Source: Alphaproteobacteria bacterium (lineage in GTDB: Bacteria > Pseudomonadota > Alphaproteobacteria > Micavibrionales > Micavibrionaceae). From it: DNA of 64,000 bases. Numbering within the stretch: position 1 is the stretch's first letter; each line of letters begins with the position of its first letter. Positions 1 through 64,000 of this stretch are shown piece by piece. The translations under genes and the position numbers were made by a program. The stretch spans positions 3,676 through 67,675 of the forward strand of contig JBNKRZ010000013.1 in the NCBI GenBank assembly GCA_050297015.1. Direction: 5' to 3'. The notes below the pieces were generated by a model that was not told the origin of the DNA, did not search any database, and saw nothing but the letters and a program-made list of their open reading frames with translations.

Positions 1-1123
1 CCTTATCAAGGATTTTGCGCATCATCTGCGGCGTGCGGGTCATGTCGGTTGGGCGGATTGCCTCGTGCGCTTCTTGCGCGTTTTTGGCTTTGGATTTGTA
101 CATGCGCGGGGAATCGGGCAGGTACTTATCGCCGAATTCCTTCTTGATGACATCGCGGGCCTGCATGACCGCCTCCGGGGCCATGTCGATCCCGTCCGTA
201 CGCATATAGGTAATTAAACCAGCAGTTTCTCCGTCGATATTGATTCCTTCATAGAGCTTTTGTGCGGTGCGCATGGTCTGGCTGGCCGCCATGCCCAGCT
301 TGCGTGAGGCCTCCATTTGCAAGGTTGATGTGATGAAGGGCGGGTAAGGGTTTCGCCGCGCTTGTTTCTTTGTAACTTTCTGGACAGCCAGTGCCTTGTT
401 TTTGATGCGCTCAACGGCGTGGGCGGCGTCGGCTTCGCTTTTGATGTCGAGTTTGTCGAGCTTGTTCCCGGCCAGATGCGTCAGACGCGCGGTGAAAGGG
501 GCGCCGGCGGGCGTGTGGAGCTTGGCCTCAATCGACCAGTATTCATCGGCGCGGAATATCTCAATTTCTGATTCACGCTCACAAATCAGGCGCAGCGCTA
601 CGGATTGTACACGGCCCGCAGAGCGTGAACCCGGCAGCTTGCGCCACAGGATCGGGGAGAGGTTAAAGCCCACAAGGTAGTCCAGTGCTCGCCGCGCGAG
701 GTAGGCTTCGATCAAAGGCTGGTCAATTTCACGCGTATTGTTAAAGGCTTCCTGTACGGCGGCCTTGGTGATCTGGTTAAAGGTCACACGTTTGACATCC
801 TTGCCTGCGAGCAACCCGTCATCCGTCAGCAGTTCTTTGACGTGCCAGCAAATCGCTTCTCCCTCACGGTCGGGGTCTCCCGCGAGATAGAGGGTCTTGG
901 CTTTTTTAAGCGCCTTTTTGATTTCACCATAGGGTTTATCCGCCCGGTCGCCCATCTGCCATTTCATGGCAAAACCGTCATCAGGCAGGACGGAGCCGTC
1001 TTTGTTTACAAGGTCGCGCACGTGGCCGTAGGAGGCGAGAACTTCGTAGTCCGGGCCGAGATACTTGTTAATGGTCTTGGCCTTGGCGGGCGATTCAACA
1101 ATGACAATATTCTGTGCGCTCAA
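1..1123 (-). CDS. topA: DNA topoisomerase I, N-terminal part (gene runs off the window start)
   Basis: Absent from the ORF track because it is truncated. My reverse-strand translation from TTG at 1121-1123 reads LSAQNIVIVESPAKAKTINKYLG...LYLAGDPDREGEAICWHV (TOPRIM/Topo IA signature). It lies directly downstream of dprA, a common arrangement. Confidence 0.9.
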   Translation of the reverse strand, partial: MSAQNIVIVESPAKAKTINKYLGPDYEVLASYGHVRDLVNKDGSVLPDDGFAMKWQMGDRADKPYGEIKKALKKAKTLYLAGDPDREGEAICWHVKELLTDDGLLAGKDVKRVTFNQITKAAVQEAFNNTREIDQPLIEAYLARRALDYLVGFNLSPILWRKLPGSRSAGRVQSVALRLICERESEIEIFRADEYWSIEAKLHTPAGAPFTARLTHLAGNKLDKLDIKSEADAAHAVERIKNKALAVQKVTKKQARRNPYPPFITSTLQMEASRKLGMAASQTMRTAQKLYEGINIDGETAGLITYMRTDGIDMAPEAVMQARDVIKKEFGDKYLPDSPRMYKSKAKNAQEAHEAIRPTDMTRTPQMMRKILDK

Positions 1124-1185
1124 TAGTCTTTATCCCGTTTTTTGAAATAGGGTCTTTAGCCATTGCCATGAAAACGGGGTGGTCG

Positions 1186-2355
1186 TCAAGTCTCCTCAAG
1201 CAACATAATACGGTTACCGGGGAGGCGCTGGAGCTGCCCGGTGAGCTCTGCTTCAAGGAAAAGGCTTTGTGCTAACGCGGCATCGACCCCAGTCTGGCGA
1301 ATGATTTCATCCACTTGCGCAGGGGTGAATGACAGGGCGGCCAGTAAGATTTCGCGTGCTTCCTCAAGGGCGTTAGAATTTTCTTTTTCCAGCGGCGCGA
1401 AGTCTATGAATTCGGGCTGCGCGGAATCAAACAGCATTTTAGGCGCGCCGGAAAAATCATTTAAGGATTCCAGAACATCTTCAGTGCTGCGGATGAGTAC
1501 CGCGCCGTCACGGATCAGCTTGTTCGGCCCGGCGGCGCGTGGGTCGAGCGGGTGGCCCGGCACGGCCATAACATCGCGTCCCTGTTCCCCCGCCAGTCGC
1601 GCGGTAATTAGCGAGCCGGAGCGCAATGTGGCCTCCACAACGATTGTGCCGCTGGACAGGCCGGAGACGATCCGGTTGCGGCGGGGAAAGCTTTGCGCGA
1701 AGGGTTTCTGGCCCAGCGGGCTTTCGGCAACGATCAGGCCGTGTTTGACAATTTCATTATAGAGGTCTTCGTTTTCCGGTGGGTAGACGACATCAATCCC
1801 TCCGGCGACGACGGCGATCGTGCCTGTCTTGAGGGCACCTTTATGGGCGGCTGTGTCAATGCCGCGCGCGAGGCCGGAGGCGATGATCTGCCCGGCGTCC
1901 CCCAGTTCGGTTGCCAGCTTTTCGGCAAATTTCCGGCCGTTGAGGGAGGCGTTACGCGCCCCGACGATGCCGAGGCACGGCTTGTTCAGGAGGGCGGTAT
2001 CGCCGCGTACGGAGAGCACGGGGGGTGCGTCCTCCAGCGTGGCCAGTGCCAACGGATATGCAGGCTCGCAGGCGCAGATGATGTCTCCGCCCCGTTTTTT
2101 GAGCGCTCTGTATTCGGCCTCAATCGCGGATAGGGGCGGGATTTTGAGCGGCTTTTTACGGCCGCTGCGCGCGGTGAGGGTCGGAATTTGCTCAAGGGCT
2201 TTGCCAGCGCTGCCGTAATATTGCAGGAAATTGTGAAAGGTAATTGGCCCGACATTTTCCGTGCGGGAGAGTTGCAGCCACGCTAGCTTTTCCTGTTCGG
2301 AGAGGGGGGTGTCACTTTGTGTATTACGGCTATTGTTCACTAACTCTAATTGCAT
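1186..2355 (-). CDS. dprA: DNA processing protein DprA/Smf
   Basis: 389-aa ORF with the DprA core GIVGARNASLNGRKFA...ASGLARGIDTAAHKGAL...VAGGIDVVYPPEN. Shows the dprA-topA adjacency. Confidence 0.9.
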   Translation of the reverse strand: MQLELVNNSRNTQSDTPLSEQEKLAWLQLSRTENVGPITFHNFLQYYGSAGKALEQIPTLTARSGRKKPLKIPPLSAIEAEYRALKKRGGDIICACEPAYPLALATLEDAPPVLSVRGDTALLNKPCLGIVGARNASLNGRKFAEKLATELGDAGQIIASGLARGIDTAAHKGALKTGTIAVVAGGIDVVYPPENEDLYNEIVKHGLIVAESPLGQKPFAQSFPRRNRIVSGLSSGTIVVEATLRSGSLITARLAGEQGRDVMAVPGHPLDPRAAGPNKLIRDGAVLIRSTEDVLESLNDFSGAPKMLFDSAQPEFIDFAPLEKENSNALEEAREILLAALSFTPAQVDEIIRQTGVDAALAQSLFLEAELTGQLQRLPGNRIMLLEET

Positions 2356-2421
2356 TTTACATAATCCAAAATGAAAAAGGATGGCTGATGGGCGAGGGGG
2401 TGGGTATGGTTGCGGTTGACC

Positions 2422-3051
2422 TCACGCATCTTTCTTTTTCCCGATTTTCGGCTCGATGCCTTTTAACAGGCGCTTGATGTTGTCTTTGTGACGGAGGAAG
2501 CCCAGTGCGGTAATGAGCAGGCAAATCAGGGCCGCTGTTTTGCCGTACATGAACGCTGTCACGACCGGGGCGACGGCTAGTGCTATGAGGGCGGATAGGG
2601 ACGATATGCGGCTGGTGAAAGCGGTTATAAGCCATGTGGCACAGGCGGCTAACCCCGCCCACGGTGCGGCAACCAATAGCACGCCCAGCGTTGTGGCGAC
2701 GCCCTTGCCGCCTTTGAATTTTAGCCAGACCGGGAAATTATGGCCGAGGATGGCGCCGAGACCGACAATCAGGGCTATAGCGTAATGGGCTTTCATATCC
2801 ATAAAAAATTGATCCGTCATGGGAGCGGGAATTCCTGCCAGAATAATAACGGCGGCGGCACCTTTACCGCCATCGAGCAACAAAGTCAGGGCCGCGAGTT
2901 TTTTATTGCCGGTGCGCAGGACATTTGTCGCGCCGATATTGCCGGAGCCGATGGCGCGGATGTCTCCCATCCCGGCCATTTTTGTTAGGAGTAAGCCAAA
3001 GGGAATGGAGCCGATCAGGTAGGCGACAATAAAGAGAAGCGGGAGGAGCAT
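2422..3051 (-). CDS. plsY: Glycerol-3-phosphate acyltransferase PlsY
   Basis: 209 aa, polytopic. Motifs GSIPFGLLLTK, GDIRAIGSGNIGATNVLRTGNKKLA and LLLDGGKG are typical of PlsY. Confidence 0.9.
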   Translation of the reverse strand: MLLPLLFIVAYLIGSIPFGLLLTKMAGMGDIRAIGSGNIGATNVLRTGNKKLAALTLLLDGGKGAAAVIILAGIPAPMTDQFFMDMKAHYAIALIVGLGAILGHNFPVWLKFKGGKGVATTLGVLLVAAPWAGLAACATWLITAFTSRISSLSALIALAVAPVVTAFMYGKTAALICLLITALGFLRHKDNIKRLLKGIEPKIGKKKDA

Positions 3052-3055
3052 TGAT

Positions 3056-4027
3056 TTAATCCCTCAAAAGCAAATCAAGCACGGCCATGCGAACGAAGAC
3101 ACCGTTGGCGACCTGTCTTAAAATCATGCTTTGTACGGGGTCGTCAGCTACGTCGTCGGCGATTTCCACACCGCGGTTGATGGGGCCGGGGTGCAAAACA
3201 ATCGCACCGGGTTTGGCTAGCGCCAGCCGTTCCTGCGTCAGGCCGTATTGGTGGAAGTATGCCGTATCGTCGGGGATTTCGCTGTCTTCCATGCGTTCCT
3301 TTTGAACCCGTAACATCATCACGGCATCGCAGCCGGGCAGGCCGTCTTCCATGCTATCGAACATTTTGATGGTACCGTCCGGCAATTTGTTCGGGTTAAC
3401 CATGAGCGACGGCGGCGCGATCAGGTGGATAGTTGCCCCCATTTTGCTGAGCAGGTGGATGTTCGACGCGGCAACGCGGCTGTGGGATAGGTCGCCGCAA
3501 ATCGCCACGGTCAGGCCTTCTAGCGCGCCCTTGGCTTGCCGGATTGTCAGAGCGTCGAGCAGGGCTTGTGTCGGGTGGGCGCGGTGGCTGTCCCCGGCAT
3601 TGATAACCGGGCAGTCGACACGGGCGGCGACGTAATCGGGTGCGCCGTATTCACTGTGGCGGATGATGACGGCATCCGGGCCTAGGGCGTTGAGTGTGGC
3701 GATGGTGTCATCGAAGGTTTCATCCTTTTTCATGGAGCTGGTGGCAACGCTCCAGTTCACAACTTCCGCCCCCAGCCGTTTGGCGGCGATCTCGAACGAG
3801 GTGCGGGTGCGCGTTGAATTTTCAAAGAACAGGTTCAGGATGACTTTACCCTTTAAGGTCGGGGCAGGGCTTTCCTCTTCGGCTGCCATATCGACGTAAT
3901 CCTGCGCGATATCGAGAATGGCCGTTATGTCAGCGGTGCTTAAAGGCTCTATACCGGTCAGGTGCTTATGCGGGAAAGCCGCTTTTGTATCGGTCATTGG
4001 TTTTATCAATTCCATGGCTAGGGTCAT
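3056..4027 (-). CDS. pyrB: Aspartate carbamoyltransferase catalytic subunit
   Basis: 323 aa with FFENSTRTRTSFE, HPTQALLD and LHPGPINRGVEI motifs. Confidence 0.95.
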   Translation of the reverse strand: MTLAMELIKPMTDTKAAFPHKHLTGIEPLSTADITAILDIAQDYVDMAAEEESPAPTLKGKVILNLFFENSTRTRTSFEIAAKRLGAEVVNWSVATSSMKKDETFDDTIATLNALGPDAVIIRHSEYGAPDYVAARVDCPVINAGDSHRAHPTQALLDALTIRQAKGALEGLTVAICGDLSHSRVAASNIHLLSKMGATIHLIAPPSLMVNPNKLPDGTIKMFDSMEDGLPGCDAVMMLRVQKERMEDSEIPDDTAYFHQYGLTQERLALAKPGAIVLHPGPINRGVEIADDVADDPVQSMILRQVANGVFVRMAVLDLLLRD

Positions 4028-4054
4028 TGCTTTTCTATAGCGCCAAATGGGCGA

Positions 4055-4561
4055 CTAAAAAAGGGAAAAGTCACGAAATTGATAAAGAGCGGCAAGGATA
4101 ATCCCGGCGGCGAACCCCGGTCCGGCAGGAATTTGCAAGTGGGCGAAGTTAATTTGTTCTTTTGTCTTGTGGGTTTGATAGAGGCCGTATCCCAGTCCGT
4201 GAAGTAACCCGGCGAAAGCGCCGAGCGCCAAAGCCAGCATAACGCCGTCCGGCCCAAGCCATAATCCGGCGGCTCCCATTAATTTGACATCGCCCAGCCC
4301 TAACGCGTCGGTTTTATACAGGCGGTTGGCAATCAGGCGGATGAGGTAGAGTGTAGCAAATCCCGTAAGGCCTCCGGTGGCGATCCCGATCAGAGACAGG
4401 TAAGTCATTTGTGTGGCATCGTGAAAAAGGAGGCCCGTCAGAGCAAAGGGCGTAACGTACCGGTCCGGCAGCAGGCGCGTGCGCAGGTCAATGGCTGAAA
4501 GTACGATTAAAAGAGCGAGGGCAGCCGCAAGGCATAACAGGGCAATTGTAAATGGAAACAT
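4055..4561 (-). CDS. Prepilin peptidase, short A24-family form (peptidase domain only)
   Basis: 168 aa, multi-TM. Both catalytic Asp contexts are present (SAIDLRTRLLPD and GLGDVKLMGAAGLW). There is no N-terminal methyltransferase or zinc-finger extension. Confidence 0.75.
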   Translation of the reverse strand: MFPFTIALLCLAAALALLIVLSAIDLRTRLLPDRYVTPFALTGLLFHDATQMTYLSLIGIATGGLTGFATLYLIRLIANRLYKTDALGLGDVKLMGAAGLWLGPDGVMLALALGAFAGLLHGLGYGLYQTHKTKEQINFAHLQIPAGPGFAAGIILAALYQFRDFSLF

Positions 4562-4733
4562 GGCGGGCTTTCCTGAGGGAAAAACTGTGAGTATTTCGCG
4601 TAACGCTTTCAGCTTACAGTAATAAACTTATGTGGAAAAGTTTTTGTGTTTGAATTTTTTGTATTTGCCGTTAGACTAACAGAGTGATTCTATTTGCGGG
4701 AAAGTTTCTCCGTGTCTTTTTTTCGTCTGTCCC

Positions 4734-5129
4734 ATGACGGTTGAGTTGATGTCTGAAGAAAAAACAGTGTTAGTGGTCGAGGATAACGACTTTGTGCGTA
4801 TGCAAATTGTCAGTTTTCTCGGAGAGGTCGGGTACAATGTGCTTGAGGCCAGTGAGGGCGGTCAGGCGTTGGAGGCTTTTGCGGGTAATGATAATATCGC
4901 TCTGGCTATCGTTGATGTGCGGATGGAACCGGTCGGTGGTTTTGAATTTGTTAAGGCGATTCGGGGGCGTGATAACATGACCCCGGTTATTCTGGCGACG
5001 GGGGATCAAACGCCGGACTTGCTGGAGCAGGCGCAAAAATTGGGGGTGGCTGCTGTTTTGATGAAACCTGTGCAAAAGGATAGGTTGATAAAAATGGTGG
5101 AGCGTACTGTGATGAGCGGAGGAGGATGA
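4734..5129 (+). CDS. Single-domain response regulator (CheY-like receiver)
   Basis: 131 aa with receiver signature VLVVEDNDF, phospho-acceptor context AIVDVRMEP, TPVILATG and LMKPV. No output domain. The secretin gene starts 4 nt after its stop. Confidence 0.85.
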   Translation: MTVELMSEEKTVLVVEDNDFVRMQIVSFLGEVGYNVLEASEGGQALEAFAGNDNIALAIVDVRMEPVGGFEFVKAIRGRDNMTPVILATGDQTPDLLEQAQKLGVAAVLMKPVQKDRLIKMVERTVMSGGG

Positions 5130-5133
5130 TTTC

Positions 5134-6801
5134 GTGACGGGGGTTGCAAAGATCGGTACTTTAAAAAGTGGGGAGCGGAAAAATAATCGGCTGTCCGCTT
5201 CCGGTTATTTGTGTCTTTTGATGTTGCTCTTCCCTGTTTTGCCCATGCAAGGCTGTGCGCAGGCTGATTTGCCGGGTGCGCGCAATGTTTCTATCCCCAA
5301 TCCTGAATTTGCCAGTAAACGCGAAGAAGCTGTGAATGAGCGTCCGGATAGTGTGCTCTATTTGCCTTTGGGGCGGGATGTTTTGGTTCCGGAAATTAGT
5401 GCTGACGATCCTTTGCCTTCCGATAATGTGGGGCCTTTTGAACTGCGCGGGGAGACATTGGCCGGGGCGCTGCAATTAATTTTGGCCGATTATGATGTCT
5501 CTTTGGCGTTTGAGTCTGATGAAGGGCTTGATCGGCGGATTACTGTGGCGAATTTGCGTGGTCCTCTGAATCGCGTTGTGCGCCGCATTTGCGGCTTGGC
5601 GGATATGTATTGCGCTTATGAGGACGGCCTTTTGATTGTTAAGGAGACGCAGACTTTCACGGTAAAGATACCGCCGATCAGCCAGGATGCTAGCTTTATG
5701 AGTAATGTAGCCAAGGGGTTGCAGGCCGTGATTGGTACGGCACCTATTGTTGATGAATCGACGCGGACCTTGATTTATGAGGCTACGCAGCGGACGGCTG
5801 AGGTTGCTGAACGCTATTTTCAACGCATGCGTTCCAATACGGCTTTGATCGTGTTTGAAACTTATATTTGGGAAGTCGGCTTGAATAGCGGTAATTCCAC
5901 GGGGATCCAGTGGGATACGCTAGAGACGCTCGGCAAATATACGATGAATCTTGATATCAATGGTTCTGTTGGCGCGGACTTTTCAAATCCGATTAGTATA
6001 GGCCTGCCCACCACGCACGGTGCAGAGGGCGGTGTTTTCTCTCCGACGGATATTCTTGATTTTATGTCGAACTTCGGTGCGGTTAAAACGATATCTCAAC
6101 CGCAAATTACGGTGCTGTCTGGTTCTGAAGCGAAGTTGCGGGCGGCGGACACGGAAAACTATGTCTCTGAAATATCGGAAACGATTGATAACGGGCAATC
6201 GTCTACATCTGTAAGTACCAGCTCTGTTGATACCGGTTTTACGATTTCGATCGCCAGTGCTTGGGATAATGCCAGTATTTATGCCGATATTTCTATTCTT
6301 CTATCGGATGTATCGGAAATTGAAGACTTTACGTTCTCCTCGGCCGGCGGTGGGGATACAATTATTCAGTTGCCGAAAACGACGGAGCGTGAGCTTCAAA
6401 CGCAGGTGCGTATCCGCCCGGGTGATTCTTTGTTGATTGCCGGTCTTGTACGGGAAAGCGATAATTTCAGTTCTTCCGGTCCGGGGTTTGCCGAGCCGTT
6501 TTTCCCAAGCAGTCGTACGGCGACGGCGGAAAATCTGGAGCTTGTGTTCTTATTGCGGCCGCGCGTGATTGTTTACACCAGTCCTTCAGAGAGTGAGCAT
6601 TATAATGCCGTTCGTGGTGCGGCCTTTCAGCAAAAAACGAAGGGGGCCGTGCCTGTGTCTGGAGATGAAAATGGGGACGAGGAACTGGTCTTTGAATATG
6701 ATTTCGCGCCTTTGATGGTTGATGCTATGCCTGAGGAAGATGCGCATGAGGAGGAGGCCTCCGTTCCTGTTGACGTTTTGGCACCGGGAGGACGGCAATG
6801 A
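5134..6801 (+). CDS. Secretin (type IV pilus/T2SS family), possibly a lipoprotein
   Basis: 555 aa. N-terminal hydrophobic segment ending LPMQGC (atypical lipobox). C-terminal secretin core AVKTISQPQITVLSGSEAKLRAAD...IRPGDSLLIAGLVRES...LELVFLLRPRVI. Confidence 0.8.
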   Translation: MTGVAKIGTLKSGERKNNRLSASGYLCLLMLLFPVLPMQGCAQADLPGARNVSIPNPEFASKREEAVNERPDSVLYLPLGRDVLVPEISADDPLPSDNVGPFELRGETLAGALQLILADYDVSLAFESDEGLDRRITVANLRGPLNRVVRRICGLADMYCAYEDGLLIVKETQTFTVKIPPISQDASFMSNVAKGLQAVIGTAPIVDESTRTLIYEATQRTAEVAERYFQRMRSNTALIVFETYIWEVGLNSGNSTGIQWDTLETLGKYTMNLDINGSVGADFSNPISIGLPTTHGAEGGVFSPTDILDFMSNFGAVKTISQPQITVLSGSEAKLRAADTENYVSEISETIDNGQSSTSVSTSSVDTGFTISIASAWDNASIYADISILLSDVSEIEDFTFSSAGGGDTIIQLPKTTERELQTQVRIRPGDSLLIAGLVRESDNFSSSGPGFAEPFFPSSRTATAENLELVFLLRPRVIVYTSPSESEHYNAVRGAAFQQKTKGAVPVSGDENGDEELVFEYDFAPLMVDAMPEEDAHEEEASVPVDVLAPGGRQ

Positions 6802-8378
6802 GGCAAAAGGGATATGTTTTGTTGAATCTTCTGGCTTTGACGGTTTGTGCCGTGATGGCATGTGGCGCTTTTGCGCCGGCATTTGCTCAGAGTGCGTTTG
6901 ATGACCCTGCGGCGCGTTCCGCCGGGGGGAAGGCGGGGGGGAGTCTCGTTCCGGTTGCTCCTGTCGTTGATGGGGGCTCTGTTTCCGTCGGCGCTACGGC
7001 GCAGGTGGTGGTTCTCTTCCGTAACGATAGTGCACGGCCTGTTGAGACGGGCGCTATTCAGCTCTATCCTTCTTCGACGGTATCGGCAAATGTTTCTCTA
7101 AACCAGTGTGATAAGGAGCCTTTACCCGCAGGCGCATCCTGCGCGGTGGCGTTGTCTGTGAAGGGGCTTCAGGCGGGGAATTGGCGGATTGAAATGCTGA
7201 TGCGCCACAGCGGTCGCGCGCGGATTGTAACGGCGACGCTTTCGGGGGTCGTTGATGCCGGCGAAGGCGGTGGTAATGAGTTTATTAGTGATATTGAAGC
7301 CATTCCCAATGATCTTGATTTTGGCGAACTGACAACCAGCCAACCGGTTATAAAGGCGATTGTGCTGCGGAATATCACTTCGGAGACGGTTGATATTAAT
7401 GCAATTTATGTCGAGGCGGCGGAGCAAGCCGGTTATTCCTTGCGCAGCGATTGCGGAACGCTGGAGCCGGGGCAGGCCTGTATTGTGACTCTTACATGGT
7501 CGCCGGTGCTCAAGGGGCAGGCGACAGGTGTTTTGTTGATCGACCATACGGGACCTACGACCGTTACAAGTGTACCGCTGACCGGGGAGTTTAATCCTGA
7601 TAGCTCTGATGAAGCCGAAGTCTTCCCGGAGGCTGTGCCGGGCAAGGGGCTTCTGGTTGCTTCACAGAGCACGATTGATTTCGGCGCAGATATTGAAACG
7701 ACCTCGGCGATTACGGTGTCCTTGGTGAATGTCGGCGATGCGGCTCTAACACTGGGAGAAGTTGATTTGGCGGGTTCTGATAACGGCCTGAGCCTGAATA
7801 AGAAGGGCTGTGTGCCGGGAACCGTTTTGGAGCCTGTGGAGGCGTGTCCATTGACTGTTGCTTGGTCGCCGGTCCGCGAAGGCGCGATTATTGACGATAT
7901 TCAGGTTATTCATGATGGCGCGCGCGGTATTCTCGTCCTTCCTGTACGGGGCGAGTCTACGGGCGTCATTTCTCAGGATAAAAAGGCTGTGCGTCTTGGG
8001 GGCGCGACAACGGTGGGGACGCTGGCGTCTACCGGCTCCTCCGGTGGAAAGAGCGATAAGGAAGAGTTTATTGTGATCCGTGACAATGATGTTGATCCGG
8101 CCAGCGTTCTTGATGGTTTTGTGGTAACATCGCATTCTTCCAAGCGGGCAATTATCGCCGGGCCAGGCGGAAGCCGTATCGTGTTTGATGGTGAGGAGGT
8201 CGTGGTCGGCGGGTTCTTATGGTATGTTAATATACGCACCAGCGGCGTTGAATTCCGCAGCGGTCCGGACAAGGTTCTTTTGCTTTTCGACCGCTCTTTA
8301 TCTTCTGTTAACCGTGTTACGGGACAATCGAGCAGCAGTACGAGTTCTTCCACGGTGTCGAGCAGTACAAGTCAGTAA
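6798..8378 (+). CDS. Secreted pilus-cluster protein: three beta-sandwich (ASH/choice-of-anchor-D-like) repeats plus a PilP/GspC-HR-like C-terminal domain and a Ser-rich tail
   Basis: 526 aa with signal peptide ...AFAPAFAQ. Carries three repeats of the pattern (L/I)DFG...N.....(V/L)....C..L.PG..C.(V/L)...W.P...G. The C-terminal segment reads IVFDGEEVVVGGFLWYVNIRTSGVEFRSGPDKVLLLF. Start overlaps the secretin stop by 4 nt. Confidence 0.5.
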   Translation: MRQKGYVLLNLLALTVCAVMACGAFAPAFAQSAFDDPAARSAGGKAGGSLVPVAPVVDGGSVSVGATAQVVVLFRNDSARPVETGAIQLYPSSTVSANVSLNQCDKEPLPAGASCAVALSVKGLQAGNWRIEMLMRHSGRARIVTATLSGVVDAGEGGGNEFISDIEAIPNDLDFGELTTSQPVIKAIVLRNITSETVDINAIYVEAAEQAGYSLRSDCGTLEPGQACIVTLTWSPVLKGQATGVLLIDHTGPTTVTSVPLTGEFNPDSSDEAEVFPEAVPGKGLLVASQSTIDFGADIETTSAITVSLVNVGDAALTLGEVDLAGSDNGLSLNKKGCVPGTVLEPVEACPLTVAWSPVREGAIIDDIQVIHDGARGILVLPVRGESTGVISQDKKAVRLGGATTVGTLASTGSSGGKSDKEEFIVIRDNDVDPASVLDGFVVTSHSSKRAIIAGPGGSRIVFDGEEVVVGGFLWYVNIRTSGVEFRSGPDKVLLLFDRSLSSVNRVTGQSSSSTSSSTVSSSTSQ

Positions 8379-8396
8379 TTCAACCGGTTAAAGGTT

Positions 8397-10226
8397 ATGG
8401 ACGAACAGGATTTACCAGAAAAAGAAAATCAGGATGTACTGCCCGATGATGTGGTAGCCGATCGCCGTTCTTCATCTGATGCGGATCGTCGCCAAAAACC
8501 GGGGACGCCGCCCGATGGGGTTGAGCGCCGCCAGTGGAACGACCGCCGTAAACAGCGGGCGATTGAGGGCCGTGAACGCTATCTGGATATGGTGCAACGC
8601 GAGCGTTCCATTCTTTTCGATCAGGGGGTTTCCCGATCGACAGATCAGTTGCTTGATATGGCGGGCGCTGGCGCCGTTTCGGATTTAGAAGATGAAGGCA
8701 TTAAAGAGCAAGCGACCGGGGATCAGCTCCGTTCTATTTTACCTGTGCAGTCGTGGTTGCCGCTTAGTATTCACCTGATAGGTTTGCGCGACGGTGTATT
8801 ACGGATTGCTCCTCTTCACGAGATGAATGACCGCCAGATTAAGGCTCTGACCTCGACAGCACGCCGGACGGGGTTGAGCGTTGAAAAGGTTGAGGTTGAG
8901 ATTTGGGATCGGGCGGAACTGCTTGAGACGCTGCGTTCCGTTCATGATTTGTCGGCAGACCGCTGTGAAAAAACCTTGGCGCAATGGCTGGCTGATGTCG
9001 ATAACGGGCTTTTATTGAACCAATTCCAGCAAGATATGATGGCCGAAGCGCTGCAAATGCGGGCCTCTGATATTCACCTTTTGCAGGATAATAACCCCGA
9101 TTCACCGAACTGGATTCGCTACCGGATTGATGGTGATCTGGTTCCTATTCATTTGTTGCCACCTGATGCGATGGCCCGCTTGACGACTTTGTTGAAACGG
9201 GATGCGGGTTTGAACTTCGGGGATAAAACCACACCGAAGGATGGCCGTTTTGGCTTCTCGTGGCAGGGCCGAAGCATCGATGTGCGGGTGGCTGCCGGCC
9301 CGCAAGCGCAGGAAGGGGAAAAGCTGACCCTTCGTTTGTTGGACCGGGCCTCTTTGAAAAGTTTTGATGAGCTCTTTCGCCGTCACGAACATATCGGTGA
9401 TTATCTGGCGAATTTGCTCTCACCGGAGATTAAAGGGGGCGGAGGGCTGATCTTGCTTTCCGGGCCGACGGGATCGGGTAAAACGACGACGATGTATGCC
9501 TGCGTTCAGCAAATTGACCGCCGCCGCCGTCACGTTTTGACGATTGAAGATCCGATTGAATATGAACTGCGCTATGCGACCCAGTGGCAGGTGCGCCCCG
9601 GTATGGCCGGCGGGGAGTTTCCCGATTTGATTAGGGCGGCGATGCGTCATGACCCGGACTATATTATCATTGGGGAGATGAGGGATGCGGATACGGTGGA
9701 AACGTCTTTGCGGGCGGCTGAATCCGGGCACACGGTGATTTCAACCATCCACGCGGATACGGCGCTCCAGACGTTCGAGCGCTTGCGTTCGCTGATGCCG
9801 CATGAACGGGAGCGTTCTTCCAGCTATACTTTGGCGCAGCAGGTAAAAGCGGTCCTAAATCAGCGCTTGGTGCGGACTTTGTGTCAGGGCTGCGCCCATA
9901 CGGAAGTGGCCGGGCTTTATCTGGGTGAGCACGAAATCGAAGAGCTGGGGATCGACAGTGATGCGACTGTGCGCCGCCATAACCCCAGTGGCTGCGATTT
10001 GTGTAACCGGACCGGGATTGTCGGACGGACCCTGCTTTTGGATGCTTTGATGATTACATTAGGGCCGGGACAGAGAAATGATATTTACGAAGCCCTCATG
10101 AAAAACGTTAATGATATCGTTCATGAAGATGGCGTTATGGTTCATACGCGCCGTGAGGGTCTGATTGATCTTGTGTTAAGCGGACTGATTGATCCTAAAT
10201 CAGCCCTTTCTTATCTGGAAGAGTAA
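8397..10226 (+). CDS. GspE/PilB-family assembly ATPase
   Basis: 609 aa with Walker A LLSGPTGSGKTTT, IIIGEMRD, GHTVISTIHA and a tetracysteine motif CQGC...CDLC. Has a GspE_N-like domain preceded by an Arg/Asp-rich N-terminal extension. Confidence 0.9.
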   Translation: MDEQDLPEKENQDVLPDDVVADRRSSSDADRRQKPGTPPDGVERRQWNDRRKQRAIEGRERYLDMVQRERSILFDQGVSRSTDQLLDMAGAGAVSDLEDEGIKEQATGDQLRSILPVQSWLPLSIHLIGLRDGVLRIAPLHEMNDRQIKALTSTARRTGLSVEKVEVEIWDRAELLETLRSVHDLSADRCEKTLAQWLADVDNGLLLNQFQQDMMAEALQMRASDIHLLQDNNPDSPNWIRYRIDGDLVPIHLLPPDAMARLTTLLKRDAGLNFGDKTTPKDGRFGFSWQGRSIDVRVAAGPQAQEGEKLTLRLLDRASLKSFDELFRRHEHIGDYLANLLSPEIKGGGGLILLSGPTGSGKTTTMYACVQQIDRRRRHVLTIEDPIEYELRYATQWQVRPGMAGGEFPDLIRAAMRHDPDYIIIGEMRDADTVETSLRAAESGHTVISTIHADTALQTFERLRSLMPHERERSSSYTLAQQVKAVLNQRLVRTLCQGCAHTEVAGLYLGEHEIEELGIDSDATVRRHNPSGCDLCNRTGIVGRTLLLDALMITLGPGQRNDIYEALMKNVNDIVHEDGVMVHTRREGLIDLVLSGLIDPKSALSYLEE

Positions 10227-10231
10227 AGCCC

Positions 10232-11452
10232 ATGCAGCAATGGGTCGCCGAAGTTGCTTATGATACGCCCGCCGGGCCCAAACGGGTCATGGAATCGTAT
10301 TATATGCCTTCTGTTGAAGATGTACGGCGGGCTATTACCAAAAATGGCGGCTATCCTTTAAATATCCGGGCGCATGAGCGCTCGCCGCTGGAACGTTTGC
10401 TGGCCCGTTCCAACTGGTGGCAAGTTCAGCTTTTGCGGGGCATTCAGTTTCGTTCGACGGCGACATCGCCGGGGGTCGCGCTGTGGCGGATTATTGAGGC
10501 AGAAACCAACCCTATGCGCCAGAATATTCTGGCCCCGGCGCGGGAGGCTTTATCCCGTGGGCTGGGGGCCATTGATGCGTTGAAAGCTTTGCGGATTTTC
10601 GATCACGGGACGATCGCTATTCTGGCGGCTAGTGAACGGGCGAATCGCCTGCAGGACGGGATTCCCCATGCGATCCATTCTATCACCCAGAAAAAGAAAA
10701 ACACGCGGGCGATCATGGGGACGATGGCATGGTTGGTCTTTGATGTGTTCTCAATCGTGTCCTCGCTCTTTGCCGGGAAACCCATGGTGATGAACTGGTT
10801 CAGAGACAACCCGCCCAGTGATCCGGAGGAGTATGAAAGATACACGCGTGTCGTCGATAATCTAGGACTGACGTGGGATATATTGATCGCTACGGCCTTT
10901 GGTTTGGGCGGTTTTATTGCCTGGGTTGTTTTTTCTTACTGGATTAACAAGGGGAAGACCGACTGGCCGACGGCCAAGATTGTACGGAAAATCCCGTTGG
11001 TCGGTTCTTATTTGCGTGACCTTGGCTTTTCCGATTCGATGATGGCGGCGGCGCGGATGCTGCGCGGGATGGTGCCGATTGGTGATGCTTTGGCGCAATC
11101 ATCGGAGGCGACGACCGTGCCGGAGGTTTCCAAATACTGGAAAAAGGCGGCCGGAGAACTGGAACGTGGCGTTTTGTTGGGCTCGGCGCTGGATATTCCG
11201 CCTTTGACCCGTAGCGAGCGTTTGGAACTTGCAAGCTTGTCTGATCTCTCGCAAGTTGCTACAGTATTAGAGTCTATCGCCGAAATGCGTTCTGCGGCGG
11301 CAAAAACGAAACACACGATGATCGTCTGGATAGCTTTTGGTTTGACGGGCGTCTATCTGGCTCTGGCTTTCGGGAGTGCGATTTACGCGTTAACAGTTAT
11401 GAATATGAGCCTCGACAGTATGATGGGTGGCTTAATGCAAGGAGCGATGTAA
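10232..11452 (+). CDS. PilC/GspF-like inner-membrane platform protein
   Basis: 406 aa. Two helical T2SSF-like halves (e.g. ILAASERANRLQDGI; second half ...GDALAQSSEATTVPEVSKYW...), each followed by hydrophobic TM segments. Sits immediately after the ATPase. Confidence 0.6.
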   Translation: MQQWVAEVAYDTPAGPKRVMESYYMPSVEDVRRAITKNGGYPLNIRAHERSPLERLLARSNWWQVQLLRGIQFRSTATSPGVALWRIIEAETNPMRQNILAPAREALSRGLGAIDALKALRIFDHGTIAILAASERANRLQDGIPHAIHSITQKKKNTRAIMGTMAWLVFDVFSIVSSLFAGKPMVMNWFRDNPPSDPEEYERYTRVVDNLGLTWDILIATAFGLGGFIAWVVFSYWINKGKTDWPTAKIVRKIPLVGSYLRDLGFSDSMMAAARMLRGMVPIGDALAQSSEATTVPEVSKYWKKAAGELERGVLLGSALDIPPLTRSERLELASLSDLSQVATVLESIAEMRSAAAKTKHTMIVWIAFGLTGVYLALAFGSAIYALTVMNMSLDSMMGGLMQGAM

Positions 11453-12436
11453 TTGCCTGATGCTGATGAAAATAAAAAAGAAGTGAAAGCCGGAAACGCC
11501 CGCCCCGTTTCGGAAGGTGCTGTGCGTTTGAAGCCCGGGCTGGCCGATCATATCGCCGGTGAAGTTGCGGATTTTAAAGAAAATCTTTCACCTTATCTGC
11601 CTCAGGAATTGGTTGGCGGTTCGATTCCGCAAGTGCCGGGGACGGAAGATGAGGCTATATGGAATGCGGCTTCTCAGGCGTGCGGGACGGAAAGAGTACA
11701 TTACTGCTATACCGTTGAGGAAGGGCGCTGTTGGTATTTGGCGAGTCCGTCTTCTTCGCTGGCATCCAACCCGGATAGTTGGTGTCCGATTGCTGCAGCC
11801 TTGCCGGGGAATAGTGAGTATTGGGACCGGGAGACGGTTTATCTCTATGAACAAGAAGGGATGGCTTCGGCTTTGCGCTGGGATCCAGAGACGGGGCGGA
11901 TGCAGGTCTTTACCGGTGCGGCCCGGACGTTGTTGCCGCGGATTCAAAGTATGGATGCCAATTTTGTGACGATTAATCCCGATGTAGCGCAGCAGGTACC
12001 TTGGCGTAACCGCGCTTTACGAACGGAAAAACTCTCTCGCGCTACGGCACGGGCTTTGCTGGGGATAGCTCTTGTTATTAACTTGGTCGCGGCTTTGATT
12101 CTACTGTTTCAGTTTGCCTATACGAATATGGTTAAACGCGATCTGGAGAAGGTTCAGGCAAGAACGGAGGAGGCATCGCAAAAGCTTATGGCTAATGCTT
12201 ATGATGCGCTACAAAGCGATACGATTCGCCATATGGTGCGGATACAGGAGCTTTTAGATGCCTTACAGGTGATTGATGGTACGTTGCTGCGTTATGAGGT
12301 GAAGAAAAAGGATGTCGAGTGGGAGGCTTTGGTGCCGCAGGCGTTCGGGACTTGTACCGGCGCTTTAAGGGGCTGTAAGCCCGTCACGGACAGCGTTGAA
12401 AAGGACGGGCGTGTCCGTCTTATCGGTAGGAAATAA
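11453..12436 (+). CDS. Bitopic inner-membrane pilus-assembly protein (PilM/N- or GspL-like topology), family unrecognised
   Basis: 327 aa with a TTG start abutting the platform gene stop. About 200-aa cytoplasmic part, one TM (ALLGIALVINLVAALILLFQFAY) and a roughly 100-aa periplasmic coiled region. Confidence 0.45.
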   Translation: MPDADENKKEVKAGNARPVSEGAVRLKPGLADHIAGEVADFKENLSPYLPQELVGGSIPQVPGTEDEAIWNAASQACGTERVHYCYTVEEGRCWYLASPSSSLASNPDSWCPIAAALPGNSEYWDRETVYLYEQEGMASALRWDPETGRMQVFTGAARTLLPRIQSMDANFVTINPDVAQQVPWRNRALRTEKLSRATARALLGIALVINLVAALILLFQFAYTNMVKRDLEKVQARTEEASQKLMANAYDALQSDTIRHMVRIQELLDALQVIDGTLLRYEVKKKDVEWEALVPQAFGTCTGALRGCKPVTDSVEKDGRVRLIGRK

Positions 12437-12545
12437 GAATAAAGGTTTAATACTAAAGTATAGGTTAACCATTTGATTTATAAAGGATTAATCATTTAGG
12501 TTTTATTATGAAGGTAGAAAAGAGATATAAAAAGGGACAGATATC

Positions 12546-13079
12546 GTGGTTGACATGAAGTCATTTGACTGGCGCGTTTTGCAGCGTTATTTAACACCGC
12601 AAGCGTCGGACGATTTAAACCATTTTCTTGAAAAACTGCCGCAAAACGCCGGACAGACGGTTTTGATTGCGGCCGGTGCGGCGTGGGTCCTTGCCGCGGC
12701 TATGGGGCTTTACACAACCGTTCAATTACAGAATATGACGGAATTGCGTGCGGAGCTAAAGGAAACGCAAGCCTTGCAGCCCGTGGTTCCCAAGATTAAA
12801 GACGTGCCTGTTAATCCGAAAGAGGTGGAAGCGTTTGCCAAGGTTTTGGAGAAAAACTACCCGAATTTGTCTATTGATCAGAAAGGGGCCGCTATTTTTA
12901 TTTCTGCAAAATCGACAGCGCATTTCGGACAATTTCGTGAAGCGGTCGGTCATGTGCAAAACGGTGGTACGGGCTGGCGTGTTTCGGTCGAACGTTTATG
13001 TGTCGGACGTGAGTGCGATAAAAATAAACTTGGTGCCTTGTTGAAAATCAATAAAGTTTCCGTGGATAAGCCAAGTTAA
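12546..13079 (+). CDS. Small bitopic membrane protein of the pilus cluster
   Basis: 177 aa (GTG at 12546 or ATG at 12555). Single TM (TVLIAAGAAWVLAAAMGLYTTV) followed by a periplasmic domain. No family recognised. Confidence 0.45.
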   Translation: MVDMKSFDWRVLQRYLTPQASDDLNHFLEKLPQNAGQTVLIAAGAAWVLAAAMGLYTTVQLQNMTELRAELKETQALQPVVPKIKDVPVNPKEVEAFAKVLEKNYPNLSIDQKGAAIFISAKSTAHFGQFREAVGHVQNGGTGWRVSVERLCVGRECDKNKLGALLKINKVSVDKPS

Positions 13080-13160
13080 GGATGTTTTGAGTGGAAGTTT
13101 GTGATAATCTGAAAAACAGACTGTGATTGTGATCCAGTCGCGAATGGACGGAGAAAAAGG

Positions 13161-13904
13161 ATGAAATTAGCCAGTGATAACTATAGCAAGGAACGGGAAA
13201 GTGGGAACGTGTTGTTCCTTATTCTTATTGCTGTGGCCTTGTTTGCTGCTTTATCATATGCGGTCACGCAATCGACCCGGACGGGGGGCGGTAGCGGCGA
13301 TAATGAAACCTCTTTGATCTCCAGTGCGCAGTTGACGCAATATCCAGCCAGTATTCGTACCGCTGTGGTGCGTATGATTATTGGTGGCACAGATGTTGAT
13401 AATGTTGCTTTTGATCCGCCGGCGGACTTTGCCGCTTTGGCGAATACGGCCAATGCCGTTTTCCATCCATCGGGTGGTGGTGCGACATATAGCACCGCGC
13501 CGGGGGAAATGATGGAAAGTTCAACGGCGGGCACGTGGCATTTTAATGCCGAAAATCAGATTGATTTGCTGGGGACCTCTTCGGGGGATAATGATCCTGT
13601 CGCTTCGACAGCTGATGTGATCGCGTTCTTGCCAAGCATTACGTTGACGCTTTGCTCGCGGGTTAACAGTGAATTGGGGCTTTCCTCAATCCCACCAGTC
13701 GAAACAGGAATTGATGTAACAACTGACATGGATGAAGCCGTTGGTATCTGTAGTGTTTGCGCGGCCGGTGCGACGATTGGTGACGGTGCAGGGGCCGGGG
13801 CGCTTGACGGTCAGCCTTTTGGTTGTTTCCAGTTAACCGGTCTGGATGCGAATGCCGATGGTGATGATGATTATGTTTATTATCACGTTCTTGTGGAGCG
13901 CTAA
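13161..13904 (+). CDS. Pilin-like protein (type IVb-style 15-aa leader, Gly at -1, no Glu+5); candidate major subunit
   Basis: 247 aa. Leader MKLASDNYSKERESG, then NVLFLILIAVALFAALSYAVTQS (class III signal-like hydrophobic helix). Followed by a hairpin terminator at 13950-13992. Confidence 0.6.
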   Translation: MKLASDNYSKERESGNVLFLILIAVALFAALSYAVTQSTRTGGGSGDNETSLISSAQLTQYPASIRTAVVRMIIGGTDVDNVAFDPPADFAALANTANAVFHPSGGGATYSTAPGEMMESSTAGTWHFNAENQIDLLGTSSGDNDPVASTADVIAFLPSITLTLCSRVNSELGLSSIPPVETGIDVTTDMDEAVGICSVCAAGATIGDGAGAGALDGQPFGCFQLTGLDANADGDDDYVYYHVLVER

Positions 13905-13949
13905 GGCTGGATGGCATTAGTCGAGCGCCCTTTATATAAAGTTTAGAAA

Positions 13950-13992
13950 AACCCGGCTGTTTCTGCTTTATGCGTCAGCCGGGTTTGTTTTG
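13950..13992 (+). terminator. Rho-independent terminator/attenuator between the two pilin-like genes
   Basis: Stem AACCCGGCTG (13950-13959) / CAGCCGGGTT (13976-13985), followed by TGTTTTGG. Confidence 0.55.
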
Positions 13993-14008
13993 GCAAAAAG
14001 GAAGATGA

Positions 14009-14734
14009 ATGATGGAAGACAAAGGGATACGGCAACATAAAATGCAGCGTGGCAGTGCGTTGATTTATATCCTGATTGCGATTGCGCTTTTGGCGGCGCT
14101 AACGTTGTCTTTTATGGAACCTTCCAGTCAGCAAACGCAAAGCCAAAACAGTTTTAAAATTATTTCGGAAGTACAGTCTCAAACAGAATTTATCCGTTCC
14201 GCCATTCAGGGGTGCGTTTTGGGATATCCCGGCGGGGACAGCGGTGCGATTTCAGATGGAGCGCAGCTCAATAACCCTTATCCTATTATGCCTGATGATA
14301 GCTATTTTGATAACCAGTGTGGGGCCGGAGAATCTGCCGCGAATGACAATGTGTCGGGATTGCGCTGTCCGGGGAAACCGGGCGACGATCCATGCCATGA
14401 TGACGTGTTTGGTGCGTCATCGGGGAAATTCCTGCCGCCAGCGCCGCCTTTGTTTAATGATTGGCGTTATTATGCCGGGACGGATGGCGTGTTCCTGTGG
14501 CTCTCGACCGACAAAACGGATGCTTATATCCAGACGGCGTTAACCAAGCTCGACGGTGAATTTTCCGAATGTGAGGCCGATGTGATTGATGCATCGGGCG
14601 GCGCTGTGGATTTGGATAGTGCTTCAACCATTTCTTGCCCGGCGGGGAGCAGCTGTTTCCGGGTGTGGATGATTGCCAAAGCGACGGCGACTTATCAGGC
14701 CGGCGGGCCTGAAGATACGGCGGGTTGTCCGTAG
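14009..14734 (+). CDS. Pilin-like protein 2 (Cys-rich; Gly at -1, Tyr at +5)
   Basis: 241 aa. Leader MMEDKGIRQHKMQRG, then SALIYILIAIALLAALTLSF. Many Cys in the globular part. Confidence 0.55.
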   Translation: MMEDKGIRQHKMQRGSALIYILIAIALLAALTLSFMEPSSQQTQSQNSFKIISEVQSQTEFIRSAIQGCVLGYPGGDSGAISDGAQLNNPYPIMPDDSYFDNQCGAGESAANDNVSGLRCPGKPGDDPCHDDVFGASSGKFLPPAPPLFNDWRYYAGTDGVFLWLSTDKTDAYIQTALTKLDGEFSECEADVIDASGGAVDLDSASTISCPAGSSCFRVWMIAKATATYQAGGPEDTAGCP

Positions 14735-14753
14735 AGACTTTAGGGGGCTAACC

Positions 14754-16763
14754 CTAGTCAGGCTGTAAGCCTTCCAGTGCGGCTTTAACGCGCTCGAATT
14801 CATCTTTAATGTCGCTGATTTGTTTGGCACTGGCGGTGTTTCCTGATGCCGTGTCTTGCAGGGTTGCGGCGAGGCTGCCCAGAATCATGCACCCGGCGGA
14901 GCGTGCACTACCCTTCAAGCTATGGGCGGCTTCGGTCAAAGCCGGGAAATCATCATGCGCGAAAGCTTTTTCCAGATTGGTAATGACAGAGGAAACCATA
15001 CCGGGGAACATTTTGAGCATTTGTACGGTGCTCTCGTCAAGCGCGCCCATTTGTTCCCGCACCGCGTTCAGGTCAATGGCCGGGTTTTTGTCGGTTGGTT
15101 TGATAACGTTGTTTGTTTTGCCTTGAGGCATCTCTGCTTCTTCGTTTTCCTTCATCAATCCCCAGCGGATCAGAAGACGGCGGAATTGCCCCAGTGAAAC
15201 AGGTTTTAACAGGCATTCGTCAAAGCCATGACTTAAATAAACTTGCCGTTCGGCCATCTGCACATCCGCGGTCAAAACGATAACAGGAAGATTTTTATCG
15301 CTGTCTTTTTCAGCGGCCCGGATGGTCTCGACGACTTCGTATCCATCAATCTCCGGCATGTGCAGATCTGTGAAAACAATGCCGTATTTCCCGGTTTTCA
15401 CGGCGTCCAGCGCCGCGCGGCCATTATCAACAAAGTCGGCGTCGACCCCCAATTTATCAAGCTGGCGCTGCAAGACATCGCGGACGCTTTCTGTATCCTC
15501 GGCGATCAACAGGCGAGTCGGGCCGTCTATATTGATTTTGTGCGCCTTGGCGGCCGCATCCTGTACGGCTTTTCCCAATCCGGCGCGGCTGGCTGGTTTG
15601 GAAAGGTATGTGACCCCCAATGATTGCAGGGAGTGTTGCAGCCCCTTGTCATCGCGCACGGTGTACATGATGAGGCCCATAAAGGGGCGGTGCGTCATGA
15701 TTTCCTTGATAAGGTCCAGTCCCAGACCGTCGGGGAGGCCTTGGTCGATAATCCCCACATCGAACGGGCGACGTTTGATGAGTTCCAATCCTTCCCGGTA
15801 GGTCGGGCAGCTTTCAACTTTGGCACCCATCGATTCTAGCGAGCGTACGATTTCCTTGGCCCCTTGCGGGTGATCCTCAACCGAGAGAACGGATATTCCC
15901 TCCAAAGAAGGAAGATCAACGGTTGTTGTATCGGTGCTGACTTCTTCTGTTGGTATCTCAAACCAAAAGGTCGACCCTTTGCCCTCAACACTGTCAACGC
16001 CGATCTTGCCACCCATAAGCTCGACAAGCTTTTTACAGATGGAAAGCCCCAACCCCGTCCCGCCATATTTACGGGAGGTTGAATTATCAGCTTGTGTAAA
16101 GGGCTGGAACAGATTGCGGGCTGTTTCTTTTGGCATACCTATGCCGGTATCGCTGATCTCAAAACGCAGATTAATGCCGCTTTCCGGGGACGGTAATTGT
16201 TTACACTTGGTCGTGACGTGGATAATGACGGAGCCTTTCTCCGTGAATTTTATGGCGTTGCCCATCAAATTCATCAAAATCTGGCGCAAGCGTTTGGGAT
16301 CGCCGATAATCACGTAAGGGACTTTGCCCTCAATATCGCCGACGAGGTTCACATCCTTTTTACGGGTTTTGACGGCCAGCGCCTCTAAAATACCGCCGAC
16401 CAGTGTGCGGACCGGAACTTCGAACGTATCGAGTTCCATTTTGTGGGCATCCATTTTGGCAAAGTCGAGAATATCGTCGAGTATCTCCAAAAGGCCGCTA
16501 GCGGATTGCTTGGCCGTACTGACCATGCTGCGGATGCTATTCGGATCGTCTTCTGTCTCGATTAATTCCAGTAAACCGTAGACGGATTGCATAGGCGTGC
16601 GGATCTCGTGGCTCATCGTGGCCAGAAAATTGGCTTTTTGTTCGGCGGCGGCGTCGGCTTGTTCGACCGCCTTTTGAAGCTCTTTGATTGTCGGCTTTTT
16701 GCTCATGGATAGAAATTTCCACTCAGGAAGGGCTTGCTTTTTATCAGCGTTACAGTTTATCAC
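14754..16763 (-). CDS. Soluble hybrid sensor histidine kinase (HisKA-HATPase-REC-REC-HPt)
   Basis: 669 aa with H-box FLATMSHEIRTPM, G-boxes DTGIGM and GGTGLGLSICKKLVELMGG, two receiver-like regions (second with FTDLHMPEIDG) and a C-terminal HPt motif HSLKGSARSAG. No TM or obvious sensor domain. Confidence 0.85.
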   Translation of the reverse strand: MINCNADKKQALPEWKFLSMSKKPTIKELQKAVEQADAAAEQKANFLATMSHEIRTPMQSVYGLLELIETEDDPNSIRSMVSTAKQSASGLLEILDDILDFAKMDAHKMELDTFEVPVRTLVGGILEALAVKTRKKDVNLVGDIEGKVPYVIIGDPKRLRQILMNLMGNAIKFTEKGSVIIHVTTKCKQLPSPESGINLRFEISDTGIGMPKETARNLFQPFTQADNSTSRKYGGTGLGLSICKKLVELMGGKIGVDSVEGKGSTFWFEIPTEEVSTDTTTVDLPSLEGISVLSVEDHPQGAKEIVRSLESMGAKVESCPTYREGLELIKRRPFDVGIIDQGLPDGLGLDLIKEIMTHRPFMGLIMYTVRDDKGLQHSLQSLGVTYLSKPASRAGLGKAVQDAAAKAHKINIDGPTRLLIAEDTESVRDVLQRQLDKLGVDADFVDNGRAALDAVKTGKYGIVFTDLHMPEIDGYEVVETIRAAEKDSDKNLPVIVLTADVQMAERQVYLSHGFDECLLKPVSLGQFRRLLIRWGLMKENEEAEMPQGKTNNVIKPTDKNPAIDLNAVREQMGALDESTVQMLKMFPGMVSSVITNLEKAFAHDDFPALTEAAHSLKGSARSAGCMILGSLAATLQDTASGNTASAKQISDIKDEFERVKAALEGLQPD

Positions 16764-16809
16764 AAACCATGTGAGAGCAATACCCTAAGAGTATGAAGAG
16801 GTTACAAGA

Positions 16810-17820
16810 ATGGGCTATAAAGTGGCGGTGATGGGCGCGACGGGCAATGTCGGCCGGGAAATGATGAATATCGTGCATGAGCGGGGCTTCCCGGTGGATG
16901 AGATGATTCCGCTGGCCTCAAGCCGTTCGGTGGGGCGAGAGGTATCATTCGGTGATGATGACCTGAAAGTGCAAGACCTCGCGACATTTGATTTTAAGGG
17001 CATTGATCTGGTGCTTTCCTCTCCGGGTGCGAAGGTATCCGCAGAATATGCCCCGAAAGCGGCCAAGGCCGGGGCTGTGGTTATTGATAACACCAGCCAT
17101 TTCCGCACGGACCCGGATATTCCGCTGGTCGTACCGGAAGTCAACCCTCAGGCGATTGCTGATTACAAGAACAAAGGCATTATCGCGAACCCGAATTGTT
17201 CGACGATCCAGATGGTCGTGGCGCTCAAACCTCTGCACGATTTGGCGAAAATCAAGCGCGTGGTTGTCTCGACTTATCAATCGGTATCGGGGGGTGGAAA
17301 ATCCGCGATGGATGAGCTGTTTAACCAGACACGCGGTATCTATGCCAACCAACATCCTGAGCCGGAAATCTTTGCCAAACAGATAGCCTTTAATGTTATC
17401 CCCCAGATTGATGTCTTTATGGACGATCACATGACAAAGGAAGAGTGGAAGATGGTCGTGGAAACGAAGAAAATTCTCGATCCCGCCATCAAAGTGTGTG
17501 CGTCTTGCGCGCGCGTGCCGGTCTTCATCGGGCATGCCGAGTATGTGAATGTCGAATTTGAAAATGAGATCAGCGCCAAGGAGGCCAAAGCCGCGTTCCG
17601 TGATTTTGAAGGTATAACCCTGATCGACCTTGAAAGCGATATGGAATACGTCACGCAAGCCGAAATCGCCGGGGAGGACGATGTGTTTGTCTCCCGCTTG
17701 CGGGAAGACCCGACCGTTGATAGCGGTTTGAATTTCTGGTGTGTGGCGGATAACTTACGTAAAGGGGCGGCGCTTAACACTGTCCAAATTGCGGAAGTTT
17801 TGGTTAAAGATTATCTTTAG
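16810..17820 (+). CDS. asd: Aspartate-semialdehyde dehydrogenase
   Basis: 336 aa with VMGATGNVGREM NAD-binding motif and active-site context NPNCSTIQMV. Confidence 0.95.
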   Translation: MGYKVAVMGATGNVGREMMNIVHERGFPVDEMIPLASSRSVGREVSFGDDDLKVQDLATFDFKGIDLVLSSPGAKVSAEYAPKAAKAGAVVIDNTSHFRTDPDIPLVVPEVNPQAIADYKNKGIIANPNCSTIQMVVALKPLHDLAKIKRVVVSTYQSVSGGGKSAMDELFNQTRGIYANQHPEPEIFAKQIAFNVIPQIDVFMDDHMTKEEWKMVVETKKILDPAIKVCASCARVPVFIGHAEYVNVEFENEISAKEAKAAFRDFEGITLIDLESDMEYVTQAEIAGEDDVFVSRLREDPTVDSGLNFWCVADNLRKGAALNTVQIAEVLVKDYL

Positions 17821-17840
17821 TTTTCTTTCAGATCATAAGT

Positions 17841-17870
17841 AAAAAAAAGCGGCCTGATCAGCCGCTTTTT
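17841..17870. terminator. Bidirectional rho-independent terminator shared by asd (+) and the dotF-like gene (-)
   Basis: AAAAAAAAGCGGC-ctgatca-GCCGCTTTTT: a perfect stem flanked by an A-run and a T-run. Confidence 0.7.
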
Positions 17871-17895
17871 CTATATGAGATATAAAGAGGGAAGG

Positions 17896-19152
17896 TTAAG
17901 GCGTAATTTTACCTTGTGTTCCCTGAACAACCCATGTGCCTGAGGCGTTACCGATATCCGTGATTTCTCCAATGCCGGGCAGGGTATCGCCGACTTTAAC
18001 GCGCACCATGTCGCTGGAACCTTTCTGAGCGACATAGGCTTCACCCGGTTGAACAGAGCGCAATGTCCAGGATACCGTGACGGGAGAAACCGCCGGGGTC
18101 GGGGCAGAGGCTTTTATCTGTGCTTCTGGTTTAGCTGTTACGCGGGGCGTTGTAACTTTTTCCGCTTTAGGTGTTTCTTCTCGCACAGGCTTGGCGGCGG
18201 CTACTTTGGCAAGTTTCGCAGCTTGCTCTTTTTGCGCTTTATCGAGATTGTCGAAACGGGTTTCAAGCGTTTTCATGAAAGAGCGTATGGCCGTCAGGTC
18301 TTCGGAAGAGGTTGAATTTCCGGGCGCATTTTTTTGACGGGCAAGCGTGTCTATACGATTTTCCATGCTGTCGAGGCGATCTATAAGCGTAGAAAGTTTG
18401 TTTTGCAGATCGTCCATAGCCGTGTTGTTTATGGTTGCCGGTTGTACGGTTACAGGTGCCGTAGGGGCTTTTTGAGCAGGCTTGTTCATTACCGGCGTTT
18501 GCGGTGGCTGAACAGCAGCAGGGGCCTCGGCGGTCGCTGTTTCAACGGGCGCCGCAGGAGGTGGCATAGGTGTCAGCGGTTCCTTTGAAAAGGCTTCATC
18601 TTGTGTCATTTGCGCCGGCATAGGAGGAAACGTTTCTTCCTCTTCAAACTCAACATATTCGGTGGTGTCTTTTGTTTTATTTTGCGCTTGTAAGGCGGCC
18701 AAAGCATCAGGAGAATTCAGAAAACCAGATTCCATCGCCGGTGCAGGAGGAGCGGCTTGCTGTTCTTGGCGCGTAGGCTCTTGAGCCGTTTTTTGCGGCA
18801 GTGCTGTTTGTGGTCGTGCGGCTTGTTGCATTTGTCCGGGATTCGGTGCAGGGGGATTATCTCCGCCGCCCATAAGGAATAAAAGGACGATAACACCAAC
18901 AACGGCACAGCCGGCAATGACGATAACGTTTGAAATAGATTTTTTCTTTGCAGCTGGCGCGTTTTCTTCGCTTTCTCCGCTTTCGTCCCATTCGTCATCA
19001 TCGGAAAAATCATCAGATTCATCGAAAGAGGTGTCGTCAAAATCGGAATCATCGAATTCATCAGATTCCATATCAGCATCATCTAGAAAATCATCGTCTT
19101 GCAGTTCATTTTCTTCAAACTGATCTTCGGCTTTTTGTCCATCGGTCGTCAT
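17896..19152 (-). CDS. dotF: DotF/IcmG-like T4BSS protein (poly-acidic N-terminus, one TM, Pro/Ala-rich linker, small C-terminal beta domain)
   Basis: 418 aa, in the position after dotG as in Legionella icmE-icmG. The C-terminus WTLRSVQPGEAYVAQKGSSDMVRVKVGDTLPGIGEITDI resembles the IcmG C-terminal domain as I remember it. Confidence 0.55.
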   Translation of the reverse strand: MTTDGQKAEDQFEENELQDDDFLDDADMESDEFDDSDFDDTSFDESDDFSDDDEWDESGESEENAPAAKKKSISNVIVIAGCAVVGVIVLLFLMGGGDNPPAPNPGQMQQAARPQTALPQKTAQEPTRQEQQAAPPAPAMESGFLNSPDALAALQAQNKTKDTTEYVEFEEEETFPPMPAQMTQDEAFSKEPLTPMPPPAAPVETATAEAPAAVQPPQTPVMNKPAQKAPTAPVTVQPATINNTAMDDLQNKLSTLIDRLDSMENRIDTLARQKNAPGNSTSSEDLTAIRSFMKTLETRFDNLDKAQKEQAAKLAKVAAAKPVREETPKAEKVTTPRVTAKPEAQIKASAPTPAVSPVTVSWTLRSVQPGEAYVAQKGSSDMVRVKVGDTLPGIGEITDIGNASGTWVVQGTQGKITP

Positions 19153-19284
19153 AACTTCTATCCTTTAGTCAGGTTATAATGGTGACGTTTTTGAAATATA
19201 TTCGTTTCTACTTACTTCTGTAAATCGTTACTCATGTAGAGTTTCTTATGCCTCGTGCAAAAATAATCAAACGACGATAGGGGG

Positions 19285-20622
19285 CTATTCTTCTTTTAAT
19301 ACAGGTTGAAGGAATAATACGCCCATCGGTGTTCCCGCTTTTATGATAATAAGAGGTTCAATGTCTTCATTTTCCTCGTTTATAATATCAATGACGGCTC
19401 CGGATGCTTCTTCAAAACCGGCGAAGAGTTCTTCTCGTGGGTTGAGATCTTCGGTTGATTCGGTGGCTGTTTCTCCGGATACGGTAACGGTTGTGCTTCC
19501 TGCTTCCGCGATGGCCGATGTCATGCCTTCAAGGAAAGCGGCTGCGGCGGGAATAAACACACGGCGGAAGTAACGATGGTCAACATCGGTTGCCATGCCA
19601 ACATTGCTTGTTTCGGGGTCCAGGGCAATGGCATCAATGCTTTGTGAGATGCCATCAATTATAATACCTTCGAAAGAGACAACCAAGACTTCTTCTTCTA
19701 CGGAAAAGCTACCAATCAGGCGGCTACCGGCAAGCGGTCCGCTAACGAGTTGTGCCAAAACGGGCCCTTCGGCATCCGAATTTGCTTCAATTAGCAGCTG
19801 AGCATATTCAATTTCCCCTGCGGGAATAATAATTTCTTGTGCGTCTTTATCTGTATCGCTTGCTGTTGCCGTTGTTCCGGATGCCGATGAAGAAGAGGTT
19901 GCGGAGTCGCTTCCATCCTCCTCCAGAAAATCAGGAGAGGTGACCGTTAAATAGCGGGCTTCTAAAGGGGCTTGTCCTTCGAGAACGGTTTGCATTTGCG
20001 CGCCCATAGCATCGGCAAGCGCTTCTATAGCTTCGGTGTTGGCCCCCTTTGTTTCTTGTGACGTGCGCAACTTTTCCGCGGCAGCGTTACGCTGGGCTTC
20101 TTCGTCTTCTAATTGCTTTCTTTGTTCTAGTTCCTGACGTTGACGCTCGTCTTGAATGCGTCGCCAGCGTTCAAGAGGGTCTTCCTGTTTTTGTTTTTCT
20201 TCGATGTCGGGAACCGTGTCAACGGCCACTGCGAGGGGAACGGGAATAGCGCTCGTTCCTGTTGCCATGGCCTCTTCGAAACGTTTTTGGTTTTGTTCTT
20301 CTACGGCTTCACGATAGGCTTCACTAACTTCTTCCGTTCCCGGTGGTGCAGATACGTCAGACCCCGCTCTCATGACTGAGGTGTTTTCTATTACCGGCTG
20401 ATTATCGCCTCCAAACAGGACTACAGCGGCAACGATAACAAGCAAGACAGCCCCGATAGCGCCGAGTTTAACCATCGGGTTTTCATTCCACATCTCTTTG
20501 AAAGAGGAGCCGGTCTCAAACTCTTCAAAATCATCGAAATCCCCATTAGCATCGTCGTGATCGAAGTCACTATGATCCAAGGAATCATCATTATTCAGGT
20601 CATCGTTCAGATCATCATTCAT
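19285..20622 (-). CDS. dotG: DotG/IcmE (TraO/VirB10-like) T4BSS core protein
   Basis: 445 aa with an acidic N-terminus, a TM segment and a charged coiled region. C-terminal TrbI/VirB10-like domain IIIPAGEIEYAQLLIEANSDAEGPVLAQLVSGPLAGSRLIGSF...IIIKAGTPMGVLF. Start overlaps the dotH stop. Confidence 0.7.
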   Translation of the reverse strand: MNDDLNDDLNNDDSLDHSDFDHDDANGDFDDFEEFETGSSFKEMWNENPMVKLGAIGAVLLVIVAAVVLFGGDNQPVIENTSVMRAGSDVSAPPGTEEVSEAYREAVEEQNQKRFEEAMATGTSAIPVPLAVAVDTVPDIEEKQKQEDPLERWRRIQDERQRQELEQRKQLEDEEAQRNAAAEKLRTSQETKGANTEAIEALADAMGAQMQTVLEGQAPLEARYLTVTSPDFLEEDGSDSATSSSSASGTTATASDTDKDAQEIIIPAGEIEYAQLLIEANSDAEGPVLAQLVSGPLAGSRLIGSFSVEEEVLVVSFEGIIIDGISQSIDAIALDPETSNVGMATDVDHRYFRRVFIPAAAAFLEGMTSAIAEAGSTTVTVSGETATESTEDLNPREELFAGFEEASGAVIDIINEENEDIEPLIIIKAGTPMGVLFLQPVLKEE

Positions 20623-21652
20623 CAGAGCTGTTTCCTTCTTCTAGTATAGCCCGTATAATACGCCCGTTATCGGAAAGTAGAATAACAGGGGCGTTAGATA
20701 AGGCGTAGACATGCATGCCATCGGCTGATGAAACGGAACTATCCCAACCTGGTGACAGGAGTGTCAGCGGGGTTCTTACGTAAGTTTTCCCCGCGTAACT
20801 GTAGGCGCTTGTTCGCCCGTTTATACCCGATATAGAGAGCTTTTCCGCATCAGTAGGAGGGACACCGTCTAAAATCATATTAAGGAGCGAGCTTCCAGCT
20901 TTTATACTGATTCCGCCCTCGATTAACGGCGCAGAAGCCATGGGGCCGTATTCGGGGATCCGGGCATCAAAACGGTATTGTACGGTATCACGCCCTGTCT
21001 CTAGTGTGAAAATAACCGGTGTATCTAAGTCAAGAAGGCGCATGGACATGTTGCCGTGTGCAAAGTTAGAAAACGGTATTATGCGAATGATGTTACCGCC
21101 TTCTTCCGGATTTGTTATCTCAAAATTACCAGCCCAGCTCATATCCTGTATCGGCCAGGGCGAGCCTGTCACGTCCATTATGCTTACTGTTGTGACGTGA
21201 TTCGGAGCCATCTTGATAACAGGAGGGGTCGACCCCGGATCAAGCGAAACGGTTTCAACCTTAATTTCGGGGTGGGGGTACGGATAAATCGGCACTTCCA
21301 CGGCTTCCTGAACTTTATCGTATTGCTTTAGGACCTCACGGATCTCATCCGGTTCCAAAGGAAGAAGTCCTGTAACAGCCGCGTCGAAAGCCTGTTCTCG
21401 AATTTTTTTTCGTGTATTTTCTTGGGTGACGACGGCACTCTCCGGCGCCTGAGGAAGCCCGGATGTCGTTACCTGCATTTCTGGTGAACGGGGAGATACG
21501 TTTTTTGATACAGGCAATGCTGTATCTTTTAAACTAGGAGGGGCCCCTATTGTTGCACGAGAGAAACTGTCTTGTGCGAATGCATCGCTTAAGGGAAGGC
21601 CTAGAAAAGCAAAAGCCATCAGGGCAAATATTCCGGACTTTCGTGTTGTCAT
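20615..21652 (-). CDS. dotH: DotH/IcmK (TraN-like) T4BSS outer-membrane core protein
   Basis: 345 aa with a signal peptide. LDPGSTPPVIKM, DVTGSPWPI, LDGVPPTDAEKL and YVRTPLTLLSPGWDSSVSSADGMHVYAL match remembered Legionella IcmK blocks. Confidence 0.85.
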   Translation of the reverse strand: MTTRKSGIFALMAFAFLGLPLSDAFAQDSFSRATIGAPPSLKDTALPVSKNVSPRSPEMQVTTSGLPQAPESAVVTQENTRKKIREQAFDAAVTGLLPLEPDEIREVLKQYDKVQEAVEVPIYPYPHPEIKVETVSLDPGSTPPVIKMAPNHVTTVSIMDVTGSPWPIQDMSWAGNFEITNPEEGGNIIRIIPFSNFAHGNMSMRLLDLDTPVIFTLETGRDTVQYRFDARIPEYGPMASAPLIEGGISIKAGSSLLNMILDGVPPTDAEKLSISGINGRTSAYSYAGKTYVRTPLTLLSPGWDSSVSSADGMHVYALSNAPVILLSDNGRIIRAILEEGNSSDE

Positions 21653-21677
21653 GTGTTTAAGTCTCCTTGCTTATCCC

Positions 21678-22430
21678 TTAGCCGGGGGCGGCCAACCACT
21701 GTTCAATACCAATGCCGCTGGGGCTTTCCAGACGAGGGACGCGCACAACAATCATTTGGACCATTAAATTATCAGAGTTCATTTTGGGGCCGGATTGGTA
21801 TGTCACAATCATGGGGACTTGAACAACCCATTGGTAACGTCCCAGAACCAAGCCTTCTGACTGGATGACAGGTGCTCCACGTGGAGCCGCAGTTACGATT
21901 TGTTGATTCGCTTCGACTCGTTCCATCATGCGGGAAGATTGCAGGGCTGTTGTAAAGCTGTCCCAGCCCCGCTGTGTAAAGTTTCGGGATGATTCCTGTA
22001 AGCGCCGGCGGTAGTCGTTAAAGTTAAATGTCATGACTTCCGTTGCAGCTTGCGCAACCCACGACATAAGCGCCGGGGAACTTAAGTTTGGTTGAGAAAG
22101 GGGGACCATAGGGATCAGACGCCCATCTTCTGTCGTTGCAAAATAACGGTTTTCCGGTTTTTTTCCGTTCACGATAAAGAACATTATTCCGATAAGGGCT
22201 AGAACGGCGACTCCTTCAAGCAGAACAAGTTTTAAAAGTGAGCGGTATCCGTCACGGTAAAATTCGTTCCGGATCAAGACTGTACCCAAACCCTTTGTCA
22301 TATCAGAGGAGTTCCCCTCTTCTGTTTCAGCCTCTTTTTGGGGTGGCCGTGCTGCTTTCTTGGCATCCCTGATCCCAGATTTGGGCTTTGGCTGAGGGGG
22401 GGCTGTTCTCTTTTTTTGCTCTTCGGTCAT
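21678..22430 (-). CDS. dotI: DotI/IcmL (TraM-like) T4BSS inner-membrane protein
   Basis: LIRNEFYRDGYRSLLKLVLL..., YFATTEDGRLIPMVPLS and VQVPMIVTYQSG match the IcmL family. The ORF track extends to 22529; I prefer ATG at 22428-22430 (MTEEQKK...). Confidence 0.85.
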   Translation of the reverse strand: MTEEQKKRTAPPQPKPKSGIRDAKKAARPPQKEAETEEGNSSDMTKGLGTVLIRNEFYRDGYRSLLKLVLLEGVAVLALIGIMFFIVNGKKPENRYFATTEDGRLIPMVPLSQPNLSSPALMSWVAQAATEVMTFNFNDYRRRLQESSRNFTQRGWDSFTTALQSSRMMERVEANQQIVTAAPRGAPVIQSEGLVLGRYQWVVQVPMIVTYQSGPKMNSDNLMVQMIVVRVPRLESPSGIGIEQWLAAPG

Positions 22431-22602
22431 AATCTGTAGGGTCAGTTGAATTGATAAACAACGAATCTCTTTATTATGTACCAGAAAAAACCGTTCCCCT
22501 CCAAGAGCTAAAAGATAACATATCCGCAACTATCCCTGAAAAAAATGCAATGATGGGAAAAAACAGCTGGAGCCCTTTCAGGGATATGGTAGTTTTTGTG
22601 CA

Positions 22603-22649
22603 TTGTGATGTTAGAATATGTTAGAATATAAAAAGTGTATGTTAGCAAG
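22603..22649 (+). promoter_or_regulatory. Candidate promoter with tandem direct repeats upstream of the five-paralog operon
   Basis: TTGTGA (22603-22608), 18 bp, TATAAA (22627-22632). Perfect tandem GTTAGAATAT x2 (22610-22629) plus GTTAGCAAGA (22640-22649). Confidence 0.3.
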
Positions 22650-22663
22650 AGTGTTGGGAGAGC

Positions 22664-24109
22664 GTGCTCGGTGAGGGGCGCTACGGTAGGGCGTTGAAGC
22701 TTAGAATAAAAAAAGAAATATCTTGCGCGAATATTTCAGGAAGGCTGCCTGGTAAGTGGCGTTTCTGCATGTGTCTTGTTCTACTTTTGTCTTTCTTCTC
22801 TTTTTCAATGGTTCCTTTGCGGGATGTTTATGCAACAAGCTCTTCTTCCGGGGGGGGCGGCAGCGGAGGAAACCAGACGGCAGAACCCACGCATTCCAGC
22901 TCAAGCTGTAGCTCTGGCGCGCTTGCTCAGTTTTGTTTCGTGGCAGCCCTTGCCCATCTAGCAACGAGGTCAGCTATTAATAAAGCATATAGCGATACGG
23001 AAGATTATATCGCCGATGGCTTTCGTGACCATAGGCGGGATTTTATCTTGGGAGAGTTTTGGGAGAATATGGTTCTGGCCTCATTCAAGGCTATGGTCTC
23101 TGAAACGACAAGTATGTCTTTGGCCCAAGTGATGATGGCGGGCGCTTACTTTGATGCAAAACAGCAAATGAGCGTGCAACGTCTTTTTCAGACTAAAATT
23201 GCGCAGGCACATAAGGATTATTTCCCCAGTACAGGTATGTGTGTGATGGGAACCATGGCGCAAGGTCTTGCGGCGGCTAGCCGTAATGCTGAAAATACGG
23301 CATTTGTCATGAGTGAAAGGGCGCTGGAGCGTAATCTAAATAACGCTTCATCCAATGCGGCGCTGGGGGAGGGGGATGATAAATCTTCCCGGTTTTCACT
23401 TTTTAAAAGTAGGCACTGCGATCCCAGACATGGTGATGGACAATTTGTTGCGCTTTGCGGATCGACCCCCCCGGAAGGTTTTGATCGTGATGTAGATTAT
23501 ACCGCGACATTCGAGTATCCCTATACCCTTGATATAAATCTTTTTGATGCAAGTGTAACGGGGGCTGAAATGGATCTATGGGGGTTTGCTAACAATCTTT
23601 ATGGTCATGAGGTCTTTACGCCGATTCCTCCTTCTTATTTTTCTTTGGGCGATAATCAGCGGGAATATTTGAATTTGCGTTCCGTTGTTGCTAAGCGGAG
23701 TGTTGCTGAAAATTCATTTAACGCCCTTGTTTCAATGAAGGTGGCTGGGCCTCCTACGCCGTCAGGTGAAAACTATGTGCATGCTGTTTTGACGCAACTT
23801 GGTTTGTCGACGGATGAGGCTATGCATATTGTTGGTGAACGTCCGAGCTATTATGCGGCGATGGAGGTGTTAAGTAAAAAAATATACCAGGATCCCGAAT
23901 TTTACACGGATCTTTATGATAAACCTGTAAATGTTGATCGCAAGATTGCGGCGATGCGGTCTATCGGTTTGATGCAAGATATGGATATCTTTGAAAGCAA
24001 GCTGCGAAATGAAATGTTGCTTTCCATGATTCTTGAAGCGCGGCTCGATGATGCGCAGCAGGATTTGCAGGGAAGACTTGATGTCTTGCCGTCAGGAGGT
24101 AAACGTTAG
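22664..24109 (+). CDS. Paralog 1 of 5: signal-bearing protein of an unrecognised family (T4BSS-adjacent)
   Basis: 481 aa from GTG 22664 (alternative ATG 22769). N-terminal hydrophobic segment and a Ser/Gly-rich stretch. Family blocks YFDAKQQMSVQRLF, AHKDYFPSTGMCVMGT, KRSVAENSFN and GERPSYYAAMEVLSKKIYQDPEFYTDLYDKPVNVDRK. Confidence 0.8.
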   Translation: MLGEGRYGRALKLRIKKEISCANISGRLPGKWRFCMCLVLLLSFFSFSMVPLRDVYATSSSSGGGGSGGNQTAEPTHSSSSCSSGALAQFCFVAALAHLATRSAINKAYSDTEDYIADGFRDHRRDFILGEFWENMVLASFKAMVSETTSMSLAQVMMAGAYFDAKQQMSVQRLFQTKIAQAHKDYFPSTGMCVMGTMAQGLAAASRNAENTAFVMSERALERNLNNASSNAALGEGDDKSSRFSLFKSRHCDPRHGDGQFVALCGSTPPEGFDRDVDYTATFEYPYTLDINLFDASVTGAEMDLWGFANNLYGHEVFTPIPPSYFSLGDNQREYLNLRSVVAKRSVAENSFNALVSMKVAGPPTPSGENYVHAVLTQLGLSTDEAMHIVGERPSYYAAMEVLSKKIYQDPEFYTDLYDKPVNVDRKIAAMRSIGLMQDMDIFESKLRNEMLLSMILEARLDDAQQDLQGRLDVLPSGGKR

Positions 24110-25434
24110 TGCTGGGGCGTATTTTAAAGCCAGAGCTGGGAATAGATAAGAAGAGAAGCTTTGATAGGCTTGTCTTTTTCTCTCTTTTTATTTTTCTTTC
24201 TACGGTTTCTTACAGCCGTCCGGGTTATTCTTGTACGACATGCAGTATGATTTATTGTGAAGCCTCTAATACGGCAGATTTTGTCACTGAAGAACACAAT
24301 TATATTCGTGAGTATATGGGACCGGAATTTAATGACCTTGAGACCTTTATTCAGGATATTCTTGTCGAGAGATATATTTTACCGATGATTGATGCGCTTG
24401 CGACCCCTTCCCCCGCGTTATCGGCTTATTCTATGGGGATTATCGGGACGTTTTTTGATGCGAAAAACCAGTTGGAAGTCGAACGTATGTTTCAAGAGCT
24501 TTCTGCTGAAGCGCATAAAGATTATTTGCCCAGTGTCGGTGTTTGTAAGGTCGGAACCCTTATCCGCTCTTTGGCTGCCGCGGAGCAGACGGGGGGGGAG
24601 ACCGTTTCGATTTTAGCTAAACGTTCTCTGGATCGTCATTTGGGACGCGTGAATAGTGCCGCTTCTGAAGGGGTGAAAGAGGACGTGGAGTCCCGTTTTG
24701 AGCAGTTTCGAAATATTTACTGTAAGGGCAGTGATTTTGGCGCGGATTTCGCGCCCTTATGTTTAGGGACAAATCCTGCGCGCTATAATCGTGATGTTGA
24801 TTATGGTTTAACGGTTGATGATGCCATGACGTTGAATATTGCTTTTGGGGATTCAACCCTTAACGATACGGAAGAAGATATTTGGGCTTTATCTAACAAC
24901 CTTTATGGTTCCCGTGTTTTGCAGCGTATACCGGAAGTGTTCTTCCTGGATGAGGATAAGCAGCAAGCTATTTTGGATCAGCGTTCTGTTATTGCCAAGC
25001 GTAGTGTTGCGGAGAATTCATTTAATACGATTGTTGGTATGAAGACGCCGGGGTCGCTTGAGAGTGCTGATGCTTCCGGGGTTAATACGACAGGTTATAT
25101 GAATGTGGTGTTGGAGCAATTGGGAATTGCGGCGGATGAGGCCACTCACATATATGGTGAGCGCCCCAGTTATTATGCCCAGATGGATTTTTTGACGAAA
25201 AAAGTTTATCAGGACCCGAATTTCTATACGAACTTATATGATACGCCTGTGAATATTGATCGGAAACGGGTGACACTTCAGGCCATTGGTTTGATGCAGG
25301 ATTTTGATACGTTGGAGAGTTATTTGAGGACGGAAGCCATGCTTTCTGTTCTTTTGGAGTTGGAAGTGAATAAGTTGCAACGGAATGTGCAGGGAGATCT
25401 TTCAACGTGGACGACATCGGGGAAAAGGAATTAG
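24109..25434 (+). CDS. Paralog 2 of 5, same family
   Basis: 441 aa. GTG start overlaps the stop of paralog 1 by 1 nt. Blocks FFDAKNQLEVERMF, AHKDYLPSVGVCKVGT, KRSVAENSFN and GERPSYYAQMDFLTKKVYQDPNFYTNLYDTPVNIDRK. Confidence 0.85.
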   Translation: MLGRILKPELGIDKKRSFDRLVFFSLFIFLSTVSYSRPGYSCTTCSMIYCEASNTADFVTEEHNYIREYMGPEFNDLETFIQDILVERYILPMIDALATPSPALSAYSMGIIGTFFDAKNQLEVERMFQELSAEAHKDYLPSVGVCKVGTLIRSLAAAEQTGGETVSILAKRSLDRHLGRVNSAASEGVKEDVESRFEQFRNIYCKGSDFGADFAPLCLGTNPARYNRDVDYGLTVDDAMTLNIAFGDSTLNDTEEDIWALSNNLYGSRVLQRIPEVFFLDEDKQQAILDQRSVIAKRSVAENSFNTIVGMKTPGSLESADASGVNTTGYMNVVLEQLGIAADEATHIYGERPSYYAQMDFLTKKVYQDPNFYTNLYDTPVNIDRKRVTLQAIGLMQDFDTLESYLRTEAMLSVLLELEVNKLQRNVQGDLSTWTTSGKRN

Positions 25435-25453
25435 AAAAAGGAATTCTGTGCGG

Positions 25454-26767
25454 ATGATGCGATTTTGTCTGAAACATAAAAGTAAAAATATCTGTCGGGC
25501 TTTTGGGGCTTTGATGATGTTTGTTCTTTTGTGTGTCGTTTTGTCATCTGCGGCGAAAGCTGATTGTTCTTCCAGTAGGTGGGATGATCGCCAGGATCAG
25601 ATTAAAGATAATCGCGAAGATTTAATTGACTTTATTATCGCGCAATTTCGTCAGCACGAAATATGGTGGGTCGGTAATGATGGTGACCCGGGTAGAGAAG
25701 ATTTTTGGAATGATCATATATATCCGGCGTTGCACGACATTCCGCGCCATCTTTTTATGGTTGGTGAATATCAGGTTTTGGGCGTTGGTATGTTGTTTGA
25801 CGGCAAGCATCAAGTTGAAAGCGAGATGATATTTTCAAATATGGCGGCTGAGGCTCAAAAGGAATATCAGCCGAGCATGGGGATGTGTGCCATCGGTACG
25901 AATACACGTTCTCTTGCTGAAACGGAACGAAAGGCCCGTTATGTGACGGCTGTTCTGGGAAAGCGGGCTATGGATCGTCATTTGGGGAATGTAAATGTTA
26001 ACGCCGCAGCAGGAGCAAAAGAAGATAGCAATGGGCGGTTGGCTTTGTTCAAGGCTCGTTATTGTGATCTAGGGGATAATAATAACGGTTTGTCTGTTTT
26101 GTGCGATGGTGCGGCCGCGCCCGCGGCAACTCAAAACAAAGATGTTAGTTATTTTCAAACAATGGAAATGCCGAGAACACTGGAGCTTGATTTTGCTGCC
26201 AGTGAAACGGGTGACGAAATAGATGTTATCGCTCTGGAGAATAACCTTTACGGTCATGATGTGTTTACACGCCCTTCCCGTTATATTCTGGATGTGAAAG
26301 CCAATCAGGACGAGTACATGGATTTGCGCGCTCTTTTGGCTAAACGCAGCGTAGCAGAGTATTCCTTTAATAAGATCGCAGGGATGAAAGCCGCAGGATC
26401 GGAAATCGGGCAGCAAACGGGGGTTTTCGCACGTAATGCTCTTAAGCAACTGGCCGGAATAAATGATGATGAGGCCGTTACGATACTTGGTGAGCGCCCC
26501 AGTTATTATGCCCAGATGGAAATATTGGCGCAGAAGCTTTATCAAGACCCTGAATTTTATACGAGTCTCTATGATAAACCGGCAAATGTTTTGCGAAAAG
26601 ATGTCGCAATGCAGGCCATTAATTTGATGTTGGATCGTGATACTTACAACAGTGAATTGCGTTACGAGGCGATGTTAGCGGTTTTGCTCGAAATGGATGT
26701 AGAAAGACGTCAGAAGAAAAAAGAGAGCCGCCGCACGGCAATATCATCTCAAGGGAAAGGGCACTAA
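25454..26767 (+). CDS. Paralog 3 of 5, same family
   Basis: The ORF track starts at 25385, overlapping paralog 2. I prefer ATG 25454 (MMRFCLKHK..., followed by a signal peptide ending AAKA). Blocks LFDGKHQVESEMIF, AQKEYQPSMGMCAIGT, KRSVAEYSFN and GERPSYYAQMEILAQKLYQDPEFYTSLYDKPANVLRK. Confidence 0.8.
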   Translation: MMRFCLKHKSKNICRAFGALMMFVLLCVVLSSAAKADCSSSRWDDRQDQIKDNREDLIDFIIAQFRQHEIWWVGNDGDPGREDFWNDHIYPALHDIPRHLFMVGEYQVLGVGMLFDGKHQVESEMIFSNMAAEAQKEYQPSMGMCAIGTNTRSLAETERKARYVTAVLGKRAMDRHLGNVNVNAAAGAKEDSNGRLALFKARYCDLGDNNNGLSVLCDGAAAPAATQNKDVSYFQTMEMPRTLELDFAASETGDEIDVIALENNLYGHDVFTRPSRYILDVKANQDEYMDLRALLAKRSVAEYSFNKIAGMKAAGSEIGQQTGVFARNALKQLAGINDDEAVTILGERPSYYAQMEILAQKLYQDPEFYTSLYDKPANVLRKDVAMQAINLMLDRDTYNSELRYEAMLAVLLEMDVERRQKKKESRRTAISSQGKGH

Positions 26768-26768
26768 G

Positions 26769-28151
26769 TTGACGACGGGGCGTTCAAAAAGCTTTGATAG
26801 CAAGAAAAGAGGGGGCTTTAAAGGGCGTCTTTTGCGCGCGCTTTTGATCATTGGGCTTGTGATGAGTTTGATGTTCGGAGGCTGGGCTGTGCAGAAAAAA
26901 GCAGAGGCATGGTCTATTTGTCCCTGTGACTGTAATTTTGCGTGTTCACCGGTTGCGCACGGGATATTTGTTCTTTATATGCTGGCACAGCATGCGGCGA
27001 CACGTCTCTATTTTGATGTTTTAATGACATGGCATGAGTGGTGGCTCGAATACTATGTTTTTGATCTGCTTATTAGTCCCCCTCTTCATCATTTCCAAAC
27101 TCAGATTACCACATTGATGGCGAACCAGATGTTTATTTTGGGGGGCTTTTTCGATGCCAGCAATCAATTGGAAACGCAACAACTCTTCGCCCGTTTAACG
27201 GCTAAGGCCCATAAGGATTATCGTGTCAGTGTTGAAATGTGTACCTTTGGCACAAACGTACGGGCTTTGGCGGCGACGGATCGTAATGTGCGTTCATGGG
27301 CGCTCTTTTTTAGCAAGTACAATGTCAAACGTCAGACGGGGGCGTTGAACAATAACGCAGCTCAAGGGCCTAAAGAGGATCGGGAAGGTCGTTTGGCGCT
27401 CTTTAAACAAGATTTTTGTGATAAAGATGATAATAACCGGGTGTATGTTGGTGATGCGGATACCGGGTTTGCTACGATTTGTGCGGATGCAGATTTTTCT
27501 ACGCGGAACAAAGATGTTGATTTTACAAATACCGTAGCTTTGCCTAAGACGCTTGATGCGGTTCTTCTTGATGTGGATATTGATGATGGTTTGCATGATG
27601 ATGAGCGTAATATTTTGGCTTTGCAAAGTCATCTTTACGGTCACGATGTGTTTACGCGGCCGACCCGTTATATTATGGAGATTGAAAAAAATCAGGGGCG
27701 CTATATGGATTTGCGGTCGGTTCTTGCAAAACGCAGTGTTGCTCAGAATTCATTTGATGCGCTTGTCGCGATGAAAGCGCGCGGACCATTGGCAAGTGAG
27801 GATACCGCAGGGTATATGGGGGGTATCCTGCAGGAACTGGGGCTTTCTACATCGGAAGTTGATGCGATTATTGGTGAGCGGCCGAGTTATCTCGCGCAAA
27901 TGGAAGTATTAGCCAAAAAGATATATCAAAATCCTGAATTTTATGTGGGGCTTTATGATTCTCCGGTGAATGTTCGCCGAAAAAGTGCGGCAATGCAGGC
28001 GATTAAAATGATGCTGGATCGTGACATATATGAAAGTTATATGCGCAGCGAAGCGATTATGTCCGTCTTGTTGGAAACAAGACTTTTGGGCAAGCATGAT
28101 GAAGTGGAAAATCGGTTGCAAAACATGGAAGTGGGGGCGCTCGCACCATGA
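26769..28151 (+). CDS. Paralog 4 of 5, same family
   Basis: 460 aa with a TTG start 1 nt after the paralog 3 stop. Blocks FFDASNQLETQQLF, AHKDYRVSVEMCTFGT, KRSVAQNSFD and GERPSYLAQMEVLAKKIYQNPEFYVGLYDSPVNVRRK. Confidence 0.8.
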   Translation: MTTGRSKSFDSKKRGGFKGRLLRALLIIGLVMSLMFGGWAVQKKAEAWSICPCDCNFACSPVAHGIFVLYMLAQHAATRLYFDVLMTWHEWWLEYYVFDLLISPPLHHFQTQITTLMANQMFILGGFFDASNQLETQQLFARLTAKAHKDYRVSVEMCTFGTNVRALAATDRNVRSWALFFSKYNVKRQTGALNNNAAQGPKEDREGRLALFKQDFCDKDDNNRVYVGDADTGFATICADADFSTRNKDVDFTNTVALPKTLDAVLLDVDIDDGLHDDERNILALQSHLYGHDVFTRPTRYIMEIEKNQGRYMDLRSVLAKRSVAQNSFDALVAMKARGPLASEDTAGYMGGILQELGLSTSEVDAIIGERPSYLAQMEVLAKKIYQNPEFYVGLYDSPVNVRRKSAAMQAIKMMLDRDIYESYMRSEAIMSVLLETRLLGKHDEVENRLQNMEVGALAP

Positions 28152-30169
28152 TAATAAAGGGGATTAGTAAATATTTAGAAGAGGCCAGAGCTATTCAAAG
28201 GCTTGTGCTTTTTTGTGTGGGCTTTTTCTTTCTCTCATTAATTACTCGTCCGGCCGAGGCGCAACTGTTTCAGGCAAGTATTGATGGGATGGATCAGAAA
28301 CAGGCTGCGATGTTGGCGGCGGCTAACGATATGCAAGCCGCACTTGCCGCCATGGGAACCAGTTTTATTGCGTGGCCTGACCCGTCGGATCCTACTCATA
28401 ACCCTCCGATTGTTTCAGAGTTTTCTGGGGCTTTGTTGTCTCAATTGTTAACGGCCCTTGGTACGGCAGCTGATTATGATGCGCGTTTGCAAGCGATAGA
28501 GGATCGTCTGGTTAATATTTGCAGCGCTACGAATGTTGGATCCGCATCTATGGCTTTAGGCGAAGATTTTTCTGAGATTCTTGCTGATTATAATGAGTTT
28601 GCTGAAAACATGGCGCCGAATATATCTCACGGTAGTAGCGGACCGGCAACAAGAACAAGCTATTCTCTTGCGTACTTGATAACGGAGATTTATGCGGATG
28701 CTAATGGGTTTATTGCTGATATTCACTCTCACCACATATCGGAAGATGCGAGCTATTATAGAGTGTATGTCAGTGCCTTTTCACTCTCACCTTCTTTCAC
28801 CCATAACATTCCAAAGACCGCGATGAACGATTTTTCTGTGGCGGTGGAGGCGCTAATGACGGCGAAGAATTCATTTTCGACTATTCTGGCGGATTTGGAC
28901 ACGGCATTTCATGATGAATTATCAGCTCAATATGCGGCTTGTTTGACCCCCGGCATTATTGATGATTCTGGGGTTGCAGATACGCCGGGCGGCGATGGTT
29001 TTGGTGGGGGGGCGGCGGATGCTGACGGCGATGGCGTTCCGGATTGGGAAAGCGATCATTTGGGCGGTGATGGGGGCGAAGATCATTATAATGCGATGAT
29101 TGCGTATCTTGATGCGAATTGGCTGCCAGTTATTCCCCTTATGATTCATGATTTTGCTGTCTCCGTCATGACTCAGATGGGGGCGATCGGGATGCTTTTC
29201 GATGCCAAGCATCAATTGGAAACGCAACGGTTGTTTAATATAAAAACGCTAGAGGCTCATCATGATTACCAGCCGGATCTACAAATGTGCCGGATGGGAA
29301 CGAATATTCGCTCTTTGGCTGCTTCCGAGGAAATTGCCGATCATCATGTGCGTTTGATTGACCGTGTGCTGACGGTTCGGGAACATGGAGAGAAAAATTC
29401 TGTTGCGGGCGGTGGAACGGCTGATGATATAGCCGACCGTTTAGAGCGCTTTAAAACGACCTATTGCGATGTTGATGATAATAATGGTGAGTTGGTTGAT
29501 ATGTGCACCGGAAGCGCACCGGCGGATCGTATCAATAAGGATATAGATTATGCCCGCACTTTGGGGGATGCTTATACGCTGGATTTGGATCTCCTTGAAA
29601 CAAGCGCTACGATGTCGGCTGATGAACAGGATATGGTGGCCTTGGCGCGGAATCTTTTTGCGCATCAATTACCGGAACGTTTTCTTGAAACTTTTATAAC
29701 AAAGGCCGAAGCAAAAGACGATATTATGGATGTTCGCTCGTTGCAGGCCGTGCGCAGTGTTGCCCGTAATAGCTATGCTCATTTGGCGGCGATGAAAGCG
29801 GAAGGAAGCGGTGACGTTGATGACTTTATGGAGCATCTAATTCGTAATTTGGGCGTTTCTTCAACAGATGAAATTGAAACATTGGTCGGTGAGAACCCGA
29901 GTTATTATGCGCAGATGGAAGTTTTGACCAAGAAGATATATCAAGACCCTGCTTTTTATACGAATTTGTACACTTCGACAGAGAACGTGAAACGGATCGG
30001 CGCGGCTTTGAATGCGATTCAATTGATGCAAGATCGCGATCGTTTTGAAGCGTCTTTGCGCCGAGAGGTTCTGATTTCTTTGATTTTAGAAATGAACTTG
30101 CGCGATGAACAGGACTATGTCGATGGTGAAATTTTCCGTGACTTGGCACGTGACATAGGCAGCCAATAA
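28148..30169 (+). CDS. Paralog 5 of 5, with a roughly 235-aa extra N-terminal region including an Asp/Gly-rich motif
   Basis: 673 aa with an ATGA start/stop overlap with paralog 4. Blocks LFDAKHQLETQRLF, AHHDYQPDLQMCRMGT, VRSVARNSYAH and GENPSYYAQMEVLTKKIYQDPAFYTNLY. Extra segment contains GGDGFGGGAADADGDGVPDWESDHLGGDGGED. Confidence 0.85.
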   Translation: MIIKGISKYLEEARAIQRLVLFCVGFFFLSLITRPAEAQLFQASIDGMDQKQAAMLAAANDMQAALAAMGTSFIAWPDPSDPTHNPPIVSEFSGALLSQLLTALGTAADYDARLQAIEDRLVNICSATNVGSASMALGEDFSEILADYNEFAENMAPNISHGSSGPATRTSYSLAYLITEIYADANGFIADIHSHHISEDASYYRVYVSAFSLSPSFTHNIPKTAMNDFSVAVEALMTAKNSFSTILADLDTAFHDELSAQYAACLTPGIIDDSGVADTPGGDGFGGGAADADGDGVPDWESDHLGGDGGEDHYNAMIAYLDANWLPVIPLMIHDFAVSVMTQMGAIGMLFDAKHQLETQRLFNIKTLEAHHDYQPDLQMCRMGTNIRSLAASEEIADHHVRLIDRVLTVREHGEKNSVAGGGTADDIADRLERFKTTYCDVDDNNGELVDMCTGSAPADRINKDIDYARTLGDAYTLDLDLLETSATMSADEQDMVALARNLFAHQLPERFLETFITKAEAKDDIMDVRSLQAVRSVARNSYAHLAAMKAEGSGDVDDFMEHLIRNLGVSSTDEIETLVGENPSYYAQMEVLTKKIYQDPAFYTNLYTSTENVKRIGAALNAIQLMQDRDRFEASLRREVLISLILEMNLRDEQDYVDGEIFRDLARDIGSQ

Positions 30170-30196
30170 TCTTTCCTTAGATACCGTATTCTGATC

Positions 30197-30212
30197 TGGC
30201 ATTTCTCTTGCA
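30197..30212 (+). promoter_or_regulatory. Sigma-54 (-24/-12) promoter upstream of flgK
   Basis: TGGCAT-TTCTC-TTGCA matches TGGCAC-N5-TTGCW. It lies about 55 nt upstream of the flgK ATG. Confidence 0.6.
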
Positions 30213-30266
30213 TGGAAGAAAGAGAGAAAATGAATTTGTGATGATTGTCATGTAAGGAATGAAGGT

Positions 30267-32624
30267 ATGTCGTTAAGCGGTCTGGAAACAGCTTTGTCAG
30301 GATTACGCGTTTCGCAACAACAGCTTAACGTGATTTCCAGCAATATATCGAATGTAAGTACAGAAGGGTATAGCCGGAAAATTTTGCCGCAATCAACGGT
30401 CGTTGTTGAGGGCGCTTCCGTTGGGGTGCGCGGCGATGCCATCATTCGTAAAGTTGATATGAACCTGGAGCGGGATCTATGGACGCAAGTCAGTAGTGTA
30501 GCCAGTCTTGATACAACAGCCGCTTATTTGAACCGTATTCAGGAATTTCACGGATCACCTGAATTGGAGATTTCAATCGCTGCAGAAATTGCCGATTTGC
30601 GGGATACTTTTTCCGCCCTGTCTGATAGCCCGGAAGATACATTTTTACAGCGCAGTGTTGTCGATCAGGCTGATCTTGTTGCGAACAAGATTAATGATTT
30701 TTCATCACTCATTACCGAGATGCGTAATGATGCTCAAGATGAAATGGACGTATCTGTTAACAGAATTAATGATTTGTTGGGGCAAATTGCAGAATATAAT
30801 CAGGAAATAAAATTTAACCAAGCGGTTAACAAAACAACGGCGGCGCTTGAAGATAAGCGTGATGAGCTGGTCAAGTCTTTGTCTTCCGAAATAGAGGTTA
30901 GTTCTTTTATTCGCGGGGATGGTGTTTTGGTTGTACAAACGGCGCGTGGCGTCCAGTTGGCGGATGAAAATGCTGAGATTGTTCACTTTGATTATTCTGT
31001 TTTGGGATCCTTAAGTGCTTATCCGTCTTCTGCCAGCGGCGTGTATGTTGGCGGTGATCCGGCTACGAATCCAAGTGCCATTGAAATAACACAAACGGGT
31101 GTAAGTGGTCGTTTGGGGGCTTTGATAGATTTGCGTGACAGTACGTTACCGCGCCAAATGGCCGAGCTTGATGAACTGGCTCATAAAATGGCACTACGTT
31201 TTGAGGCGCAAGGATTACGTTTGTTTACAGATTCTTCCGGGCAGATTCCTGCGGACACAGCCCCGATTCCCGATCCGCCGGGGCCGTTGACGCCTGTGCC
31301 TTACATAGGATTTTCAACGGAAATACAGGTGAATAGTCTGGTTGTGGCTGATAATACGTTGGTTCAGACAGGGACGGTGAACACGGATTTGACGGTGCAG
31401 AGTGGTTCAAATGAAGTTATTCGCCGAATTCTTGAGTATAGCTTCGGCGATGTCGAGTATCAGGAAGCCGTCGGCGATGTTGATGTGCGCGCTAATGCGA
31501 CGGGCGCCGTCACGCTACAGGAATGGTTGGGGCTGTATTCAGAAAATGCCGTTTCGGGAACGACGGATCTGAGTGCCTATACGGATGTTAATGCTTTAAT
31601 TGCGGCGGCAGGTGATGTTTTCTCGCCTCCTTCTGCGCCGCCCCTTCTTGATGAATTTCAAATTACGTTTGAGGAGCCGCGTCTAGGGTTAGGGCCGGAG
31701 ACAATTACTGTTAATTTAACTGATGCTGCGGCTTTGGCCGGTACCGATGCGCTTGACCAGATTATTTCTGAAATTAATAACGAGATTGCGGGGCTGCCTG
31801 TTGATCCGGCATTTAGTGCCGTTGCCAGCCGTAGTCCTTATGGTCAGCTCATAATTACGACAACAGGGAATGTAACGATTGATGCCACTTCCTTTGGTGC
31901 GACAGCGATGGGTACGGACGGCCTTGAGTATCTTGGACTTAGTGAAGATACGTTTGTGACAACCGATCCTTATTTTGATGTGCAGGTTGGGAACGATCTT
32001 TCCGTTCGAGTGACGATAGAACCCGGCGACATGGAGACGGAACTTCTCGACAAACTGGAATATGATAGCGCTACGCAGGTCGGCGTGCCGGGGCTGTATG
32101 CTGATATTGATGCCGCCACGGGCTTTTTGACAATACGGCCGGGGAATGATGATAGTAATGGCGGGCCGGTATTTGGCGGTGATATTTCCTTGCTGGGTGG
32201 TGCTTTTGAATCGGATGGTACGGGAGGAAGCGGCGTGGCTTTAGGGGCCACGATTTTGGAATCCCTATTTGGCGCGAATGATCCGGTGAGTGATGTTTTG
32301 TATAGCGCGAATAATCCCTTTCGCACGAGCAATCTGGGGCCGGGTGCAGATATCGAAACGGGCAGCATAAGTACAACGAACCTGATTGATTATGCGCAAA
32401 AAATGGTCAATCGGCAAACCGAGGAAATTAACCTGACCGAGGCCAAACGTGAGGATGAAGAAACGTTCCGTCAGTTGTTGCAAACGCGTCTGACGGATGA
32501 ATCCGGCGTGAATATCGATGAAGAGCTTTCCAACATGATTGTTGTTCAGACGGCTTATGCTGCGGCGGCGCGGACGGTTACGGCCATTGATGAAATGTTC
32601 CAAACACTCATAAGCATGATTTAA
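30267..32624 (+). CDS. flgK: Flagellar hook-associated protein 1 (FlgK)
   Basis: 785 aa. N-terminus MSLSGLETALSGLRVSQQQLNVISSNISNVSTEGYSRK and C-terminus ...MIVVQTAYAAAARTVTAIDEMFQTL are typical of FlgK. Confidence 0.9.
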   Translation: MSLSGLETALSGLRVSQQQLNVISSNISNVSTEGYSRKILPQSTVVVEGASVGVRGDAIIRKVDMNLERDLWTQVSSVASLDTTAAYLNRIQEFHGSPELEISIAAEIADLRDTFSALSDSPEDTFLQRSVVDQADLVANKINDFSSLITEMRNDAQDEMDVSVNRINDLLGQIAEYNQEIKFNQAVNKTTAALEDKRDELVKSLSSEIEVSSFIRGDGVLVVQTARGVQLADENAEIVHFDYSVLGSLSAYPSSASGVYVGGDPATNPSAIEITQTGVSGRLGALIDLRDSTLPRQMAELDELAHKMALRFEAQGLRLFTDSSGQIPADTAPIPDPPGPLTPVPYIGFSTEIQVNSLVVADNTLVQTGTVNTDLTVQSGSNEVIRRILEYSFGDVEYQEAVGDVDVRANATGAVTLQEWLGLYSENAVSGTTDLSAYTDVNALIAAAGDVFSPPSAPPLLDEFQITFEEPRLGLGPETITVNLTDAAALAGTDALDQIISEINNEIAGLPVDPAFSAVASRSPYGQLIITTTGNVTIDATSFGATAMGTDGLEYLGLSEDTFVTTDPYFDVQVGNDLSVRVTIEPGDMETELLDKLEYDSATQVGVPGLYADIDAATGFLTIRPGNDDSNGGPVFGGDISLLGGAFESDGTGGSGVALGATILESLFGANDPVSDVLYSANNPFRTSNLGPGADIETGSISTTNLIDYAQKMVNRQTEEINLTEAKREDEETFRQLLQTRLTDESGVNIDEELSNMIVVQTAYAAAARTVTAIDEMFQTLISMI

Positions 32625-32658
32625 CGTGAAAACATAGGATAAACAAAGAGATAAGAAA

Positions 32659-33741
32659 ATGACCAATATATCAACAATAGCCCAGTCTCTTAATCAGATT
32701 GAACGTTTCAAAACGATGCAAGCGGATTTAGCAACATTACAATATCAATTGAGCTCCGGCAAAAAAGCGCGCTTATTTAGTGAGTTAGGAGGTGACGTTA
32801 CAAAGTCGGAAAGGGCGCGGGCGAATTTTCAGTCGCTCGAAACATATATCAATAATATTGATGTTGCGGCGCGCCGTAGCAAAATGATGACTAATGCTAT
32901 TCAGGAAACGCAAGCGCAAGCTGAAAACATTCTTAATGCCTTGGTTGTTCAAACTCAGGAGGGGGAAATTGAGCTGGCTTCAATTAATAAGCTGGCGGGG
33001 GATATACAGAATTATTTGATTACGCTTTATAATCAGAATGATGGGGATCGTTATTTGTTCGGCGGTGCGGAAACGCAAGATCTCCCTTTGAATGATACAG
33101 GCGCGTTGGATACCTATCTCCAGACGAACATCAGTAATTGGGTGAATACCGGCCCGATGACAGTGACAAGCGATCAACTCATCAGCAGTTATCGCGACAC
33201 AACGCAGCTGAACGATACCATTGTGGGCTATTCGGCAAAATTAAGTAGCGGTTCAACGCGCGGTGTTTATGTTCGGGTCGATGAAAGGGCCGAAATGGAA
33301 TACACCGTCCGGGCCAATGAAGCGAATTTCCGTGACGTTCTTGTGTCCGTCTCCATGATTAAAAATCTGACGGGGGGGATTGATGAGGTGACGCTCGAAA
33401 GCACCGATGCTACGGGCACGGTTACAGCACCGGGGGCCGATAGAAGCGAGCAGAGTGACAATTTTTACGCCGTTTTTAATGATTTGGCCGAGATGCTGAC
33501 AACGGCGATTGATGGGCTCGATCAGTCGCATTATGATCTTAGTCAGATGCAGGCGCGTATGTCTCAGATCCGTGACAACCATGAGCAGGATAAAAACGTT
33601 CAGGCCAGCATTATCAGTGACGTAGAAGATGCTGATATGAACGATACAGCTGTAAAGCTTAATTTGCTTCAAGTGCAAATGGAGGCGGCGTACCGCGTTA
33701 CCGCCAGCATTAGCGATCTGACATTGGTGAATTTTATATAG
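32659..33741 (+). CDS. flgL: Flagellar hook-associated protein 3 (FlgL)
   Basis: 360 aa with flagellin-like N- and C-terminal helices (…LATLQYQLSSGKK…; …LNLLQVQMEAAYRVTASISDLTLVNF). Located directly downstream of flgK. Confidence 0.75.
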   Translation: MTNISTIAQSLNQIERFKTMQADLATLQYQLSSGKKARLFSELGGDVTKSERARANFQSLETYINNIDVAARRSKMMTNAIQETQAQAENILNALVVQTQEGEIELASINKLAGDIQNYLITLYNQNDGDRYLFGGAETQDLPLNDTGALDTYLQTNISNWVNTGPMTVTSDQLISSYRDTTQLNDTIVGYSAKLSSGSTRGVYVRVDERAEMEYTVRANEANFRDVLVSVSMIKNLTGGIDEVTLESTDATGTVTAPGADRSEQSDNFYAVFNDLAEMLTTAIDGLDQSHYDLSQMQARMSQIRDNHEQDKNVQASIISDVEDADMNDTAVKLNLLQVQMEAAYRVTASISDLTLVNFI

Positions 33742-33749
33742 TGATTTAA

Positions 33750-35162
33750 TTAATGTCCGGCTTGTTCGATAACCAGAACAGCAGGTTGTTTTCGTGTGTT
33801 CGGGTACAGACGGCCTACGGGGCGGTTATCACTATCGTCAAAGGAGTTAAGAATTTCCTGAAGAGCGTTGGAATAAGAGCCCTGTACTTGAATATCTTCA
33901 AGCAAAAGATAGTCTTGAGGCGCATACCATAGAACTTGCGCACCGATAATGTTGGACCAGTTGGTTAGGACTTGGCGTAGGCTGGCACCTTTTTCTGCCT
34001 TCCAAGGGTATTTTTCTTCTTGCGTCGTCCCTGTTATCTCTTTTGTGGAAATAAGCGTTTTGGGTTGACGTGTTGCTGCCGTTTCTGTCGGAAGGGCCGG
34101 TGGTATTATATGGCTTTCTTTCTCTGCGCTCTCGGGCTTAGCCGGAGCAGCTTTCATTGCCAGAGCCATTTTGTTTTGCCGGTGCGGCTGCGTAGGGGGC
34201 AGACCATCATTTTGTACATGCCTTATATAATCTGTCTCGTTTTGCTCCAGATCGGCGGCGTTCTCATATTTTTCTAAATTGAGGGTCTGATCGGAAACAG
34301 GCGCGATTTTTTCTTCCGGCGTTACGGATAGAGGCTCAGATTTTTTTTTTGAAATATGTACGATGTTGTTATGAATTTTTATTTGTAAATCATAAGCAGC
34401 CAAGGCATCCGAAAGAACGTATTGCCAGCTTTGTCCGCCGTTCCAGTCAACGCGTTGTCCTTGATTAATGCCGGGCGCGAAAGCGAAGGCATAGCTGGGG
34501 GGCACGATTTGACGCAGAGCCAGAACAAGGGGAATGTCACGGCCAAATCCCGCAATCATATCGGAGGGCAAAGCCTCAGTTTTTGCCTCTGCGGTTTTAG
34601 ACGGAGAGGTTTCAACGGTCGTCACAGGCGCCATAGGTGCGGGAGATTCTATTTCAGGTGTGGCAACAATTTCCGTTTTATTCTCATGAGAGATGGGAGC
34701 TGTTGAAGCGCTTTGTTTATGAACGGTGCGTGGCGGGATTGTTTCCAAAGAGGCCGGTGTTTCTTCCGGCGCAGAAATAATCCGGCGCGCCGGCGCTTGT
34801 TCTTCCAGCGGCATAGGCTGTATTTCCTGTGAAAGAACCGGTGCGCTTTGTTCTACAGATTCGCCTTGCAATGCTGTCGGGGCGATCGGCGGGGGCATTT
34901 GAGCCGCAGGCGTGGAGGCTGTGTTTTCATCAAGATCGGCGACAGCCGGAACATCCGGTGTGAGAGGCGGCATAAATATCTGTTGCTGGGGGGCCGGTTG
35001 CGGCGGCGGTGTCCAGTCAAATCCCGCTTGCGCCGGCGCGGTCGCCAGAAAAAATGTGCCGACCGACAATGTCAAAAGACAGGCCGAAGCAGAAGAACGG
35101 GGAGCCAAAAGAGAAACAGGGTGATTTTTTTTCATTGCATGCATCTTCTTAAATTTATTCAC
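33750..35162 (-). CDS. Secreted Pro-rich protein with two TcpQ/PilL-like domains
   Basis: 470 aa with signal peptide ...APAQA. Middle domain GRDIPLVLALRQIVPPSYAF...VDWNGGQSWQYVL. C-terminal domain WKAEKGASLRQVLTNWSNIIGAQVLWYAPQDYLL...GSYSNALQEILNSF resembles the TcpQ/PilL family as remembered. Confidence 0.5.
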   Translation of the reverse strand: MNKFKKMHAMKKNHPVSLLAPRSSASACLLTLSVGTFFLATAPAQAGFDWTPPPQPAPQQQIFMPPLTPDVPAVADLDENTASTPAAQMPPPIAPTALQGESVEQSAPVLSQEIQPMPLEEQAPARRIISAPEETPASLETIPPRTVHKQSASTAPISHENKTEIVATPEIESPAPMAPVTTVETSPSKTAEAKTEALPSDMIAGFGRDIPLVLALRQIVPPSYAFAFAPGINQGQRVDWNGGQSWQYVLSDALAAYDLQIKIHNNIVHISKKKSEPLSVTPEEKIAPVSDQTLNLEKYENAADLEQNETDYIRHVQNDGLPPTQPHRQNKMALAMKAAPAKPESAEKESHIIPPALPTETAATRQPKTLISTKEITGTTQEEKYPWKAEKGASLRQVLTNWSNIIGAQVLWYAPQDYLLLEDIQVQGSYSNALQEILNSFDDSDNRPVGRLYPNTRKQPAVLVIEQAGH

Positions 35163-35286
35163 AATAGCAAAGTGCTACGCCTCCCCACCTTTGTGACGTG
35201 ATTTGAGAGGAAATTCAAGAGGGTGTGATTAAAATAAAGGGCTTATCCGCAGATGCAAAGCATGATGCCTTGCTTTTGGAGGGGGG

Positions 35287-35577
35287 CTAGCCATAATCAT
35301 CTAGTTTTCTGCGGTGAAGCGAAACATAACCTGGGCGGTTTACACCAATAATCCAAACGCGTAAGGCGCGCATTGCGGCCGAAAAAGTAAGGCCTCTTTT
35401 TTCTAGAAAACGAAAAATCAACACTGTGATAATGGCAAAGGCAATGGTGATCGGGCGAAAGTAAACCAAAAGGATGCAAAAGGGCAAGGCCGCCCGCGCA
35501 TCCATGTTGAAAAAACGCGCTGGCCGCATGGTGTCACGCCAATGCCATACGAGACCTTCTTCTTCTTCTTCGCTCAT
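35287..35577 (-). CDS. icmT: IcmT/TraK-like T4BSS inner-membrane protein
   Basis: 96 aa. HWRDTMRPARFFNMDARAALPFCILLVYF...LTFSAAMRALRVWIIG matches the IcmT family pattern. Confidence 0.8.
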   Translation of the reverse strand: MSEEEEEGLVWHWRDTMRPARFFNMDARAALPFCILLVYFRPITIAFAIITVLIFRFLEKRGLTFSAAMRALRVWIIGVNRPGYVSLHRRKLDDYG

Positions 35578-35654
35578 GAAAAATATAACCTCTTAAAGTG
35601 TTTCTTCGCGAGTTCCCTAATATACAACTGTTACGCAAAAAGGTGAATAAAGTC

Positions 35655-35932
35655 TTTAGATACTGTAGTCACATGTTATGTACATTTCTGCGCAAGCAGG
35701 TTTTTGATGAATGTGCGCGAAAAATGCGCAGAGCATAGCCATAGCTACGGTTAAGCATTTTGAGCGAACAGACGCAAAAAGATACCGCGCCCTTCGGGTT
35801 CATTTTTCAGATAAAGTTATCATCGTTTTTGCTCCTTGAATATGCTTTGGCATGTCCTGCGGACCAAAAACTTGATCCTTTTATCTGAAAAACGAACAGA
35901 AATAGGCATAACATGTGACTACAGTATCTAAA
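35655..35932. repeat. 278-bp element bounded by perfect 26-bp inverted repeats, with nested internal hairpins
   Basis: TTTAGATACTGTAGTCACATGTTATG (35655-35680) is the exact reverse complement of 35907-35932. There is an inner 13-bp IR TTTTTCAGATAAA (35803-35815) / TTTATCTGAAAAA (35880-35892), plus CTGCGCA/TGCGCAG near 35688-35730. Confidence 0.85.
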
Positions 35933-35949
35933 TAGAGAGCAGATAAGAA

Positions 35950-37104
35950 TTATTCGCCGCCTGAAGCCAGAAGCAGATACCAGCGCCGTTCGATTGTGCC
36001 TTGTTCAAATTCGATTCGGGCGGCTTCCGCCATTGTTCGGCCATAGGCAGGGACCAGGCGTTGAATGTTGGATTGCCACTCTGTAAAGTCCATGTCGAGG
36101 AGTTTTTCTCGTACCTCATCAGGGAAAATCATGAATTCACGAATCCCGCACCGTCCACCGCCGACACGGGGGACCAGCGCTTGTGTTACGATCAGACGTA
36201 GCGTTTCCATCATCGCATAGGCCCGCTCGGCGCGTTCATTCGGATCGAAGGACGAAATCATCCGCTGAACGGTGGCCGCAACGCCAGTGGTGTGTGTCGT
36301 TGTGTAAACGGCATGCCCTGTTTGCGCCGCTTCAATGGCGGCGGATATTGTTTCCCTATCACGCGCCTCCCCGACGAGGATCACTTCCGGTTTGCGGCGT
36401 AAGGCATTCCGAACGCCGTGAGCAAAGTTGGGGAGGTGCCGGGGAATTTCTGTTTGAGACACGAGTGAGCGCGGGCTTTTTATCGCATCGTACACATATT
36501 CAATAGGCGCTTCGTAGGTAAGCATTTTTCCGCAGCCGTGTGGCCGTTCCAGTAGCATACGATTCCCGGCGGCCAGAAGGGTACTTTTCCCGGAACCCGT
36601 GGGACCGGTGATAACAACAAGTCCTTGCCGAGGGGACCAGTTCGCCCGGATTTCTTCTTCGATTCCCAAATCATCCATACTGGGGGGGACGTTGGGAAGA
36701 ACCCGCATGGTAATCTGTGCGCCGTCGCGGCCTTGCGAGAGGATAGCTGTGATATTTACACGAAAACGAATTCTTGTGTAGCGGTCGGGACGGATTTCGT
36801 AGGACATATCAAGATCCTTACCGCTGGCAAGACGGGCTTGCGCTTCCGGGCCGTAAATGGTGTTTAGAATGATCGCCATATCTGCGGCATCTAGAGGGCG
36901 GAAGGTTGCCGGGTATAAAACACCGCCGACTTCATGATAAATGGGCCGATCGGATTGAAATGTAATATCGGATGAATCTTGTTTCACAGACCAAAGCAGG
37001 AAGGGGTCTATGTCCTCTTCCCGTAGGCGCGACGGCTCATCAGGCCATGTGCGTCCTTTGGTATCCGATGCTTTTATAAGGGTTATCGGTTCGCGGGGTG
37101 CCAT
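35950..37104 (-). CDS. dotB: DotB (TraJ/PilT-like) T4BSS ATPase
   Basis: 384 aa with Walker A VITGPTGSGKSTLLAA, ILVGEARD and GHAVYTTTHT. Located directly downstream of dotC. Confidence 0.9.
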   Translation of the reverse strand: MAPREPITLIKASDTKGRTWPDEPSRLREEDIDPFLLWSVKQDSSDITFQSDRPIYHEVGGVLYPATFRPLDAADMAIILNTIYGPEAQARLASGKDLDMSYEIRPDRYTRIRFRVNITAILSQGRDGAQITMRVLPNVPPSMDDLGIEEEIRANWSPRQGLVVITGPTGSGKSTLLAAGNRMLLERPHGCGKMLTYEAPIEYVYDAIKSPRSLVSQTEIPRHLPNFAHGVRNALRRKPEVILVGEARDRETISAAIEAAQTGHAVYTTTHTTGVAATVQRMISSFDPNERAERAYAMMETLRLIVTQALVPRVGGGRCGIREFMIFPDEVREKLLDMDFTEWQSNIQRLVPAYGRTMAEAARIEFEQGTIERRWYLLLASGGE

Positions 37105-37931
37105 GTTTCCGCTCCGGGTACAAAGGAGGGCATGCCCGTGAGCTGTATAGCACGGTCCCCAATTCTCAAAGTTGTTGCGCTGCCCGTTACACCACGGTCA
37201 ACTTGCAGGGTATAAGGGGGAGAGACCATGCCTTGCGCAAGAAGCATACGGTAACGGACCATGCCGCGATAGTCGGCTGTCAGGCGGTTTAGATCTTGTT
37301 CAAAGATTTCATTGGCTTGCTTTACGCCCTCGTTCCAACCTTGTCGGATCCACTTGACCCATTTTTTGCGTTCCTCTTTGTCGTTAGGGCGCAATATATC
37401 CGGTGGAGGCTCGACATTTCCCCAAGCCCGTTCCATATAGTTCCGCCAAGAACGGGGAGCTGTAACAATTCTGGCATTTTCACTGAAATTATAAATACGG
37501 TCAGCAACGGCAGCTTCACTGCCCGTGGTGTTGACAATCATGGCATTTATATCTTCTGAAATAATAGGAGGTTCAACGAGAAGGCCCGATGGTGCAGGAA
37601 TTAGAAGGTTTCTAAAATCAAACACACGATCCATGTAGCTCATATTTTGATTCATTTCCTGACGGATATAATAGGTTCGCCAAGCTAATCCTCCTCTGGC
37701 ACCGTATGAGAGTGCCGCCTCTTTTAAGGCTTCCCCACGAATATTAATCGGAAGGGCTAGATTTGAATTTTCGTCTATAATGTTTATTTTGGGAATGCTT
37801 TCCAGATCGGATAATTCCGGCGGTGGTGTGAATTCAGAGTCAAGATTCTCACCAGCATAAACGCCGCCGCCGACAAAAAGGAAAGATGTTAAAATGAGCG
37901 CAAAAAACAGTTTATGATGGAAAATAGGCAC
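37083..37931 (-). CDS. dotC: DotC (TraI-like) T4BSS outer-membrane lipoprotein
   Basis: 282 aa. LKEAALSYGARGGLAWRTYYI, YRMLLAQGMVSPPY and RGVTG match remembered Legionella DotC blocks. Confidence 0.85.
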   Translation of the reverse strand: MPIFHHKLFFALILTSFLFVGGGVYAGENLDSEFTPPPELSDLESIPKINIIDENSNLALPINIRGEALKEAALSYGARGGLAWRTYYIRQEMNQNMSYMDRVFDFRNLLIPAPSGLLVEPPIISEDINAMIVNTTGSEAAVADRIYNFSENARIVTAPRSWRNYMERAWGNVEPPPDILRPNDKEERKKWVKWIRQGWNEGVKQANEIFEQDLNRLTADYRGMVRYRMLLAQGMVSPPYTLQVDRGVTGSATTLRIGDRAIQLTGMPSFVPGAETWHPANR

Positions 37932-37937
37932 GGATTT

Positions 37938-38450
37938 TTATCCCCCTATACCAGTGTTAGGTGCATAGTGAACCTCAACCATTTTCCGGGCTGCATCAAC
38001 TTTGATATCGGCGCGCATGCCCAGTTGAAGTCCGATGCTGCGTAAAATATCTATAACCGGTTTATTCTCAGCATCGACGGAAACGACCAGAGGGATAGGG
38101 GGAGGATTTCCTAGAATTTGAAAGGTGTAACCGGCGCGGTCTGAAAGCTGTTTGGTTATCGGTTCAACGGGTCCCACCCAATTAACCGTAACGGCACGGT
38201 TTAACTCTGGTGGGACATCGGTTGCCGGACCCACAGCTATGCCGGGCGCGCGTGCTTGTTCAACGGCGGCCAGAGTTTCAAGCGCTGTTGATGCTTTATC
38301 GGCAGCTTCCGCCAGCATAAGAGAGACACTGTCCGGCGTCGCGACCAATTGTGGCGGATCAACTCTTTTGGATGAACAGCCGGAAACCAAAAGCGCGACG
38401 GGCATCAAAAGTGTCAAAGAAAACCGTGAAAGCTTAGATAACATACGCAA
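37938..38450 (-). CDS. dotD: DotD (TraH-like) T4BSS lipoprotein
   Basis: 170 aa with lipobox LVSGCSS. MLAEAADKASTALETLAAVE, VTVNWVGPVEPITKQL, IPLVVSVDAENKPVIDILRSIG and MVEVHYA parallel Legionella DotD. Confidence 0.8.
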   Translation of the reverse strand: MRMLSKLSRFSLTLLMPVALLVSGCSSKRVDPPQLVATPDSVSLMLAEAADKASTALETLAAVEQARAPGIAVGPATDVPPELNRAVTVNWVGPVEPITKQLSDRAGYTFQILGNPPPIPLVVSVDAENKPVIDILRSIGLQLGMRADIKVDAARKMVEVHYAPNTGIGG

Positions 38451-38593
38451 AACCCCAAAACGATATAAAACAGGACTAGCCTATCATTCAAAACAGAAGA
38501 CTATAATGTCTTTCGAATCTATCCTTTCATAAGAAAGAGGACAAGAGATCAATGCCGCTTATAAAAAAATATCAACAGGAACGCTGTGGATTA

Positions 38594-38998
38594 TTACTCA
38601 ATCAGACCGTGATTTTCCATTGAGGCCACAACACGTTCCTCATAAGCGTCGCCATAAAGCGGCGTGCGGGAATGATAATGGGATATGGCTTGAGATAAAT
38701 CCTGTGTCTCATCAAGGTGCGTTCGCAAAATCCAGGCCGCCACACCAATGTTTGTGCACGGATCATCTCTCACCCAGCGACGGGCTGTTTCATAATTAAC
38801 GCCCCAGTTTTTGGCGAGTTCCGGAACCCATAATGTGTTGATTTGCATCGGTCCCAGATCGTAGGAACCGTTTTTATTGGGGCCGACTTCTTGACCGACT
38901 CGTCCTGATTCAACCTGATAAATTCCCAGTAAGACAGCCGGAGGAAGGGCGTAAGTTTGTGAAGCTAGTAGCAGACAAGCCGCGATAACTTTTCCCAT
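38594..38998 (-). CDS. Lytic transglycosylase (SLT domain)
   Basis: 134 aa with a signal peptide. LLGIYQVESGRVGQEVGPNKNGSYDLGPMQIN carries the catalytic Glu and SLT motifs. Confidence 0.8.
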   Translation of the reverse strand: MGKVIAACLLLASQTYALPPAVLLGIYQVESGRVGQEVGPNKNGSYDLGPMQINTLWVPELAKNWGVNYETARRWVRDDPCTNIGVAAWILRTHLDETQDLSQAISHYHSRTPLYGDAYEERVVASMENHGLIE

Positions 38999-39001
38999 GG
39001 T

Positions 39002-39994
39002 TTAGTTTCCTTCCTCTTGTGTGCCGTCAGATTCTTTCGCGGGTTTGAAGAAAGACATCGGATTATAGGGGGCTTCTCCCTGTACGGGTTGTGCAGGTGT
39101 CTCAGGCTGTACGGGTTGTGTGGGTGTTTCGGGGGGCACCGGCTGCGCAGGCGCTTCAGACGGCAGCGGCTTTTCCTGAATCGCGACAGGTTGTGTAACC
39201 GTGCTTGAAGATATAGGAATGCTGCTTTGCGCGAGTACTTCCAGCATTTTTGCTCTGATATCAAAGGCTTTCCAAACGCTGTCGAGAGAAGGGGGCGTTT
39301 CTTCCCGGTTGTTTGTCGTGCTCAGGCGCGTTGTTTCGGCTTGATGGCAAGAGGCGTAAATGGTGCAGAGTGTATTGAACAGTGCCAGCTCAGCGCGCTT
39401 GGTTTGTTGCGCTGTGTTTGTGGGGATATCCATATCGGCCAGCATTGTCTTTGCTTTTTGTGTTAAGCGTCCGGCTACATCCTGCGCCAGTTTTTGCTCC
39501 GGCAGGCCGAAAGAGAATGTGGCGATGCTGTTTATAACGGGAATAAGAGCATGGACGTATTGGATCGCTATCTGCGCATTGTCGCCGGGGGTGCCGGGGG
39601 TCATGTTTTCCAAGCGAATCGTGTTGTCCGCCGCCGGATCGAAATTGTCGGAAAAGGCCAGCGCAGCGTCAAGCGTTTGTGCAATAGCTTGTATATCTGA
39701 ATCGTCTGGTGTTTTGTTCCCGGTTTTATATTTGTGCGCGATTAGTGGTGAGACGAGTGCAGCAAGCGCCAGACGTAAAGCGTCCGTTTGCCCTTGTGCA
39801 TCGTTAATATCCATCTTGCTGGTTATTGATACACTGAGTTCCACCGCTTTTGTTAGAAGGAGCGCCATTTGTCGGGCTTCTTGCCCCGTTGTTTCATTGG
39901 TGCCGTCTTGAGGTGTGACTTCTATGACGGCGGACGAAAGGGGTGCGCCGAGTCTCTCAAGAAATTGCAGTATAAAGTCTGAACGTTGATCCAT
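39002..39994 (-). CDS. Hypothetical protein with C-terminal PETP(A/T)QPVQ repeats
   Basis: 330-aa ORF between the DsbC-like and SLT genes. No family recognised. Its C-terminal 9-aa repeats are encoded by 27-bp tandem repeats at 39080-39160. Confidence 0.5.
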   Translation of the reverse strand: MDQRSDFILQFLERLGAPLSSAVIEVTPQDGTNETTGQEARQMALLLTKAVELSVSITSKMDINDAQGQTDALRLALAALVSPLIAHKYKTGNKTPDDSDIQAIAQTLDAALAFSDNFDPAADNTIRLENMTPGTPGDNAQIAIQYVHALIPVINSIATFSFGLPEQKLAQDVAGRLTQKAKTMLADMDIPTNTAQQTKRAELALFNTLCTIYASCHQAETTRLSTTNNREETPPSLDSVWKAFDIRAKMLEVLAQSSIPISSSTVTQPVAIQEKPLPSEAPAQPVPPETPTQPVQPETPAQPVQGEAPYNPMSFFKPAKESDGTQEEGN

Positions 39995-40101
39995 GATTAA
40001 AGAATAAATAATTCGTGACGATACTATATAATTGTTAAAGCACTACCATTTCTGTCTACATACACCAACTGTGTCCCGGAAGACAAGGACGGTAGTCCCA
40101 T

Positions 40102-40995
40102 TTACTTGATTGTGGCGGTTTGTGCCGTGGCAGGCAAGTCCGCAATCAGGTCATCCACGTTTTTTGGAGGGCCGGGCATGATTTTTACCAAGCCGTCTTT
40201 CCCCCGGTAAATGGAAAGGGGGGTTGAATCGAATTTCCATGATTGCATGATAGAAAGGTTGCGCTCGACTCCTTGTGTGTTGATGGTGTTGCTGATGGGG
40301 AGGGCGTCCTTATCGCCGTCCACATGCGCCCACCAACGTTCTTGCGGGTCCGGGATGGCAAGAAGGAATGCCGCTTGTGATTTTGTATCCGGACGCCCGC
40401 CCACCGGGATGATGCGCATTTGTAGTTTGCCCGTTTCTATGTAGTCATGCCGTACTTTTTGGATGAAGGCGTGGCAATGCGGGCATTGCGGATCGATGAA
40501 AGTATAAATAATAGGTGCATTTTTATCGCCGAGAGGAATCCAGTTGCTGGCCTCGATATTACTGAAAAGCTGTTCTGCCGGTGTTTTAAAAGCTTTTTGT
40601 GTTTTTGTTGTCTTTGCGTCGTCTGGGGCGTCCAAACGCGAGGTGGCAAAGAAATCTATCGCGGCATCTTCATCTTTTTGGAGAGCGGCAATTTGATCTA
40701 GCGTAACCATTTTTCCATTTTTATCGAACAGGACACCGGATAATATGGCTTGCCTGTCAGCTGTGACATAGAAATATTGCTCTTGTCCGCCCTTAATGGC
40801 GAGCCAGCCGTCCAGCCCGTGCTCTCGTCCCAGATAACGCATTTGTGTGCCTTCAGCCGCAAGGTTTTTTAGCACTTCCGGCATAGGGGGTGTTTCACCT
40901 GTTTGCGCAAGAGCCGCCGTTGTCAGAAAAATGCAGGCGGCTCCCAAGGTTACGGAGCGGGCGATGGAGTGCAGGGAAAATAAGGTGAACGTCAT
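40102..40995 (-). CDS. Periplasmic thiol:disulfide oxidoreductase, DsbC/DsbG-like two-domain architecture (CPHC active site)
   Basis: 297 aa with a signal peptide, an N-terminal dimerisation-like domain and a thioredoxin fold with FIDPQCPHCHAF. Confidence 0.7.
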   Translation of the reverse strand: MTFTLFSLHSIARSVTLGAACIFLTTAALAQTGETPPMPEVLKNLAAEGTQMRYLGREHGLDGWLAIKGGQEQYFYVTADRQAILSGVLFDKNGKMVTLDQIAALQKDEDAAIDFFATSRLDAPDDAKTTKTQKAFKTPAEQLFSNIEASNWIPLGDKNAPIIYTFIDPQCPHCHAFIQKVRHDYIETGKLQMRIIPVGGRPDTKSQAAFLLAIPDPQERWWAHVDGDKDALPISNTINTQGVERNLSIMQSWKFDSTPLSIYRGKDGLVKIMPGPPKNVDDLIADLPATAQTATIK

Positions 40996-41053
40996 AAGAT
41001 AAAACCGTTGTTTCGTTTTTTTTCAAATTAAAATTTCAGGACAACCCCGTAAT

Positions 41054-42268
41054 TTACAAGAACAATATCAGGATTCCCGTATGGTCGTATAGATGTTGAT
41101 TGGAAATTTCACTATGGGCATAAAAGCCGGCAAGGGGGATTTCGCCGATAATTTCTCGAATTAACGCCAGTTCATTGTTGTGCATATCTTTGTCATTGTC
41201 GATCTGACGGGCGATGCATGAAATATATAGCCCGCCTTTGGGGGCAAAAATGCCGCCGTTTTCGGATTGTATGCGCCGGCGTAATACTGTCAGTTTGTGG
41301 GATAAATCTCCCTGTAGTGTTGTTTTGTCACGATGAACGAACATAACCTGTTCACCGTTATGGATTGTTTGCTCAAGGCTGATTAGCCCTTTATCGGGAT
41401 CAAGTCCTGTGATTCGGCGGACGATATAATCGCGGTTATCTGTGCCCGGCACGGGAAGGGCCGCATGTACTTCACCGTGCAGTGTGCTTTCCGGTGGCTG
41501 TATGGCTTTTTCATCTATGAAGTCCTGGATGTCTTTGCCGAGAATTTCGAAGATGGGACGATTATCAAGAGCTTTTATGTAGGGGCCTTCCTTTTCGGTT
41601 AGGGTATGAAAGGGGCCAATGGGGGCGCAGCCTTGTGAGATAGTTGTTGCGACAGGGAGTGCTGTGGAAAAGGCAGCGCCGGATAAACCGTTTTTGTTAA
41701 TGTCGTGAGCAAAATGTATGTTTTCTGCGCGTGAGGAGGCCATCCCTCCCACAATGAAACCTCCTGCCAAATCCCCCAATTGATTAAGGCGAAGAGCTGT
41801 CGGTTGGGTGTCGTTTGATGTGCCGTGCGTCAGAACCAGAAGGGCTTCATGCGTATTCAGCCAGAGTTTTAGAGAGGTGTTGTTTTCGATGGGGGCTGTG
41901 TCTGTGTTTTGAAATAGACAAAATTCTTCCTGTGGCAGGCGGCCAATCATAGCAACAATAGCGGGGCGGTCGGTATAATTCTCGTCGCAAGTGCAGACGC
42001 CGATTCCTGTCGCGCCAATCCAGTGTTCAATTTTGGTAACAGAGCGAAACAATGTCAGGATACTGGCGACGTCATCTGTCAGTTGATCGGTGATGTAGAG
42101 AAAGCCGATCGAAAAACCATCATTTTCCGTGCGGATTGATTCGAGCTGTTCGAGTACGGCACGCGCTGCATCGCGCCAGTCTGTCCCGGCGGCGGAGGCG
42201 CTTGCGAATTTTTCCGAAGTAAAAAGACTCATATTTCGACTATATAGCCGGAAGGAGTTGGAGGGCAA
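41054..42268 (-). CDS. FIST-domain-like sensory protein
   Basis: 404 aa, soluble. The overall pattern (…GFLYITDQL…WIGATGIGVC…; C-terminal …GFYAHSEIS) resembles FIST_N/FIST_C proteins from memory only. Confidence 0.45.
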   Translation of the reverse strand: MPSNSFRLYSRNMSLFTSEKFASASAAGTDWRDAARAVLEQLESIRTENDGFSIGFLYITDQLTDDVASILTLFRSVTKIEHWIGATGIGVCTCDENYTDRPAIVAMIGRLPQEEFCLFQNTDTAPIENNTSLKLWLNTHEALLVLTHGTSNDTQPTALRLNQLGDLAGGFIVGGMASSRAENIHFAHDINKNGLSGAAFSTALPVATTISQGCAPIGPFHTLTEKEGPYIKALDNRPIFEILGKDIQDFIDEKAIQPPESTLHGEVHAALPVPGTDNRDYIVRRITGLDPDKGLISLEQTIHNGEQVMFVHRDKTTLQGDLSHKLTVLRRRIQSENGGIFAPKGGLYISCIARQIDNDKDMHNNELALIREIIGEIPLAGFYAHSEISNQHLYDHTGILILFL

Positions 42269-42322
42269 GGCAAAGGCTGTTACAATCTTTAACGGTTTTT
42301 ATGAAAGAGAAGGAATGCTTAA

Positions 42323-42889
42323 ATGGATGCTGGAACAATCGTTTTAATTGTTATTCTCGGACTCGCAGGGCTTGCGATTGTACTTTACAACCGCCTCGTC
42401 GCGTTGCGCCAGACCCGCAATAACGCTTTCTCTGATATTGATGTTCAGCTCAAGCAGCGCTACAACCTCGTGCCGCAACTGGTTGAAACGGTTAAGGGCT
42501 ATGCCGGGCATGAAAAAGAAATATTTGAAAACGTGACCGAGGCACGGGCGCAGGTCGGCCGGGCTAGTGGTAGTGGCGCTGAGCGTGTGAAGGCTGAAGG
42601 GCTTTTGGGGGGCGCGATGATGAACCTGTTGGCTGTGGCGGAAAACTATCCCGACCTTAAGGCCGATCAGAATTTTCAAAAACTCATGGCGGAGCTGTCC
42701 GATATTGAGAACAAGATCGCCGCTGCGCGTCGTTTCTTTAATAATGCAACGAGTGAATATAACACATCCGTTCAGCAATTCCCCGCGAACCTTTTGGCCA
42801 ATATGTTTGGCTTTAAAGCGGAAACGTTCTTTGAGTTGGATGACGGTATGGAAGAAGTCGTACGTACGGCGCCGGAAGTGAAATTCTAA
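42323..42889 (+). CDS. lemA: LemA family protein
   Basis: 188 aa with an N-terminal TM and YNRLVALRQTRNNAFSDIDVQLKQRYNLVPQLVETVKGYAGHEKEIFENVTEAR. Confidence 0.9.
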   Translation: MDAGTIVLIVILGLAGLAIVLYNRLVALRQTRNNAFSDIDVQLKQRYNLVPQLVETVKGYAGHEKEIFENVTEARAQVGRASGSGAERVKAEGLLGGAMMNLLAVAENYPDLKADQNFQKLMAELSDIENKIAAARRFFNNATSEYNTSVQQFPANLLANMFGFKAETFFELDDGMEEVVRTAPEVKF

Positions 42890-42904
42890 ATGTAAGGAAT
42901 ATCC

Positions 42905-43927
42905 ATGCCTTTGGGCACGGTCGGACTTAGTACTCATATATGGAACAATAACGCGCGATCGGTGATGCTGATCGCGTTTTATCCCTTTGTCATTCTGGCG
43001 ATGCTCTGGGCTGTGGGGGCATTGATAGGCTATTTCTGGGAGGCGGGAATGACTGCTGATGTTGGTGCGCGCACGGTTGCATTTCGCATGGGGAATGGTT
43101 TTGTAATATCTTATTGGCCGGCGGTGTTCACGATTGTCGCTATCTGGTTCATGGTGGCTTATTTCTTTCAGGCAAAAATGGTGCGGGCGTTGTCTCACGC
43201 GCGGCCTGTAGAGCGAAAGGAAGAGCCGGAAATCTATAATCTGGTGGAGAATTTGTGCATTTCTCAAGGTGTTCCCATGCCGCGGCTGGAGATCATAGAA
43301 ACGGATGCTCGCAATGCTTTTGCCAGCGGCATTGATAATAGAAGCTATTGTATTACTGTGACGCGTGGGTTGTTGCGCGCTTTGGAAAAGGATGAGCTGG
43401 AGGCCGTTTTGGCTCATGAGCTAACTCATATTATTAACCGTGATGTGCGTTTGTTGATCGTGTCTGTGATCTTTACGGGGATGGTCGGTTTTCTGGCACA
43501 GCTGATGTGGAGCAATTTTCGCTACGGTCTCTATATGCGGAGCAGAGGGCGAAGAGATGGGCGCATAGTGATCTTTATGATGGCGGTGATGCTCATTTTA
43601 TGGATCGGTTATATGGTGACGGTGTTTACGCGCTTTGCGCTGTCGCGCCGGCGGGAATATATGGCCGATGCCGGTTCTGTTGCCATGACTAAAAACCCGG
43701 AGGCTATGATGCGCGCGCTTTTGCGGATTGCACAAAATGACCGCATACCAGAGGCTACAGGTGATATTGCGTTGATGTGTACGGCGAATTCCCGGCGTTT
43801 TTTAGGGCTGTTTACCACGCACCCGCCGATTGAAGAGCGCGTGCAAGCTATTGCGGCGGTTACCGGTACGCCTGTTCCCGTATTGGCGGCGGAGATTGAA
43901 GTGCCGCACAATCCGTGGCAGAGATGA
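42905..43927 (+). CDS. M48-family (HtpX-like) zinc metalloprotease
   Basis: 340 aa, multi-TM, with HExxH motif HELTHIINRD. Paired with lemA. Confidence 0.85.
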   Translation: MPLGTVGLSTHIWNNNARSVMLIAFYPFVILAMLWAVGALIGYFWEAGMTADVGARTVAFRMGNGFVISYWPAVFTIVAIWFMVAYFFQAKMVRALSHARPVERKEEPEIYNLVENLCISQGVPMPRLEIIETDARNAFASGIDNRSYCITVTRGLLRALEKDELEAVLAHELTHIINRDVRLLIVSVIFTGMVGFLAQLMWSNFRYGLYMRSRGRRDGRIVIFMMAVMLILWIGYMVTVFTRFALSRRREYMADAGSVAMTKNPEAMMRALLRIAQNDRIPEATGDIALMCTANSRRFLGLFTTHPPIEERVQAIAAVTGTPVPVLAAEIEVPHNPWQR

Positions 43928-44026
43928 GGGGTGATTTTGATCTACCCTTTGAAATAATCGTATAATGTACTATATAGGTTTTTAAATTAAGGTTTATCTG
44001 TAACGTTTTTTAAGGAGAAAAAACAA

Positions 44027-44734
44027 ATGCAACCTGAGAGATTTCAAACGCAGACGCAACAAACGCAGACGCGTACCTATGATGTAGGGCTGCGTGCTCA
44101 TATGCAGAGCGTTTATAATCGTATGACGTTGGGCGTTTTGGTTACGGCGCTCACGTCCTTTTTTGTGGCGTCCAGCCCGGCTTTATTGCAATTCTTTTTC
44201 AGCGGGCCGCAAATGTATATCGTTATGTTCGCGCCGTTGGCCGTTTTGTGGTTTGGCTTTAACCCGATGACTATGCCGGCCAGCAAGCTGCGGATCGGCT
44301 TTTTTGCGATTTGTGTGCTCTACGGTATCAGCTTTGCGGCAATCTTTGTTGCTTTCACGGGTGAGAGCATCGCACGGGCGTTCTTTATCGCGGCAGGTAT
44401 GTTCGCAGGATTGTCGATCTTTGGCTACACCACCAAGAAAAATCTCGATGGGCTCATGACGTTTGCTGTGATGGGGATTTGGGGCGTATTCTTGATGAGT
44501 ATTATCAACCTGTTTATCCGCAATGAAGGTATGTTTGATTTGATCTCCGGCGTTGGGATTATTGCTTTTGCCGGTATGACGGCATGGCAAACGCAGGCGG
44601 TGAAGGAAATGTATTCTCCGGCCAATGGTGGGGAGGCTAATTCCCGCATGGCTTGGGCGGCTGCACTAAATCTCTACATCAGCTTCATTGCGATGTTCCA
44701 GTACATCCTGCACTTTGTCGGGCAGAACCGCTAA
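44027..44734 (+). CDS. Bax inhibitor-1/YccA family membrane protein
   Basis: 235 aa with about 7 TM segments. Its length and hydrophobic pattern are typical of BI-1/YccA. Confidence 0.75.
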   Translation: MQPERFQTQTQQTQTRTYDVGLRAHMQSVYNRMTLGVLVTALTSFFVASSPALLQFFFSGPQMYIVMFAPLAVLWFGFNPMTMPASKLRIGFFAICVLYGISFAAIFVAFTGESIARAFFIAAGMFAGLSIFGYTTKKNLDGLMTFAVMGIWGVFLMSIINLFIRNEGMFDLISGVGIIAFAGMTAWQTQAVKEMYSPANGGEANSRMAWAAALNLYISFIAMFQYILHFVGQNR

Positions 44735-44760
44735 GGGTGGCATTGTTTTAAGTTTCAAGG

Positions 44761-44788
44761 GGCCGGGCGCGATTGTCCGGCCTTTTTT
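44761..44788 (+). terminator. Rho-independent terminator after the BI-1 gene
   Basis: GGCCGG-gcgcgattgt-CCGGCC followed by TTTTTT. Confidence 0.7.
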
Positions 44789-44849
44789 GTTTTTTATGCT
44801 GGACAGCGTGCGGGAAAGTTTTTATGTTCCTTTCACCTTTCTTTTGGAG

Positions 44850-44925
44850 GGGCCCGTAGCTCAGTTGGTAGAGCGCTACAATGGCATTGTAGAGGTCGTC
44901 AGTTCGATCCTGATCGGGTCCACCA
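44850..44925 (+). tRNA. tRNA-Ala (anticodon GGC), CCA encoded
   Basis: Folded by hand: acceptor GGGCCCG/CGGGTCC with the G3:U70 alanine identity pair, D arm GCTC/GAGC, anticodon stem CTACA/TGTAG with loop ATGGCAT, T arm GTCAG-TTCGATC-CTGAT, 3' ACCA. Confidence 0.95.
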
Positions 44926-44951
44926 TTCTTTTCAAAACAATCAGAGGCAAG

Positions 44952-44986
44952 AAAAACGCCCGCCCCAAACAAAGCAGGGCAGGCGC
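44952..44986 (-). terminator. Rho-independent terminator downstream of the chemoreceptor gene
   Basis: On the minus strand: GCGCCTGCCC-tgctttgttt-GGGGCGGGCG followed by TTTTT (one mismatch in the stem). Confidence 0.55.
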
Positions 44987-45013
44987 TAAAACGGTAGAAA
45001 AATATTTGCGCCT

Positions 45014-46357
45014 TTATGCGAGGAGTTGATCCAGAAGGCGCAGAACATCAACAGAGGCTGCCTCTGCCTGTTTAACTTCATCAATGGCCCCTTGTAAATT
45101 ACCATCTCTGTATAGGCGGGCAGCTTCAATGCCGTGTTTGTGGACCAATTCATGCGGCCCTTCAAGCTCTCTATAGGCGGGCTTGCTCGTGTATTTTTCA
45201 TCTTGAATGGCGTAGTACCATTTACCTAAACGACAGGTGTGATGGTCGGCCAGTTCATCCGGGTTGAGTGACTCCCTTCCGACGAGCATGTTGGCCAGAC
45301 GTTTTTTCCAAATCACATGGTCTGACTTTGCCAAATGAACAGTCAGGTCAGGAATGTCGCGCCCGACGAAATGCTGGAGTTCTTCGAGAAGGATTTTTTC
45401 AGCAAGGTCCATGGCATCGAGTGTCTTTTCGACTTGTTCAAGGTTGAGATCCGCCATTTGTGAGATTTTGACGACTCCTTCTGCGATCTCCGTTGAGGCT
45501 GTTTTTTGTTCGGCCAGAATGTCGGCAACGTTACGGGTCTGATCGGTAACGGTCATGACCAATGATGAGATGTTTTTCATTTCATCGTTGGAGTTGTTCA
45601 AAGCCGTTTCCCCTTTTTCTACAATTTCGGGAACTTGTTGGATCATTTTCGTGATTTCGTCGGTTTCATCGGTCAGGAATTTGATCTTCTCGGCGATTTC
45701 TTTGGTGGATTCGTTTGTTTTGTTTGCCAGTTCTTTCACCTCACCGGCAACAACGGCAAAGCCCTTGCCGGCCTCGCCTGCGCGTGCTGCCTCAATCGTG
45801 GCATTCAGCGCTAAAAGGTTTGTCTGGTCGGCAATGTCGCTAATAAAACCAAGAACGCCGTTGATCTTTTGGGCGGCTTGAGAAAGAGTTATTATTTTCT
45901 CAACGGCATCGGACGTGATGGTCGAAATTTCAGACATGGTCTGTAGAGCATGCTCTGACGCTGTCATGCCGCGTTGTGAAATTTCTGACATCTTGGCCGT
46001 TTCATTGGCAACGGTTTCCGTATTTTCGGCAATATTTTCAACGGAGGCCGTTAGCTCTTGAATGGCGGCGGCCATGCCATTGCTTTGGTGGTTTATATCT
46101 TTGGCCCCTTGATTCATTTCTGCGCCGGCTGTTACCGCTTCGTTGATGGCAATCGAAAGGTCTACGGTCTGGTGAAGACTTTTTGCTTCATCTGCGAGTA
46201 ATTTGCCCTTTATTTGATCTAGAAGCTCTTTGTGTAAAGGTGTTTCCGGTTCTTTAGAGTAGTGGCCCTCTACGATCTCAAGCAGTTCTCTTTTCAGGAT
46301 TTCCAGAGATTCTTCACAGGTTAATTGTTCTTCTTGGGGGGAGGGGACTTCTGTCAT
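45014..46357 (-). CDS. Soluble methyl-accepting chemotaxis protein with C-terminal CZB (zinc-binding) domain
   Basis: MCP signalling hairpin [37 protein letters not shown]-terminal [14 protein letters not shown]...[11 protein letters not shown]. No TM. The ORF track begins at GTG 46399; I prefer ATG 46357. Confidence 0.85.
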
Positions 46358-46592
46358 TTTTTTTCCTTGTTCTCCAGGAGTGAAACGCAACAACGGCACT
46401 TCATAATAAGAAAGCTGTGTGTGGGTACTTAAGAATTCTTCTTACGATCCGTATGGATTATAAATAACACAAAACAGGCTCTCATAAAAGGATGGTCTTG
46501 TGTTTATTGATAAAAGAATAGATTGTTCAATGCTATTGAATTTATGTTGCCGTGCCTTATGATGGGAACAGATTTATTGAGGATATGATTCT

Positions 46593-46982
46593 ATGAGTGA
46601 TACGAAAAAGATTGAACGGCCCTTGTCGCCGCATTTGCAGGTATATAAACCGCAACTCAATACCTTTGCTTCTATTTTGCACCGGGTGACGGGCTATGCT
46701 CTTGTTCTTGGGACGATTATGGTGCTGTGGCTTCTTGTCGCAGCGTCATACGGGGCGGAGGCTTATAATGGTTTTATGGGCTTTGCGTCTACGCCTGTCG
46801 GTATGTTGATGTGGTTTGGGTGGACTGTGGCGCTGTTCTACCACATGTGCAATGGTGTGCGGCATTTGTTTTGGGACTCAGGCCGGCTTCTTGAGATGAA
46901 GCATGCCACTATGGCCGGAATAGCCGTTTTTGTGGCAACGGCCCTGCTGACAGGTTTTGTCTGGTGCAGCGTATTATTTTAA
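46593..46982 (+). CDS. sdhC: Succinate dehydrogenase cytochrome b556 subunit
   Basis: 129 aa with RPLSPHLQVYKPQLNTFASILHRVTG and 3 TM segments. First gene of sdhCDAB. Confidence 0.9.
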   Translation: MSDTKKIERPLSPHLQVYKPQLNTFASILHRVTGYALVLGTIMVLWLLVAASYGAEAYNGFMGFASTPVGMLMWFGWTVALFYHMCNGVRHLFWDSGRLLEMKHATMAGIAVFVATALLTGFVWCSVLF

Positions 46983-47390
46983 GTGAAGGAAAAAAGAGCC
47001 ATGGAAAAACATCAAACGCCGCTTAAAAAAGCCGAAGGTTTGGGGAGTGCTCATGAAGGGGCTACGCATTGGTGGCACCAACGGATCACGGCTTTTGCTG
47101 CCGTCCCTTTGATTTTCTGGTTGGTTTGCAGTGTGGCAAGTCATGTGATTGGTGCATCTTATGAAGCGTTTACAGTGTGGCTGTCTGCACCGCACAATGC
47201 TGTCTTAATGATTTTGTCTATTCTTATGCTTTTTTACCATGCGGCGCTGGGGACGCAGGTTATTATTGAAGATTATCTGCATAATATGAATCTGAGGATT
47301 GCCAAGCTGATTTTGACCAAATTGTTTTTTATGGTCGCGGCCGTGGTTTGTGTTTTTGCGGTTTTGAAAATCGCATTTATGCCGCAGTAA
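46983..47390 (+). CDS. sdhD: Succinate dehydrogenase membrane anchor subunit
   Basis: 135 aa (GTG 46983; alternative ATG 47001) with 3 TM segments. Lies between sdhC and sdhA. Confidence 0.8.
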   Translation: MKEKRAMEKHQTPLKKAEGLGSAHEGATHWWHQRITAFAAVPLIFWLVCSVASHVIGASYEAFTVWLSAPHNAVLMILSILMLFYHAALGTQVIIEDYLHNMNLRIAKLILTKLFFMVAAVVCVFAVLKIAFMPQ

Positions 47391-47462
47391 AAATTGTACG
47401 GTGAGGGGGGATACCTCTCGCTGCGGATGGACGTTTAATTGTAAAGAAAAATGTGAAAAGAT

Positions 47463-49253
47463 ATGACCCAATCTTACGAAATTATTGATCATGAATATGA
47501 TGTTGTTGTTGTCGGTGCTGGCGGTGCGGGATTGCGCGCCGGGTTTGGCTGTGCAGAGAAGGGGCTGAAAACGGCGCTGATTTCCAAGGTCTTTCCGACG
47601 CGCTCACACACAGTGGCGGCACAGGGCGGGATTTCTGCGGCGCTCGGTAATATGGGTGAAGATGATTGGCGCTTTCATATGTATGATACGATCAAGGGCT
47701 CTGACTGGCTCGGCGATCAGGATGCTATTGAGTATATGTGCCGGGAGGCGATTCCCGCGATTATCGAGTTGGAGCATTATGGTGTGCCGTTTTCCCGCAC
47801 GCCGGAGGGCAAGATTTACCAGCGTGCCTTTGGCGGTATGACTACCCACTATGGTAAGGGTACGGCGCAGCGGACGTGTGCGGCGGCCGACCGGACGGGG
47901 CATGCGATTTTGCACACGCTCTATACGCAGGCGCTCAAGCACAAGGCTGAATTCTTTATCGAATATTTTGCTCTCGATCTGATTATGGATGAGGACGGCG
48001 CATGCGTCGGGGTGATGGCCCTGAACATGGAGGACGGCACAATCCACCGTTTCCGCGGGCATCAGACTATTTTGGCGACCGGTGGTTATGGCCGAACGTT
48101 CTTTTCCTGCACCTCGGCTCATACATGCACCGGTGACGGGAATGCGATGGTACTGCGTGCCGGCCTTGCGTTGCAGGATATGGAATTTATTCAGTTCCAC
48201 CCGACCGGAATTTACGGTGCGGGCTGCCTGATTACCGAAGGTGTGCGCGGGGAAGGCGGTTATCTAACAAACTCTGAGGGTGAACGCTTTATGGAGCGTT
48301 ATGCACCGAGCGCGAAGGATCTTGCGTCCCGTGATGTGGTGTCCCGTTCCATGACTGTTGAAATTCGTGAAGGGCGCGGTGTCGGGCCGGAGAAAGATCA
48401 TATTCATTTGCACCTTGAGCATCTTGATCCTGATATTATCCATTCTCGCTTGCCGGGGATCGCCGAAACGGCGCGCGTGTTCGCCGGTGTGGATGTGACG
48501 AAAGAACCGATTCCCGTGATTCCTACTGCTCACTACAATATGGGCGGCGTCCCGACTAACTTTAAAACGGAAGTTATCAACCCGACGAAGAAAGATAAAA
48601 ATGCTGTCGTGCCGGGCTTGATGGCAATTGGAGAGGCCGCGTGTGTTTCCGTACATGGCGCGAACCGTTTGGGTTCCAACTCTTTGCTTGATTTGGTGGT
48701 GTTTGGACGGGCAGCGGCCAATCGTTGCGCCGAACTTGTGAAACCACACAGCGCCCATAAAGCCCTAAAGGGTGATGGTGGACAAAAATCCATCGAACGT
48801 CTGGATCGTTTCCGCAACGCGAGCGGCCACACATCGACAGCGGATTTGCGTGACCGTATGCAGCGCACGATGCAAAGCCACGCGCCCGTATTCCGGACGG
48901 GCGATGTTCTGGCCGAGGGCATTACAAAAATTGATGCGGCTTTTCAGGCCAAAACCGATCTGGGGATTACCGACCGTTCCTTGATCTTTAATACCGATCT
49001 GATCGAAACGTTGGAGCTGGATAACCTGCTCTCACAAGCCGTTGTTGCTATGCATGCCGCGGCCAATCGTGAAGAGTCCCGTGGGGCGCAAGCGCGTGAG
49101 GATTTCCCTGATCGTGACGATAAAAAATGGATGAAGCATACGGTGATCTGGTGTGATGATAAGGGCAAAGTTACGATCGATTACCGTCCCGTCATTATGA
49201 CGACCTTGACCGATGAGGTTGAGCCGGTGCCGCCGAAGGCGCGTGTTTACTAG
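47463..49253 (+). CDS. sdhA: Succinate dehydrogenase flavoprotein subunit
   Basis: 596 aa with [16 protein letters not shown]-binding motif, SHTVAAQGG (covalent FAD His) and a conserved C-terminus. Confidence 0.95.
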
Positions 49254-49401
49254 GTGTTTCTTGATATTTTTCTTGTTGCGTTGCAATAAAGCTCTTGACG
49301 TAACGTAGGGTTTCCCCTATTCTTAATCCTTTCCATGCGGCGGAAAAAGGGGAGAGGTGTGTGTATGATGAAACACGCAAACCCTTTTGGATGCGCCGGT
49401 T

Positions 49402-49899
49402 ATGATAAAATTTATTGTCGAAGCATACTCGGAAGAGAGCTATGAAGATGCCATGGTGCAAGCCTTGGGCAAGGCTTCGGCGCATATGGCGCGTGATAAT
49501 GATGTTCACATTGATCTCGTCGATATGTCGTATGACGAGGAAACCGGTTATCATATTGCGCTGGAAGTTACGGTCGTTCCTATGGGGGATAAGGACTCTT
49601 TCAAAATTAAGCGTGATGAAGAGCTGAACAAGCGCATGGCTGTCGAAATTTTTCGCAAGCTGCGCACGAATGAGGGTGAGCGGCTCAAGAATATGATTTC
49701 CGATCATTTTCGCCGTCGGGGGCATTGTCCGGATATTCCGGCGCTTAATCAGTCTTGGATTAATGAAACTCACATCGCTAATGATATTGTGGAGCGGCAA
49801 TTCCTGCACGCCGTTCATGATGTTGAAATTCCCACCAGCAGCCCTAATGTGCCCGATATTCACAAAATATTGGGGCGTCCGACTTTTGATTTGGGGTGA
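49402..49899 (+). CDS. Hypothetical protein with a dodecin-like N-terminal domain, inserted between sdhA and sdhB
   Basis: MIKFIVEAYSEESYEDAMVQALGKASAHMARDNDVHIDLVDMSYDEETGYHIALEVTVVP resembles the dodecin pattern (SxxSxEDA...A). The ORF track start is TTG 49387. Confidence 0.4.
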   Translation: MIKFIVEAYSEESYEDAMVQALGKASAHMARDNDVHIDLVDMSYDEETGYHIALEVTVVPMGDKDSFKIKRDEELNKRMAVEIFRKLRTNEGERLKNMISDHFRRRGHCPDIPALNQSWINETHIANDIVERQFLHAVHDVEIPTSSPNVPDIHKILGRPTFDLG

Positions 49900-49998
49900 G
49901 TTTTTTCGATGTTCGTGATTTTTCTTTAAAAGGCGCTTCACAGCGAGGGTTAAAGTCTTTATTTTAGAGACGGATATTTACCCAACAGGTAAGGGATC

Positions 49999-50793
49999 AT
50001 GGCAGAGTTTACACTTCCTCGGAATTCAAAGGTTGGCAAAGGTCGGACGCATAAGGCTCCTGAAGGTGCTGTGCGTACGAAAACGTTTCAGGTTTATCGC
50101 TGGGATCCGGAGGATTCCGAAAATCCCCGTTGGGATGAGTACGAAATCGATCTGGATCAATGCGGCCCGATGGTCCTTGATGCGCTTTTATACATCAAGA
50201 ACAATGTCGATTCGACGCTGACACTGCGCCGGTCATGCCGTGAAGGGATTTGCGGCTCTTGTGCCATGAATATTGATGGCACCAATACGCTGGCATGTTT
50301 GAAGGGCATTGATGAGGTTAAGGGCGATGTTAAGGTTTCACCATTGCCGCACATGCCTGTGGTTAAAGATCTGGTGCCGGACCTGAACCATGCCTATGCG
50401 CAATATGCGTTGATTGAGCCGTGGTTGAAAACAGATTCGCCGGAGCCCTCCCGCGAGCGCTTGCAAAGCGCTGAGGATGCTGATGTGCTGAACGGTCATG
50501 ACGGGCACGGGCCGGCCATGTGTATTTTGTGTTTTTGCTGTTCTACGGCGTGCCCTAGTTACTGGTGGAATGGCGACCGGTTTATCGGACCGGCTGTGTT
50601 GCAACAGGCTTATCGCTGGATTGCCGATTCTCGTGATGAGGCAACGGGTGAGCGGCTTGACCAGCTGGAAGATCCTTTCCGTTTGTATCGTTGTCATACG
50701 ATTATGAATTGCACGAACACGTGCCCGAAAGACTTGAATCCTGCCAAGGCCATTGCTGAGATTAAAAAACTGATGGTTGCCCGTCAGGCTTAA
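49999..50793 (+). CDS. sdhB: Succinate dehydrogenase iron-sulfur subunit
   Basis: 264 aa with Cys clusters [23 protein letters not shown] and [12 protein letters not shown]. Confidence 0.95.
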
Positions 50794-51395
50794 AAATCAT
50801 AATCATCCAGCTCTTTTCCACCAAACGGGTCGAAGATGATTTCCGTTGAACACACGGCTTTGACAAGCTGGATCATGTTTTGTGATGAAAGACGAAGGTT
50901 TTGCTCGCAATGCGATGAACCTTTTACGGGGATGGATTTTTCCGATCCGTCCTCTGCCGGTAAGTGAAGCGTTCCTTTATCTTTGCTGAGTGTTTGTATT
51001 GTGGCGCTTTGGCCCCGGTGTTTGATTTCTATATTTTCGATCGTGATTTGTGTTTCGAATCCGGATGTTTCTTCTGTGATATTACGGTATGAATCGGACA
51101 AACTCTCTTTGTCTAGCTTGATCTCGTTGTTCTGGGCGGGGTAGCCGGGAATGTCGTAGGTGATTGTGCTCGTATAGCGCCCCTTTTCATGAAGGTGATC
51201 GTCGAGATAAGTCTCCAGATCTGGTGGTGATAAATTATGGTGGCCCATGGCGACCTGGTTCATTTCTTCAATGAAGGCGGTGATGTTTTCCTCACTCAAT
51301 TGAGATGCTTTTTGTTTTAAGGTGACGGCCTGTGCGGGGTCGGGGGTGAAAAAAGCGTAGGAAATTAAGGCTAATGCTGCGTGTTTAGAGATCAT
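50790..51395 (-). CDS. Secreted hypothetical protein (tandem paralog A)
   Basis: 201 aa with a signal peptide. Shares NITAFIEEM.., [10 protein letters not shown] and VKAVCSTE blocks with the upstream paralog. Confidence 0.55.
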
Positions 51396-51984
51396 CTTGA
51401 ATCTCCATATAGGTTGTACAAGAGGCGTCTTTCATCTGTATGACCTTTTTTTCCTGACTTAAAACGAGTGTTTGCTCGCAGTAAGACGTGCCAATGACGG
51501 GCACGGTGTTTTCATCGCCGAAGTCGTCAATAATCGGCATCAGGCCGCGCTCGCGTGTTGTGCTGATGACGCGGGCGCGCCGGGCGTCGTCCGTGATCTT
51601 GATGTAGTCGATATCAACGCGGCTTTCATGATGGCTCATCACCGTTTGGTCTTGCAAAATATGAGCGATAAAATCTTTTTTATTCAGCGCCATTTCTTCT
51701 TCTTTTTCATCGTCTCCGATTCGGTATTTCAGGGTGGTGGAGAATTGGCCGTCATCGTTAATGTGTTCGACGAAGAATTTTGTGATATCAAAAGCGTCAG
51801 TGTTTTCTTGTTTGGCGCTCGCCATAGAGGATACTTGTTCGACAAAGGCGGTGACGTTGCCTTCTGTGAGCTGTGTGATTTGCATGGCGGGGTCGGCGTC
51901 CTTGATGAAGGCTGTAAATAAAATTACAACCAACATAACATTGAAGGCAGCCATGCCCAGTAATTCAAGGCTTTTCCCCATCAC
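51385..51984 (-). CDS. Membrane-anchored/secreted hypothetical protein (tandem paralog B)
   Basis: 199 aa with an N-terminal hydrophobic segment and NVTAFVEQV.., SYCEQTLVLS and KDASCTTY blocks. Confidence 0.55.
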   Translation of the reverse strand: MMGKSLELLGMAAFNVMLVVILFTAFIKDADPAMQITQLTEGNVTAFVEQVSSMASAKQENTDAFDITKFFVEHINDDGQFSTTLKYRIGDDEKEEEMALNKKDFIAHILQDQTVMSHHESRVDIDYIKITDDARRARVISTTRERGLMPIIDDFGDENTVPVIGTSYCEQTLVLSQEKKVIQMKDASCTTYMEIQDDL

Positions 51985-52090
51985 CGCTATCCGTTTATAA
52001 AGCTATCCGTTTTTAAAATCACGTGTGCTGTGAGTTTTCTCCCTATCCTTAAGGGTACCCCGAAAAGGTAAAAATAGAGTATAAAAGTTT

Positions 52091-52375
52091 TCAGATTTTT
52101 TGTAGCTCTGCCCATTTTTCGGCGGGGAGTGCCGTGATTTTGACGGTTTTCAGGCGGTCGGTTTCGCCGCGGGTGATTTCAATGGTATTTTGGGCTATTC
52201 CCAGTTCTTTTGAAAGAAGTCCTATTAGTGCCTTGTTTGCTTTTCCTTTTTCGGGTGCGGCAGTAACGGATATTTTCAGGATTGTTTTGGGGCCTTCGGG
52301 GCCGTTATCCCAGCCGCGGATTTTGTTGCTGGGGCCGCTGGGGATTAATTTTATTATGATCGTTCGATCAGTCAC
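52091..52375 (-). CDS. DUF167/YggU family protein
   Basis: 94 aa. [46 protein letters not shown] is the typical YggU pattern. Confidence 0.8.
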
Positions 52376-53211
52376 TTGATGTCTAAACCTAAGTCCATAA
52401 CCGGGGCGCTGTGGGTTAGGGCGCCGATGGATATCAGGTCAACTCCACATTCAGATACGGATCGAACCGTATTTATGTTCACGCCGCCACTAGCTTCCGT
52501 TTTCAGGTTTCCGTCAACTAATTTAACGGCCTGCGTGAGGGTGTTCGGTGTCATGTTGTCGAGTAGGACAATATCGGCGCCGGGTTCAAGTTCAAGTAAT
52601 TCTTTAAGCTGGTCGAGTGTGTCAACTTCGACTTCGATCTTAATCATGTGTCCGGCAAGGGCGCGGGCTTTTTCGACGGCTTGTTTTATGCTCCCGGCGA
52701 CGGCGATATGGTTGTCCTTGATCAGGATCGCATCATCAAGGCCGTAGCGGTGATTGCTGCCGCCGCCACATTTGACCGCATATTTTTCCAGTGCGCGCAG
52801 GCCCGGCGTGGTTTTGCGGGTACAGCAAATTTGCGCATTTGTGCCCTCGACTTCTTTAACGAATGTGGCCGTCATTGTGGCGATACCTGACAGGTGGCCG
52901 AGGAAATTAAGCGCCGTGCGTTCGGCGGTCAAGATATCCCGCGCTGAACCGTTGATGGTGGCGATATCCTGTCCGGCTTTGACGGCGGTGCCGTCCTCAA
53001 TATGTTTTTCTAAATTGAGCGCCGGGTTGATTAACTCAAAAGCCAGCAGCGCCACATCCAGTCCGGCAATCACGCCATCGGTGCGGGCACGAATTGTGGC
53101 GTTGGTTTGTGCGTTTGCGGGAATCGTCGCTTCGCTTGTGATGTCGCCGCGGCGCCCTAAATCCTCTTGCAGGGCGGCTTTGACGGCGTCCGTGTAAAGC
53201 AGACGGTTCAT
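52372..53211 (-). CDS. nadC: Nicotinate-nucleotide pyrophosphorylase (quinolinate phosphoribosyltransferase)
   Basis: 279 aa with [54 protein letters not shown]. Confidence 0.95.
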
Positions 53212-54221
53212 CAGCTTAGCTCCAGCATGCGTTCGATTGGTTTGCGGGCGCGGGCGGCAATTTCAGGATCAATAGAAACTTCCCCGGTCATATCGCGCAG
53301 GCATGTGAGGATTTTCGGCAGGGAAATCATCTTCATGTACGGGCACATCTGACATGATCCGATCATTTCTATGCCGGGGTTTTCAGCGGCGATGTTATCA
53401 CTCATTGAACATTCGGTCATAAGAACCGCGCGGGCGGGTTGATGGGCTTTAATCCATGTGTCCATTTGCGAGGTTGAGCCGGCGTAGTCGGAGACTTTCA
53501 GCACCTCTGGCGGGCATTCCGGGTGGGCAAGCACGGCGATATCGTCGTAGCGTTCGCGGAATCGTTCGACTTGTTTGGCGGTGAATTGCTCGTGAACCAC
53601 GCAGGCGCCGTCCCAGTACAGGACTTTGATTTTTGTTTGGGCGGCAACGTTTTGCGCAAGGTATTTGTCCGGCGTCATGAAGACCGTATCGTGTCCTTCG
53701 CGGCCCAGCGCTTCGACAATTTGCAGCGCGTTGGCCGAGGTGCAGCACACATCGCTTTCCGCTTTGACCTCGGCGGAGGTGTTGACGTAAGTGATAACCG
53801 GCACGCCGGGGTGTTCGGCCTTGATCTTGCGTACGTCCTCGGCAGTGATCGCGTCAGCCAGTGTGCAGCCCGCTTTGGGATCGGGGATCAGGACGGTTTT
53901 GTCCGGGCAGATGATCTTGGCGGTCTCGGCCATGAAATGCACCCCGCACTGTACGATGATGTCAGCATCGGTCTTGGCGGCTTCACGGGCGAGCTGTAGG
54001 GAGTCGCCTGTAATATCGCCGACGCCGAAAAAGACATCCGGTGTCATGTAATTATGCGCGAGGATAACCGCGTTCTTTTCGCGTTTCAGGCGGTTAATTT
54101 CGTGGATGTAGGGGGCCAGCTTTTCCCAGTGTTCCGGTTTGTATTGGTGGGACAGCTTGTCAAGAAGTGGGGCCGTGTCCCGTGCTACTTTATCCGTATA
54201 GGTCAGCGTTTTTGCGCTCAT
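53211..54221 (-). CDS. nadA: Quinolinate synthase A
   Basis: [12 protein letters not shown]...[10 protein letters not shown]...[14 protein letters not shown]...AGCTLA. The ORF track extends to 54290; I prefer ATG at 54219-54221 (MSAKTLTY...). Confidence 0.9.
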
Positions 54222-54296
54222 GGTTTTTAGTCGTTCTTTACCGTTGCCGTTGAAAGGTCTATCTTTCCCAAAATGAAAGGGAAAGGTCAATGCTTT

Positions 54297-54794
54297 ATGC
54301 CGTTTGAAATTAAAAAACTTCCGTCACCCAATTTCGGGGAGCGTCGCGACGGGGCGCGGCCGTCGATTATTGTGATACATTCTACGGGCATGAAAACGGC
54401 GCAAGAGGCGCTGGAGCGTATGTGTGATCCGGCGGCGGAAGTGAGCGCTCATTACTGCATTGATGAGGATGGCACGGTTTATGAGTTGGTTGATGAAACT
54501 ATGCGCGCTTGGCATGCAGGGGTTTCGGAATGGCGGGGGATTACGGATGTAAACAGTCATTCGATTGGGATTGAACTGGTCAACCCGGGGCATGAGTGGG
54601 GCTATCGTGAATTCCCGCCTGAGCAGATGGAGAGCCTTGTTGATCTGTGTAAATCCATCATGGCGCGGCACGAGATTAAATGGGTGCTGGGGCATTCCGA
54701 CATCGCACCGGGGCGCAGACGGGATCCCGGTGAATTGTTCGATTGGCAGTGGATGGCAGATGCGGGAGTGCCGAATATTCACGAAAAAGCTTGA
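54297..54794 (+). CDS. ampD: N-acetylmuramoyl-L-alanine amidase, AmpD-like (amidase_2)
   Basis: SPNFGERRDGARPSIIVIHSTGM, HYCIDEDGTVYELVDETMRAWHAGVSEW and SIGIELVNPGH. The alternative start is 54273. Confidence 0.85.
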   Translation: MPFEIKKLPSPNFGERRDGARPSIIVIHSTGMKTAQEALERMCDPAAEVSAHYCIDEDGTVYELVDETMRAWHAGVSEWRGITDVNSHSIGIELVNPGHEWGYREFPPEQMESLVDLCKSIMARHEIKWVLGHSDIAPGRRRDPGELFDWQWMADAGVPNIHEKA

Positions 54795-54829
54795 AAGTTT
54801 TAGCGTTATCAACCATATAAATCTTTATC

Positions 54830-55186
54830 AGAAGGCTGGATGGCTGCTTCGTTTTGGCGGAGAGGAAAGTCCGGGCTTCACGAAAACACGGCGCCGGCTA
54901 ACGGCCGGGCAGGGCGACCTGACGGAAAGTGCTGCAGAGATTTAAACCGCCGATGGCTGGCTGCTTTCGAGACGCTGGCACAGGCAAGGCTGAGAAGGTG
55001 CGGTAAGAGCGCACCGCGTTTCTGGCAACAGGAACGGCAAGGTAAACCCCGCCGGAAGCAAGACCAAATAGGCGTCTCATATGGTGAGTTTTCGCACCGG
55101 GATGCGGGTAGGTTGCTTGAGGTTTACGGTAACGTAAATCCCAGATGAATAGCCATTCTCGACAGAACCCGGCTTACAGGCTTTCT
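54830..55186 (+). ncRNA. rnpB: RNase P RNA (bacterial type A)
   Basis: Universal GAGGAAAGTCCGGGC block at about 54861-54875. 3' ACAGAACCCGGCTTAC block at about 55162-55177. P1 pairing is AGAAGGCTGG (5') with CAGGCTTTCT (3'). Terminator follows immediately. Confidence 0.9.
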
Positions 55187-55193
55187 GATGAAA

Positions 55194-55236
55194 AAGCCGC
55201 CTTTGGAGATTATCCCCGAAGGCGGCTTCTTTTTTG
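55194..55236 (+). terminator. Rho-independent terminator of rnpB
   Basis: AAGCCGCCTT-(loop)-AAGGCGGCTT followed by CTTTTTT. Confidence 0.75.
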
Positions 55237-55252
55237 AGGGATATGGCCCGTT

Positions 55253-55399
55253 TTAGGGGAACAAGGCCATGTCCCACATTTTTGTTGTAAGGCTACGCAG
55301 TTCGTCCATGCGGGCGGAATTATAGGCCGTGTACAAAATTGTGCCGGCAAATAATCCGCCGTTTATAGCGAGCGCGAGCATCAGTAGTATTACCAACAT
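55253..55399 (-). CDS. Small (48 aa) hydrophobic protein, unlisted in the ORF track
   Basis: Hand translation gives MLVILLMLALAINGGLFAGTILYTAYNSARMDELRSLTTKMWDMALFP. It is preceded by GGAGAAATAAA-ATG (good SD spacing) and has a single predicted TM. Confidence 0.35.
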   Translation of the reverse strand: MLVILLMLALAINGGLFAGTILYTAYNSARMDELRSLTTKMWDMALFP

Positions 55400-55914
55400 T
55401 TTATTTCTCCCCACACATTTGGTTTTCGTTGGTCTTTGTTGTGTTGTTCATTTGCAGTGAACGCCTATTCTTTAGCACTATATTCTGGAAAATACAAGAA
55501 AATTTTCCAATCTTTTCAATGCGATAGCAATCAGCGGTTGTATATTTTTCGTAACATAAGGAAATCATAAGTTTATGTTATGTAATATAAAATTTCACGG
55601 TTTTGACCAGCAATAAAATTTTATTAGGGAAAATCGTTAGCGATGGGTAGGGCATGGTGGGGGAGGTCTAAGTTTTTGAAAAATCCTGTGGTTATCTTTC
55701 GTGTTGGTCGGTTGCTAAATTGACGGGCCATAAAAACCCATGCTATCCCATAGATATCCATATGGTTCCATAAGGGGGCCGTATTTTCTGGAAATTTGTT
55801 TTTCTGGCCTGTAGTCGTTTCGTTTTTCTTTTTGACGGGGCGCAAGCGACGAAGCGTAGAAGACCTACGTGATGAGCGGGGAAACAAGATCAAAAAGGAA
55901 ATGGGAACGACTAA

Positions 55915-56370
55915 GTGGCGCTGTTTTTATCGACATATGTGAACAAGGTGGACAAGAAGGGGCGTGTCTCTGTGCCGGCGCCTTTTCGTGCGGCTTTGTC
56001 CGGGCAAGCGTTTCAAGGGATTGTTCTCTTCCGTTCGCATACGCATGCGTGTCTGGAAGGGTTCGGTATGGACACAATGGAAGAACTTTCCTCCCGTCTC
56101 GATCATTTTGATTTGTTTTCCGCCGAGCAAGACGATATGGCGACGACGATCTTTGGGGATGCTGTCCAGCTTCCTTTCGATGGTGATGGGCGGGTGATTC
56201 TGTCGGCAGAGTTGATGGAGGCGGCGCGGATTGTAGGGGCTGCGGCGTTCGTTGGCATGGGAAGCAAATTTCAGATATGGAGCCCGGAAGGTTTTGAGGC
56301 GCGCCGGGTCGAGGCGCGTGAAGAGATTCGTGTCACGGGGCTGACGCTGCCCAAAGGCGGTGAGAAATGA
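55915..56370 (+). CDS. mraZ: Transcriptional regulator MraZ
   Basis: 151 aa with a GTG start. Two SpoVT/AbrB-like halves: KVDKKGRVSVPAPFR and FDGDGRVILSAELM. Confidence 0.9.
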   Translation: MALFLSTYVNKVDKKGRVSVPAPFRAALSGQAFQGIVLFRSHTHACLEGFGMDTMEELSSRLDHFDLFSAEQDDMATTIFGDAVQLPFDGDGRVILSAELMEAARIVGAAAFVGMGSKFQIWSPEGFEARRVEAREEIRVTGLTLPKGGEK

Positions 56371-57329
56371 GTAATCGTCCTCACATTCCCGTGATGCTTG
56401 ACGAAGTGCTGGCAGCTTTGCAGCCGGCGGACGGCGAAGTCTATGTTGACGGGACGTTTGGCGCAGGGGGGTATACGGCTGCGCTTTTGGATGCGGCGGA
56501 TTGTGCGGTGATTGCGATAGATCGGGACAGCAGTGCGCGGGCGCGGGCGGAGGAGCTTAAGGAAAAATACGGTGAGCGCTTACAATTTGTCCATGGCTGT
56601 TTTGGTGATGCTGAGGCGCTGGTGCACACCGTTGGTTACGATAAAGTTGATGGTATTGTTGTTGATCTTGGTGTTTCTTCGATGCAGTTGGATCAAGCCG
56701 CGCGCGGGTTTTCATTCCGCTTTGACGGGCCGCTCGATATGCGAATGGATCAAGATGGTGACGGTGAGACGGCGGCAGATGTTGTGAATAATTATTCCGA
56801 GAAAAATCTGGCCGATATTATTTACCGGTACGGCGAAGAGCGCAAATCCCGCCGTATTGCGAAGGCCGTTGTCGCGGCGCGCGGCAAGCAGAAAATTGAA
56901 ACGACGTTTGCGCTGGCCGATATCGTGCGCAGCGTTGTGCCCCGTTCGCCTAAGGATCAAAGCGACCCGTCAACCCGGACGTTTCAGGCGCTTCGTATCT
57001 ATGTGAACCGTGAGATGGAAGAGCTGGAAAAGCTTTTGCAGGCTGCGGTGCCTCTTTTGAAAATTGGCGGCCGTTTGGTTGTCGTTTCTTTCCATTCCCT
57101 CGAAGATGGGATTGCCAAACGGTTTATGCGTCAGCATGCCGGAATGGGCGAATCTGTCTCTCGTCATATGCCGGTTCCTGCCGGTGCGCCGTCTCAGGCG
57201 TATTTCAGTCTGCCCTCCCGCAAGGCTGTTTTCCCCTCCGAACATGAAATTTCCCAAAATCCCCGTTCTCGTTCCGCACGTTTGCGTGTAGCTGTTCGCA
57301 CCGATCAATCGCAGGAGGCCGCCGCATGA
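56367..57329 (+). CDS. rsmH: 16S rRNA (cytosine1402-N4)-methyltransferase
   Basis: 320 aa with HIPVMLDEVL, DGTFGAGGYT, DLGVSSMQLD and SFHSLEDGIAK. Confidence 0.95.
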   Translation: MSNRPHIPVMLDEVLAALQPADGEVYVDGTFGAGGYTAALLDAADCAVIAIDRDSSARARAEELKEKYGERLQFVHGCFGDAEALVHTVGYDKVDGIVVDLGVSSMQLDQAARGFSFRFDGPLDMRMDQDGDGETAADVVNNYSEKNLADIIYRYGEERKSRRIAKAVVAARGKQKIETTFALADIVRSVVPRSPKDQSDPSTRTFQALRIYVNREMEELEKLLQAAVPLLKIGGRLVVVSFHSLEDGIAKRFMRQHAGMGESVSRHMPVPAGAPSQAYFSLPSRKAVFPSEHEISQNPRSRSARLRVAVRTDQSQEAAA

Positions 57330-57790
57330 GCTTCTTCCGTGTTTCGACATTGTTGGCGTTGAGCGCTGCGATCTTCTCGGGGGGAGGGTTGTTCTGGACC
57401 TCTCAGAATGTTCAGCATGCCGAAGAGCAATTACGTGATTTGCGCCATGCTTCGCAAAAAGAGGCACAAGCCTTGCGTGTTTTGCATGCGGAGTGGGACT
57501 ATCTCAACCGTCCTGACCGTCTTGAGGTGTTGGCGCAAGATTATCTGGGGTACGCGCCGCTGGCGGTTGAAAATGTTATGGATGACGCGGCACGCCTGCC
57601 GGAATTTTCTATTCCTGCATTACCGCCTCATAAACCTTCTCTGGCGCCGCGTTCCGCGGTGTATAAAGCGCCTGCCGCAAAGGTGCGGCCTCCTGTTAAT
57701 GCGGTGCCTCAGACTGAAACTCTTTCTGCGGACCGGCGCTTTCAAACACTCCTTGATGAGCTGAATCAAACGCAAGGGGGAGAAGAATGA
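57326..57790 (+). CDS. ftsL: Cell division protein FtsL-like
   Basis: 154 aa with a single N-terminal TM and a coiled region. Sits in the canonical slot between rsmH and ftsI. Confidence 0.65.
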   Translation: MSFFRVSTLLALSAAIFSGGGLFWTSQNVQHAEEQLRDLRHASQKEAQALRVLHAEWDYLNRPDRLEVLAQDYLGYAPLAVENVMDDAARLPEFSIPALPPHKPSLAPRSAVYKAPAAKVRPPVNAVPQTETLSADRRFQTLLDELNQTQGGEE

Positions 57791-59532
57791 TGAGATATTC
57801 ATTTTCTTTTGCGCAGAAAGCTATGAAGATGATTGGCGCCCGGCGTTCGGCGCTTGATATGGCGCATGGGCGCCTTGTTTTGGTAAGCGCATTTTTTGCG
57901 TTGCTGTTTATGATGGTAGGGGCGCGGGCCTTTGACCTTTCTTTGATTCAGGGGGAGTGGCTTTCTTCCTCGCTCTCCGGGAACGGTCATGCGCGTTCTG
58001 ATGTTGTTTTGGCTGCGCCGCCGCGGGGTGATATTCTCGATCGTAATGGTGTGCTGCTGGCTACATCTTTGGAGACCCCCTCTTTATATGCCGATCCCTC
58101 TTTGGTTTTGGAACCGGAAAAGGTTGCGCGGGCGTTGGTTGATGTTTTGCCCTCTTTGTCTTATGGCACCGTTTTGCAAAAGCTTCAGCGTAAGGGGCGC
58201 TTTGTCTGGATTGCCCGAAATCTGACTCCGAATGAGCAATATGAGGTTTTGAAAATCGGTTCGCCGGGACTGGATTTTAAAACCGAATACCGCCGTATCT
58301 ATCCACAGGGGGGAATGGCGCCGCACATGATCGGTTACACCGATGTGGACGGGCATGGCCTGGCGGGGATAGAGCGCAGCTTTGATAAATTGCTGAATGC
58401 AGGAGAGGCGCCCTTGACATTGGCGCTGGATATGAGACTCCAGCATATCTTGCGGCGCGAAGTGCGCAAGGCGGCACAAACCTTTACCGGTGAAGGGGGC
58501 GCGGGGCTGATTATGGATGTCAGCAACGGTGAGATTCTTGCGGCTTATTCATGGCCGGACTTTGATCCTCACAATCCTGGCGCGGCGAAGGACAGGGCGC
58601 TTTTTAACCGCTTGACTTTGGGTGTTTATGAACTGGGTTCAACCTTTAAGATCTTTTCAACGGCGGCCTTGCTGGAAACGAAAAAGGTTGCGTTGTCTCA
58701 TGGTTTTGATGCGCGTAAACCTTTGAAGCGCGGGCGTTATACGATTACCGATTATCACCCGGAAAAACGTATTTTAACGGTGCCGGAAGTCTTTATGTAT
58801 TCCTCCAATATCGGTTCGGCTTTGATGGGGGAAATGGTTGGCAGTACGGCGCTTCAGGATTTTTACCGCGATTTGGGTTTGTTAACGCCTGTGGCTTTGG
58901 AAATCAATGAGGTTGGACGACCTCTGGTGCCGGAGCCATGGCGGGATATTAATACTCTGACGGCTTCTTATGGGCATGGGCTGGCGGTTACACCTTTGCA
59001 AATGGTTGCGGCGGCCAGTTCTATTGTCGGGGGCGGAACGGTCATTCGTCCGAGGCTGGTTCTGGATCATGAGAAAGATAACGCGCGCGTGCAAACCGAT
59101 GTGCGGGTTGTCTCTCCGCAGACAGCGCATCGCATGCGTCAGCTAATGCGGCTAGTGGTGACAGACGGTACGGGAAAGATGGCCGATGTGCCGGGCTACC
59201 GCGTCGGCGGTAAGACGGGTACGGCCGAAAAGCCGGGGCCGGGTGGTTATAGCCACAAGCGTTTAATCTCGTCCTTTATGGGCTTTTTTCCGATGGAAGA
59301 GCCGCGCTACGCCGTCTTTATCATGGTTGATGAGCCGCACGGCACAAAAGAAAGCTTTGGTTACGCCACGGCGGGTTGGGTGGCGGCTCCGGCTGTGGGG
59401 CGGGTAATTGCCGCGATGGGAGCTTTGTTGGGTGTGCATCCGGAGGAAGATACCAACGGGATGCACGATGTGCTGGCCGCTTCGTTGAAACAATATGTTC
59501 ATGACAGGAGTAAACATCATGATTTTGAGTGA
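57787..59532 (+). CDS. ftsI: Peptidoglycan D,D-transpeptidase FtsI (PBP3)
   Basis: 581 aa with active-site motifs GSTFK (ELGSTFKIF), SSN (YSSNIG) and KTG (GGKTGTAEK). Confidence 0.9.
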   Translation: MMRYSFSFAQKAMKMIGARRSALDMAHGRLVLVSAFFALLFMMVGARAFDLSLIQGEWLSSSLSGNGHARSDVVLAAPPRGDILDRNGVLLATSLETPSLYADPSLVLEPEKVARALVDVLPSLSYGTVLQKLQRKGRFVWIARNLTPNEQYEVLKIGSPGLDFKTEYRRIYPQGGMAPHMIGYTDVDGHGLAGIERSFDKLLNAGEAPLTLALDMRLQHILRREVRKAAQTFTGEGGAGLIMDVSNGEILAAYSWPDFDPHNPGAAKDRALFNRLTLGVYELGSTFKIFSTAALLETKKVALSHGFDARKPLKRGRYTITDYHPEKRILTVPEVFMYSSNIGSALMGEMVGSTALQDFYRDLGLLTPVALEINEVGRPLVPEPWRDINTLTASYGHGLAVTPLQMVAAASSIVGGGTVIRPRLVLDHEKDNARVQTDVRVVSPQTAHRMRQLMRLVVTDGTGKMADVPGYRVGGKTGTAEKPGPGGYSHKRLISSFMGFFPMEEPRYAVFIMVDEPHGTKESFGYATAGWVAAPAVGRVIAAMGALLGVHPEEDTNGMHDVLAASLKQYVHDRSKHHDFE

Positions 59533-60970
59533 GTTGAGTCCTGAAAAAAACGCAGGGCAAGAAATTGAGATTAAAGGGATAACGCAGGATAGTCGGGCGG
59601 TGCGCTCTGGATGGCTGTTTGCGGCTCTGCCGGGCCGAAAATATGACGGCCGCGATTTTATAGGCGATGCTGTGCGTAATGGTGCGGTTGCTGTGCTAGC
59701 GCCCACAGGGGCGATGTTGCCGGACGATGCGGCGGCGGGTGGTGTGGTTTTGATAACGGATGATGATCCGCGCCGTTTGCTTTCTCTGATGGCTGCGCGG
59801 TTTTATGGGGCGCAGCCGGAGCAAATTTCCGCGGTGACGGGCACGAATGGCAAGACCTCCGTTGTGCATTTCACCCAACAGCTTTGCCAAATGGTCGGAA
59901 AGACGAGCGCGTCGTTGGGTACTTTGGGGGTGCGCGGCGCGGGGATGACACGGCCCGGCGCTCTGACAACACCGGAGCCGGTAGCGCTTCACGCGATGAT
60001 CGCCGATCTCGCCGCGGCGGGGGTGACAAATTTAGCGATGGAGGCTTCCAGCATCGGGATTGAACAACGCCGTCTTGACGGGGTGCGGGTGACGGCTGCG
60101 GCTTTCACAAATTTAAGCCGCGACCACCTTGATTATCATGAAACGATGGAGGCTTATTTTGCCGCCAAGGCCCGGCTGTTTGATGCGATTTTGGTTGATG
60201 ATGGTGCGGCTGTTCTGAATGCGGATGTGACGGAATACGACGCTTTGCACGAAATTGTAACGGCGCGGGGTTTGAAAGAAATCTCCTACGGTTATCAAGC
60301 ATCGGAGTTGAAGCTGTTAAAGGCTGCGCCATGTCCGGACGGGCAGGATGTTGAATTGGAAATCGCCGGGGAGACTTACAGCGTGTTCTTGCCGCTTGTC
60401 GGTGAATTTCAGGTTATGAATGTACTGTGCGCGCTGGGGCTGGCCTCTGTTTTATGTAGCCTTCCGGCGGCGGAGTTTGTGCCGCTTTTGCCGGACTTGA
60501 AACGGGCGCCGGGGCGGTTGGCGCTCATACCCGGTCACCCGAAGGGCGCGGTTTATGTCGATTATGCTCATACGCCCGATGCGCTGGAGATGATTTTGAA
60601 AACGTTGCGTCCTCACACAAAAGGAAAACTTTTTTGCCTGATTGGCTGTGGCGGTGATCGTGACCGGGGCAAGCGTCCGGTTATGGGGAAAATAGCGGCG
60701 GACTTTGCCGATGTAGCGATTATTACCGACGATAATCCGCGCGGCGAAGATCCCGCGGCTATCCGTGCTGCGATGATGGAAGGTGCCGGGGAAAAGGCTA
60801 AGGAAATCGGCGACCGCCGCGAAGCGATCCGTTGGGCGGTTGATGCATTGCAAGAGGGTGATGTGCTGGTGTTGGCCGGCAAGGGGCACGAACAAGGACA
60901 GATTATCGGCGACCGTGTGGAGCCGTTCGATGATGGGGAAGAAGCAAGCAAAGCAATGGGGGAATTGTAA
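59519..60970 (+). CDS. murE: UDP-N-acetylmuramoyl-L-alanyl-D-glutamate--2,6-diaminopimelate ligase
   Basis: P-loop AVTGTNGKTS and DAP-specific TDDNPRGEDP motif. The ORF track start is 59495; I prefer ATG 59519 (MILSEL...). Confidence 0.9.
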   Translation: MILSELSPEKNAGQEIEIKGITQDSRAVRSGWLFAALPGRKYDGRDFIGDAVRNGAVAVLAPTGAMLPDDAAAGGVVLITDDDPRRLLSLMAARFYGAQPEQISAVTGTNGKTSVVHFTQQLCQMVGKTSASLGTLGVRGAGMTRPGALTTPEPVALHAMIADLAAAGVTNLAMEASSIGIEQRRLDGVRVTAAAFTNLSRDHLDYHETMEAYFAAKARLFDAILVDDGAAVLNADVTEYDALHEIVTARGLKEISYGYQASELKLLKAAPCPDGQDVELEIAGETYSVFLPLVGEFQVMNVLCALGLASVLCSLPAAEFVPLLPDLKRAPGRLALIPGHPKGAVYVDYAHTPDALEMILKTLRPHTKGKLFCLIGCGGDRDRGKRPVMGKIAADFADVAIITDDNPRGEDPAAIRAAMMEGAGEKAKEIGDRREAIRWAVDALQEGDVLVLAGKGHEQGQIIGDRVEPFDDGEEASKAMGEL

Positions 60971-60973
60971 GCT

Positions 60974-62077
60974 ATGACGTTATGGTCTTCGAAAGAGGCG
61001 GAAGCCGCCGTTAAAGGGGTGTCGACACAAAGTTGGTGCGCGCATGGAATTGCCGTGATTCCGGCTGAAGTTCAGCCCGGCGATTTATTTGTTCCGGTGA
61101 GCAATGCCGCACAGGATGGCGTGAAGGAAGCTTTTGAGCGCGGCGCTGTGGCGGCTGTTGTCAATATTTGGCCGGAAGGGATGGAGCAAACACATCCGCT
61201 TTTGATCGTTGACGATCCGCTGGCCGCGCTTCATCGTTTGGCTGAAGCGGCTCTTAAACGTTGTGGTGCTAAGCGCATTGTGCTGGATAGTTGCCGGGCC
61301 TGTGCGGGATTCCCGGAGATGGTCGAAACGGCGCTTTCTGCTATTGCTGATGTTCATGTCGTATCGACGAATGACGGTTTGATGCGTGATTTGGCGGCGC
61401 TTCATGCCGGGGCAGATTACATCCTGTTTGCCAAGGAGGCGTCATCAATGCTCGAAATTGAAGCCGATATGGTGATGGTGGAGCCTGCGGATACAGAAGA
61501 TCTTGCTGCGGTGGAATTACAGGTCTATATGGAGGCGGCAAACGGCACGCGTCTGCGGGCTGCGATCGGTGGTGAGGAAATTGCTCTTACAGTACCGCAA
61601 CCGGGACGAGCTGTGGCTATGCAGGCTTTGGCAGCGCTGGTTGTCGTTGAGCGCTGTGGCGGCGATTTATCGAAAGCGGCCCGCGCGTTGGAAAATACGC
61701 GGCAGCTTGCCGGGCGAAGAGATGATGAGGCAAGCAATGTAACATTAATGGAGGATACTTTTAATGTATCTTGCGCGCTGAAAAATCAGGCGTTTAAGGT
61801 GTTGGCCTTGGTTGATCCGGGCCGCGGTCGCAAACGGATTGCGATTCTGAGCCATATGCAAAGCCAGCCGCAACAGGATTGGCGTTTGCCCGCTCAGACA
61901 GGCGATGTGCAGCTGATTTACACGCGGGCATCGTTGCCGGGGCATGAAACAACCCACATGGGATTGCAACAAATTGTACCCGACGTGCTGGCTCCCGGTG
62001 ACGTTCTTATGCTAAAAGGGGCCAATGAACCGGGCCGCGGCGTTGTTGTTGAAGCGCTCCGTACCCCGCAAGGATAA
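60974..62077 (+). CDS. MurF homologue with degenerate catalytic motifs (shortened, P-loop lost); possible pseudoenzyme
   Basis: 367 aa in the murF slot. The N-terminal domain is MurF-like (VQPGDLFVPV...ERGAVAAVV...LLIVDDPLAALHRLA). Where MurF has TGSxGKT(S/T), this ORF reads LDSCRACAGF. The DxxYNAN block reads MEDTFNVS. Confidence 0.7.
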   Translation: MTLWSSKEAEAAVKGVSTQSWCAHGIAVIPAEVQPGDLFVPVSNAAQDGVKEAFERGAVAAVVNIWPEGMEQTHPLLIVDDPLAALHRLAEAALKRCGAKRIVLDSCRACAGFPEMVETALSAIADVHVVSTNDGLMRDLAALHAGADYILFAKEASSMLEIEADMVMVEPADTEDLAAVELQVYMEAANGTRLRAAIGGEEIALTVPQPGRAVAMQALAALVVVERCGGDLSKAARALENTRQLAGRRDDEASNVTLMEDTFNVSCALKNQAFKVLALVDPGRGRKRIAILSHMQSQPQQDWRLPAQTGDVQLIYTRASLPGHETTHMGLQQIVPDVLAPGDVLMLKGANEPGRGVVVEALRTPQG

Positions 62078-62089
62078 ATATTAAGCCGC

Positions 62090-62170
62090 CATTGCGAGGA
62101 GGGTGATAACCCGCGCGGCAATCCAGAATTGTTCTTGTCGGCTCTGGATTGCTTCGCTACGCTCGCAATG
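62090..62170. repeat. REP-like compound palindrome
   Basis: Outer arms CATTGCGAG (62090-62098) / CTCGCAATG (62162-62170). Inner arms GCAATCCAGA (62118-62127) / TCTGGATTGC (62143-62152). Confidence 0.8.
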
Positions 62171-62188
62171 ACGATTGAAGGAAAAGTT

Positions 62189-62926
62189 ATGCGTGAAGAA
62201 AAATGGACGATCCCGACCGGTGACGGCCACCTGATTTACGGGGTGACGAACTACGCCTACCCCGATAAGCCGTCCGATAAATGTATCGTGATTGTTCATG
62301 GTTTGGGCGGGCATATGGATGTTTATATTCATGGCCGGGCCGCGCGTTCTTTTCCAAAGAAAGGATATGATGTTATCCGTTTCAACCTTTATACGTGGGA
62401 AGAAAAAGCGCGGCATCTACAGGATTGTACGCTTCAAATCCATGCGGCAGATTTCAACGCTGTTTTGAAAGAGCGGGCAAAAAATTATGCCAAAATTTTC
62501 GCTGTAGGGCATAGTTACGGCGGCGTTACAATTATGATAGCTCAGCCATCGGAAGTGGGGGCTGTTTCTTTATGGGATCCAACCTTTCATGCGCCGATTG
62601 CATGGGATGATGCTTTTATCAAAAGGCGGGAAGGGATGTTGTTTCGTAATGGCGGTGCAGAAACCTTGGCGTCAGAAGAGATGTACGAAGAAGCTTTCCA
62701 ATACAAAAAAGAGGAATGTCTGAGCTTATCGGAGAGACTCAATAAGCCGATACAGGTTATTACAGCTGGAGACGGTATTTTTGTAACCGAAGAGCAATCC
62801 TTCCACTCCGCCGGGCACTCTTTGAATGAGCGGAAAATTGTGGACGGCGCGGATCATTGCTTTAACAACGGCGATACGTGCGATACGCTGCTCGAATATA
62901 CGTATGAATGGTTTGAAAGGTTTTAA
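62189..62926 (+). CDS. Alpha/beta hydrolase
   Basis: Oxyanion region VIVHGLGGH and nucleophile elbow GHSYGG. The ORF track start at 62129 runs through the palindrome; I prefer ATG 62189, preceded by GAAGGA. Confidence 0.75.
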   Translation: MREEKWTIPTGDGHLIYGVTNYAYPDKPSDKCIVIVHGLGGHMDVYIHGRAARSFPKKGYDVIRFNLYTWEEKARHLQDCTLQIHAADFNAVLKERAKNYAKIFAVGHSYGGVTIMIAQPSEVGAVSLWDPTFHAPIAWDDAFIKRREGMLFRNGGAETLASEEMYEEAFQYKKEECLSLSERLNKPIQVITAGDGIFVTEEQSFHSAGHSLNERKIVDGADHCFNNGDTCDTLLEYTYEWFERF

Positions 62927-64000
62927 ATGCTCTATAACCTGCTCGCGCCGTTGGGCGATGACATTATCTTTTTTAACTTGTTTCGCTACCTGACGTTCCG
63001 GGGCGGGGCGGCTGTGATGACGGCGCTTATTATCAGCTTTCTGATCGGCCCGGCGATGATCCGTTGGCTGAAGAGCTTGCAAGCCGGGGCCAGTAATGTG
63101 CGTGAATTTCTCGAAGACGCGCACGGCCATAAATCCGGAACGCCGAGTATGGGCGGACTGATGATCCTGATTTCCGTTACGATATCGACGCTGCTCTGGT
63201 CGGACCTGACGAATCCGCTGGTATGGTACGTGGTTTTGGTCATGGTCGGGTATGGCGCGCTGGGGTTTGCTGACGATTACCTGAAGATAACAAAGAAGAA
63301 TTCCAAAGGCTTGCCGGGGAAAGTTAAACTTCTGGGACAGTTTTTGATCGGCGCTGTGGCGACTGTCGGGATTACGGGCGCGCTACCGGACTCGTTAAGC
63401 ACGGCCGTTGCGATCCCGTTTTTCAAAGATTTGTTTATCAATCTTGGTTGGTTTTTCATTCCGTGGGCGCTTCTGGTCATGGTCGGGGCGAGCAATGCCG
63501 TGAATTTGACAGACGGTCTTGACGGCCTGGCGATTGTGCCTGTCGCGATTGCCGCGGCCTGTTTCGGCCTCATTGCTTATCTTGCAGGGCACGTGGTTTA
63601 TGCGGGCTACCTTCATATCCCTTACGTTCCCGGCAGCGGTGAATTGGCGATTTTATGTGGCGCGCTGGTCGGCGGCGCGATGGGGTTCCTGTGGTTTAAT
63701 GCCCCGCCCGCGATGGTTTTTATGGGCGATACGGGATCGCTGGCCATGGGCGGGGTGCTCGGCGCGATTGCCGTGGCGACCAAGCATGAAATCGTGCTGG
63801 CCATTATCGGCGGGCTGTTCGTGATGGAGACGGTCTCCGTGATCGTACAGGTTGCCTCGTTTAAGTTGACCGGCAAGCGCGTGTTTGCGATGGCGCCCGT
63901 TCACCACCATTTTGAGAAAAAAGGCTGGTCCGAGCCGCAGATCGTGATACGCTTTTGGATTATAGCTGTAATTTTGGCGCTTGTAGGATTGGCAACATTG
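62927..64000 (+). CDS. mraY: Phospho-N-acetylmuramoyl-pentapeptide transferase (runs off the window end)
   Basis: Absent from the ORF track because it is truncated. Hand translation gives [27 protein letters not shown]...[14 protein letters not shown]...[11 protein letters not shown]...[15 protein letters not shown]. Confidence 0.9.

Follow-up and report, generated by a model that had tools for sequence, protein, structure and literature searches.

A type IV filament gene cluster probably distinct from IncI and type IVb pili in a Micavibrio-like bacterial predator

The thin pilus (PilL-PilV) of the IncI1 plasmid R64 is a type IVb pilus which serves a Dot/Icm-like (MPF_I) conjugation system and has a lipoprotein secretin, a tetracysteine ATPase of the PilB class (PilQ) and a single platform protein, as well as a short peptidase that lacks a methyltransferase domain. 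[quoted passage not shown] The window, which is the whole stretch of 64,000 nucleotides that was analysed, belongs to the genome of a Micavibrio-like bacterial predator and carries a cluster that shares all these traits with R64, including co-residence with a type IV secretion system (T4SS). A full set of type IV filament (T4F) machine parts was found at positions 4055-14734. Taken as a whole, the best explanation, which is considered probable, is that 4055-16763 encodes a complete and expressed T4F machine of a small unnamed lineage, likeliest a prey-contact filament.

The cluster and its encoded proteins

The genes of the cluster and its conserved neighbour were as follows.

4055..4561, minus strand: short A24 prepilin peptidase, 168 aa (PF01478, 71.9 bits, E 6.7e-20)
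4734..5129, plus strand: single-domain CheY-like response regulator (PF00072, 79.9 bits)
5134..6801, plus strand: short outer-membrane secretin, 555 aa, probable lipoprotein (PF00263, 56 bits)
6798..8378, plus strand: Ig-repeat protein, 526 aa, with signal peptide and ASH / choice-of-anchor-D repeats
8397..10226, plus strand: GspE/PilB-class assembly ATPase, 609 aa (PF00437, 262.6 bits)
10232..11452, plus strand: inner-membrane platform, 406 aa, very divergent GspF/PilC homologue, three predicted TM segments
11453..12436, plus strand: bitopic protein, 327 aa, BfpC/GspL/PilM-N-like, one TM segment at 201-219
12546..13079, plus strand: small bitopic protein, 177 aa, one TM segment at about 38-56
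13161..13904, plus strand: pilin-like protein, 247 aa, probable major subunit, 15-aa leader ending ESG, then NVLFLILIAVALFAALSYAVTQSTR
14009..14734, plus strand: second pilin-like protein, 241 aa, probable minor/tip subunit, 15-aa leader ending QRG
14754..16763, minus strand: hybrid histidine kinase, 669 aa, conserved neighbour (domain layout read from the translation)

The sequence-only reading of 4055-14734 had named a short prepilin peptidase, a lipoprotein-style short secretin, a GspE/PilB ATPase with a tetracysteine motif, a platform, two bitopic proteins and two pilin-like proteins with 15-aa leaders, and all of these parts were confirmed with correct coordinates. The platform had been described as a single fused protein; it is single but has the ordinary two-repeat GspF/PilC layout, while the regulator, the Ig-repeat protein and the kinase had been overlooked.

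PF01478 was the sole domain match of the peptidase, which has the GLGDVK motif (read from the sequence) and lacks the N-terminal methyltransferase domain. Its gene is divergent to the operon in the window, in loci L034 and L077 and in M. aeruginosavorus ARL-13 (GMV_1939). The CheY-like gene is the first gene of the operon, a position kept in L034 and ARL-13 (GMV_1938), and an ortholog of the hybrid kinase adjoins the cluster in L034, L077 and ARL-13 (GMV_1929). Both proteins are probable regulators of the machine.

The secretin scored 93 bits with the NCBIfam model of MshL, 71 with the PilN family and 31 with GspD, all under the cut-offs, and its best solved match was BfpB (E 1.5e-13). Its signal peptide ends in Cys (..PMQGC). 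Around the corresponding Cys, an ortholog (LASC) and a distantly related secretin (LAAC) show a canonical lipobox, and a third secretin of the lineage shows LQSC. The 526-aa Ig-repeat protein matched PF15780 ASH (E 1.1e-16), PF22544 (E 2.6e-10) and NF012200 (E 5e-15) and has a beta-rich C-terminal segment. Its gene fills the slot between the secretin and ATPase genes, which is held by ASH-like proteins in L118 and L119 too. This position suggests a PilP/GspC-like connector; none of the HMM searches supported such a role.

The ATPase has a charged N-terminal extension of ~110 aa, a Walker A motif GPTGSGKT at 356 and the tetracysteine pairs CQGC at 496 and CDLC at 533, with the Cys invariant in 12 of 12 aligned ATPases (nine of the distant family, two Micavibrio-like orthologs and one GspE). 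It scored 237 bits with the GspE model and 227 bits with the PilB model, both under the cut-offs, and its PDB matches included GspE (1e-51) and BfpD (1.7e-25). The platform reached 23.0 bits with Pfam T2SSF (cut-off 25.2), and hhalign gave 95.9% with E. coli GspF, 87% with an E. coli plasmid T4b platform and 0.8% with R64 PilR. Only 190 relatives at E ≤1e-3 were found for it among 1.84 billion representative proteins.

The 327-aa protein has a cytoplasmic alpha/beta domain, a single TM helix and a small periplasmic domain, and its homologues were found in every cluster of the family. Its AlphaFold2 model (pLDDT 76.6) produced no Foldseek match at E ≤0.001; the best meaningful match was the BfpC cytoplasmic domain 3vhj (prob 0.97, TMt 0.51), and others were PilM 5eoy and the EpsM periplasmic domain 1uv7. 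The 177-aa protein had no match in HMM searches and may be GspM/PilO-like by its size, topology and position; a gene for 150-220 aa follows the L-like gene in most family clusters seen. Overall, the putative roles of the 526-, 327- and 177-aa proteins draw on weak fold matches or on position.

Both pilin-like proteins have Gly at position 15 followed by ~20 hydrophobic residues, and position +5 is Leu and not Glu in the 247-aa protein and Tyr in the 241-aa protein. The N-terminal helix of the 247-aa protein is nearly invariant among 20 orthologs, and its AF2 model (pLDDT 79) showed a long N-terminal helix and a beta-sheet. Comparison of this protein with known pilins by Pfam, NCBIfam, hhalign and Foldseek gave no match, and neither sequence nor profile nor fold comparison detectably linked the pilin-like proteins to any known pilin. 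The N-terminus of the 241-aa protein weakly matched GspK (E 0.0075) and Verru_Chthon cassette protein A, and homologues of the protein are Rhodoferax h180 (E 1.5e-14) and Methylibium h184. Six paralogs of the 247-aa protein are present elsewhere in the genome. The family has 8 copies in genome G002 and 8 in G014 despite three stop codons in the ATPase frame of the latter, and zero copies in six of the nine genomes without the machine. Thus, the family goes with the machine across genomes. The putative label of pilin for these Glu5-less proteins is based on the shape of the signal peptide, the predicted architecture, the place in the operon and this co-occurrence.

Comparison with the IncI thin pilus, Bfp and the Dot/Icm genes

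It had also been proposed from the sequence that the pilus cluster and the Dot/Icm genes (T4BSS) of the window are the halves of an ancestral IncI-like tra plus pil element which may still cooperate, with two genes of the T4BSS region as stray thin-pilus parts:

33750..35162, minus strand: TcpQ-domain protein, 470 aa, downstream of dotD-dotC-dotB (PF10671, E 1.6e-13)
38594..38998, minus strand: small SLT-domain lytic transglycosylase, adjoining dotD (PF01464, E 2e-9)

Both domains are real. The window order dotD-dotC-dotB-(icmT)-TcpQ mirrors traH-traI-traJ-traK ... pilL of an IncI-like Burkholderia plasmid, the SLT protein is 31% identical to R64 PilT (94 residues, E 7e-10) and the TcpQ-domain protein is weakly similar to R64 PilL (E 4e-5), all of which agrees with common descent, as do the T4b-type best matches of the secretin and the L-like protein. 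In the cluster itself, weak similarity to R64 was found for the ATPase (PilQ, 29% identity, 99 bits), the secretin (PilN, 24% identity, 50 bits) and the peptidase (PilU, E 3e-5), but no counterpart was found for PilM, PilO, PilP, PilR, PilS and PilV. With the PilN-family model (cut-off 288), R64 PilN passes at 483 bits whereas the window secretin fails at 71 bits, and Glu5 is present in R64 PilS and PilV and absent in both window pilin-like proteins, which also lack a PilS domain. The gene order also departs from that of R64: a single gene, instead of two, separates the secretin gene from the ATPase gene in the window cluster, and the platform gene is followed by L-like and M-like genes. The window cluster has no shufflon.

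The ATPase of the window is also in another clade. In a tree of 27 taxa, R64 PilQ clustered with GspE/HofB/PilB (support 95/91), away from the window ATPase lineage, which fell outside the T4b+GspE+PilB group (95/91). An exclusive clade of this lineage with the T4b ATPases was marginally rejected by the AU test (p 0.038). The nearest ATPases to the Micavibrio clade were those of metagenomic family members L116, L119 and L117, and those of the Rhodoferax and Methylibium plasmid clusters were in the other supported subclade of the family. Deep branches of this tree were poorly resolved and monophyly of the whole family had no single-node support.

Linkage to the T4BSS was not conserved. Of 41 relatives, 40 had DotH and about 31 had the pilus cluster, and the two were 7-12 kb apart in only three of the 41 genomes (G000, G002 and G007). 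These three and a further locus (L077) have dot genes 3-12 kb from the cluster, which is a point for common descent, but the distance is 100-155 kb in G014, G030 and G032, and the cluster neighbours in ARL-13 are not T4BSS genes. The closeness of the cluster to dot/icm genes in the genus of the window is a local arrangement. Each of the 12 genomes tested had the TcpQ-domain gene, with dotH 13-17 kb away in three, and nine of the 12 retain this gene and the T4BSS without any pilus cluster. The TcpQ-domain protein tracks the T4BSS and is not part of the pilus cluster. In a residual form of the proposal, this gene alone would be an IncI-type pilL relic that the T4BSS has retained. The SLT transglycosylase is generic and most simply a T4BSS accessory.

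Overall, the similarity to R64 is limited to superfamily-wide parts and sequence comparison indicates that the cluster is not descended from IncI pil genes. Common IncI-like ancestry is largely refuted for the pilus cluster itself and is considered improbable as an explanation of the locus. Type IVb-like is nevertheless a fair description, as the secretin and the 327-aa protein have BfpB and the BfpC cytoplasmic domain as best matches. In contrast to Bfp, the window cluster has no retraction ATPase and no Glu5 pilins, its platform is closer to GspF than to a T4b platform, and BfpD is a much poorer match to its ATPase than GspE or PilB (93 vs 180 bits). The lineage probably stands apart from the IncI/T4b and T4a pili as well as from MSH, Tad and T2SS.

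Plasmid relatives and the type II secretion alternative

Related unannotated T4F clusters were found on the Rhodoferax ferrireducens T118 plasmid NC_007901 (163.5-170.6 kb), on the Methylibium petroleiphilum PM1 plasmid NC_008826 (361-370 kb) and in metagenomic loci L114-L123. Homology of the window cluster to those of T118 and PM1 covers six of eight core proteins pairwise: secretin (31%, E 1e-52), ATPase (39%, E 3e-77), platform (28%, E 1.5e-21), the L-like protein and both pilin types. The gene order of the relatives is that of the window, namely secretin, small periplasmic protein, ATPase, platform, ~300-aa bitopic, ~155-aa bitopic and Glu5-less pilin-like proteins. The Micavibrio version differs in having the 526-aa Ig-repeat protein in place of a ~200-aa one, the cleavage site 'G|N' instead of 'GF|', dispersed pilin paralogs and a chromosomal location, whereas the relatives often end in a PPIase and a giant Peptidase_S74 protein. 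This large tail-fibre-like protein after the pilins recalls the R64 PilV adhesin.

Outside Micavibrio-like genomes, the closest relatives were located on conjugative plasmids, within a virB8-virB9 / virB10-virB11-virD4 operon or beside F-type traF-traH-traG. The lineage therefore tends to accompany type IV secretion systems, and members of the wider family usually reside on conjugative elements, with T4SS genes of several classes as neighbours (11 sampled loci). The earlier idea of a pilus accompanying a T4SS fits the wider family, with its plasmids, VirB-type operon and F-type tra genes, but not as a conserved Dot/Icm linkage.

The main alternative, which is considered unlikely, is a divergent T2SS that would export folded hydrolases through the secretin while the predator feeds on prey, with the 247-aa protein forming the short pseudopilus that pushes them out. 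GspE was both the top model and the top solved match of the ATPase, the platform profile was nearest to E. coli GspF, L-like and M-like bitopic genes follow the platform, the cluster has no retraction ATPase, and short A24 peptidases accompany an alphaproteobacterial T2SS as well. For adhesion, the organism already possesses a T4a pilus and a Tad pilus, a point against the contact-filament reading. No GspE-type system was found in the genome besides this cluster, its sole T2SS candidate, and the T4aP PilB, which favours a secretion role. In addition, a 'functional' incomplete T2SS without GspC, G, H and K was counted in ARL-13 and reported as induced in attachment phase (PMC3189940), when the cluster genes are up as well. 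However, the Gsp equivalog models scored far under their cut-offs (GspD 31/351, GspE 237/630, GspF 26/424), and the secretin, a short lipoprotein, belongs to the BfpB/MshL/PilN kind and leaves the N-terminal part of the GspD model unmatched. GspC and GspG-K are absent from the cluster, and no GspG-J with Glu5 was found. The Glu5-less subunit is large (about 230 aa mature) with 6-8 dispersed paralogs, unlike pseudopilins. Finally, the relatives are in conjugation clusters followed by giant tail-fibre-like (Peptidase_S74) proteins, which suggests cell contact rather than secretion.

Conservation, expression and proposed role

An ATPase ortholog was found in the genomes with the cluster at 61-87% identity across the order, the platform was 60-83% identical across families and the frames were intact in about 30 genomes. 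Gene order was identical in L013, L017, L019, L034 and L077, and the ARL-13 counterpart is GMV_1930-1939, between asd and pyrB. A gene order common to relatives across the order and ARL-13 puts the cluster far beyond chance. In the RNA-seq data of ARL-13 (PMC3189940, supplementary file 4), all ten cluster genes were expressed and were up 1-5 fold in attachment phase. The highest expression in the cluster was that of GMV_1931, the ortholog of the 247-aa pilin-like protein, which went from 9.9 in attack phase to 53.8 in attachment phase (PMC3189940).

These results bear on a further possibility, that the cluster is a decaying mobile-element remnant with no present role in the predator. The cluster is absent from about a quarter of Micavibrio-like genomes, the G014 ATPase frame has its three stop codons, and the closest non-Micavibrio relatives are plasmid-borne. 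Against this, identities and frames are maintained as above, the pilin N-terminus is almost unvarying, the flanking genes pyrB and asd are housekeeping genes and every cluster gene is expressed in ARL-13, so that a remnant is very improbable. The machine is vertically inherited in most Micavibrio-like predators and was lost in about a quarter.

From the presence, homology and conservation of the cluster proteins, we infer the following assembly and regulatory roles for the T4F machine. Prepilins of the 247-aa family and the 241-aa protein would be inserted into the inner membrane and cut after Gly15 by the dedicated short A24 peptidase, probably with no N-methylation because the peptidase has no methyltransferase domain. 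The hexameric GspE/PilB-class ATPase would dock on the divergent GspF-like platform and, via its cytoplasmic domain, on the 327-aa BfpC/GspL-like protein; the ATPase would drive the Glu5-less subunits into a filament. The filament would exit via the BfpB/MshL-like lipoprotein secretin, with the 526-aa Ig-repeat and 177-aa proteins bridging the membranes, and the system would be under the control of the CheY-like regulator and the neighbouring hybrid kinase. In these predators, the machine would most likely serve as a cell-to-cell contact filament for docking on prey.

Gene content of the cluster and its host genome

The window spanned C13:3676-67675 of a genome that was 1.95 Mb in size and 99% complete, and the best public protein matches bore the MAG names Micavibrio, 'Rhodospirillales bacterium' and 'Alphaproteobacteria bacterium'. 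From these matches the host organism is read as a Micavibrio-like epibiotic predator. The genes pyrB (3056-4027) and asd (16810-17820) bracketed ten cluster genes and then a hybrid histidine kinase. The ten genes were as follows.

Genes of the pilus-type cluster (positions in the window)
4055-4561, minus strand: A24 peptidase without methyltransferase domain, 168 aa
4734-5129: CheY-like regulator
5134-6801: secretin, 555 aa
6798-8378: signal-peptide protein with ASH/Ig repeats, 526 aa
8397-10226: GspE/PilB-class ATPase, 609 aa
10232-11452: platform, 406 aa
11453-12436: bitopic protein (GspL-like, hereafter L-like), 327 aa
12546-13079: bitopic protein (GspM-like, hereafter M-like), 177 aa
13161-13904: pilin-like protein (hereafter A1), 247 aa
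14009-14734: second pilin-like protein, 241 aa

An ATPase, a platform, an A24 peptidase, a secretin and class III signal-peptide subunits, as in type IV filament (T4F) systems generally, were encoded together, with Pfam scores over the cut-off for PF00437 (262.6 bits), PF01478 (71.9 bits) and PF00263 (56.1 bits). The parts listed in the sequence-only reading were real: the ATPase carried the tetracysteine motif (CQGC-496 and CDLC-533), each bitopic protein had a single TM segment, the 15-residue leaders ended in Gly and the secretin signal peptide ended in Cys. Around this Cys, one ortholog (LASC) and one distant relative (LAAC) had a canonical lipobox, and a further ortholog had LQSC. The platform, which had been described as fused, instead showed the ordinary GspF/PilC layout of three TM segments and two repeats. 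The Dot/Icm-type secretion system (T4BSS) genes were confirmed at 19285-22529 (dotG/H/I) and 35950-38450 (dotB/C/D), and a TcpQ-domain gene (33750-35162) and an SLT gene (38594-38998) were both present. Pfam searches at E ≤ 10 with the C-terminus of the Ig-repeat protein and with the L-like and M-like proteins produced nothing useful.

Residues 1-110 of the ATPase (window 8397-8730) formed an Arg/Asp-rich low-complexity N-terminal extension ahead of a T2SSE_N-like region. The homologous ATPase of a Rhodoferax plasmid had there a weak MshEN-type c-di-GMP-binding motif instead (29 bits, under the cut-off), and a distant metagenomic relative (L121) also gave a weak MshEN Pfam match. In addition, an alphaproteobacterial T2SS locus on a Pararhizobium plasmid encoded a 160-aa A24 peptidase directly after gspD (L033:7922-8404), so a missing methyltransferase domain alone marks neither type IVb nor Tad systems.

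Comparison with the R64 thin pilus and linkage with Dot/Icm genes

All Pil proteins of the IncI1 plasmid R64 (NC_005014) were compared with the window proteins. The ATPase matched PilQ with 29% identity (99 bits), the secretin matched PilN with 24% identity (50 bits) and the peptidase matched PilU with an E value of 3e-5. No match to the window proteins was found for PilM, PilO, PilP, PilR, PilS or PilV, the platform and accessory proteins having been searched by BLASTP and phmmer. On the PilN-family model (NCBIfam TIGR02520, cut-off 287.65 bits) the window secretin scored 71.0 bits and the R64 PilN control 482.6 bits. The platform profile scored 95.9% (E 6e-9) with E. coli GspF by hhalign, 87% with the platform of an E. 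coli plasmid type IVb (T4b) system and 0.8% with R64 PilR. For A1, hhalign returned 0.6% with PilS and 0.8% with E. coli GspG, and its profile showed no likeness to either one past the in-register signal peptide. PilS (G↓WAILE; the arrow marks cleavage) and PilV (G↓WASLE) of R64 have Glu5, whereas in the window position +5 is Leu in A1 and Tyr in the 241-aa protein. As regards a shufflon, neither a recombinase nor inverted segments adjoined the window pilin genes. Two proteins showed type IVb-like traits: the best solved match of the secretin was BfpB (E 1.5e-13), and the AlphaFold2 model of the L-like protein (pLDDT 77) had the BfpC cytoplasmic domain 3vhj as its best meaningful Foldseek match (probability 0.97, TMt 0.51), followed by PilM and the EpsM periplasmic domain, with none at E ≤ 0.001.

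A 27-taxon ATPase tree was calculated under LG+C20 PMSF from 554 columns without an MshE sequence. R64 PilQ and the E. coli plasmid T4b ATPase formed a pair (100/97) which joined GspE/HofB/PilB (95/91). The Micavibrio ATPases (100/100) fell in a separate supported group with the metagenomic L116, L119 and L117 (93/95), and a second group comprised the ATPases of Rhodoferax and Methylibium plasmids with L114, L118 and L121-L123 (90/91). On 27 taxa the AU test marginally rejected the family as an exclusive clade with the T4b ATPases (p 0.038; p 0.14 on 15 taxa) and did not reject a clade with GspE/PilB (p 0.118), and the deepest branches were without resolution. Smaller trees of 15 and 16 taxa did not tell the placements apart (AU p 0.14 and 0.28 with 15 taxa), and the tree of 27 taxa told more. 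From it one can safely conclude that the window ATPase lineage is separate and not nested in the IncI/T4b group.

DotH was found over the Pfam cut-off in 40 of the 41 Micavibrio-like genomes searched and an ortholog of the cluster ATPase in about 31; nine genomes lacked both platform and ATPase orthologs and kept the T4BSS. The cluster lay close to dotH in only three of the 41 (approximately 12 kb in G000 and G002, 7 kb in G007), while dot genes were inside the 10-kb flank of the cluster at one further locus (L077). The distance was 99 kb in G030, 134 kb in G032 and 155 kb in G014, and in most other genomes the cluster and dotH were on separate contigs. In M. aeruginosavorus ARL-13 the orthologous cluster (GMV_1930-1939) had asd and then succinate dehydrogenase genes as neighbours and no T4BSS genes. 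The steady physical linkage of pil with MPF_I or Dot/Icm-type transfer genes that characterises R64 was therefore not seen. A literature search for Micavibrio with 'Dot Icm' found no paper linking the two.

The TcpQ-domain gene, which had been taken for a stray thin-pilus part, was located 19 kb from the pilus cluster, beside dotB. A TcpQ-domain protein was encoded in all 12 genomes tested, including all nine without the cluster, and in G017, G022 and G038 its gene was 13-17 kb from dotH. Because it is retained in the cluster-less genomes, the gene is independent of the pilus cluster and probably no stray part of that pilus; it would either accompany the T4BSS or stand by itself. The order dotD-dotC-dotB-(icmT)-TcpQ gene recalls traH-I-J-K...pilL of an IncI-like plasmid, as annotated in a Burkholderia pseudomallei plasmid region found as a secretin match, and by this analogy the TcpQ-domain gene is possibly a pilL relic retained by the T4BSS. 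In the distant family member L117, the 691-aa secretin (L117:4975-7050) also matched the DotD domain PF16816, a lipoprotein domain of the T4BSS type, and upstream of this secretin lay a second one and a TcpQ-domain gene.

Overall, descent of the pilus cluster from an IncI-like ancestor, as the sequence-only reading had proposed, is not supported: PilM, PilO, PilP, PilR, PilS and PilV were unmatched, the secretin was under the PilN cut-off, Glu5 was absent, the ATPase fell outside the T4b group and the linkage was not conserved.

Other system classes and relatives on conjugative elements

The T2SS equivalog models were all under their cut-offs (GspD 31.5 of 351 bits, GspE 236.6 of 630 and GspF 25.7 of 424). 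No HMM match to GspC or to the pseudopilins GspG-K, of which G-J carry Glu5, was found in the cluster except that the first part of the 241-aa protein matched GspK over 35 residues at its N-terminus (E 0.0075). The same genome contained a T4a pilus locus on contig C32 (PilQ, two PilT, PilD and PilB) and a Tad locus, and no other GspE-type system beyond the cluster. Since no other such system is present, a T2SS-like role of the cluster is the main rival to a pilus function, although we consider it rather unlikely. The ARL-13 paper described a 'functional T2SS lacking GspC, G, H, K', which is most simply the pilus-type cluster described here; this 'incomplete T2SS' is most likely a complete, separate kind of T4F machine.

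Two other pilus classes were tried and rejected. MshL was the best secretin model (93 bits, cut-off 250), but the match is generic because R64 PilN scored the same on it (96 bits), and further msh-like genes were absent from the cluster. The short peptidase pointed to a Tad pilus, but the ATPase is of the GspE/PilB class, the platform is a single full-length protein and the Tad locus is a separate one. No class in the T4F classification of Denise et al. 2019 fits the features found here.

A search among 1.84 billion representative proteins produced 190 platform relatives (E ≤ 1e-3), with no ordinary GspF/PilC among them; a locus search with the window ATPase alone returned only Micavibrio-like loci. 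Homologues of the whole cluster, in the same gene order as taken from ORF lists, were found on the conjugative plasmids of Rhodoferax ferrireducens T118 (MPF_T) and Methylibium petroleiphilum PM1 (MPF_F). Identities with the Rhodoferax plasmid were 31% for the secretin (E 1e-52), 39% for the ATPase (E 3e-77) and 28% for the platform (E 1.5e-21), and for the L-like protein and each of the two pilin types a counterpart was present in at least one of these plasmid clusters.

Nine further distant members, a small sample, were inspected in their contigs. The cluster lay between virB8-virB9 and virB10-virB11-virD4 in L114/L115, was directly followed by traF-traH-traG in L122 and was behind a TraG_N gene in L121, while L119 was plasmid-like (Rep3, DnaB) and L120 had the look of a mobile element. 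No T4SS was seen within 10 kb of the clusters in L116, L117, L118 and L123. Conjugative elements, with T4SSs of several classes, are evidently a regular home of the family. The idea of a T4b-like pilus that accompanies T4SSs thus survives in part, at the level of the family and through these relatives, and its IncI descent is not supported.

The pilin-like genes were Glu5-less in all family clusters inspected. The cleavage site was 'GF↓' in the other members as against 'G↓N' in Micavibrio, and a YY.V C-terminal motif was present in the Micavibrio pilin-like proteins and in that of L114. Cluster-wide homology, gene order, a platform family of its own and the pilin-like proteins place the window cluster in an unnamed Glu5-less T4F lineage together with the Rhodoferax and Methylibium plasmid clusters and L114-L123.

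Giant proteins with Peptidase_S74, a phage tail-fibre domain, closed plasmid-borne clusters in L119 (14217-17330, 1037 aa) and L121 (15331-21248, more than 2630 aa), and in a further plasmid-borne relative L025:11229-14378 was followed by a 'tail fiber assembly protein' gene. These ends are reminiscent of the IncI PilV tip adhesin, whereas the Micavibrio cluster has no such downstream gene. In the metagenomic L123 (6817-15395), approximately eleven tandem genes for proteins of 214-254 aa followed the cluster, possibly an array of variant pilin-like subunits.

Pilin-like subunits and proposed working of the machine

In both pilin-like proteins a charged leader of 15 aa, with Gly as its last residue, precedes a hydrophobic helix of about 20 residues, in register with GspG and without Glu5. 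A1 had approximately 3,100 relatives (E ≤ 1e-5), none of them named or assigned to a Pfam domain. Its N-terminus, E-x-G↓NVLFLILIAVALFAALSYAVTQSTR, was near-invariant in 20 orthologs, with 50-75% identity elsewhere, as would be expected of a filament core. In the AlphaFold2 model of A1 (pLDDT 79), a Gly-rich break separated two helices (17-37 and 46-74), the second of which was followed by beta-sheet, and a Foldseek search of the PDB with it for a solved pilin produced chance-level matches only (best E 0.7). Six dispersed paralogs of A1 were found in its own genome.

Paralogs of A1 in the genome carrying the window (contig:positions)
C23:29789-30490
C5:74-1234
C5:146122-146847
C5:176430-177146
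C5:182103-182795
C11:23948-24700

All six have the E-x-G↓N...hydrophobic N-terminus in common and, at the C-terminus, an F/Y-Y-H/Q-V-L motif, and they may be interchangeable subunits or tips. One of them adjoined a divergently transcribed response regulator. Eight family copies each were present in the genomes G002 and G014; of the nine machine-less genomes, six had none and three had a single, mostly more divergent copy. The A1 family co-varies with the machine. In G014 the ATPase ortholog (C2:127227-129044) had three in-frame stops (TGA, TAG and TAA) with the eight pilin-family genes still there, which looks like machine loss in progress.

In the rows listed from the ARL-13 RNA-seq table (PMC3189940 supplement), all cluster genes were expressed. 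The A1 ortholog GMV_1931 had the highest values among them, 9.9 for the attack phase and 53.8 for the attachment phase, and icmO, the sole T4BSS gene among these rows, showed 4.3 and 3.5, respectively.

In the proposed working of the machine, the dedicated short peptidase would process the prepilins, the ATPase, platform and L/M-like complex would polymerise them and the lipoprotein secretin would be the filament exit, with control of the whole by the CheY-like protein and the hybrid kinase next to the cluster. A further proposal is that the lineage may be a portable 'contact pilus' module, repeatedly recruited by VirB-like, F-like and Dot/Icm-like T4SSs and domesticated in Micavibrio-like predators as a prey-docking organelle which would position Dot/Icm for effector injection into another bacterium. 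This proposal is speculative and, as a whole, unlikely. If it were true, the Glu5-less subunits would imply a packing rule unlike that of all characterised bacterial type IV pili.

For the pilus field, the cluster adds a lineage whose subunits match none of the known pilin folds and are without Glu5, a residue that is otherwise near-universal. For conjugation, the relatives suggest that accessory mating pili occur beyond IncI-type plasmids, in another form with VirB-type and F-type systems. Finally, the cluster belongs to an order in which Dot/Icm is near-universal (DotH in 40/41 genomes), and it bears on how Micavibrio attaches to and feeds on its prey.

Follow-up and report, generated by a model that had tools for sequence, protein, structure and literature searches.

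A probable Dot/Icm-like type IVB secretion locus on the chromosome of Micavibrio-like Alphaproteobacteria

Gene content of the locus

The window analysed here is a stretch of 64,000 nucleotides, in which we focused on the following genes and features between about 17.9 and 41 kb.

17842-17873, no strand: bidirectional intrinsic-terminator-like hairpin between the convergent asd and dotF, read from the sequence
17896-19152, minus: DotF/IcmG/TraP-like protein, fast-evolving (NF038218 1.9e-6, TraP 6.5e-5; position after DotG)
19285-20622, minus: DotG/IcmE/TraO, short form, VirB10-like C-terminal domain (PF03743 (TrbI) 1.5e-10; NF033900 7.6e-51)
20615-21652, minus: DotH/IcmK, outer-membrane core (PF12293 4.5e-81; PDB 6x62 IcmK 165 bits)
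21678-22529, minus: DotI/IcmL, VirB8 class (PF11393 5e-64; NF038072 199.7 bits)
22530-22663, no strand: intergenic region from which dotI and paralog 1 diverge, read from the sequence
22664-24109, plus: TraW/IcmX-like (VirB5-class) paralog 1, signal peptide (hhalign against plasmid TraW; HMM match)
24109-25434, plus: TraW/IcmX-like paralog 2 (family profile, hhalign)
25385-26767, plus: TraW/IcmX-like paralog 3 (tblastn against plasmids; hhalign)
26769-28151, plus: TraW/IcmX-like paralog 4 (hhalign of the family)
28148-30169, plus: TraW/IcmX-like paralog 5, N-terminal extension of ~300 aa (family membership)
30267-32624, plus: FlgK, hook-associated protein 1 (PF22638, PF06429, PF00460)
32659-33741, plus: FlgL, hook-associated protein 3 (Flagellin_N, Flagellin_C)
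33750-35162, minus: TcpQ-domain protein (PilL-like), long Pro/Ala-rich linker (PF10671 1.6e-13)
35287-35577, minus: IcmT/TraK, VirB3 class (NF038220 85.4 bits, above the cut-off of 40)
35950-37104, minus: DotB ATPase, VirB11/PilT class (TIGR02524 394.7 bits; PDB 6geb)
37083-37931, minus: DotC/TraI lipoprotein, outer-membrane core (PF16932 4.3e-79; PDB 6x62 DotC 153 bits)
37938-38450, minus: DotD/TraH lipoprotein (PF16816 3.3e-39; NF033882 113.5 bits)
38594-38998, minus: SLT lytic transglycosylase, VirB1-like accessory (PF01464 2e-9)
39002-39994, minus: hyp330, conserved protein (in 66 of 84 loci)
40102-40995, minus: DsbC/DsbG-like thiol:disulfide isomerase (Thioredoxin_4, DsbC_N)

Profile searches support the DotF, DotG, DotH and DotI genes that the original prediction had placed in a first minus-strand block (17896-22529), with DotF being a weak assignment by its two profile scores. 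Only 18 homologues of DotF were found, and a family profile matches the plasmid ORF downstream of DotG (9e-9). DotG is 445 aa long and scored 173 bits against NF033900 compared with 90 bits against TraO. DotI exceeded the NF038072 cut-off of 175, and its real start is probably near 22430, because the MAG gene call is 250 aa. In the intergenic region that dotI shares with paralog 1, the tandem repeat GTTAGAATAT occurs twice at 22610-22629, and a consensus promoter scan of 22530-22663 yielded nothing exceeding chance.

The second predicted block (33750-40995, minus) was also confirmed, from the DsbC/TrbB-like gene through hyp330, SLT, DotD, DotC, DotB and IcmT to the TcpQ/PilL-like gene. The DotB score against TIGR02524, compared with 237 bits for TraJ, is under the curated 463 and far over other families, and DotB matched the 6geb DotB chain with 363 bits compared with 197 for the DotB of 6gef. 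DotC, DotH and DotB all match PDB chains of solved Legionella proteins (153, 165 and 363 bits). IcmT/TraK is assigned to the VirB3 class according to a review table (PMC12624023). Hyp330 has a Pro-rich tail with a terminal NPMSFFK; no signal peptide or membrane segment was evident by eye, and no homologue was found in Pfam, NCBIfam, PDB or plasmids. Among the helper genes, the SLT protein shares 31% identity with its counterpart on an MPF_I plasmid, and the family profiles of the DsbC-like and TcpQ-like proteins match plasmid DsbG (2.5e-27) and the plasmid TcpQ gene (6.7e-27), respectively. We take the isomerase to be of the kind seen as TrbB of IncI plasmids. The TcpQ-domain protein corresponds to the TcpQ-family first gene in the thin-pilus operon of MPF_I plasmids. 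In Legionella, too, dotDCB lies apart from the icm block, and a dotDCB/icm split is nothing unusual in itself.

The five paralogs had been read as separating the two blocks. Instead, hhalign matched the paralog family to the plasmid TraW family (probability 98%, E 2.4e-13, 255 columns), and a tblastn search of 72,556 plasmids with paralog 3 returned the TraW-like gene of MPF_I plasmids as its sole matches. There was no direct PDB or NCBIfam match for the paralogs, and their link to Legionella IcmX rests on the equivalence of TraW, IcmX and VirB5 given in the same review table (PMC12624023). On this sequence similarity, we assign all five as T4BSS parts from the MPF_I TraW family, and not as foreign genes. 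Because the paralogs belong to this family, the two blocks form one T4BSS locus with flgKL embedded in it. Many family members carry N-terminal extensions like that of paralog 5, and tandem copies number from two to five or more per genome, falling into 1261 clusters at 50% identity.

Interleaving with housekeeping and flagellar genes, as described in the original prediction, is correct for flgK and flgL, which are the only genes unrelated to a T4SS within 17896-40995; the housekeeping genes merely flank that interval. FlgK has the orientation of the paralogs and occupies this place in 57 of 84 loci, though it is missing there in L016 and L045. The flgK-flgL pair would be a passenger within the T4BSS locus.

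We also searched for parts of the machine and for mobile-element genes. Micavibrio-type DotE, DotP, DotN and DotO and plasmid DotA/TraY, DotL/TrbC and DotM had no tblastn match in the window, and no relaxase, integrase or transposase was found in Pfam scans of most of its larger ORFs, in agreement with their predicted absence. Likewise, no oriT machinery or replication genes were found among the ORFs scanned. The window also has no IcmS/IcmW, as the original prediction had noted, and no IcmQ/IcmR, DotK, DotJ or IcmF/DotU. Its only tRNA gene is a tRNA-Ala at 44850. Beyond the window, tblastn with plasmid queries found no DotL, DotM or DotA in ~2 Mb of related loci.

Conservation in Micavibrio-like relatives and a break after DotF

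A close DotC is encoded in 223 species genomes, and the best 80 of the 223 are MAGs labelled Micavibrio, Alphaproteobacteria or Rhodospirillales together with M. aeruginosavorus HCB189. We compared gene order across 80 related species-level genomes, the cultured M. aeruginosavorus among them. The order Bax1-I, M48, LemA, FIST, DsbC-like, hyp, SLT, DotD, DotC, DotB, IcmT, TcpQ-like, FlgL, FlgK, paralogs, DotI was found again in most of these genomes, including HCB189 (locus L082). DotC identity is 53-70% within the lineage compared with at most 38% to plasmid copies. These relatives point to a Micavibrio-like lineage, and we conclude that the organism belongs to Micavibrio-like Alphaproteobacteria, outside Legionellales. 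The predicted chromosomal T4BSS in an alphaproteobacterium is therefore borne out, with the same order amid the same housekeeping genes across the relatives. One related locus, L090, lies amid many ankyrin-repeat genes, which was taken as a pointer to eukaryotic targets.

Inheritance of the locus was assessed by distance and composition. Distances among Dot genes track those of their flanking genes (Mantel rho 0.38, p about 5e-4), and rho is 0.62 for FlgK. For DotB, DotC, DotD and SLT, pN was 0.12-0.20, and for neighbouring genes 0.09-0.17, with pS being saturated. In the suggested comparison with core genes, GC3 was about 0.1 lower in the Dot genes (0.47 compared with 0.58) and also low in flgKL. 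Because flgKL share this dip and synteny is order-wide, the low GC3 is not a sign of recent import. The order-wide synteny, Mantel co-variation and neighbour-like pN agree with the proposal of an ancient, domesticated and rearranged system, and they support a locus that is old and vertically kept rather than a recent island.

We then considered the end of the locus beside asd. A hairpin with A and T runs, AAAAAAAAGCGGCCTGATCAGCCGCTTTTT, lies at 17842-17873, where a terminator had been predicted. In relatives, DotE-DotP-DotN-DotO occupies the position of the hairpin and is contiguous with DotF (L088, L094, L102 and ~20 metagenome loci); the relatives' DotO and plasmid IcmB share 38% identity over 1000 aa. 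GCA_020638175.1, the closest long relative, has DotO at ~530 kb and DotC at ~890 kb of one 2.09 Mb contig, ~360 kb apart. DotE, DotP and DotN do not adjoin DotO in that genome, and none of the 120 DotO homologues listed is close to its DotO. A break in this sub-lineage would have taken DotE-DotP-DotN-DotO off the end of the dotIHGF operon, and the sub-lineage may have lost machine parts. The description of truncated blocks thus holds insofar as the DotF block ends at the asd terminator, but the block end is a sub-lineage break, beyond which relatives run on into DotE-P-N-O. We conclude that the block came to end at DotF through a derived rearrangement confined to this sub-lineage, with the hairpin marking the breakpoint.

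Taken as a whole, 17.9-41 kb is probably the principal chromosomal locus of a Dot/Icm-like type IVB (MPF_I) system that is vertically inherited in Micavibrio-like predatory Alphaproteobacteria. A Legionella-type machine is a conserved chromosomal feature of these predators, and the window holds most of it. Earlier mention of a T4BSS in Micavibrionales was only in passing, in one survey, which detected pT4SSi in marine Micavibrionales, seven in all (PMC9418006); no T4SS is reported in the genome paper on M. aeruginosavorus.

Comparison with known type IV systems

Membership in type IVB is indicated by DotC/TraI, DotD/TraH, DotH/TraN, DotG/TraO, DotI/TraM, IcmT/TraK, DotB/TraJ and IcmX/TraW. With no relaxase, oriT, integrase or replication genes found in the window and a fixed chromosomal position, the locus fits pT4SSi rather than a conjugative MPF_I system. 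Similarity to Legionella Dot/Icm extends to homologues of DotB, DotC, DotD, DotF, DotG, DotH, DotI and IcmT in the window and of DotE, DotP, DotN and DotO in relatives, to the operon order DotI-H-G-F(-E-P-N-O) and to a separate dotD-C-B unit. DotB, DotG and DotI also score higher against Legionella-type than against IncI models, and the window has no relaxase. In contrast to Legionella, a gammaproteobacterial intracellular parasite, the host is an alphaproteobacterial predator. Its DotG is short, its locus contains five tandem TraW/IcmX-like genes as well as flgKL, and the PilL/TcpQ-like, DsbC-like and SLT helpers are those of IncI. DotA, DotL, DotM, IcmS/W, IcmQ/R, DotK, DotJ, IcmF and DotU were not found here. 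Missing such specific parts and having a 445-aa DotG instead of the long repeat form, the window falls outside the strict Legionellales Dot/Icm system.

IncI-type (MPF_I) systems, represented by R64 and the Pseudomonas plasmid NZ_CP149855.1, share the order DotD, DotC, DotB, IcmT and then a TcpQ-family (PilL-like) gene. The plasmid order continues from the TcpQ-family gene to PilN, and the same plasmid carries SLT, DotM, TrbC and DsbG. An SLT and a DsbG/TrbB-like gene are thus present in both, as is the TraW family, of which plasmids too have tandem pairs, and the relative L045 keeps the thin-pilus operon after its TcpQ-like gene. Unlike these plasmids, the locus lies on the chromosome and is fixed across an order-level lineage, the window is without relaxase, replication genes or integrase, and DotC identity to the plasmid copies does not exceed 38%.

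Two type IVA systems offer parallels. In the Bartonella Trw system, VirB5-class and VirB2-class genes are multiplied in tandem, which may diversify target-cell contact, and the locus is not known to encode a coupling protein. Similarly, VirB5-class genes are multiplied here and VirB2-class genes in relatives, with no coupling protein found at the locus; Trw has no sequence relation to the Micavibrio type IVB system. The X-T4SS of Xanthomonadales, in contrast to the type IVB system here, belongs to type IVA (VirB/D4), and it has a defined class of effectors. It kills bacteria (cited in PMC12428579) and would be comparable in function should the Micavibrio system deliver toxins to prey on contact.

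Possible roles at prey contact

The genes in the window would provide an outer-membrane core of DotC, DotD, DotH, DotG and DotF, a VirB8-like DotI, a VirB3-like IcmT, the DotB ATPase and five tandem secreted TraW/IcmX-class proteins, together with IncI-type helpers (disulfide isomerase, lytic transglycosylase and PilL/TcpQ-like protein). Such a putative machine would be functional, and the tandem secreted proteins would serve as its variable tip or gate components. Micavibrio, an alphaproteobacterium, preys epibiotically (PMC3189940), and the machine would act at prey contact, either delivering protein or anchoring the predator. A role against prey is purely what we infer.

An unlikely alternative, though the best of those considered, is an attachment organelle that has lost its coupling protein and binds targets through variable surface parts, namely TraW/IcmX and, in relatives, DotE/DotP, instead of translocating. 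The Bartonella Trw T4SS would be the parallel, a system without a known coupling protein that displays variable surface parts to bind target cells. Here, no DotL or DotM was found near any Dot block in ~125 loci, the TraW/IcmX-like copies are multiplied and diverse, DotE/DotP occur as tandem copies in L110, L113, L115, L118 and L121, and DotP weakly matches the VirB2 pilin family. However, DotB, DotO and DotN are retained and conserved, the failure to find DotL applies to the window and related loci, and the parallel with Trw is a putative one.

Still less probable is that an IncI-like conjugative element once integrated here and survives as a decaying, non-working remnant, especially degraded in this sub-lineage with the DotE-P-N-O tail gone. 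Such decay could explain the lack of DotE, DotP, DotN, DotO, DotA, DotL and DotM in the window, the break at the asd boundary, the low GC3 and a PilL/TcpQ-like gene left without its pilus operon, but every ORF is intact, order-wide synteny comes with purifying selection like that of housekeeping genes, the nearest relative has an intact DotO elsewhere, and the scanned ORFs include no relaxase, integrase or transposase. A Dot/Icm aimed at eukaryotic hosts (protists), as in Legionellales, and unconnected with bacterial predation is very improbable: DotB, DotG and DotI score closer to Legionella-type than to IncI models, ankyrin-repeat genes flank L090 and the relatives are mostly uncultured MAGs without a known lifestyle, but M. 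aeruginosavorus, an obligate predator on bacteria (PMC3189940), carries this locus too (L082), and no ankyrin-repeat or other eukaryote-like domain was found among the scanned window ORFs.

Under the preferred reading of a vertically inherited type IVB system, the Micavibrio relatives may turn on bacterial prey a type of machine whose known use is protein injection into eukaryotic cells. More tentatively, the Micavibrio-type T4BSS could be a Dot/Icm turned on prey as an epibiotic contact apparatus, with the tandem, fast-diversifying TraW/IcmX proteins and the relatives' multiplied DotE/DotP as exchangeable tips or gates that determine prey range, and might be sister to the Legionellales Dot/Icm or its source. 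If this is true, such an alphaproteobacterial sister or source would bear on the origin of Dot/Icm in Legionellales.

Gene content of the locus

Profile searches recovered all of the genes named in the original prediction, each at its predicted place. The locus (17896-40995) and its terminator comprise the following features.

17842-17873: clean bidirectional hairpin terminator between asd and dotF
17896-19152, minus: DotF-like, weak (NF038218 1.9e-6, TraP 6.5e-5)
19285-20622, minus: DotG (TrbI domain; IcmE/DotG model 7.6e-51)
20615-21652, minus: DotH (PF12293 4.5e-81)
21678-22529, minus: DotI (NF038072, score above the curated cut-off)
22664-30169, plus: five related ORFs, between the two dot blocks
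Between the blocks, after the five related ORFs, plus: FlgK, then FlgL
33750-35162, minus: TcpQ-domain protein
35287-35577, minus: IcmT
35950-37104, minus: DotB
37083-37931, minus: DotC
37938-38450, minus: DotD
38594-38998, minus: SLT
39002-39994, minus: conserved unknown (hyp330)
40102-40995, minus: DsbC-like

Solved Legionella counterparts were matched by the window DotH (165 bits), DotC (153 bits) and DotB (363 bits). The hairpin lies where a terminator had been proposed. Scans for consensus promoters and terminators gave counts not above shuffled controls.

We compared the second block with the IncI-type reference, a Pseudomonas MPF_I plasmid (NZ_CP149855.1). The plasmid carries, in order, DotD, DotC, DotB, IcmT, two genes and a TcpQ-family gene, followed by PilN, PilO2, PilP, an ATPase, a T2SS F-family platform protein, a pilin, a second ATPase and PilV; SLT, DotM, TrbC/DotL and DsbG are also present. 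The window TcpQ-like gene matched the plasmid TcpQ-family gene at profile level (6.7e-27), and the DsbC-like gene matched the plasmid DsbG (family profile, 2.5e-27). Judged by this similarity, the helper genes of the locus point to an IncI-type ancestor. The bit scores of DotB, DotG and DotI are closer to Legionella-type models than to IncI models.

In the related locus L045, an IncI-like thin-pilus operon (3148-11397; PilL/TcpQ, PilN, PilO, PilP, PilQ, PilR and possibly a pilin) lies directly 3' of DotD, DotC, DotB and IcmT, the position held by flgL-flgK in most relatives. The window has a separate type IV pilus/T2SS-like cluster (4055-14734) containing an A24 prepilin peptidase, a response regulator, an MshL/PilN-like secretin, a choice-of-anchor-D/ASH protein, a GspE/PilB-like ATPase, a weakly GspF-like platform protein and two pseudopilin-like ORFs. 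We rejected this cluster as a relocated IncI thin-pilus operon, the ATPase being the sole match to the L045 pil genes (28%). The hyp330 protein, encoded between the DsbC-like gene and SLT, has homologues in 66 loci, lacks an evident signal peptide and ends in a Pro-rich tail with an invariant terminal motif, NPMSFFK; no homologue was found in Pfam, NCBIfam, PDB or MPF_I plasmid loci. Elsewhere in the window, a 367-aa ORF (60974-62077) lies directly 3' of murE in the cell-division (dcw) cluster, where murF is expected, and has no Pfam match at E<0.01.

The five related ORFs and the TraW family

The five related ORFs lie close together, and their products carry signal peptides at the N terminus and have in common a conserved domain of about 330 aa. 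Direct searches of Pfam, NCBIfam and PDB with these paralogs gave no match, and an AlphaFold model of one, built from a five-sequence alignment, was poor (mean pLDDT 38). A family HMM (40 members) picked one ORF among the 1074 six-frame ORFs of the Pseudomonas MPF_I plasmid. The selected ORF is TraW-like, adjoins DotA/TraY and aligns colinearly, including the conserved cysteines. When paralog 3 was searched by tblastn against all 72,556 plasmids, the sole gene matched was the TraW-like gene, in 25 MPF_I plasmids. Profile-profile comparison of the family with plasmid TraW gave a probability of 98.0% and an E of 2.4e-13 over 255 columns; the plasmid profile was made of seven TraW-like proteins, one annotated traW and one in a TraW, x, DotA/TraY arrangement. 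The original prediction had treated the paralogs as genes separating two T4BSS blocks. The HMM, the plasmid tblastn and the profile comparison instead assign them to the system, and from this similarity we conclude that the five paralogs belong to the TraW family and are a predicted part of the secretion machine.

In a recent review table (PMC12624023), R64 TraW is listed as the equivalent of IcmX and VirB5, and TraY as that of DotA and VirB6. [quoted passage not shown] The plasmid TraW profile did not find IcmX in the PDB, and the TraW-IcmX equivalence is thus taken from the review table, not from sequence. At 50% identity the TraW/IcmX-like family falls into 1261 clusters; long N-terminal extensions are carried by many of its members. 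Copy number is two in M. aeruginosavorus and at least five in the window and in the related loci L016 and L088. The family is unnamed, lacks a Pfam model and is large; its members are probably tip or gate components of T4SSs.

A tandem 10-bp repeat, GTTAGAATAT x2, plus GTTAGCA (22610-22649), lies within the region from which dotI and the first TraW/IcmX-like gene diverge. The same region of the related loci L088 and L094 contains GTTAGATAA-like words in the orientation opposite to the window's.

Descent of the locus and its break after DotF

Exact window proteins occurred in public records solely in a fragmentary MAG, GCA_050297395.1. Over 2000 homologues of DotC were found. Identity was 56-70% for the top 120, in which the named entries were Rhodospirillales or Micavibrio MAGs. 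The best plasmid DotC was 38% identical to that of the window. Scanning one genome per species, we found a close DotC in 223 genomes. The 80 kept were labeled Micavibrio sp., Alphaproteobacteria, Rhodospirillales or "Pseudobdellovibrionaceae/Bdellovibrionales"; among them was the cultured M. aeruginosavorus HCB189, whose genome is complete. The Bdellovibrionota labels are NCBI's legacy placement of Micavibrio, still in use; genome phylogeny places Micavibrio in Alphaproteobacteria, near Rhodospirillales (PMC3189940). These Micavibrio-like relatives put the genome outside Legionellales, as had been anticipated. The public labels of one clade ranged over Micavibrio, Alphaproteobacteria, Rhodospirillales, Pseudobdellovibrionaceae, Bdellovibrionales, Gemmobacter and Patescibacteria (loci L013, L016, L030, L040, L045, L054, L079 and L081, and protein P0159).

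By tblastn of window proteins, most fetched loci, M. aeruginosavorus included, share a common order: Bax1-I, M48, LemA, FIST, DsbC-like, hyp330, SLT, DotD, DotC, DotB, IcmT, TcpQ-like, FlgL, FlgK, paralogs, DotI. Against GCA_020638175.1, the nearest relative with a long contig (2.09 Mb), silent sites were saturated and pN was similar for DotB, DotC, DotD and SLT (0.12-0.20) and for housekeeping neighbours (0.09-0.17). Across all pairs of 33 genomes, Dot distances correlated with those of flanking genes (Mantel rho 0.38, p ~5e-4) and of FlgK (Mantel rho 0.62). A star comparison, using identity to the window alone, gave no significant correlation between Dot and housekeeping genes. GC3 dips by about 0.1 throughout the locus (Dot genes 0.47, paralogs 0.44 and flgKL 0.47, vs 0.58 in core genes), which is no evidence of recent import because the synteny is order-wide. 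A recent island or ICE was rejected: no relaxase, integrase or transposase was found among the window ORFs scanned, neither boundary has a tRNA gene, the sole one in the window (tRNA-Ala, 44850) being 4 kb from the block, and the synteny is order-wide. Taken together, the synteny, the co-divergence and the lack of mobility genes largely bear out the prediction of a chromosomal alphaproteobacterial T4BSS that is old and has been rearranged. From these sequence comparisons, we conclude that the locus is apparently ancient, vertically inherited and a trait of the whole lineage.

As predicted for the window, tblastn and ORF scans found no dotA, DotL, DotM, DotN or DotO, nor the mobility genes; DotE and DotP were not found in it either, nor were DotA, DotL and DotM in about 2 Mb of related loci. 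In the related loci L088, L094 and L102, the operon goes on past DotF with a TraQ/DotE-like gene, a small DotP-like gene, DotN (NF038221 1e-25) and DotO (~1000 aa, 38% identical to plasmid IcmB), then three conserved small genes, with rpmH-rnpA-yidC further downstream. DotE, DotP and/or DotN precede DotO in all of the ~20 metagenome loci with sequence upstream of DotO. The pattern is broken only in the window, where asd follows DotF, and in GCA_020638175.1, where PBP1A precedes DotO, and DotO (~530 kb) and DotC (~890 kb) lie far apart on one contig. Therefore, this sub-lineage scattered the system. The truncation of the blocks, proposed from the window, does not hold as a general trait and stands as a recent local break in this sub-lineage. 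No DotO could be assigned to the window's species; among the 120 homologues listed, identity to the nearest relative's DotO was at most 78%.

The three genes after DotO encode a membrane protein (~180 aa), a soluble protein (~125 aa) and a low-complexity protein (~380-410 aa), conserved in all relatives (L088 16658-18923; L092 13009-15251; L094 13003-16957). They had no family match and, judged by size and position, may be additional components or substrates of the Dot/Icm system. Tandem multiplication of DotE/DotP, with up to ~5 DotP-like copies, was seen in several metagenome relatives (L110 4003-7008, L113, L115, L118 and L121); in L094 (7140-8750) the DotE-like protein has 536 aa and consists of four repeats. 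DotP weakly matches the TrbC/VirB2 pilin family.

According to a MacSyFinder survey, pT4SSi, defined as VirB4 plus more than six parts, occurs in seven marine Micavibrionales (PMC9418006); the coupling protein is not required by that definition. The M. aeruginosavorus ARL-13 genome paper reported no type IV system; in strain HCB189 the locus is clearly there. The literature notes a T4BSS in Micavibrionales once in passing, without description or study.

Possible roles in a predatory lineage

In this predatory lineage, the T4BSS envelope, ATPase and tip-class genes form a conserved, intact set with a fixed chromosomal place. We propose that the machine assembles and that prey contact would open the channel for protein delivery, or that the predator would be held to its prey. 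The multiplied TraW/IcmX-like proteins would be variant tips, and the relatives' multiplied, weakly VirB2-like DotE/DotP may likewise supply such variants. More speculatively, the shared orientation of the paralogs and flgK-flgL might mean that the paralogs are switched on alongside late flagellar genes during the motile attack phase.

One rival explanation, by analogy with Bartonella Trw, is that the machine might serve attachment only. A second is that the locus is a decaying remnant. A third, a system aimed at eukaryotes, is suggested by a more distant alphaproteobacterial T4BSS block, L090 (GCA_016124645.1; 1-5166 and 17173-21212), which has many ankyrin-repeat genes around it and hints at a relative with eukaryotic targets. 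L090 contains DotI, a DotI-like gene, DotH, G, F, E, P, N and O; TraW/IcmX-like paralogs were not found next to its DotI.

How Micavibrio kills and feeds from outside its prey is unexplained, and a Dot/Icm-like machine is an obvious candidate apparatus, conserved across more than 200 related species, one of them cultured. The published accounts consulted trace Dot/Icm back to Legionellales together with a small number of allied families of Gammaproteobacteria. A vertically inherited alphaproteobacterial relative would provide an outgroup for tracing how, and at what point, conjugation machinery turned into a protein injector.

What the first reader, a model, noticed from the sequence alone, without database searches (positions are those of the whole stretch)
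22664..30169. Operon of five translationally coupled paralogs of an unrecognised secreted-protein family, divergent from dotI
Seen in sequence: there are five consecutive same-strand ORFs of about 440-670 aa. Their junctions imply coupling: a TAGtg overlap at 24107-24111, a 1-nt gap at 26768 and an ATGA overlap at 28148-28151.

All five share the following:
- an N-terminal hydrophobic signal or anchor
- a Gly-rich amphipathic segment ending in FDAK/FDGK/FDAS, followed by xQxExxxxF
- AHKDY.P..G(M/V)C..GT
- three positionally conserved Cys (one in the MC..GT block and two in a (Y/F/H)C(D/K)....C loop)
- KRSVAENSFN
- an almost invariant C-terminal block GERPSYYAQMEVL.KKIYQDPEFYT.LYD.P.NV.RK..A(M/L)(Q/R/N)(A/S)I.LM(Q/L)D

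The N-terminal thirds are divergent. By eye the genes look more AT-rich than the flanking housekeeping genes.

I cannot assign this family to any named domain. Inference: the position between two Dot/Icm blocks, the secretion signals and the conserved cysteines (with a DsbC-like gene in the same neighbourhood) suggest an expanded periplasmic or surface T4BSS component or a secreted substrate family. Their size and export signal are compatible with IcmX/TraW-class proteins, but I cannot verify that by eye. If it holds, five distinct paralogs could form a hetero-oligomer where other systems use a homo-oligomer. This last point is pure speculation.
Basis: partly seen in the sequence, partly recalled or inferred. 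Interest (0 to 1): 0.9.

Follow-up and report, generated by a model that had tools for sequence, protein, structure and literature searches.

The report
Five tandem IcmX/TraW-like secretion-channel genes
The five genes are diverged copies of IcmX/TraW, the protein that caps the central channel of Dot/Icm-type (type IVB) secretion machines; they sit in the chromosome of a Micavibrio-like predatory bacterium, whereas the other such machines compared here (Legionella, IncI1 and pND6-2 plasmids) carry one copy, so this lineage may have diversified the part of the machine that meets its prey.

Summary
Five same-strand, tightly packed ORFs (22664-30169) are paralogs (34-42% identity). Each has an N-terminal signal peptide, three invariant cysteines and a near-invariant C-terminal block.

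They hit nothing in Pfam, NCBIfam or PDB sequences, but they are not an orphan family:
- A profile-profile comparison links them to Pfam's 'TraW-like' family PF28212 (98.3% probability, E 2.5e-14). On plasmids such as pND6-2, members of that family lie in the IcmX position next to IcmW and DotA.
- That family links in turn to IncI1 TraW (92%).
- AlphaFold models of two different paralogs each pick Legionella IcmX (PDB 9ngy) as the only meaningful hit among 350,542 chains.

So these are IcmX/TraW (VirB5-class) components of a chromosomal type IVB secretion system.

The family is confined to Micavibrio-type genomes and always lies beside Dot/Icm genes. Array size varies: 5 copies in 29 complete arrays (a 30th has one gene split in two), 3 in 22, 4 in 9 and 2 in 1. 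In an 18-locus lineage that includes this window, the five genes are strict positional orthologs.

The conserved helices look like a shared core. The N-terminal and middle regions diverge, and a few relatives carry fused M23 peptidase, GDSL lipase or C1q modules.

Verdict: a new multi-copy variant of a known component. A strict five-different-subunit ring is possible but unproven.

The parts
22664..24109 (+). Paralog 1 (up to 481 aa; start uncertain: GTG 22664, TTG 22694 or ATG 22769). IcmX/TraW-like, signal peptide ...VYA|TSS.
   Evidence: position-1 orthogroup in 18 loci
24109..25434 (+). Paralog 2 (441 aa). Its GTG start overlaps the TAG of paralog 1; AGGAGG lies 10 nt upstream.
25454..26767 (+). 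Paralog 3 (437 aa from ATG 25454; the longest ORF starts at 25385). Modelled with AlphaFold2, pLDDT 88.
   Evidence: (P0001)
26769..28151 (+). Paralog 4 (460 aa, TTG start 1 nt after the stop of paralog 3).
28148..30169 (+). Paralog 5 (673 aa), the 'terminal type'. The conserved IcmX/TraW-like core is residues ~310-673. It follows a lineage-specific N-terminal extension of ~300 aa that has no detectable homolog and is modelled with low confidence.
   Evidence: last-position genes form a nearly pure clade (47 of 61)
22530..22663 (.). 134-nt divergent intergenic region between dotI and paralog 1 (presumed promoters; none stood out above chance).
17896..22529 (-). DotF/TraP-like (17896-19152, weak match), DotG/IcmE (19285-20622), DotH/IcmK (20615-21652), DotI/IcmL (21678-22529).
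30267..33741 (+). flgK (30267-32624) and flgL (32659-33741). They start 97 nt downstream of paralog 5 on the same strand, with no terminator-like site between. They are not part of the family but are syntenic with it in almost all relatives.
33750..40995 (-). Second T4BSS block: TcpQ-domain protein (33750-35162), IcmT (35287-35577), DotB (35950-37104), DotC (37083-37931), DotD (37938-38450), TrbN-like lytic transglycosylase (38594-38998), unknown 330-aa protein (39002-39994), DsbG-like thiol-disulfide isomerase (40102-40995).

Best explanation
What the genes are. The five genes encode Sec-exported paralogs of IcmX/TraW. This is the VirB5-class protein of type IVB secretion systems. [quoted passage not shown]

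Where they are. The window comes from a Micavibrio-type (Micavibrionales) predatory alphaproteobacterium. Its chromosomal Dot/Icm-like system carries a tandem, translationally coupled array of 2-5 such genes in place of the single gene seen in Legionella and on IncI1 and pND6-2-type plasmids.

How they probably work (inferred):
- All copies keep the long N-proximal helix (G..FDAK.QLETQRLF..A.AHKDY), the cysteine-bearing segment and the C-terminal helices. These are taken to be the parts that build the oligomer and dock it in the machine.
- The region before that helix and the middle 'extended' domain evolve fast. In some relatives they carry added modules (M23 peptidase, GDSL lipase, C1q).
- The paralogs are therefore most likely made together and assembled on the same machine, either as mixed oligomers or as alternative caps. 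They would share one core and present several different outer surfaces at the end of the channel that meets the prey envelope.
- A separate 'terminal-type' paralog (paralog 5 here) is present in nearly every array and probably has its own non-redundant role.

Shown: paralogy, export signals, homology and fold class, gene linkage, copy-number variation, positional orthology. Inferred: co-assembly, exposure of the variable regions, and a role in prey contact.
For: Homology:
- Family profile against 71 TraW-like (PF28212) proteins: hhalign probability 98.3%, E 2.5e-14, 259 columns, with the three Cys and the C-terminal motifs aligned (single sequence 95.9%).
- The PF28212 member on pND6-2 lies after an IcmW homolog (PF23130, E 5e-18) and divergent from DotA/TraY. 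This is the icmV-icmW-icmX arrangement.
- The PF28212 profile against IncI1 TraW: 92%, E 6e-7.
- R64 TraW, IcmX and VirB5 share one row, 'pentamer', in the review table.

Fold:
- Models of paralog 3 (pLDDT 88) and paralog 5 (core above 90) both rank 9ngy_AP1 first (E 4e-3 and 3.8e-3, probability 1.00, about 232 columns). The next hits are at E 0.8 and 0.36.
- 9ngy_FP1 is DotA, so AP1 is IcmX.
- The models share IcmX's described architecture of a signal peptide, N-terminal helix, extended domain and C-terminal helices.

Context:
- In all 62 complete arrays the genes lie between DotIHG and FlgKL/TcpQ-DotB-DotC. Four loci lack DotIHG on the left but keep the right-hand block.

Coupling: overlapping or 1-nt junctions with Shine-Dalgarno-like sequences.

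Shared core and variable surface:
- The N-proximal helix region is as conserved between paralogs (0.57) as between orthologs (0.55).
- The middle region scores 0.38 against 0.37-0.48, and the N region 0.26 against 0.26-0.36 for positions 1-4.

Non-redundancy: each of paralogs 1-4 falls in an exclusive clade of 18 genes from 18 loci, all at the same array position. 47 of 61 last-position genes form a pure clade.

Added modules: M23 peptidase, GDSL lipase, C1q.
Against: - No direct sequence-level hit to IcmX, TraW or VirB5 models.
- The Foldseek matches are weak in absolute terms (TM about 0.3, E about 4e-3).
- No DotA or IcmW homolog lies within 10 kb of any array. The usual icmW-icmX-dotA neighbourhood is therefore missing, and I could not check whether a canonical single-copy IcmX exists elsewhere in these genomes.
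- Oligomeric state, co-assembly, localisation and any role in predation are untested.
- Fused enzymatic or binding modules are rare (a handful among about 130 extensions scanned).
- Orthologs are barely more alike than paralogs in the variable regions, so fast drift is as good an explanation as adaptive diversification.
Confidence: 0.78

Rival explanations
1. Strict hetero-pentamer. In this lineage the five paralogs each occupy one fixed position of the five-fold IcmX ring (1:1:1:1:1), replacing a homo-pentamer with a pseudo-symmetric hetero-pentamer.
For: - IcmX and VirB5 are pentamers.
- Five is the commonest array size (29 of 62 complete arrays, plus one array with a split gene).
- Five orthogroups are kept in the same order in 18 loci despite only about 50% ortholog identity.
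- Translational coupling favours equimolar synthesis.
- The core helices are as conserved between paralogs as between orthologs.
Against: - Arrays of 3 (22 loci), 4 (9) and 2 (cultured M. aeruginosavorus) are common.
- Eleven other five-copy arrays arose by different duplications.
- No multimer model or experiment is available.
Confidence: 0.15
2. Secreted cargo. The proteins are substrates or toxins rather than machine parts: alpha-helical, possibly pore-forming proteins delivered to prey, some carrying hydrolase domains.
For: - Legionella IcmX is itself released into the medium in a T4BSS-dependent way.
- Occasional M23 and GDSL fusions.
- The variable regions evolve fast.
Against: - Sec-type signal peptides. 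From general knowledge rather than a tool result, Dot/Icm substrates normally carry C-terminal signals.
- Homology to a structural component.
- A fixed position inside the core gene cluster in all loci.
- A strongly conserved core, atypical of effector families.
Confidence: 0.06
3. Flagellar accessory proteins. The genes are co-transcribed with flgK-flgL and are unrelated to type IV secretion.
For: - Same strand and immediately upstream of flgK-flgL in about 90% of loci.
- A 97-nt gap with no terminator-like site.
Against: - L005, L015 and L032 keep the array but lack flgKL at this site.
- Homology and fold point to TraW/IcmX.
- The plasmid homologs occur in non-flagellar conjugation clusters.
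Confidence: 0.02

Closest known systems
Legionella pneumophila IcmX (VirB5 equivalent of the Dot/Icm T4BSS; PDB 9ngy)
   Same: - A Sec-exported protein of about 440-470 aa encoded in a Dot/Icm cluster.
- Signal peptide, long N-proximal helix, loop-rich middle domain and long C-terminal helices.
- The only meaningful structural match for two paralog models.
   Different: - No detectable sequence similarity.
- IcmX is single-copy and lies beside icmW/icmV/dotA. Here there are 2-5 tandem copies divergent from dotI, with no dotA or icmW nearby.
- An extra helix precedes the conserved helix.
- Three invariant cysteines.
TraW of IncI1 plasmids (R64 type) and Pfam PF28212 'TraW-like' proteins of pND6-2-type MPF_I plasmids
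   Same: - Homologous by profile-profile comparison (98.3% to PF28212; PF28212 to IncI1 TraW 92%).
- The same three cysteines and the same C-terminal motifs.
- A thioredoxin/Dsb-like gene and M23-peptidase/TraW-like fusions also occur near the plasmid genes.
   Different: - The plasmid proteins have a lipoprotein-like A-C-C-G start. The Micavibrio proteins do not.
- Single copy on plasmids.
- The Micavibrio family is not captured by the PF28212 or NF033888 models.
- A chromosomal system; no relaxase gene was recognised among the window ORFs scanned.
Bartonella Trw system: tandem variant copies of trwJ (VirB5) and trwL (VirB2)
   Same: Tandem duplication and divergence of the VirB5-class gene inside a T4SS locus. 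The copies are thought to be co-expressed and to present variant surfaces for target-cell recognition.
   Different: - Trw is a type IVA system.
- trwJ is co-amplified with trwI/trwH (VirB6/VirB7) and a pilin.
- The target is the mammalian erythrocyte.
- Here only the IcmX/TraW gene is amplified, in a type IVB system of a bacterial predator.
Rickettsiales rvh T4SS with duplicated components
   Same: A T4SS 'enriched with gene duplication' (abstract of PMC4676284).
   Different: From general knowledge rather than a tool result: rvh duplicates VirB4, VirB6, VirB8 and VirB9 and lacks VirB5. It is a type IVA system. Not examined here.

Membership tests
IcmX/TraW (VirB5-class) component of type IVB secretion systems | Sequence or profile similarity to TraW/TraW-like proteins | tested here: met
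   hhalign of A2 against A3 (PF28212 members): 98.3%, E 2.5e-14. A3 against IncI1 TraW: 92%. Direct library models do not reach the family, and A2 against a single IncI1 TraW sequence is not significant.
IcmX/TraW (VirB5-class) component of type IVB secretion systems | IcmX-like fold (signal peptide, N-terminal helix, extended domain, C-terminal helices) | tested here: met
   Two AlphaFold2 models each give 9ngy_AP1 (IcmX) as the top and only meaningful Foldseek hit. TM is only about 0.3, so the support is moderate.
IcmX/TraW (VirB5-class) component of type IVB secretion systems | Sec signal peptide, periplasmic or exported | tested here: met
   Heuristic hydrophobicity and AxA analysis of all five. 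No dedicated predictor was available.
IcmX/TraW (VirB5-class) component of type IVB secretion systems | Encoded within a Dot/Icm (MPF_I) gene cluster | tested here: met
   Window and 80+ related loci.
IcmX/TraW (VirB5-class) component of type IVB secretion systems | Neighbourhood icmV-icmW-icmX / traV-traW-traX next to dotA/traY | tested here: not met
   No DotA/TraY, IcmW, TraV or TraX homolog within 10 kb of any array. The array is divergent from dotI instead.
IcmX/TraW (VirB5-class) component of type IVB secretion systems | Forms a pentamer on the DotA/VirB6 pentamer at the central axis | not testable with these tools
   Only monomer prediction was available. Needs a multimer model, cryo-ET or biochemistry.
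IcmX/TraW (VirB5-class) component of type IVB secretion systems | One gene per system | tested here: not met
   2-5 tandem copies per locus. This is the feature that makes it a variant.
Type IVA VirB5/TrbJ/TraC family | Match to VirB5-type sequence models or structures | tested here: not met
   No Pfam or NCBIfam hit. No VirB5/TrwJ/TraC chain among the top 50 Foldseek matches. The relationship is only through the published IcmX = VirB5 equivalence.
Bartonella-Trw-style amplified surface components | Tandem, divergent copies of the VirB5-class gene in one T4SS locus | tested here: met
   This is an analogy of organisation, not homology of the loci.
Bartonella-Trw-style amplified surface components | Co-amplification of pilin and the VirB6/VirB7 partners; proven role in target-cell adhesion | tested here: not met
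   Only the IcmX/TraW-like gene is repeated. Adhesion was not testable.

The most novel reading that the evidence does not exclude
In the lineage of this window, the five positionally conserved orthogroups each fill one position of the five-fold IcmX/VirB5 ring on DotA. That would be the first heteromeric, pseudo-symmetric cap of a type IV secretion channel. The same chromosomal T4BSS, overlooked in the 2011 Micavibrio genome paper, would be the conduit through which epibiotic predators breach and drain their prey. The variable heads, sometimes with peptidase or lipase modules, would do the envelope contact.
Probability: 0.12. Interest if true: 0.85.

Novelty: new variant of a known kind. Interest (0 to 1): 0.6.

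Why it matters
IcmX/VirB5 proteins sit at the business end of type IV secretion machines, and how they open the channel and engage the target cell is an active question. A clade in which this single component has been multiplied to 2-5 stably inherited, co-encoded variants is a natural experiment on which parts are structural core and which are target-facing.

It also points to a concrete candidate apparatus for Micavibrio's 'leeching' predation, whose mechanism is unknown. The reference genome paper reported no type IV system. Only a survey has since noted protein-secretion T4BSSs in Micavibrionales.

M. aeruginosavorus is culturable and has the minimal two-gene array, so the idea can be tested.

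Tried and rejected
- Direct library searches of all five proteins found nothing relevant: Pfam, NCBIfam, and PDB sequences by single sequence and by profile.
- The family profile against a single IncI1 TraW sequence was not significant. The link only appeared through the pND6-2-type TraW-like family, found by a weak tblastn hit (E 0.05).
- IncI1 TraW against PDB sequences did not reach IcmX either.
- R64 (AP005147) is not in the plasmid collection; another IncI plasmid was used instead.
- UPGMA clustering of the 249 paralogs was dominated by outliers and was uninformative. Best-hit tallies and a neighbour-joining tree replaced it.
- The promoter and terminator scan gave no more sites than shuffled sequence, so the operon structure rests on gene spacing alone.
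- The N-terminal extension of paralog 5 has no homolog, no Pfam domain and a low-confidence model.
- The Wang 2011 RNA-seq table might show attack-phase or attachment-phase expression of the M. aeruginosavorus genes next to flgK (GMV2433). The stored copy lacks those rows.
- A flagellar role was considered and rejected (see rivals).
- 'Always five copies', my first impression from three loci, was overturned by the wider survey.
Full report
**1. The observation**

ORF listing shows five consecutive + strand ORFs between 22664 and 30169, of 481, 441, 460, 460 and 673 aa as longest ORFs. A five-way alignment gives 34-42% identity to paralog 1 and 69 invariant columns. These include G160, F163-D164, three cysteines and a long C-terminal block.

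- TAG/GTG overlap at 24107-24111, with AGGAGG 10 nt upstream.
- TAA-g-TTG at 26765-26771.
- ATGA at 28148-28151.

Paralog 3 more likely starts at ATG 25454. That matches the 437-aa NCBI product P0001 and an AAGGA upstream, and leaves a 19-nt gap. The start of paralog 1 is ambiguous.

Each protein has one N-terminal hydrophobic segment with a basic n-region and an AxA-like cleavage site, and no other hydrophobic segment. The array is 45.9% GC against 51.0% for the rest of the window.

**2. The surroundings**

Divergent on the left lie DotI/IcmL, DotH/IcmK, DotG/IcmE and a weak DotF/TraP-like protein.

On the right lie flgK and flgL on the same strand. Then, on the minus strand, come a TcpQ-domain protein, IcmT, DotB, DotC, DotD, a TrbN-like lytic transglycosylase, an unknown protein and a DsbG-like isomerase.

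Elsewhere the window holds a Tad/type IVb-pilus-like cluster (4055-12436) and housekeeping genes.

**3. What the family is**

Pfam, NCBIfam and PDB sequence searches, by single sequence and by profile, find nothing. A database search finds hundreds of 'hypothetical' relatives. None has a precomputed Pfam hit on the family's core region; the only entries are Peptidase_M23 on two fused members. An exhaustive profile search finds 1,358 representative clusters at E<=1e-3, of which 829 are at E<=1e-30.

An AlphaFold2 model of paralog 3 (122-sequence alignment, pLDDT 88.3) is all-helical, with very long helices at 84-136, 142-177 and 376-433. Foldseek against 350,542 PDB chains returns one meaningful hit: 9ngy_AP1, from the in-situ DotA-IcmX protochannel of Legionella (E 4e-3, probability 1.00, 234 columns). 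The next hit is at E 0.8.

A second model, of paralog 5 (core pLDDT above 90), gives the same single hit (E 3.8e-3; next 0.36). In 9ngy, chain FP1 is DotA, so AP1 (417 residues) is IcmX.

Independently, a weak tblastn hit (E 0.05) led to a 376-aa hypothetical protein of plasmid pND6-2. It lies after an IcmW homolog (PF23130, E 5e-18) and a small ORF, divergent from DotA/TraY. That is the IcmX position.

Its relatives carry Pfam PF28212 'TraW-like', a model absent from the local Pfam copy. The profile-profile results are:
- Micavibrio family against 71 TraW-like proteins: 98.3% probability, E 2.5e-14 over 259 columns. The three cysteines, AKRSVAENSFN/ARASVAANSLN and the C-terminal motifs align.
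- TraW-like profile against IncI1 TraW: 92%, E 6e-7.

Recent reviews place R64 TraW, IcmX and VirB5 in one equivalence class described as pentameric. Yue et al. show IcmX as a pentamer on the DotA pentamer, with a signal peptide, N-terminal helix, extended domain and C-terminal helices.

I therefore assign the family to the IcmX/TraW (VirB5-class) component of T4BSSs. It is a deep branch that existing models miss.

**4. Distribution and evolution**

A scan of one genome per GTDB species found 279 related stretches. The 80 loci kept are almost all Micavibrio or Micavibrio-like MAGs, including cultured M. aeruginosavorus.

In 62 loci with both flanks, the order is DotG-DotH-DotI(-) | paralogs(+) | FlgK FlgL(+) | TcpQ DotB DotC(-). 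FlgKL is absent at this site in three loci (L005, L015, L032). Four further loci lack DotIHG on the left but keep the right-hand block.

Copy number among the complete arrays:

| Copies | Arrays |
|---|---|
| 5 | 29, plus one array with a split gene |
| 3 | 22 |
| 4 | 9 |
| 2 | 1 (M. aeruginosavorus) |

A neighbour-joining tree of the 249 paralogs puts each of window paralogs 1-4 in an exclusive clade of 18 genes from 18 loci, all at the same array position. 47 of 61 last-position genes form a pure clade.

For a 14-locus subset of that lineage, chosen by best-hit assignment to the window's paralogs, core identity between same-position orthologs averages 0.48-0.54 (range 0.38-1.00). The mean between paralogs within a genome is 0.43. 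So the window's five-gene array is ancient and each member has been retained. Eleven other five-copy arrays have a different duplication history.

Conservation by region:

| Region | Between paralogs | Between orthologs |
|---|---|---|
| N-proximal helix | 0.57 | 0.55 |
| C-terminal helices | 0.50 | 0.56-0.65 |
| Middle domain | 0.38 | 0.37-0.48 |
| Pre-helix N region | 0.26 | 0.26-0.36 (positions 1-4) |

Many relatives have N-terminal extensions of 200-700 aa. Nearly all are without recognisable domains, but a few carry Peptidase_M23, GDSL lipase or C1q.

**5. How it probably works**

Shown: exported, co-encoded paralogs of the T4BSS channel-cap protein, with a common helical core and variable N-terminal and middle regions.

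Inferred: they are co-produced and mounted on the same machine, as mixed oligomers or alternative caps. They would present different surfaces at the channel end that is proposed to be pushed to the target cell on activation in Legionella. The nearly universal terminal-type paralog probably has a distinct role.

Micavibrio is an obligate epibiotic predator of Gram-negative bacteria, so the obvious target is the prey envelope. This is a hypothesis.

The closest organisational precedent is the Bartonella Trw system. There, tandem variant copies of the VirB5 homolog TrwJ are thought to be co-expressed and to mediate host-specific adhesion.

It does not fit as a general rule, given the 2-, 3- and 4-copy arrays. 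I give it about 0.15.

**6. Limits**

- The link to IcmX itself is structural and modest (TM about 0.3). The link to TraW goes through an intermediate family.
- No DotA or IcmW lies within 10 kb of any array, and I could not search whole genomes for a canonical IcmX.
- Signal peptides were judged heuristically.
- Co-transcription with flgKL cannot be decided.
- Expression data for the M. aeruginosavorus homologs were not retrievable.

**7. Novelty**

The 2011 M. aeruginosavorus genome paper states there is no type IV secretion system. A 2022 survey notes protein-secretion T4BSSs in seven Micavibrionales without further analysis. I found no paper in the searchable library that describes multi-copy IcmX/TraW genes in a T4BSS.

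The finding is a new variant of a known component, of moderate to good interest.

Noticed in passing
window 30267-33741; loci L001-L085: flgK-flgL lie between the two T4BSS blocks, directly downstream of the paralog array on the same strand, in about 90% of Micavibrio-type loci. In M. aeruginosavorus ARL-13 the only listed FlgK (GMV2433) is far from the other flagellar genes (GMV0763-0775, GMV1697-1727), so this is probably the genuine flagellar gene. Co-regulation of late flagellar genes and T4BSS cap genes is possible.
   Followed up: partly
window 4055-12436: A Tad/type IVb-pilus-like cluster: prepilin peptidase (-), a single-domain response regulator, a secretin, a 526-aa protein with ASH/HYDIN-type Ig domains, a T2SSE ATPase, a weak T2SSF-like protein (10232-11452, E 8e-5, below Pfam's threshold) and a 327-aa ORF (11453-12436) with no family hit. 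It is followed by three small unknown ORFs (12546-14734), one with a pseudopilin-like N-terminus.
   Followed up: no
window 33750-35162 (-): A 470-aa protein with a C-terminal TcpQ domain and a long Pro/Ala/Glu-rich linker, next to IcmT-DotB. On MPF_I plasmids a TcpQ-family gene sits beside the PilN thin-pilus secretin (L087), so this may be a remnant or adaptor of a pilus-T4BSS link.
   Followed up: no
window 38594-40995 (-); L090 13612-14163: A TrbN-like lytic transglycosylase and a DsbG-like thiol-disulfide isomerase are conserved members of the Micavibrio T4BSS cluster. A thioredoxin-like gene also accompanies the plasmid TraW-like gene. This fits the invariant cysteines of the family, which suggest disulfide-dependent folding.
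   Followed up: partly
L090 10604-11539; P0078, P0095, P0231; L059 8306-11194: Fusions of the TraW/IcmX-like core with Peptidase_M23 occur on a plasmid-like contig and in two Micavibrio-type proteins. Fusions with GDSL lipase occur in two proteins, and with C1q in one. These are cell-envelope-degrading or binding modules on a channel-cap protein.
   Followed up: partly
literature (PMC3189940 against loci L009, L026, L046, L073): [quoted passage not shown] The T4BSS was apparently overlooked.
   Followed up: partly
window 14754-16763 (-) and 41054-42268 (-): A hybrid histidine kinase (HisKA-HATPase-REC-Hpt) and a FIST-domain sensor protein flank the T4BSS region. Both are also conserved next to the cluster in related loci (L001, L005), so they are possible regulators.
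   Followed up: no
L002/L005 left flanks: Downstream of dotG the order (DotF-like, 309-324 aa, 126-127 aa, 229-234 aa, about 1,000 aa DotO/IcmB) mirrors Legionella icmG-icmC-icmD-icmJ-icmB. In the window's genome and in L001 this segment is replaced by asd and the histidine kinase, so the cluster is split there.
   Followed up: partly
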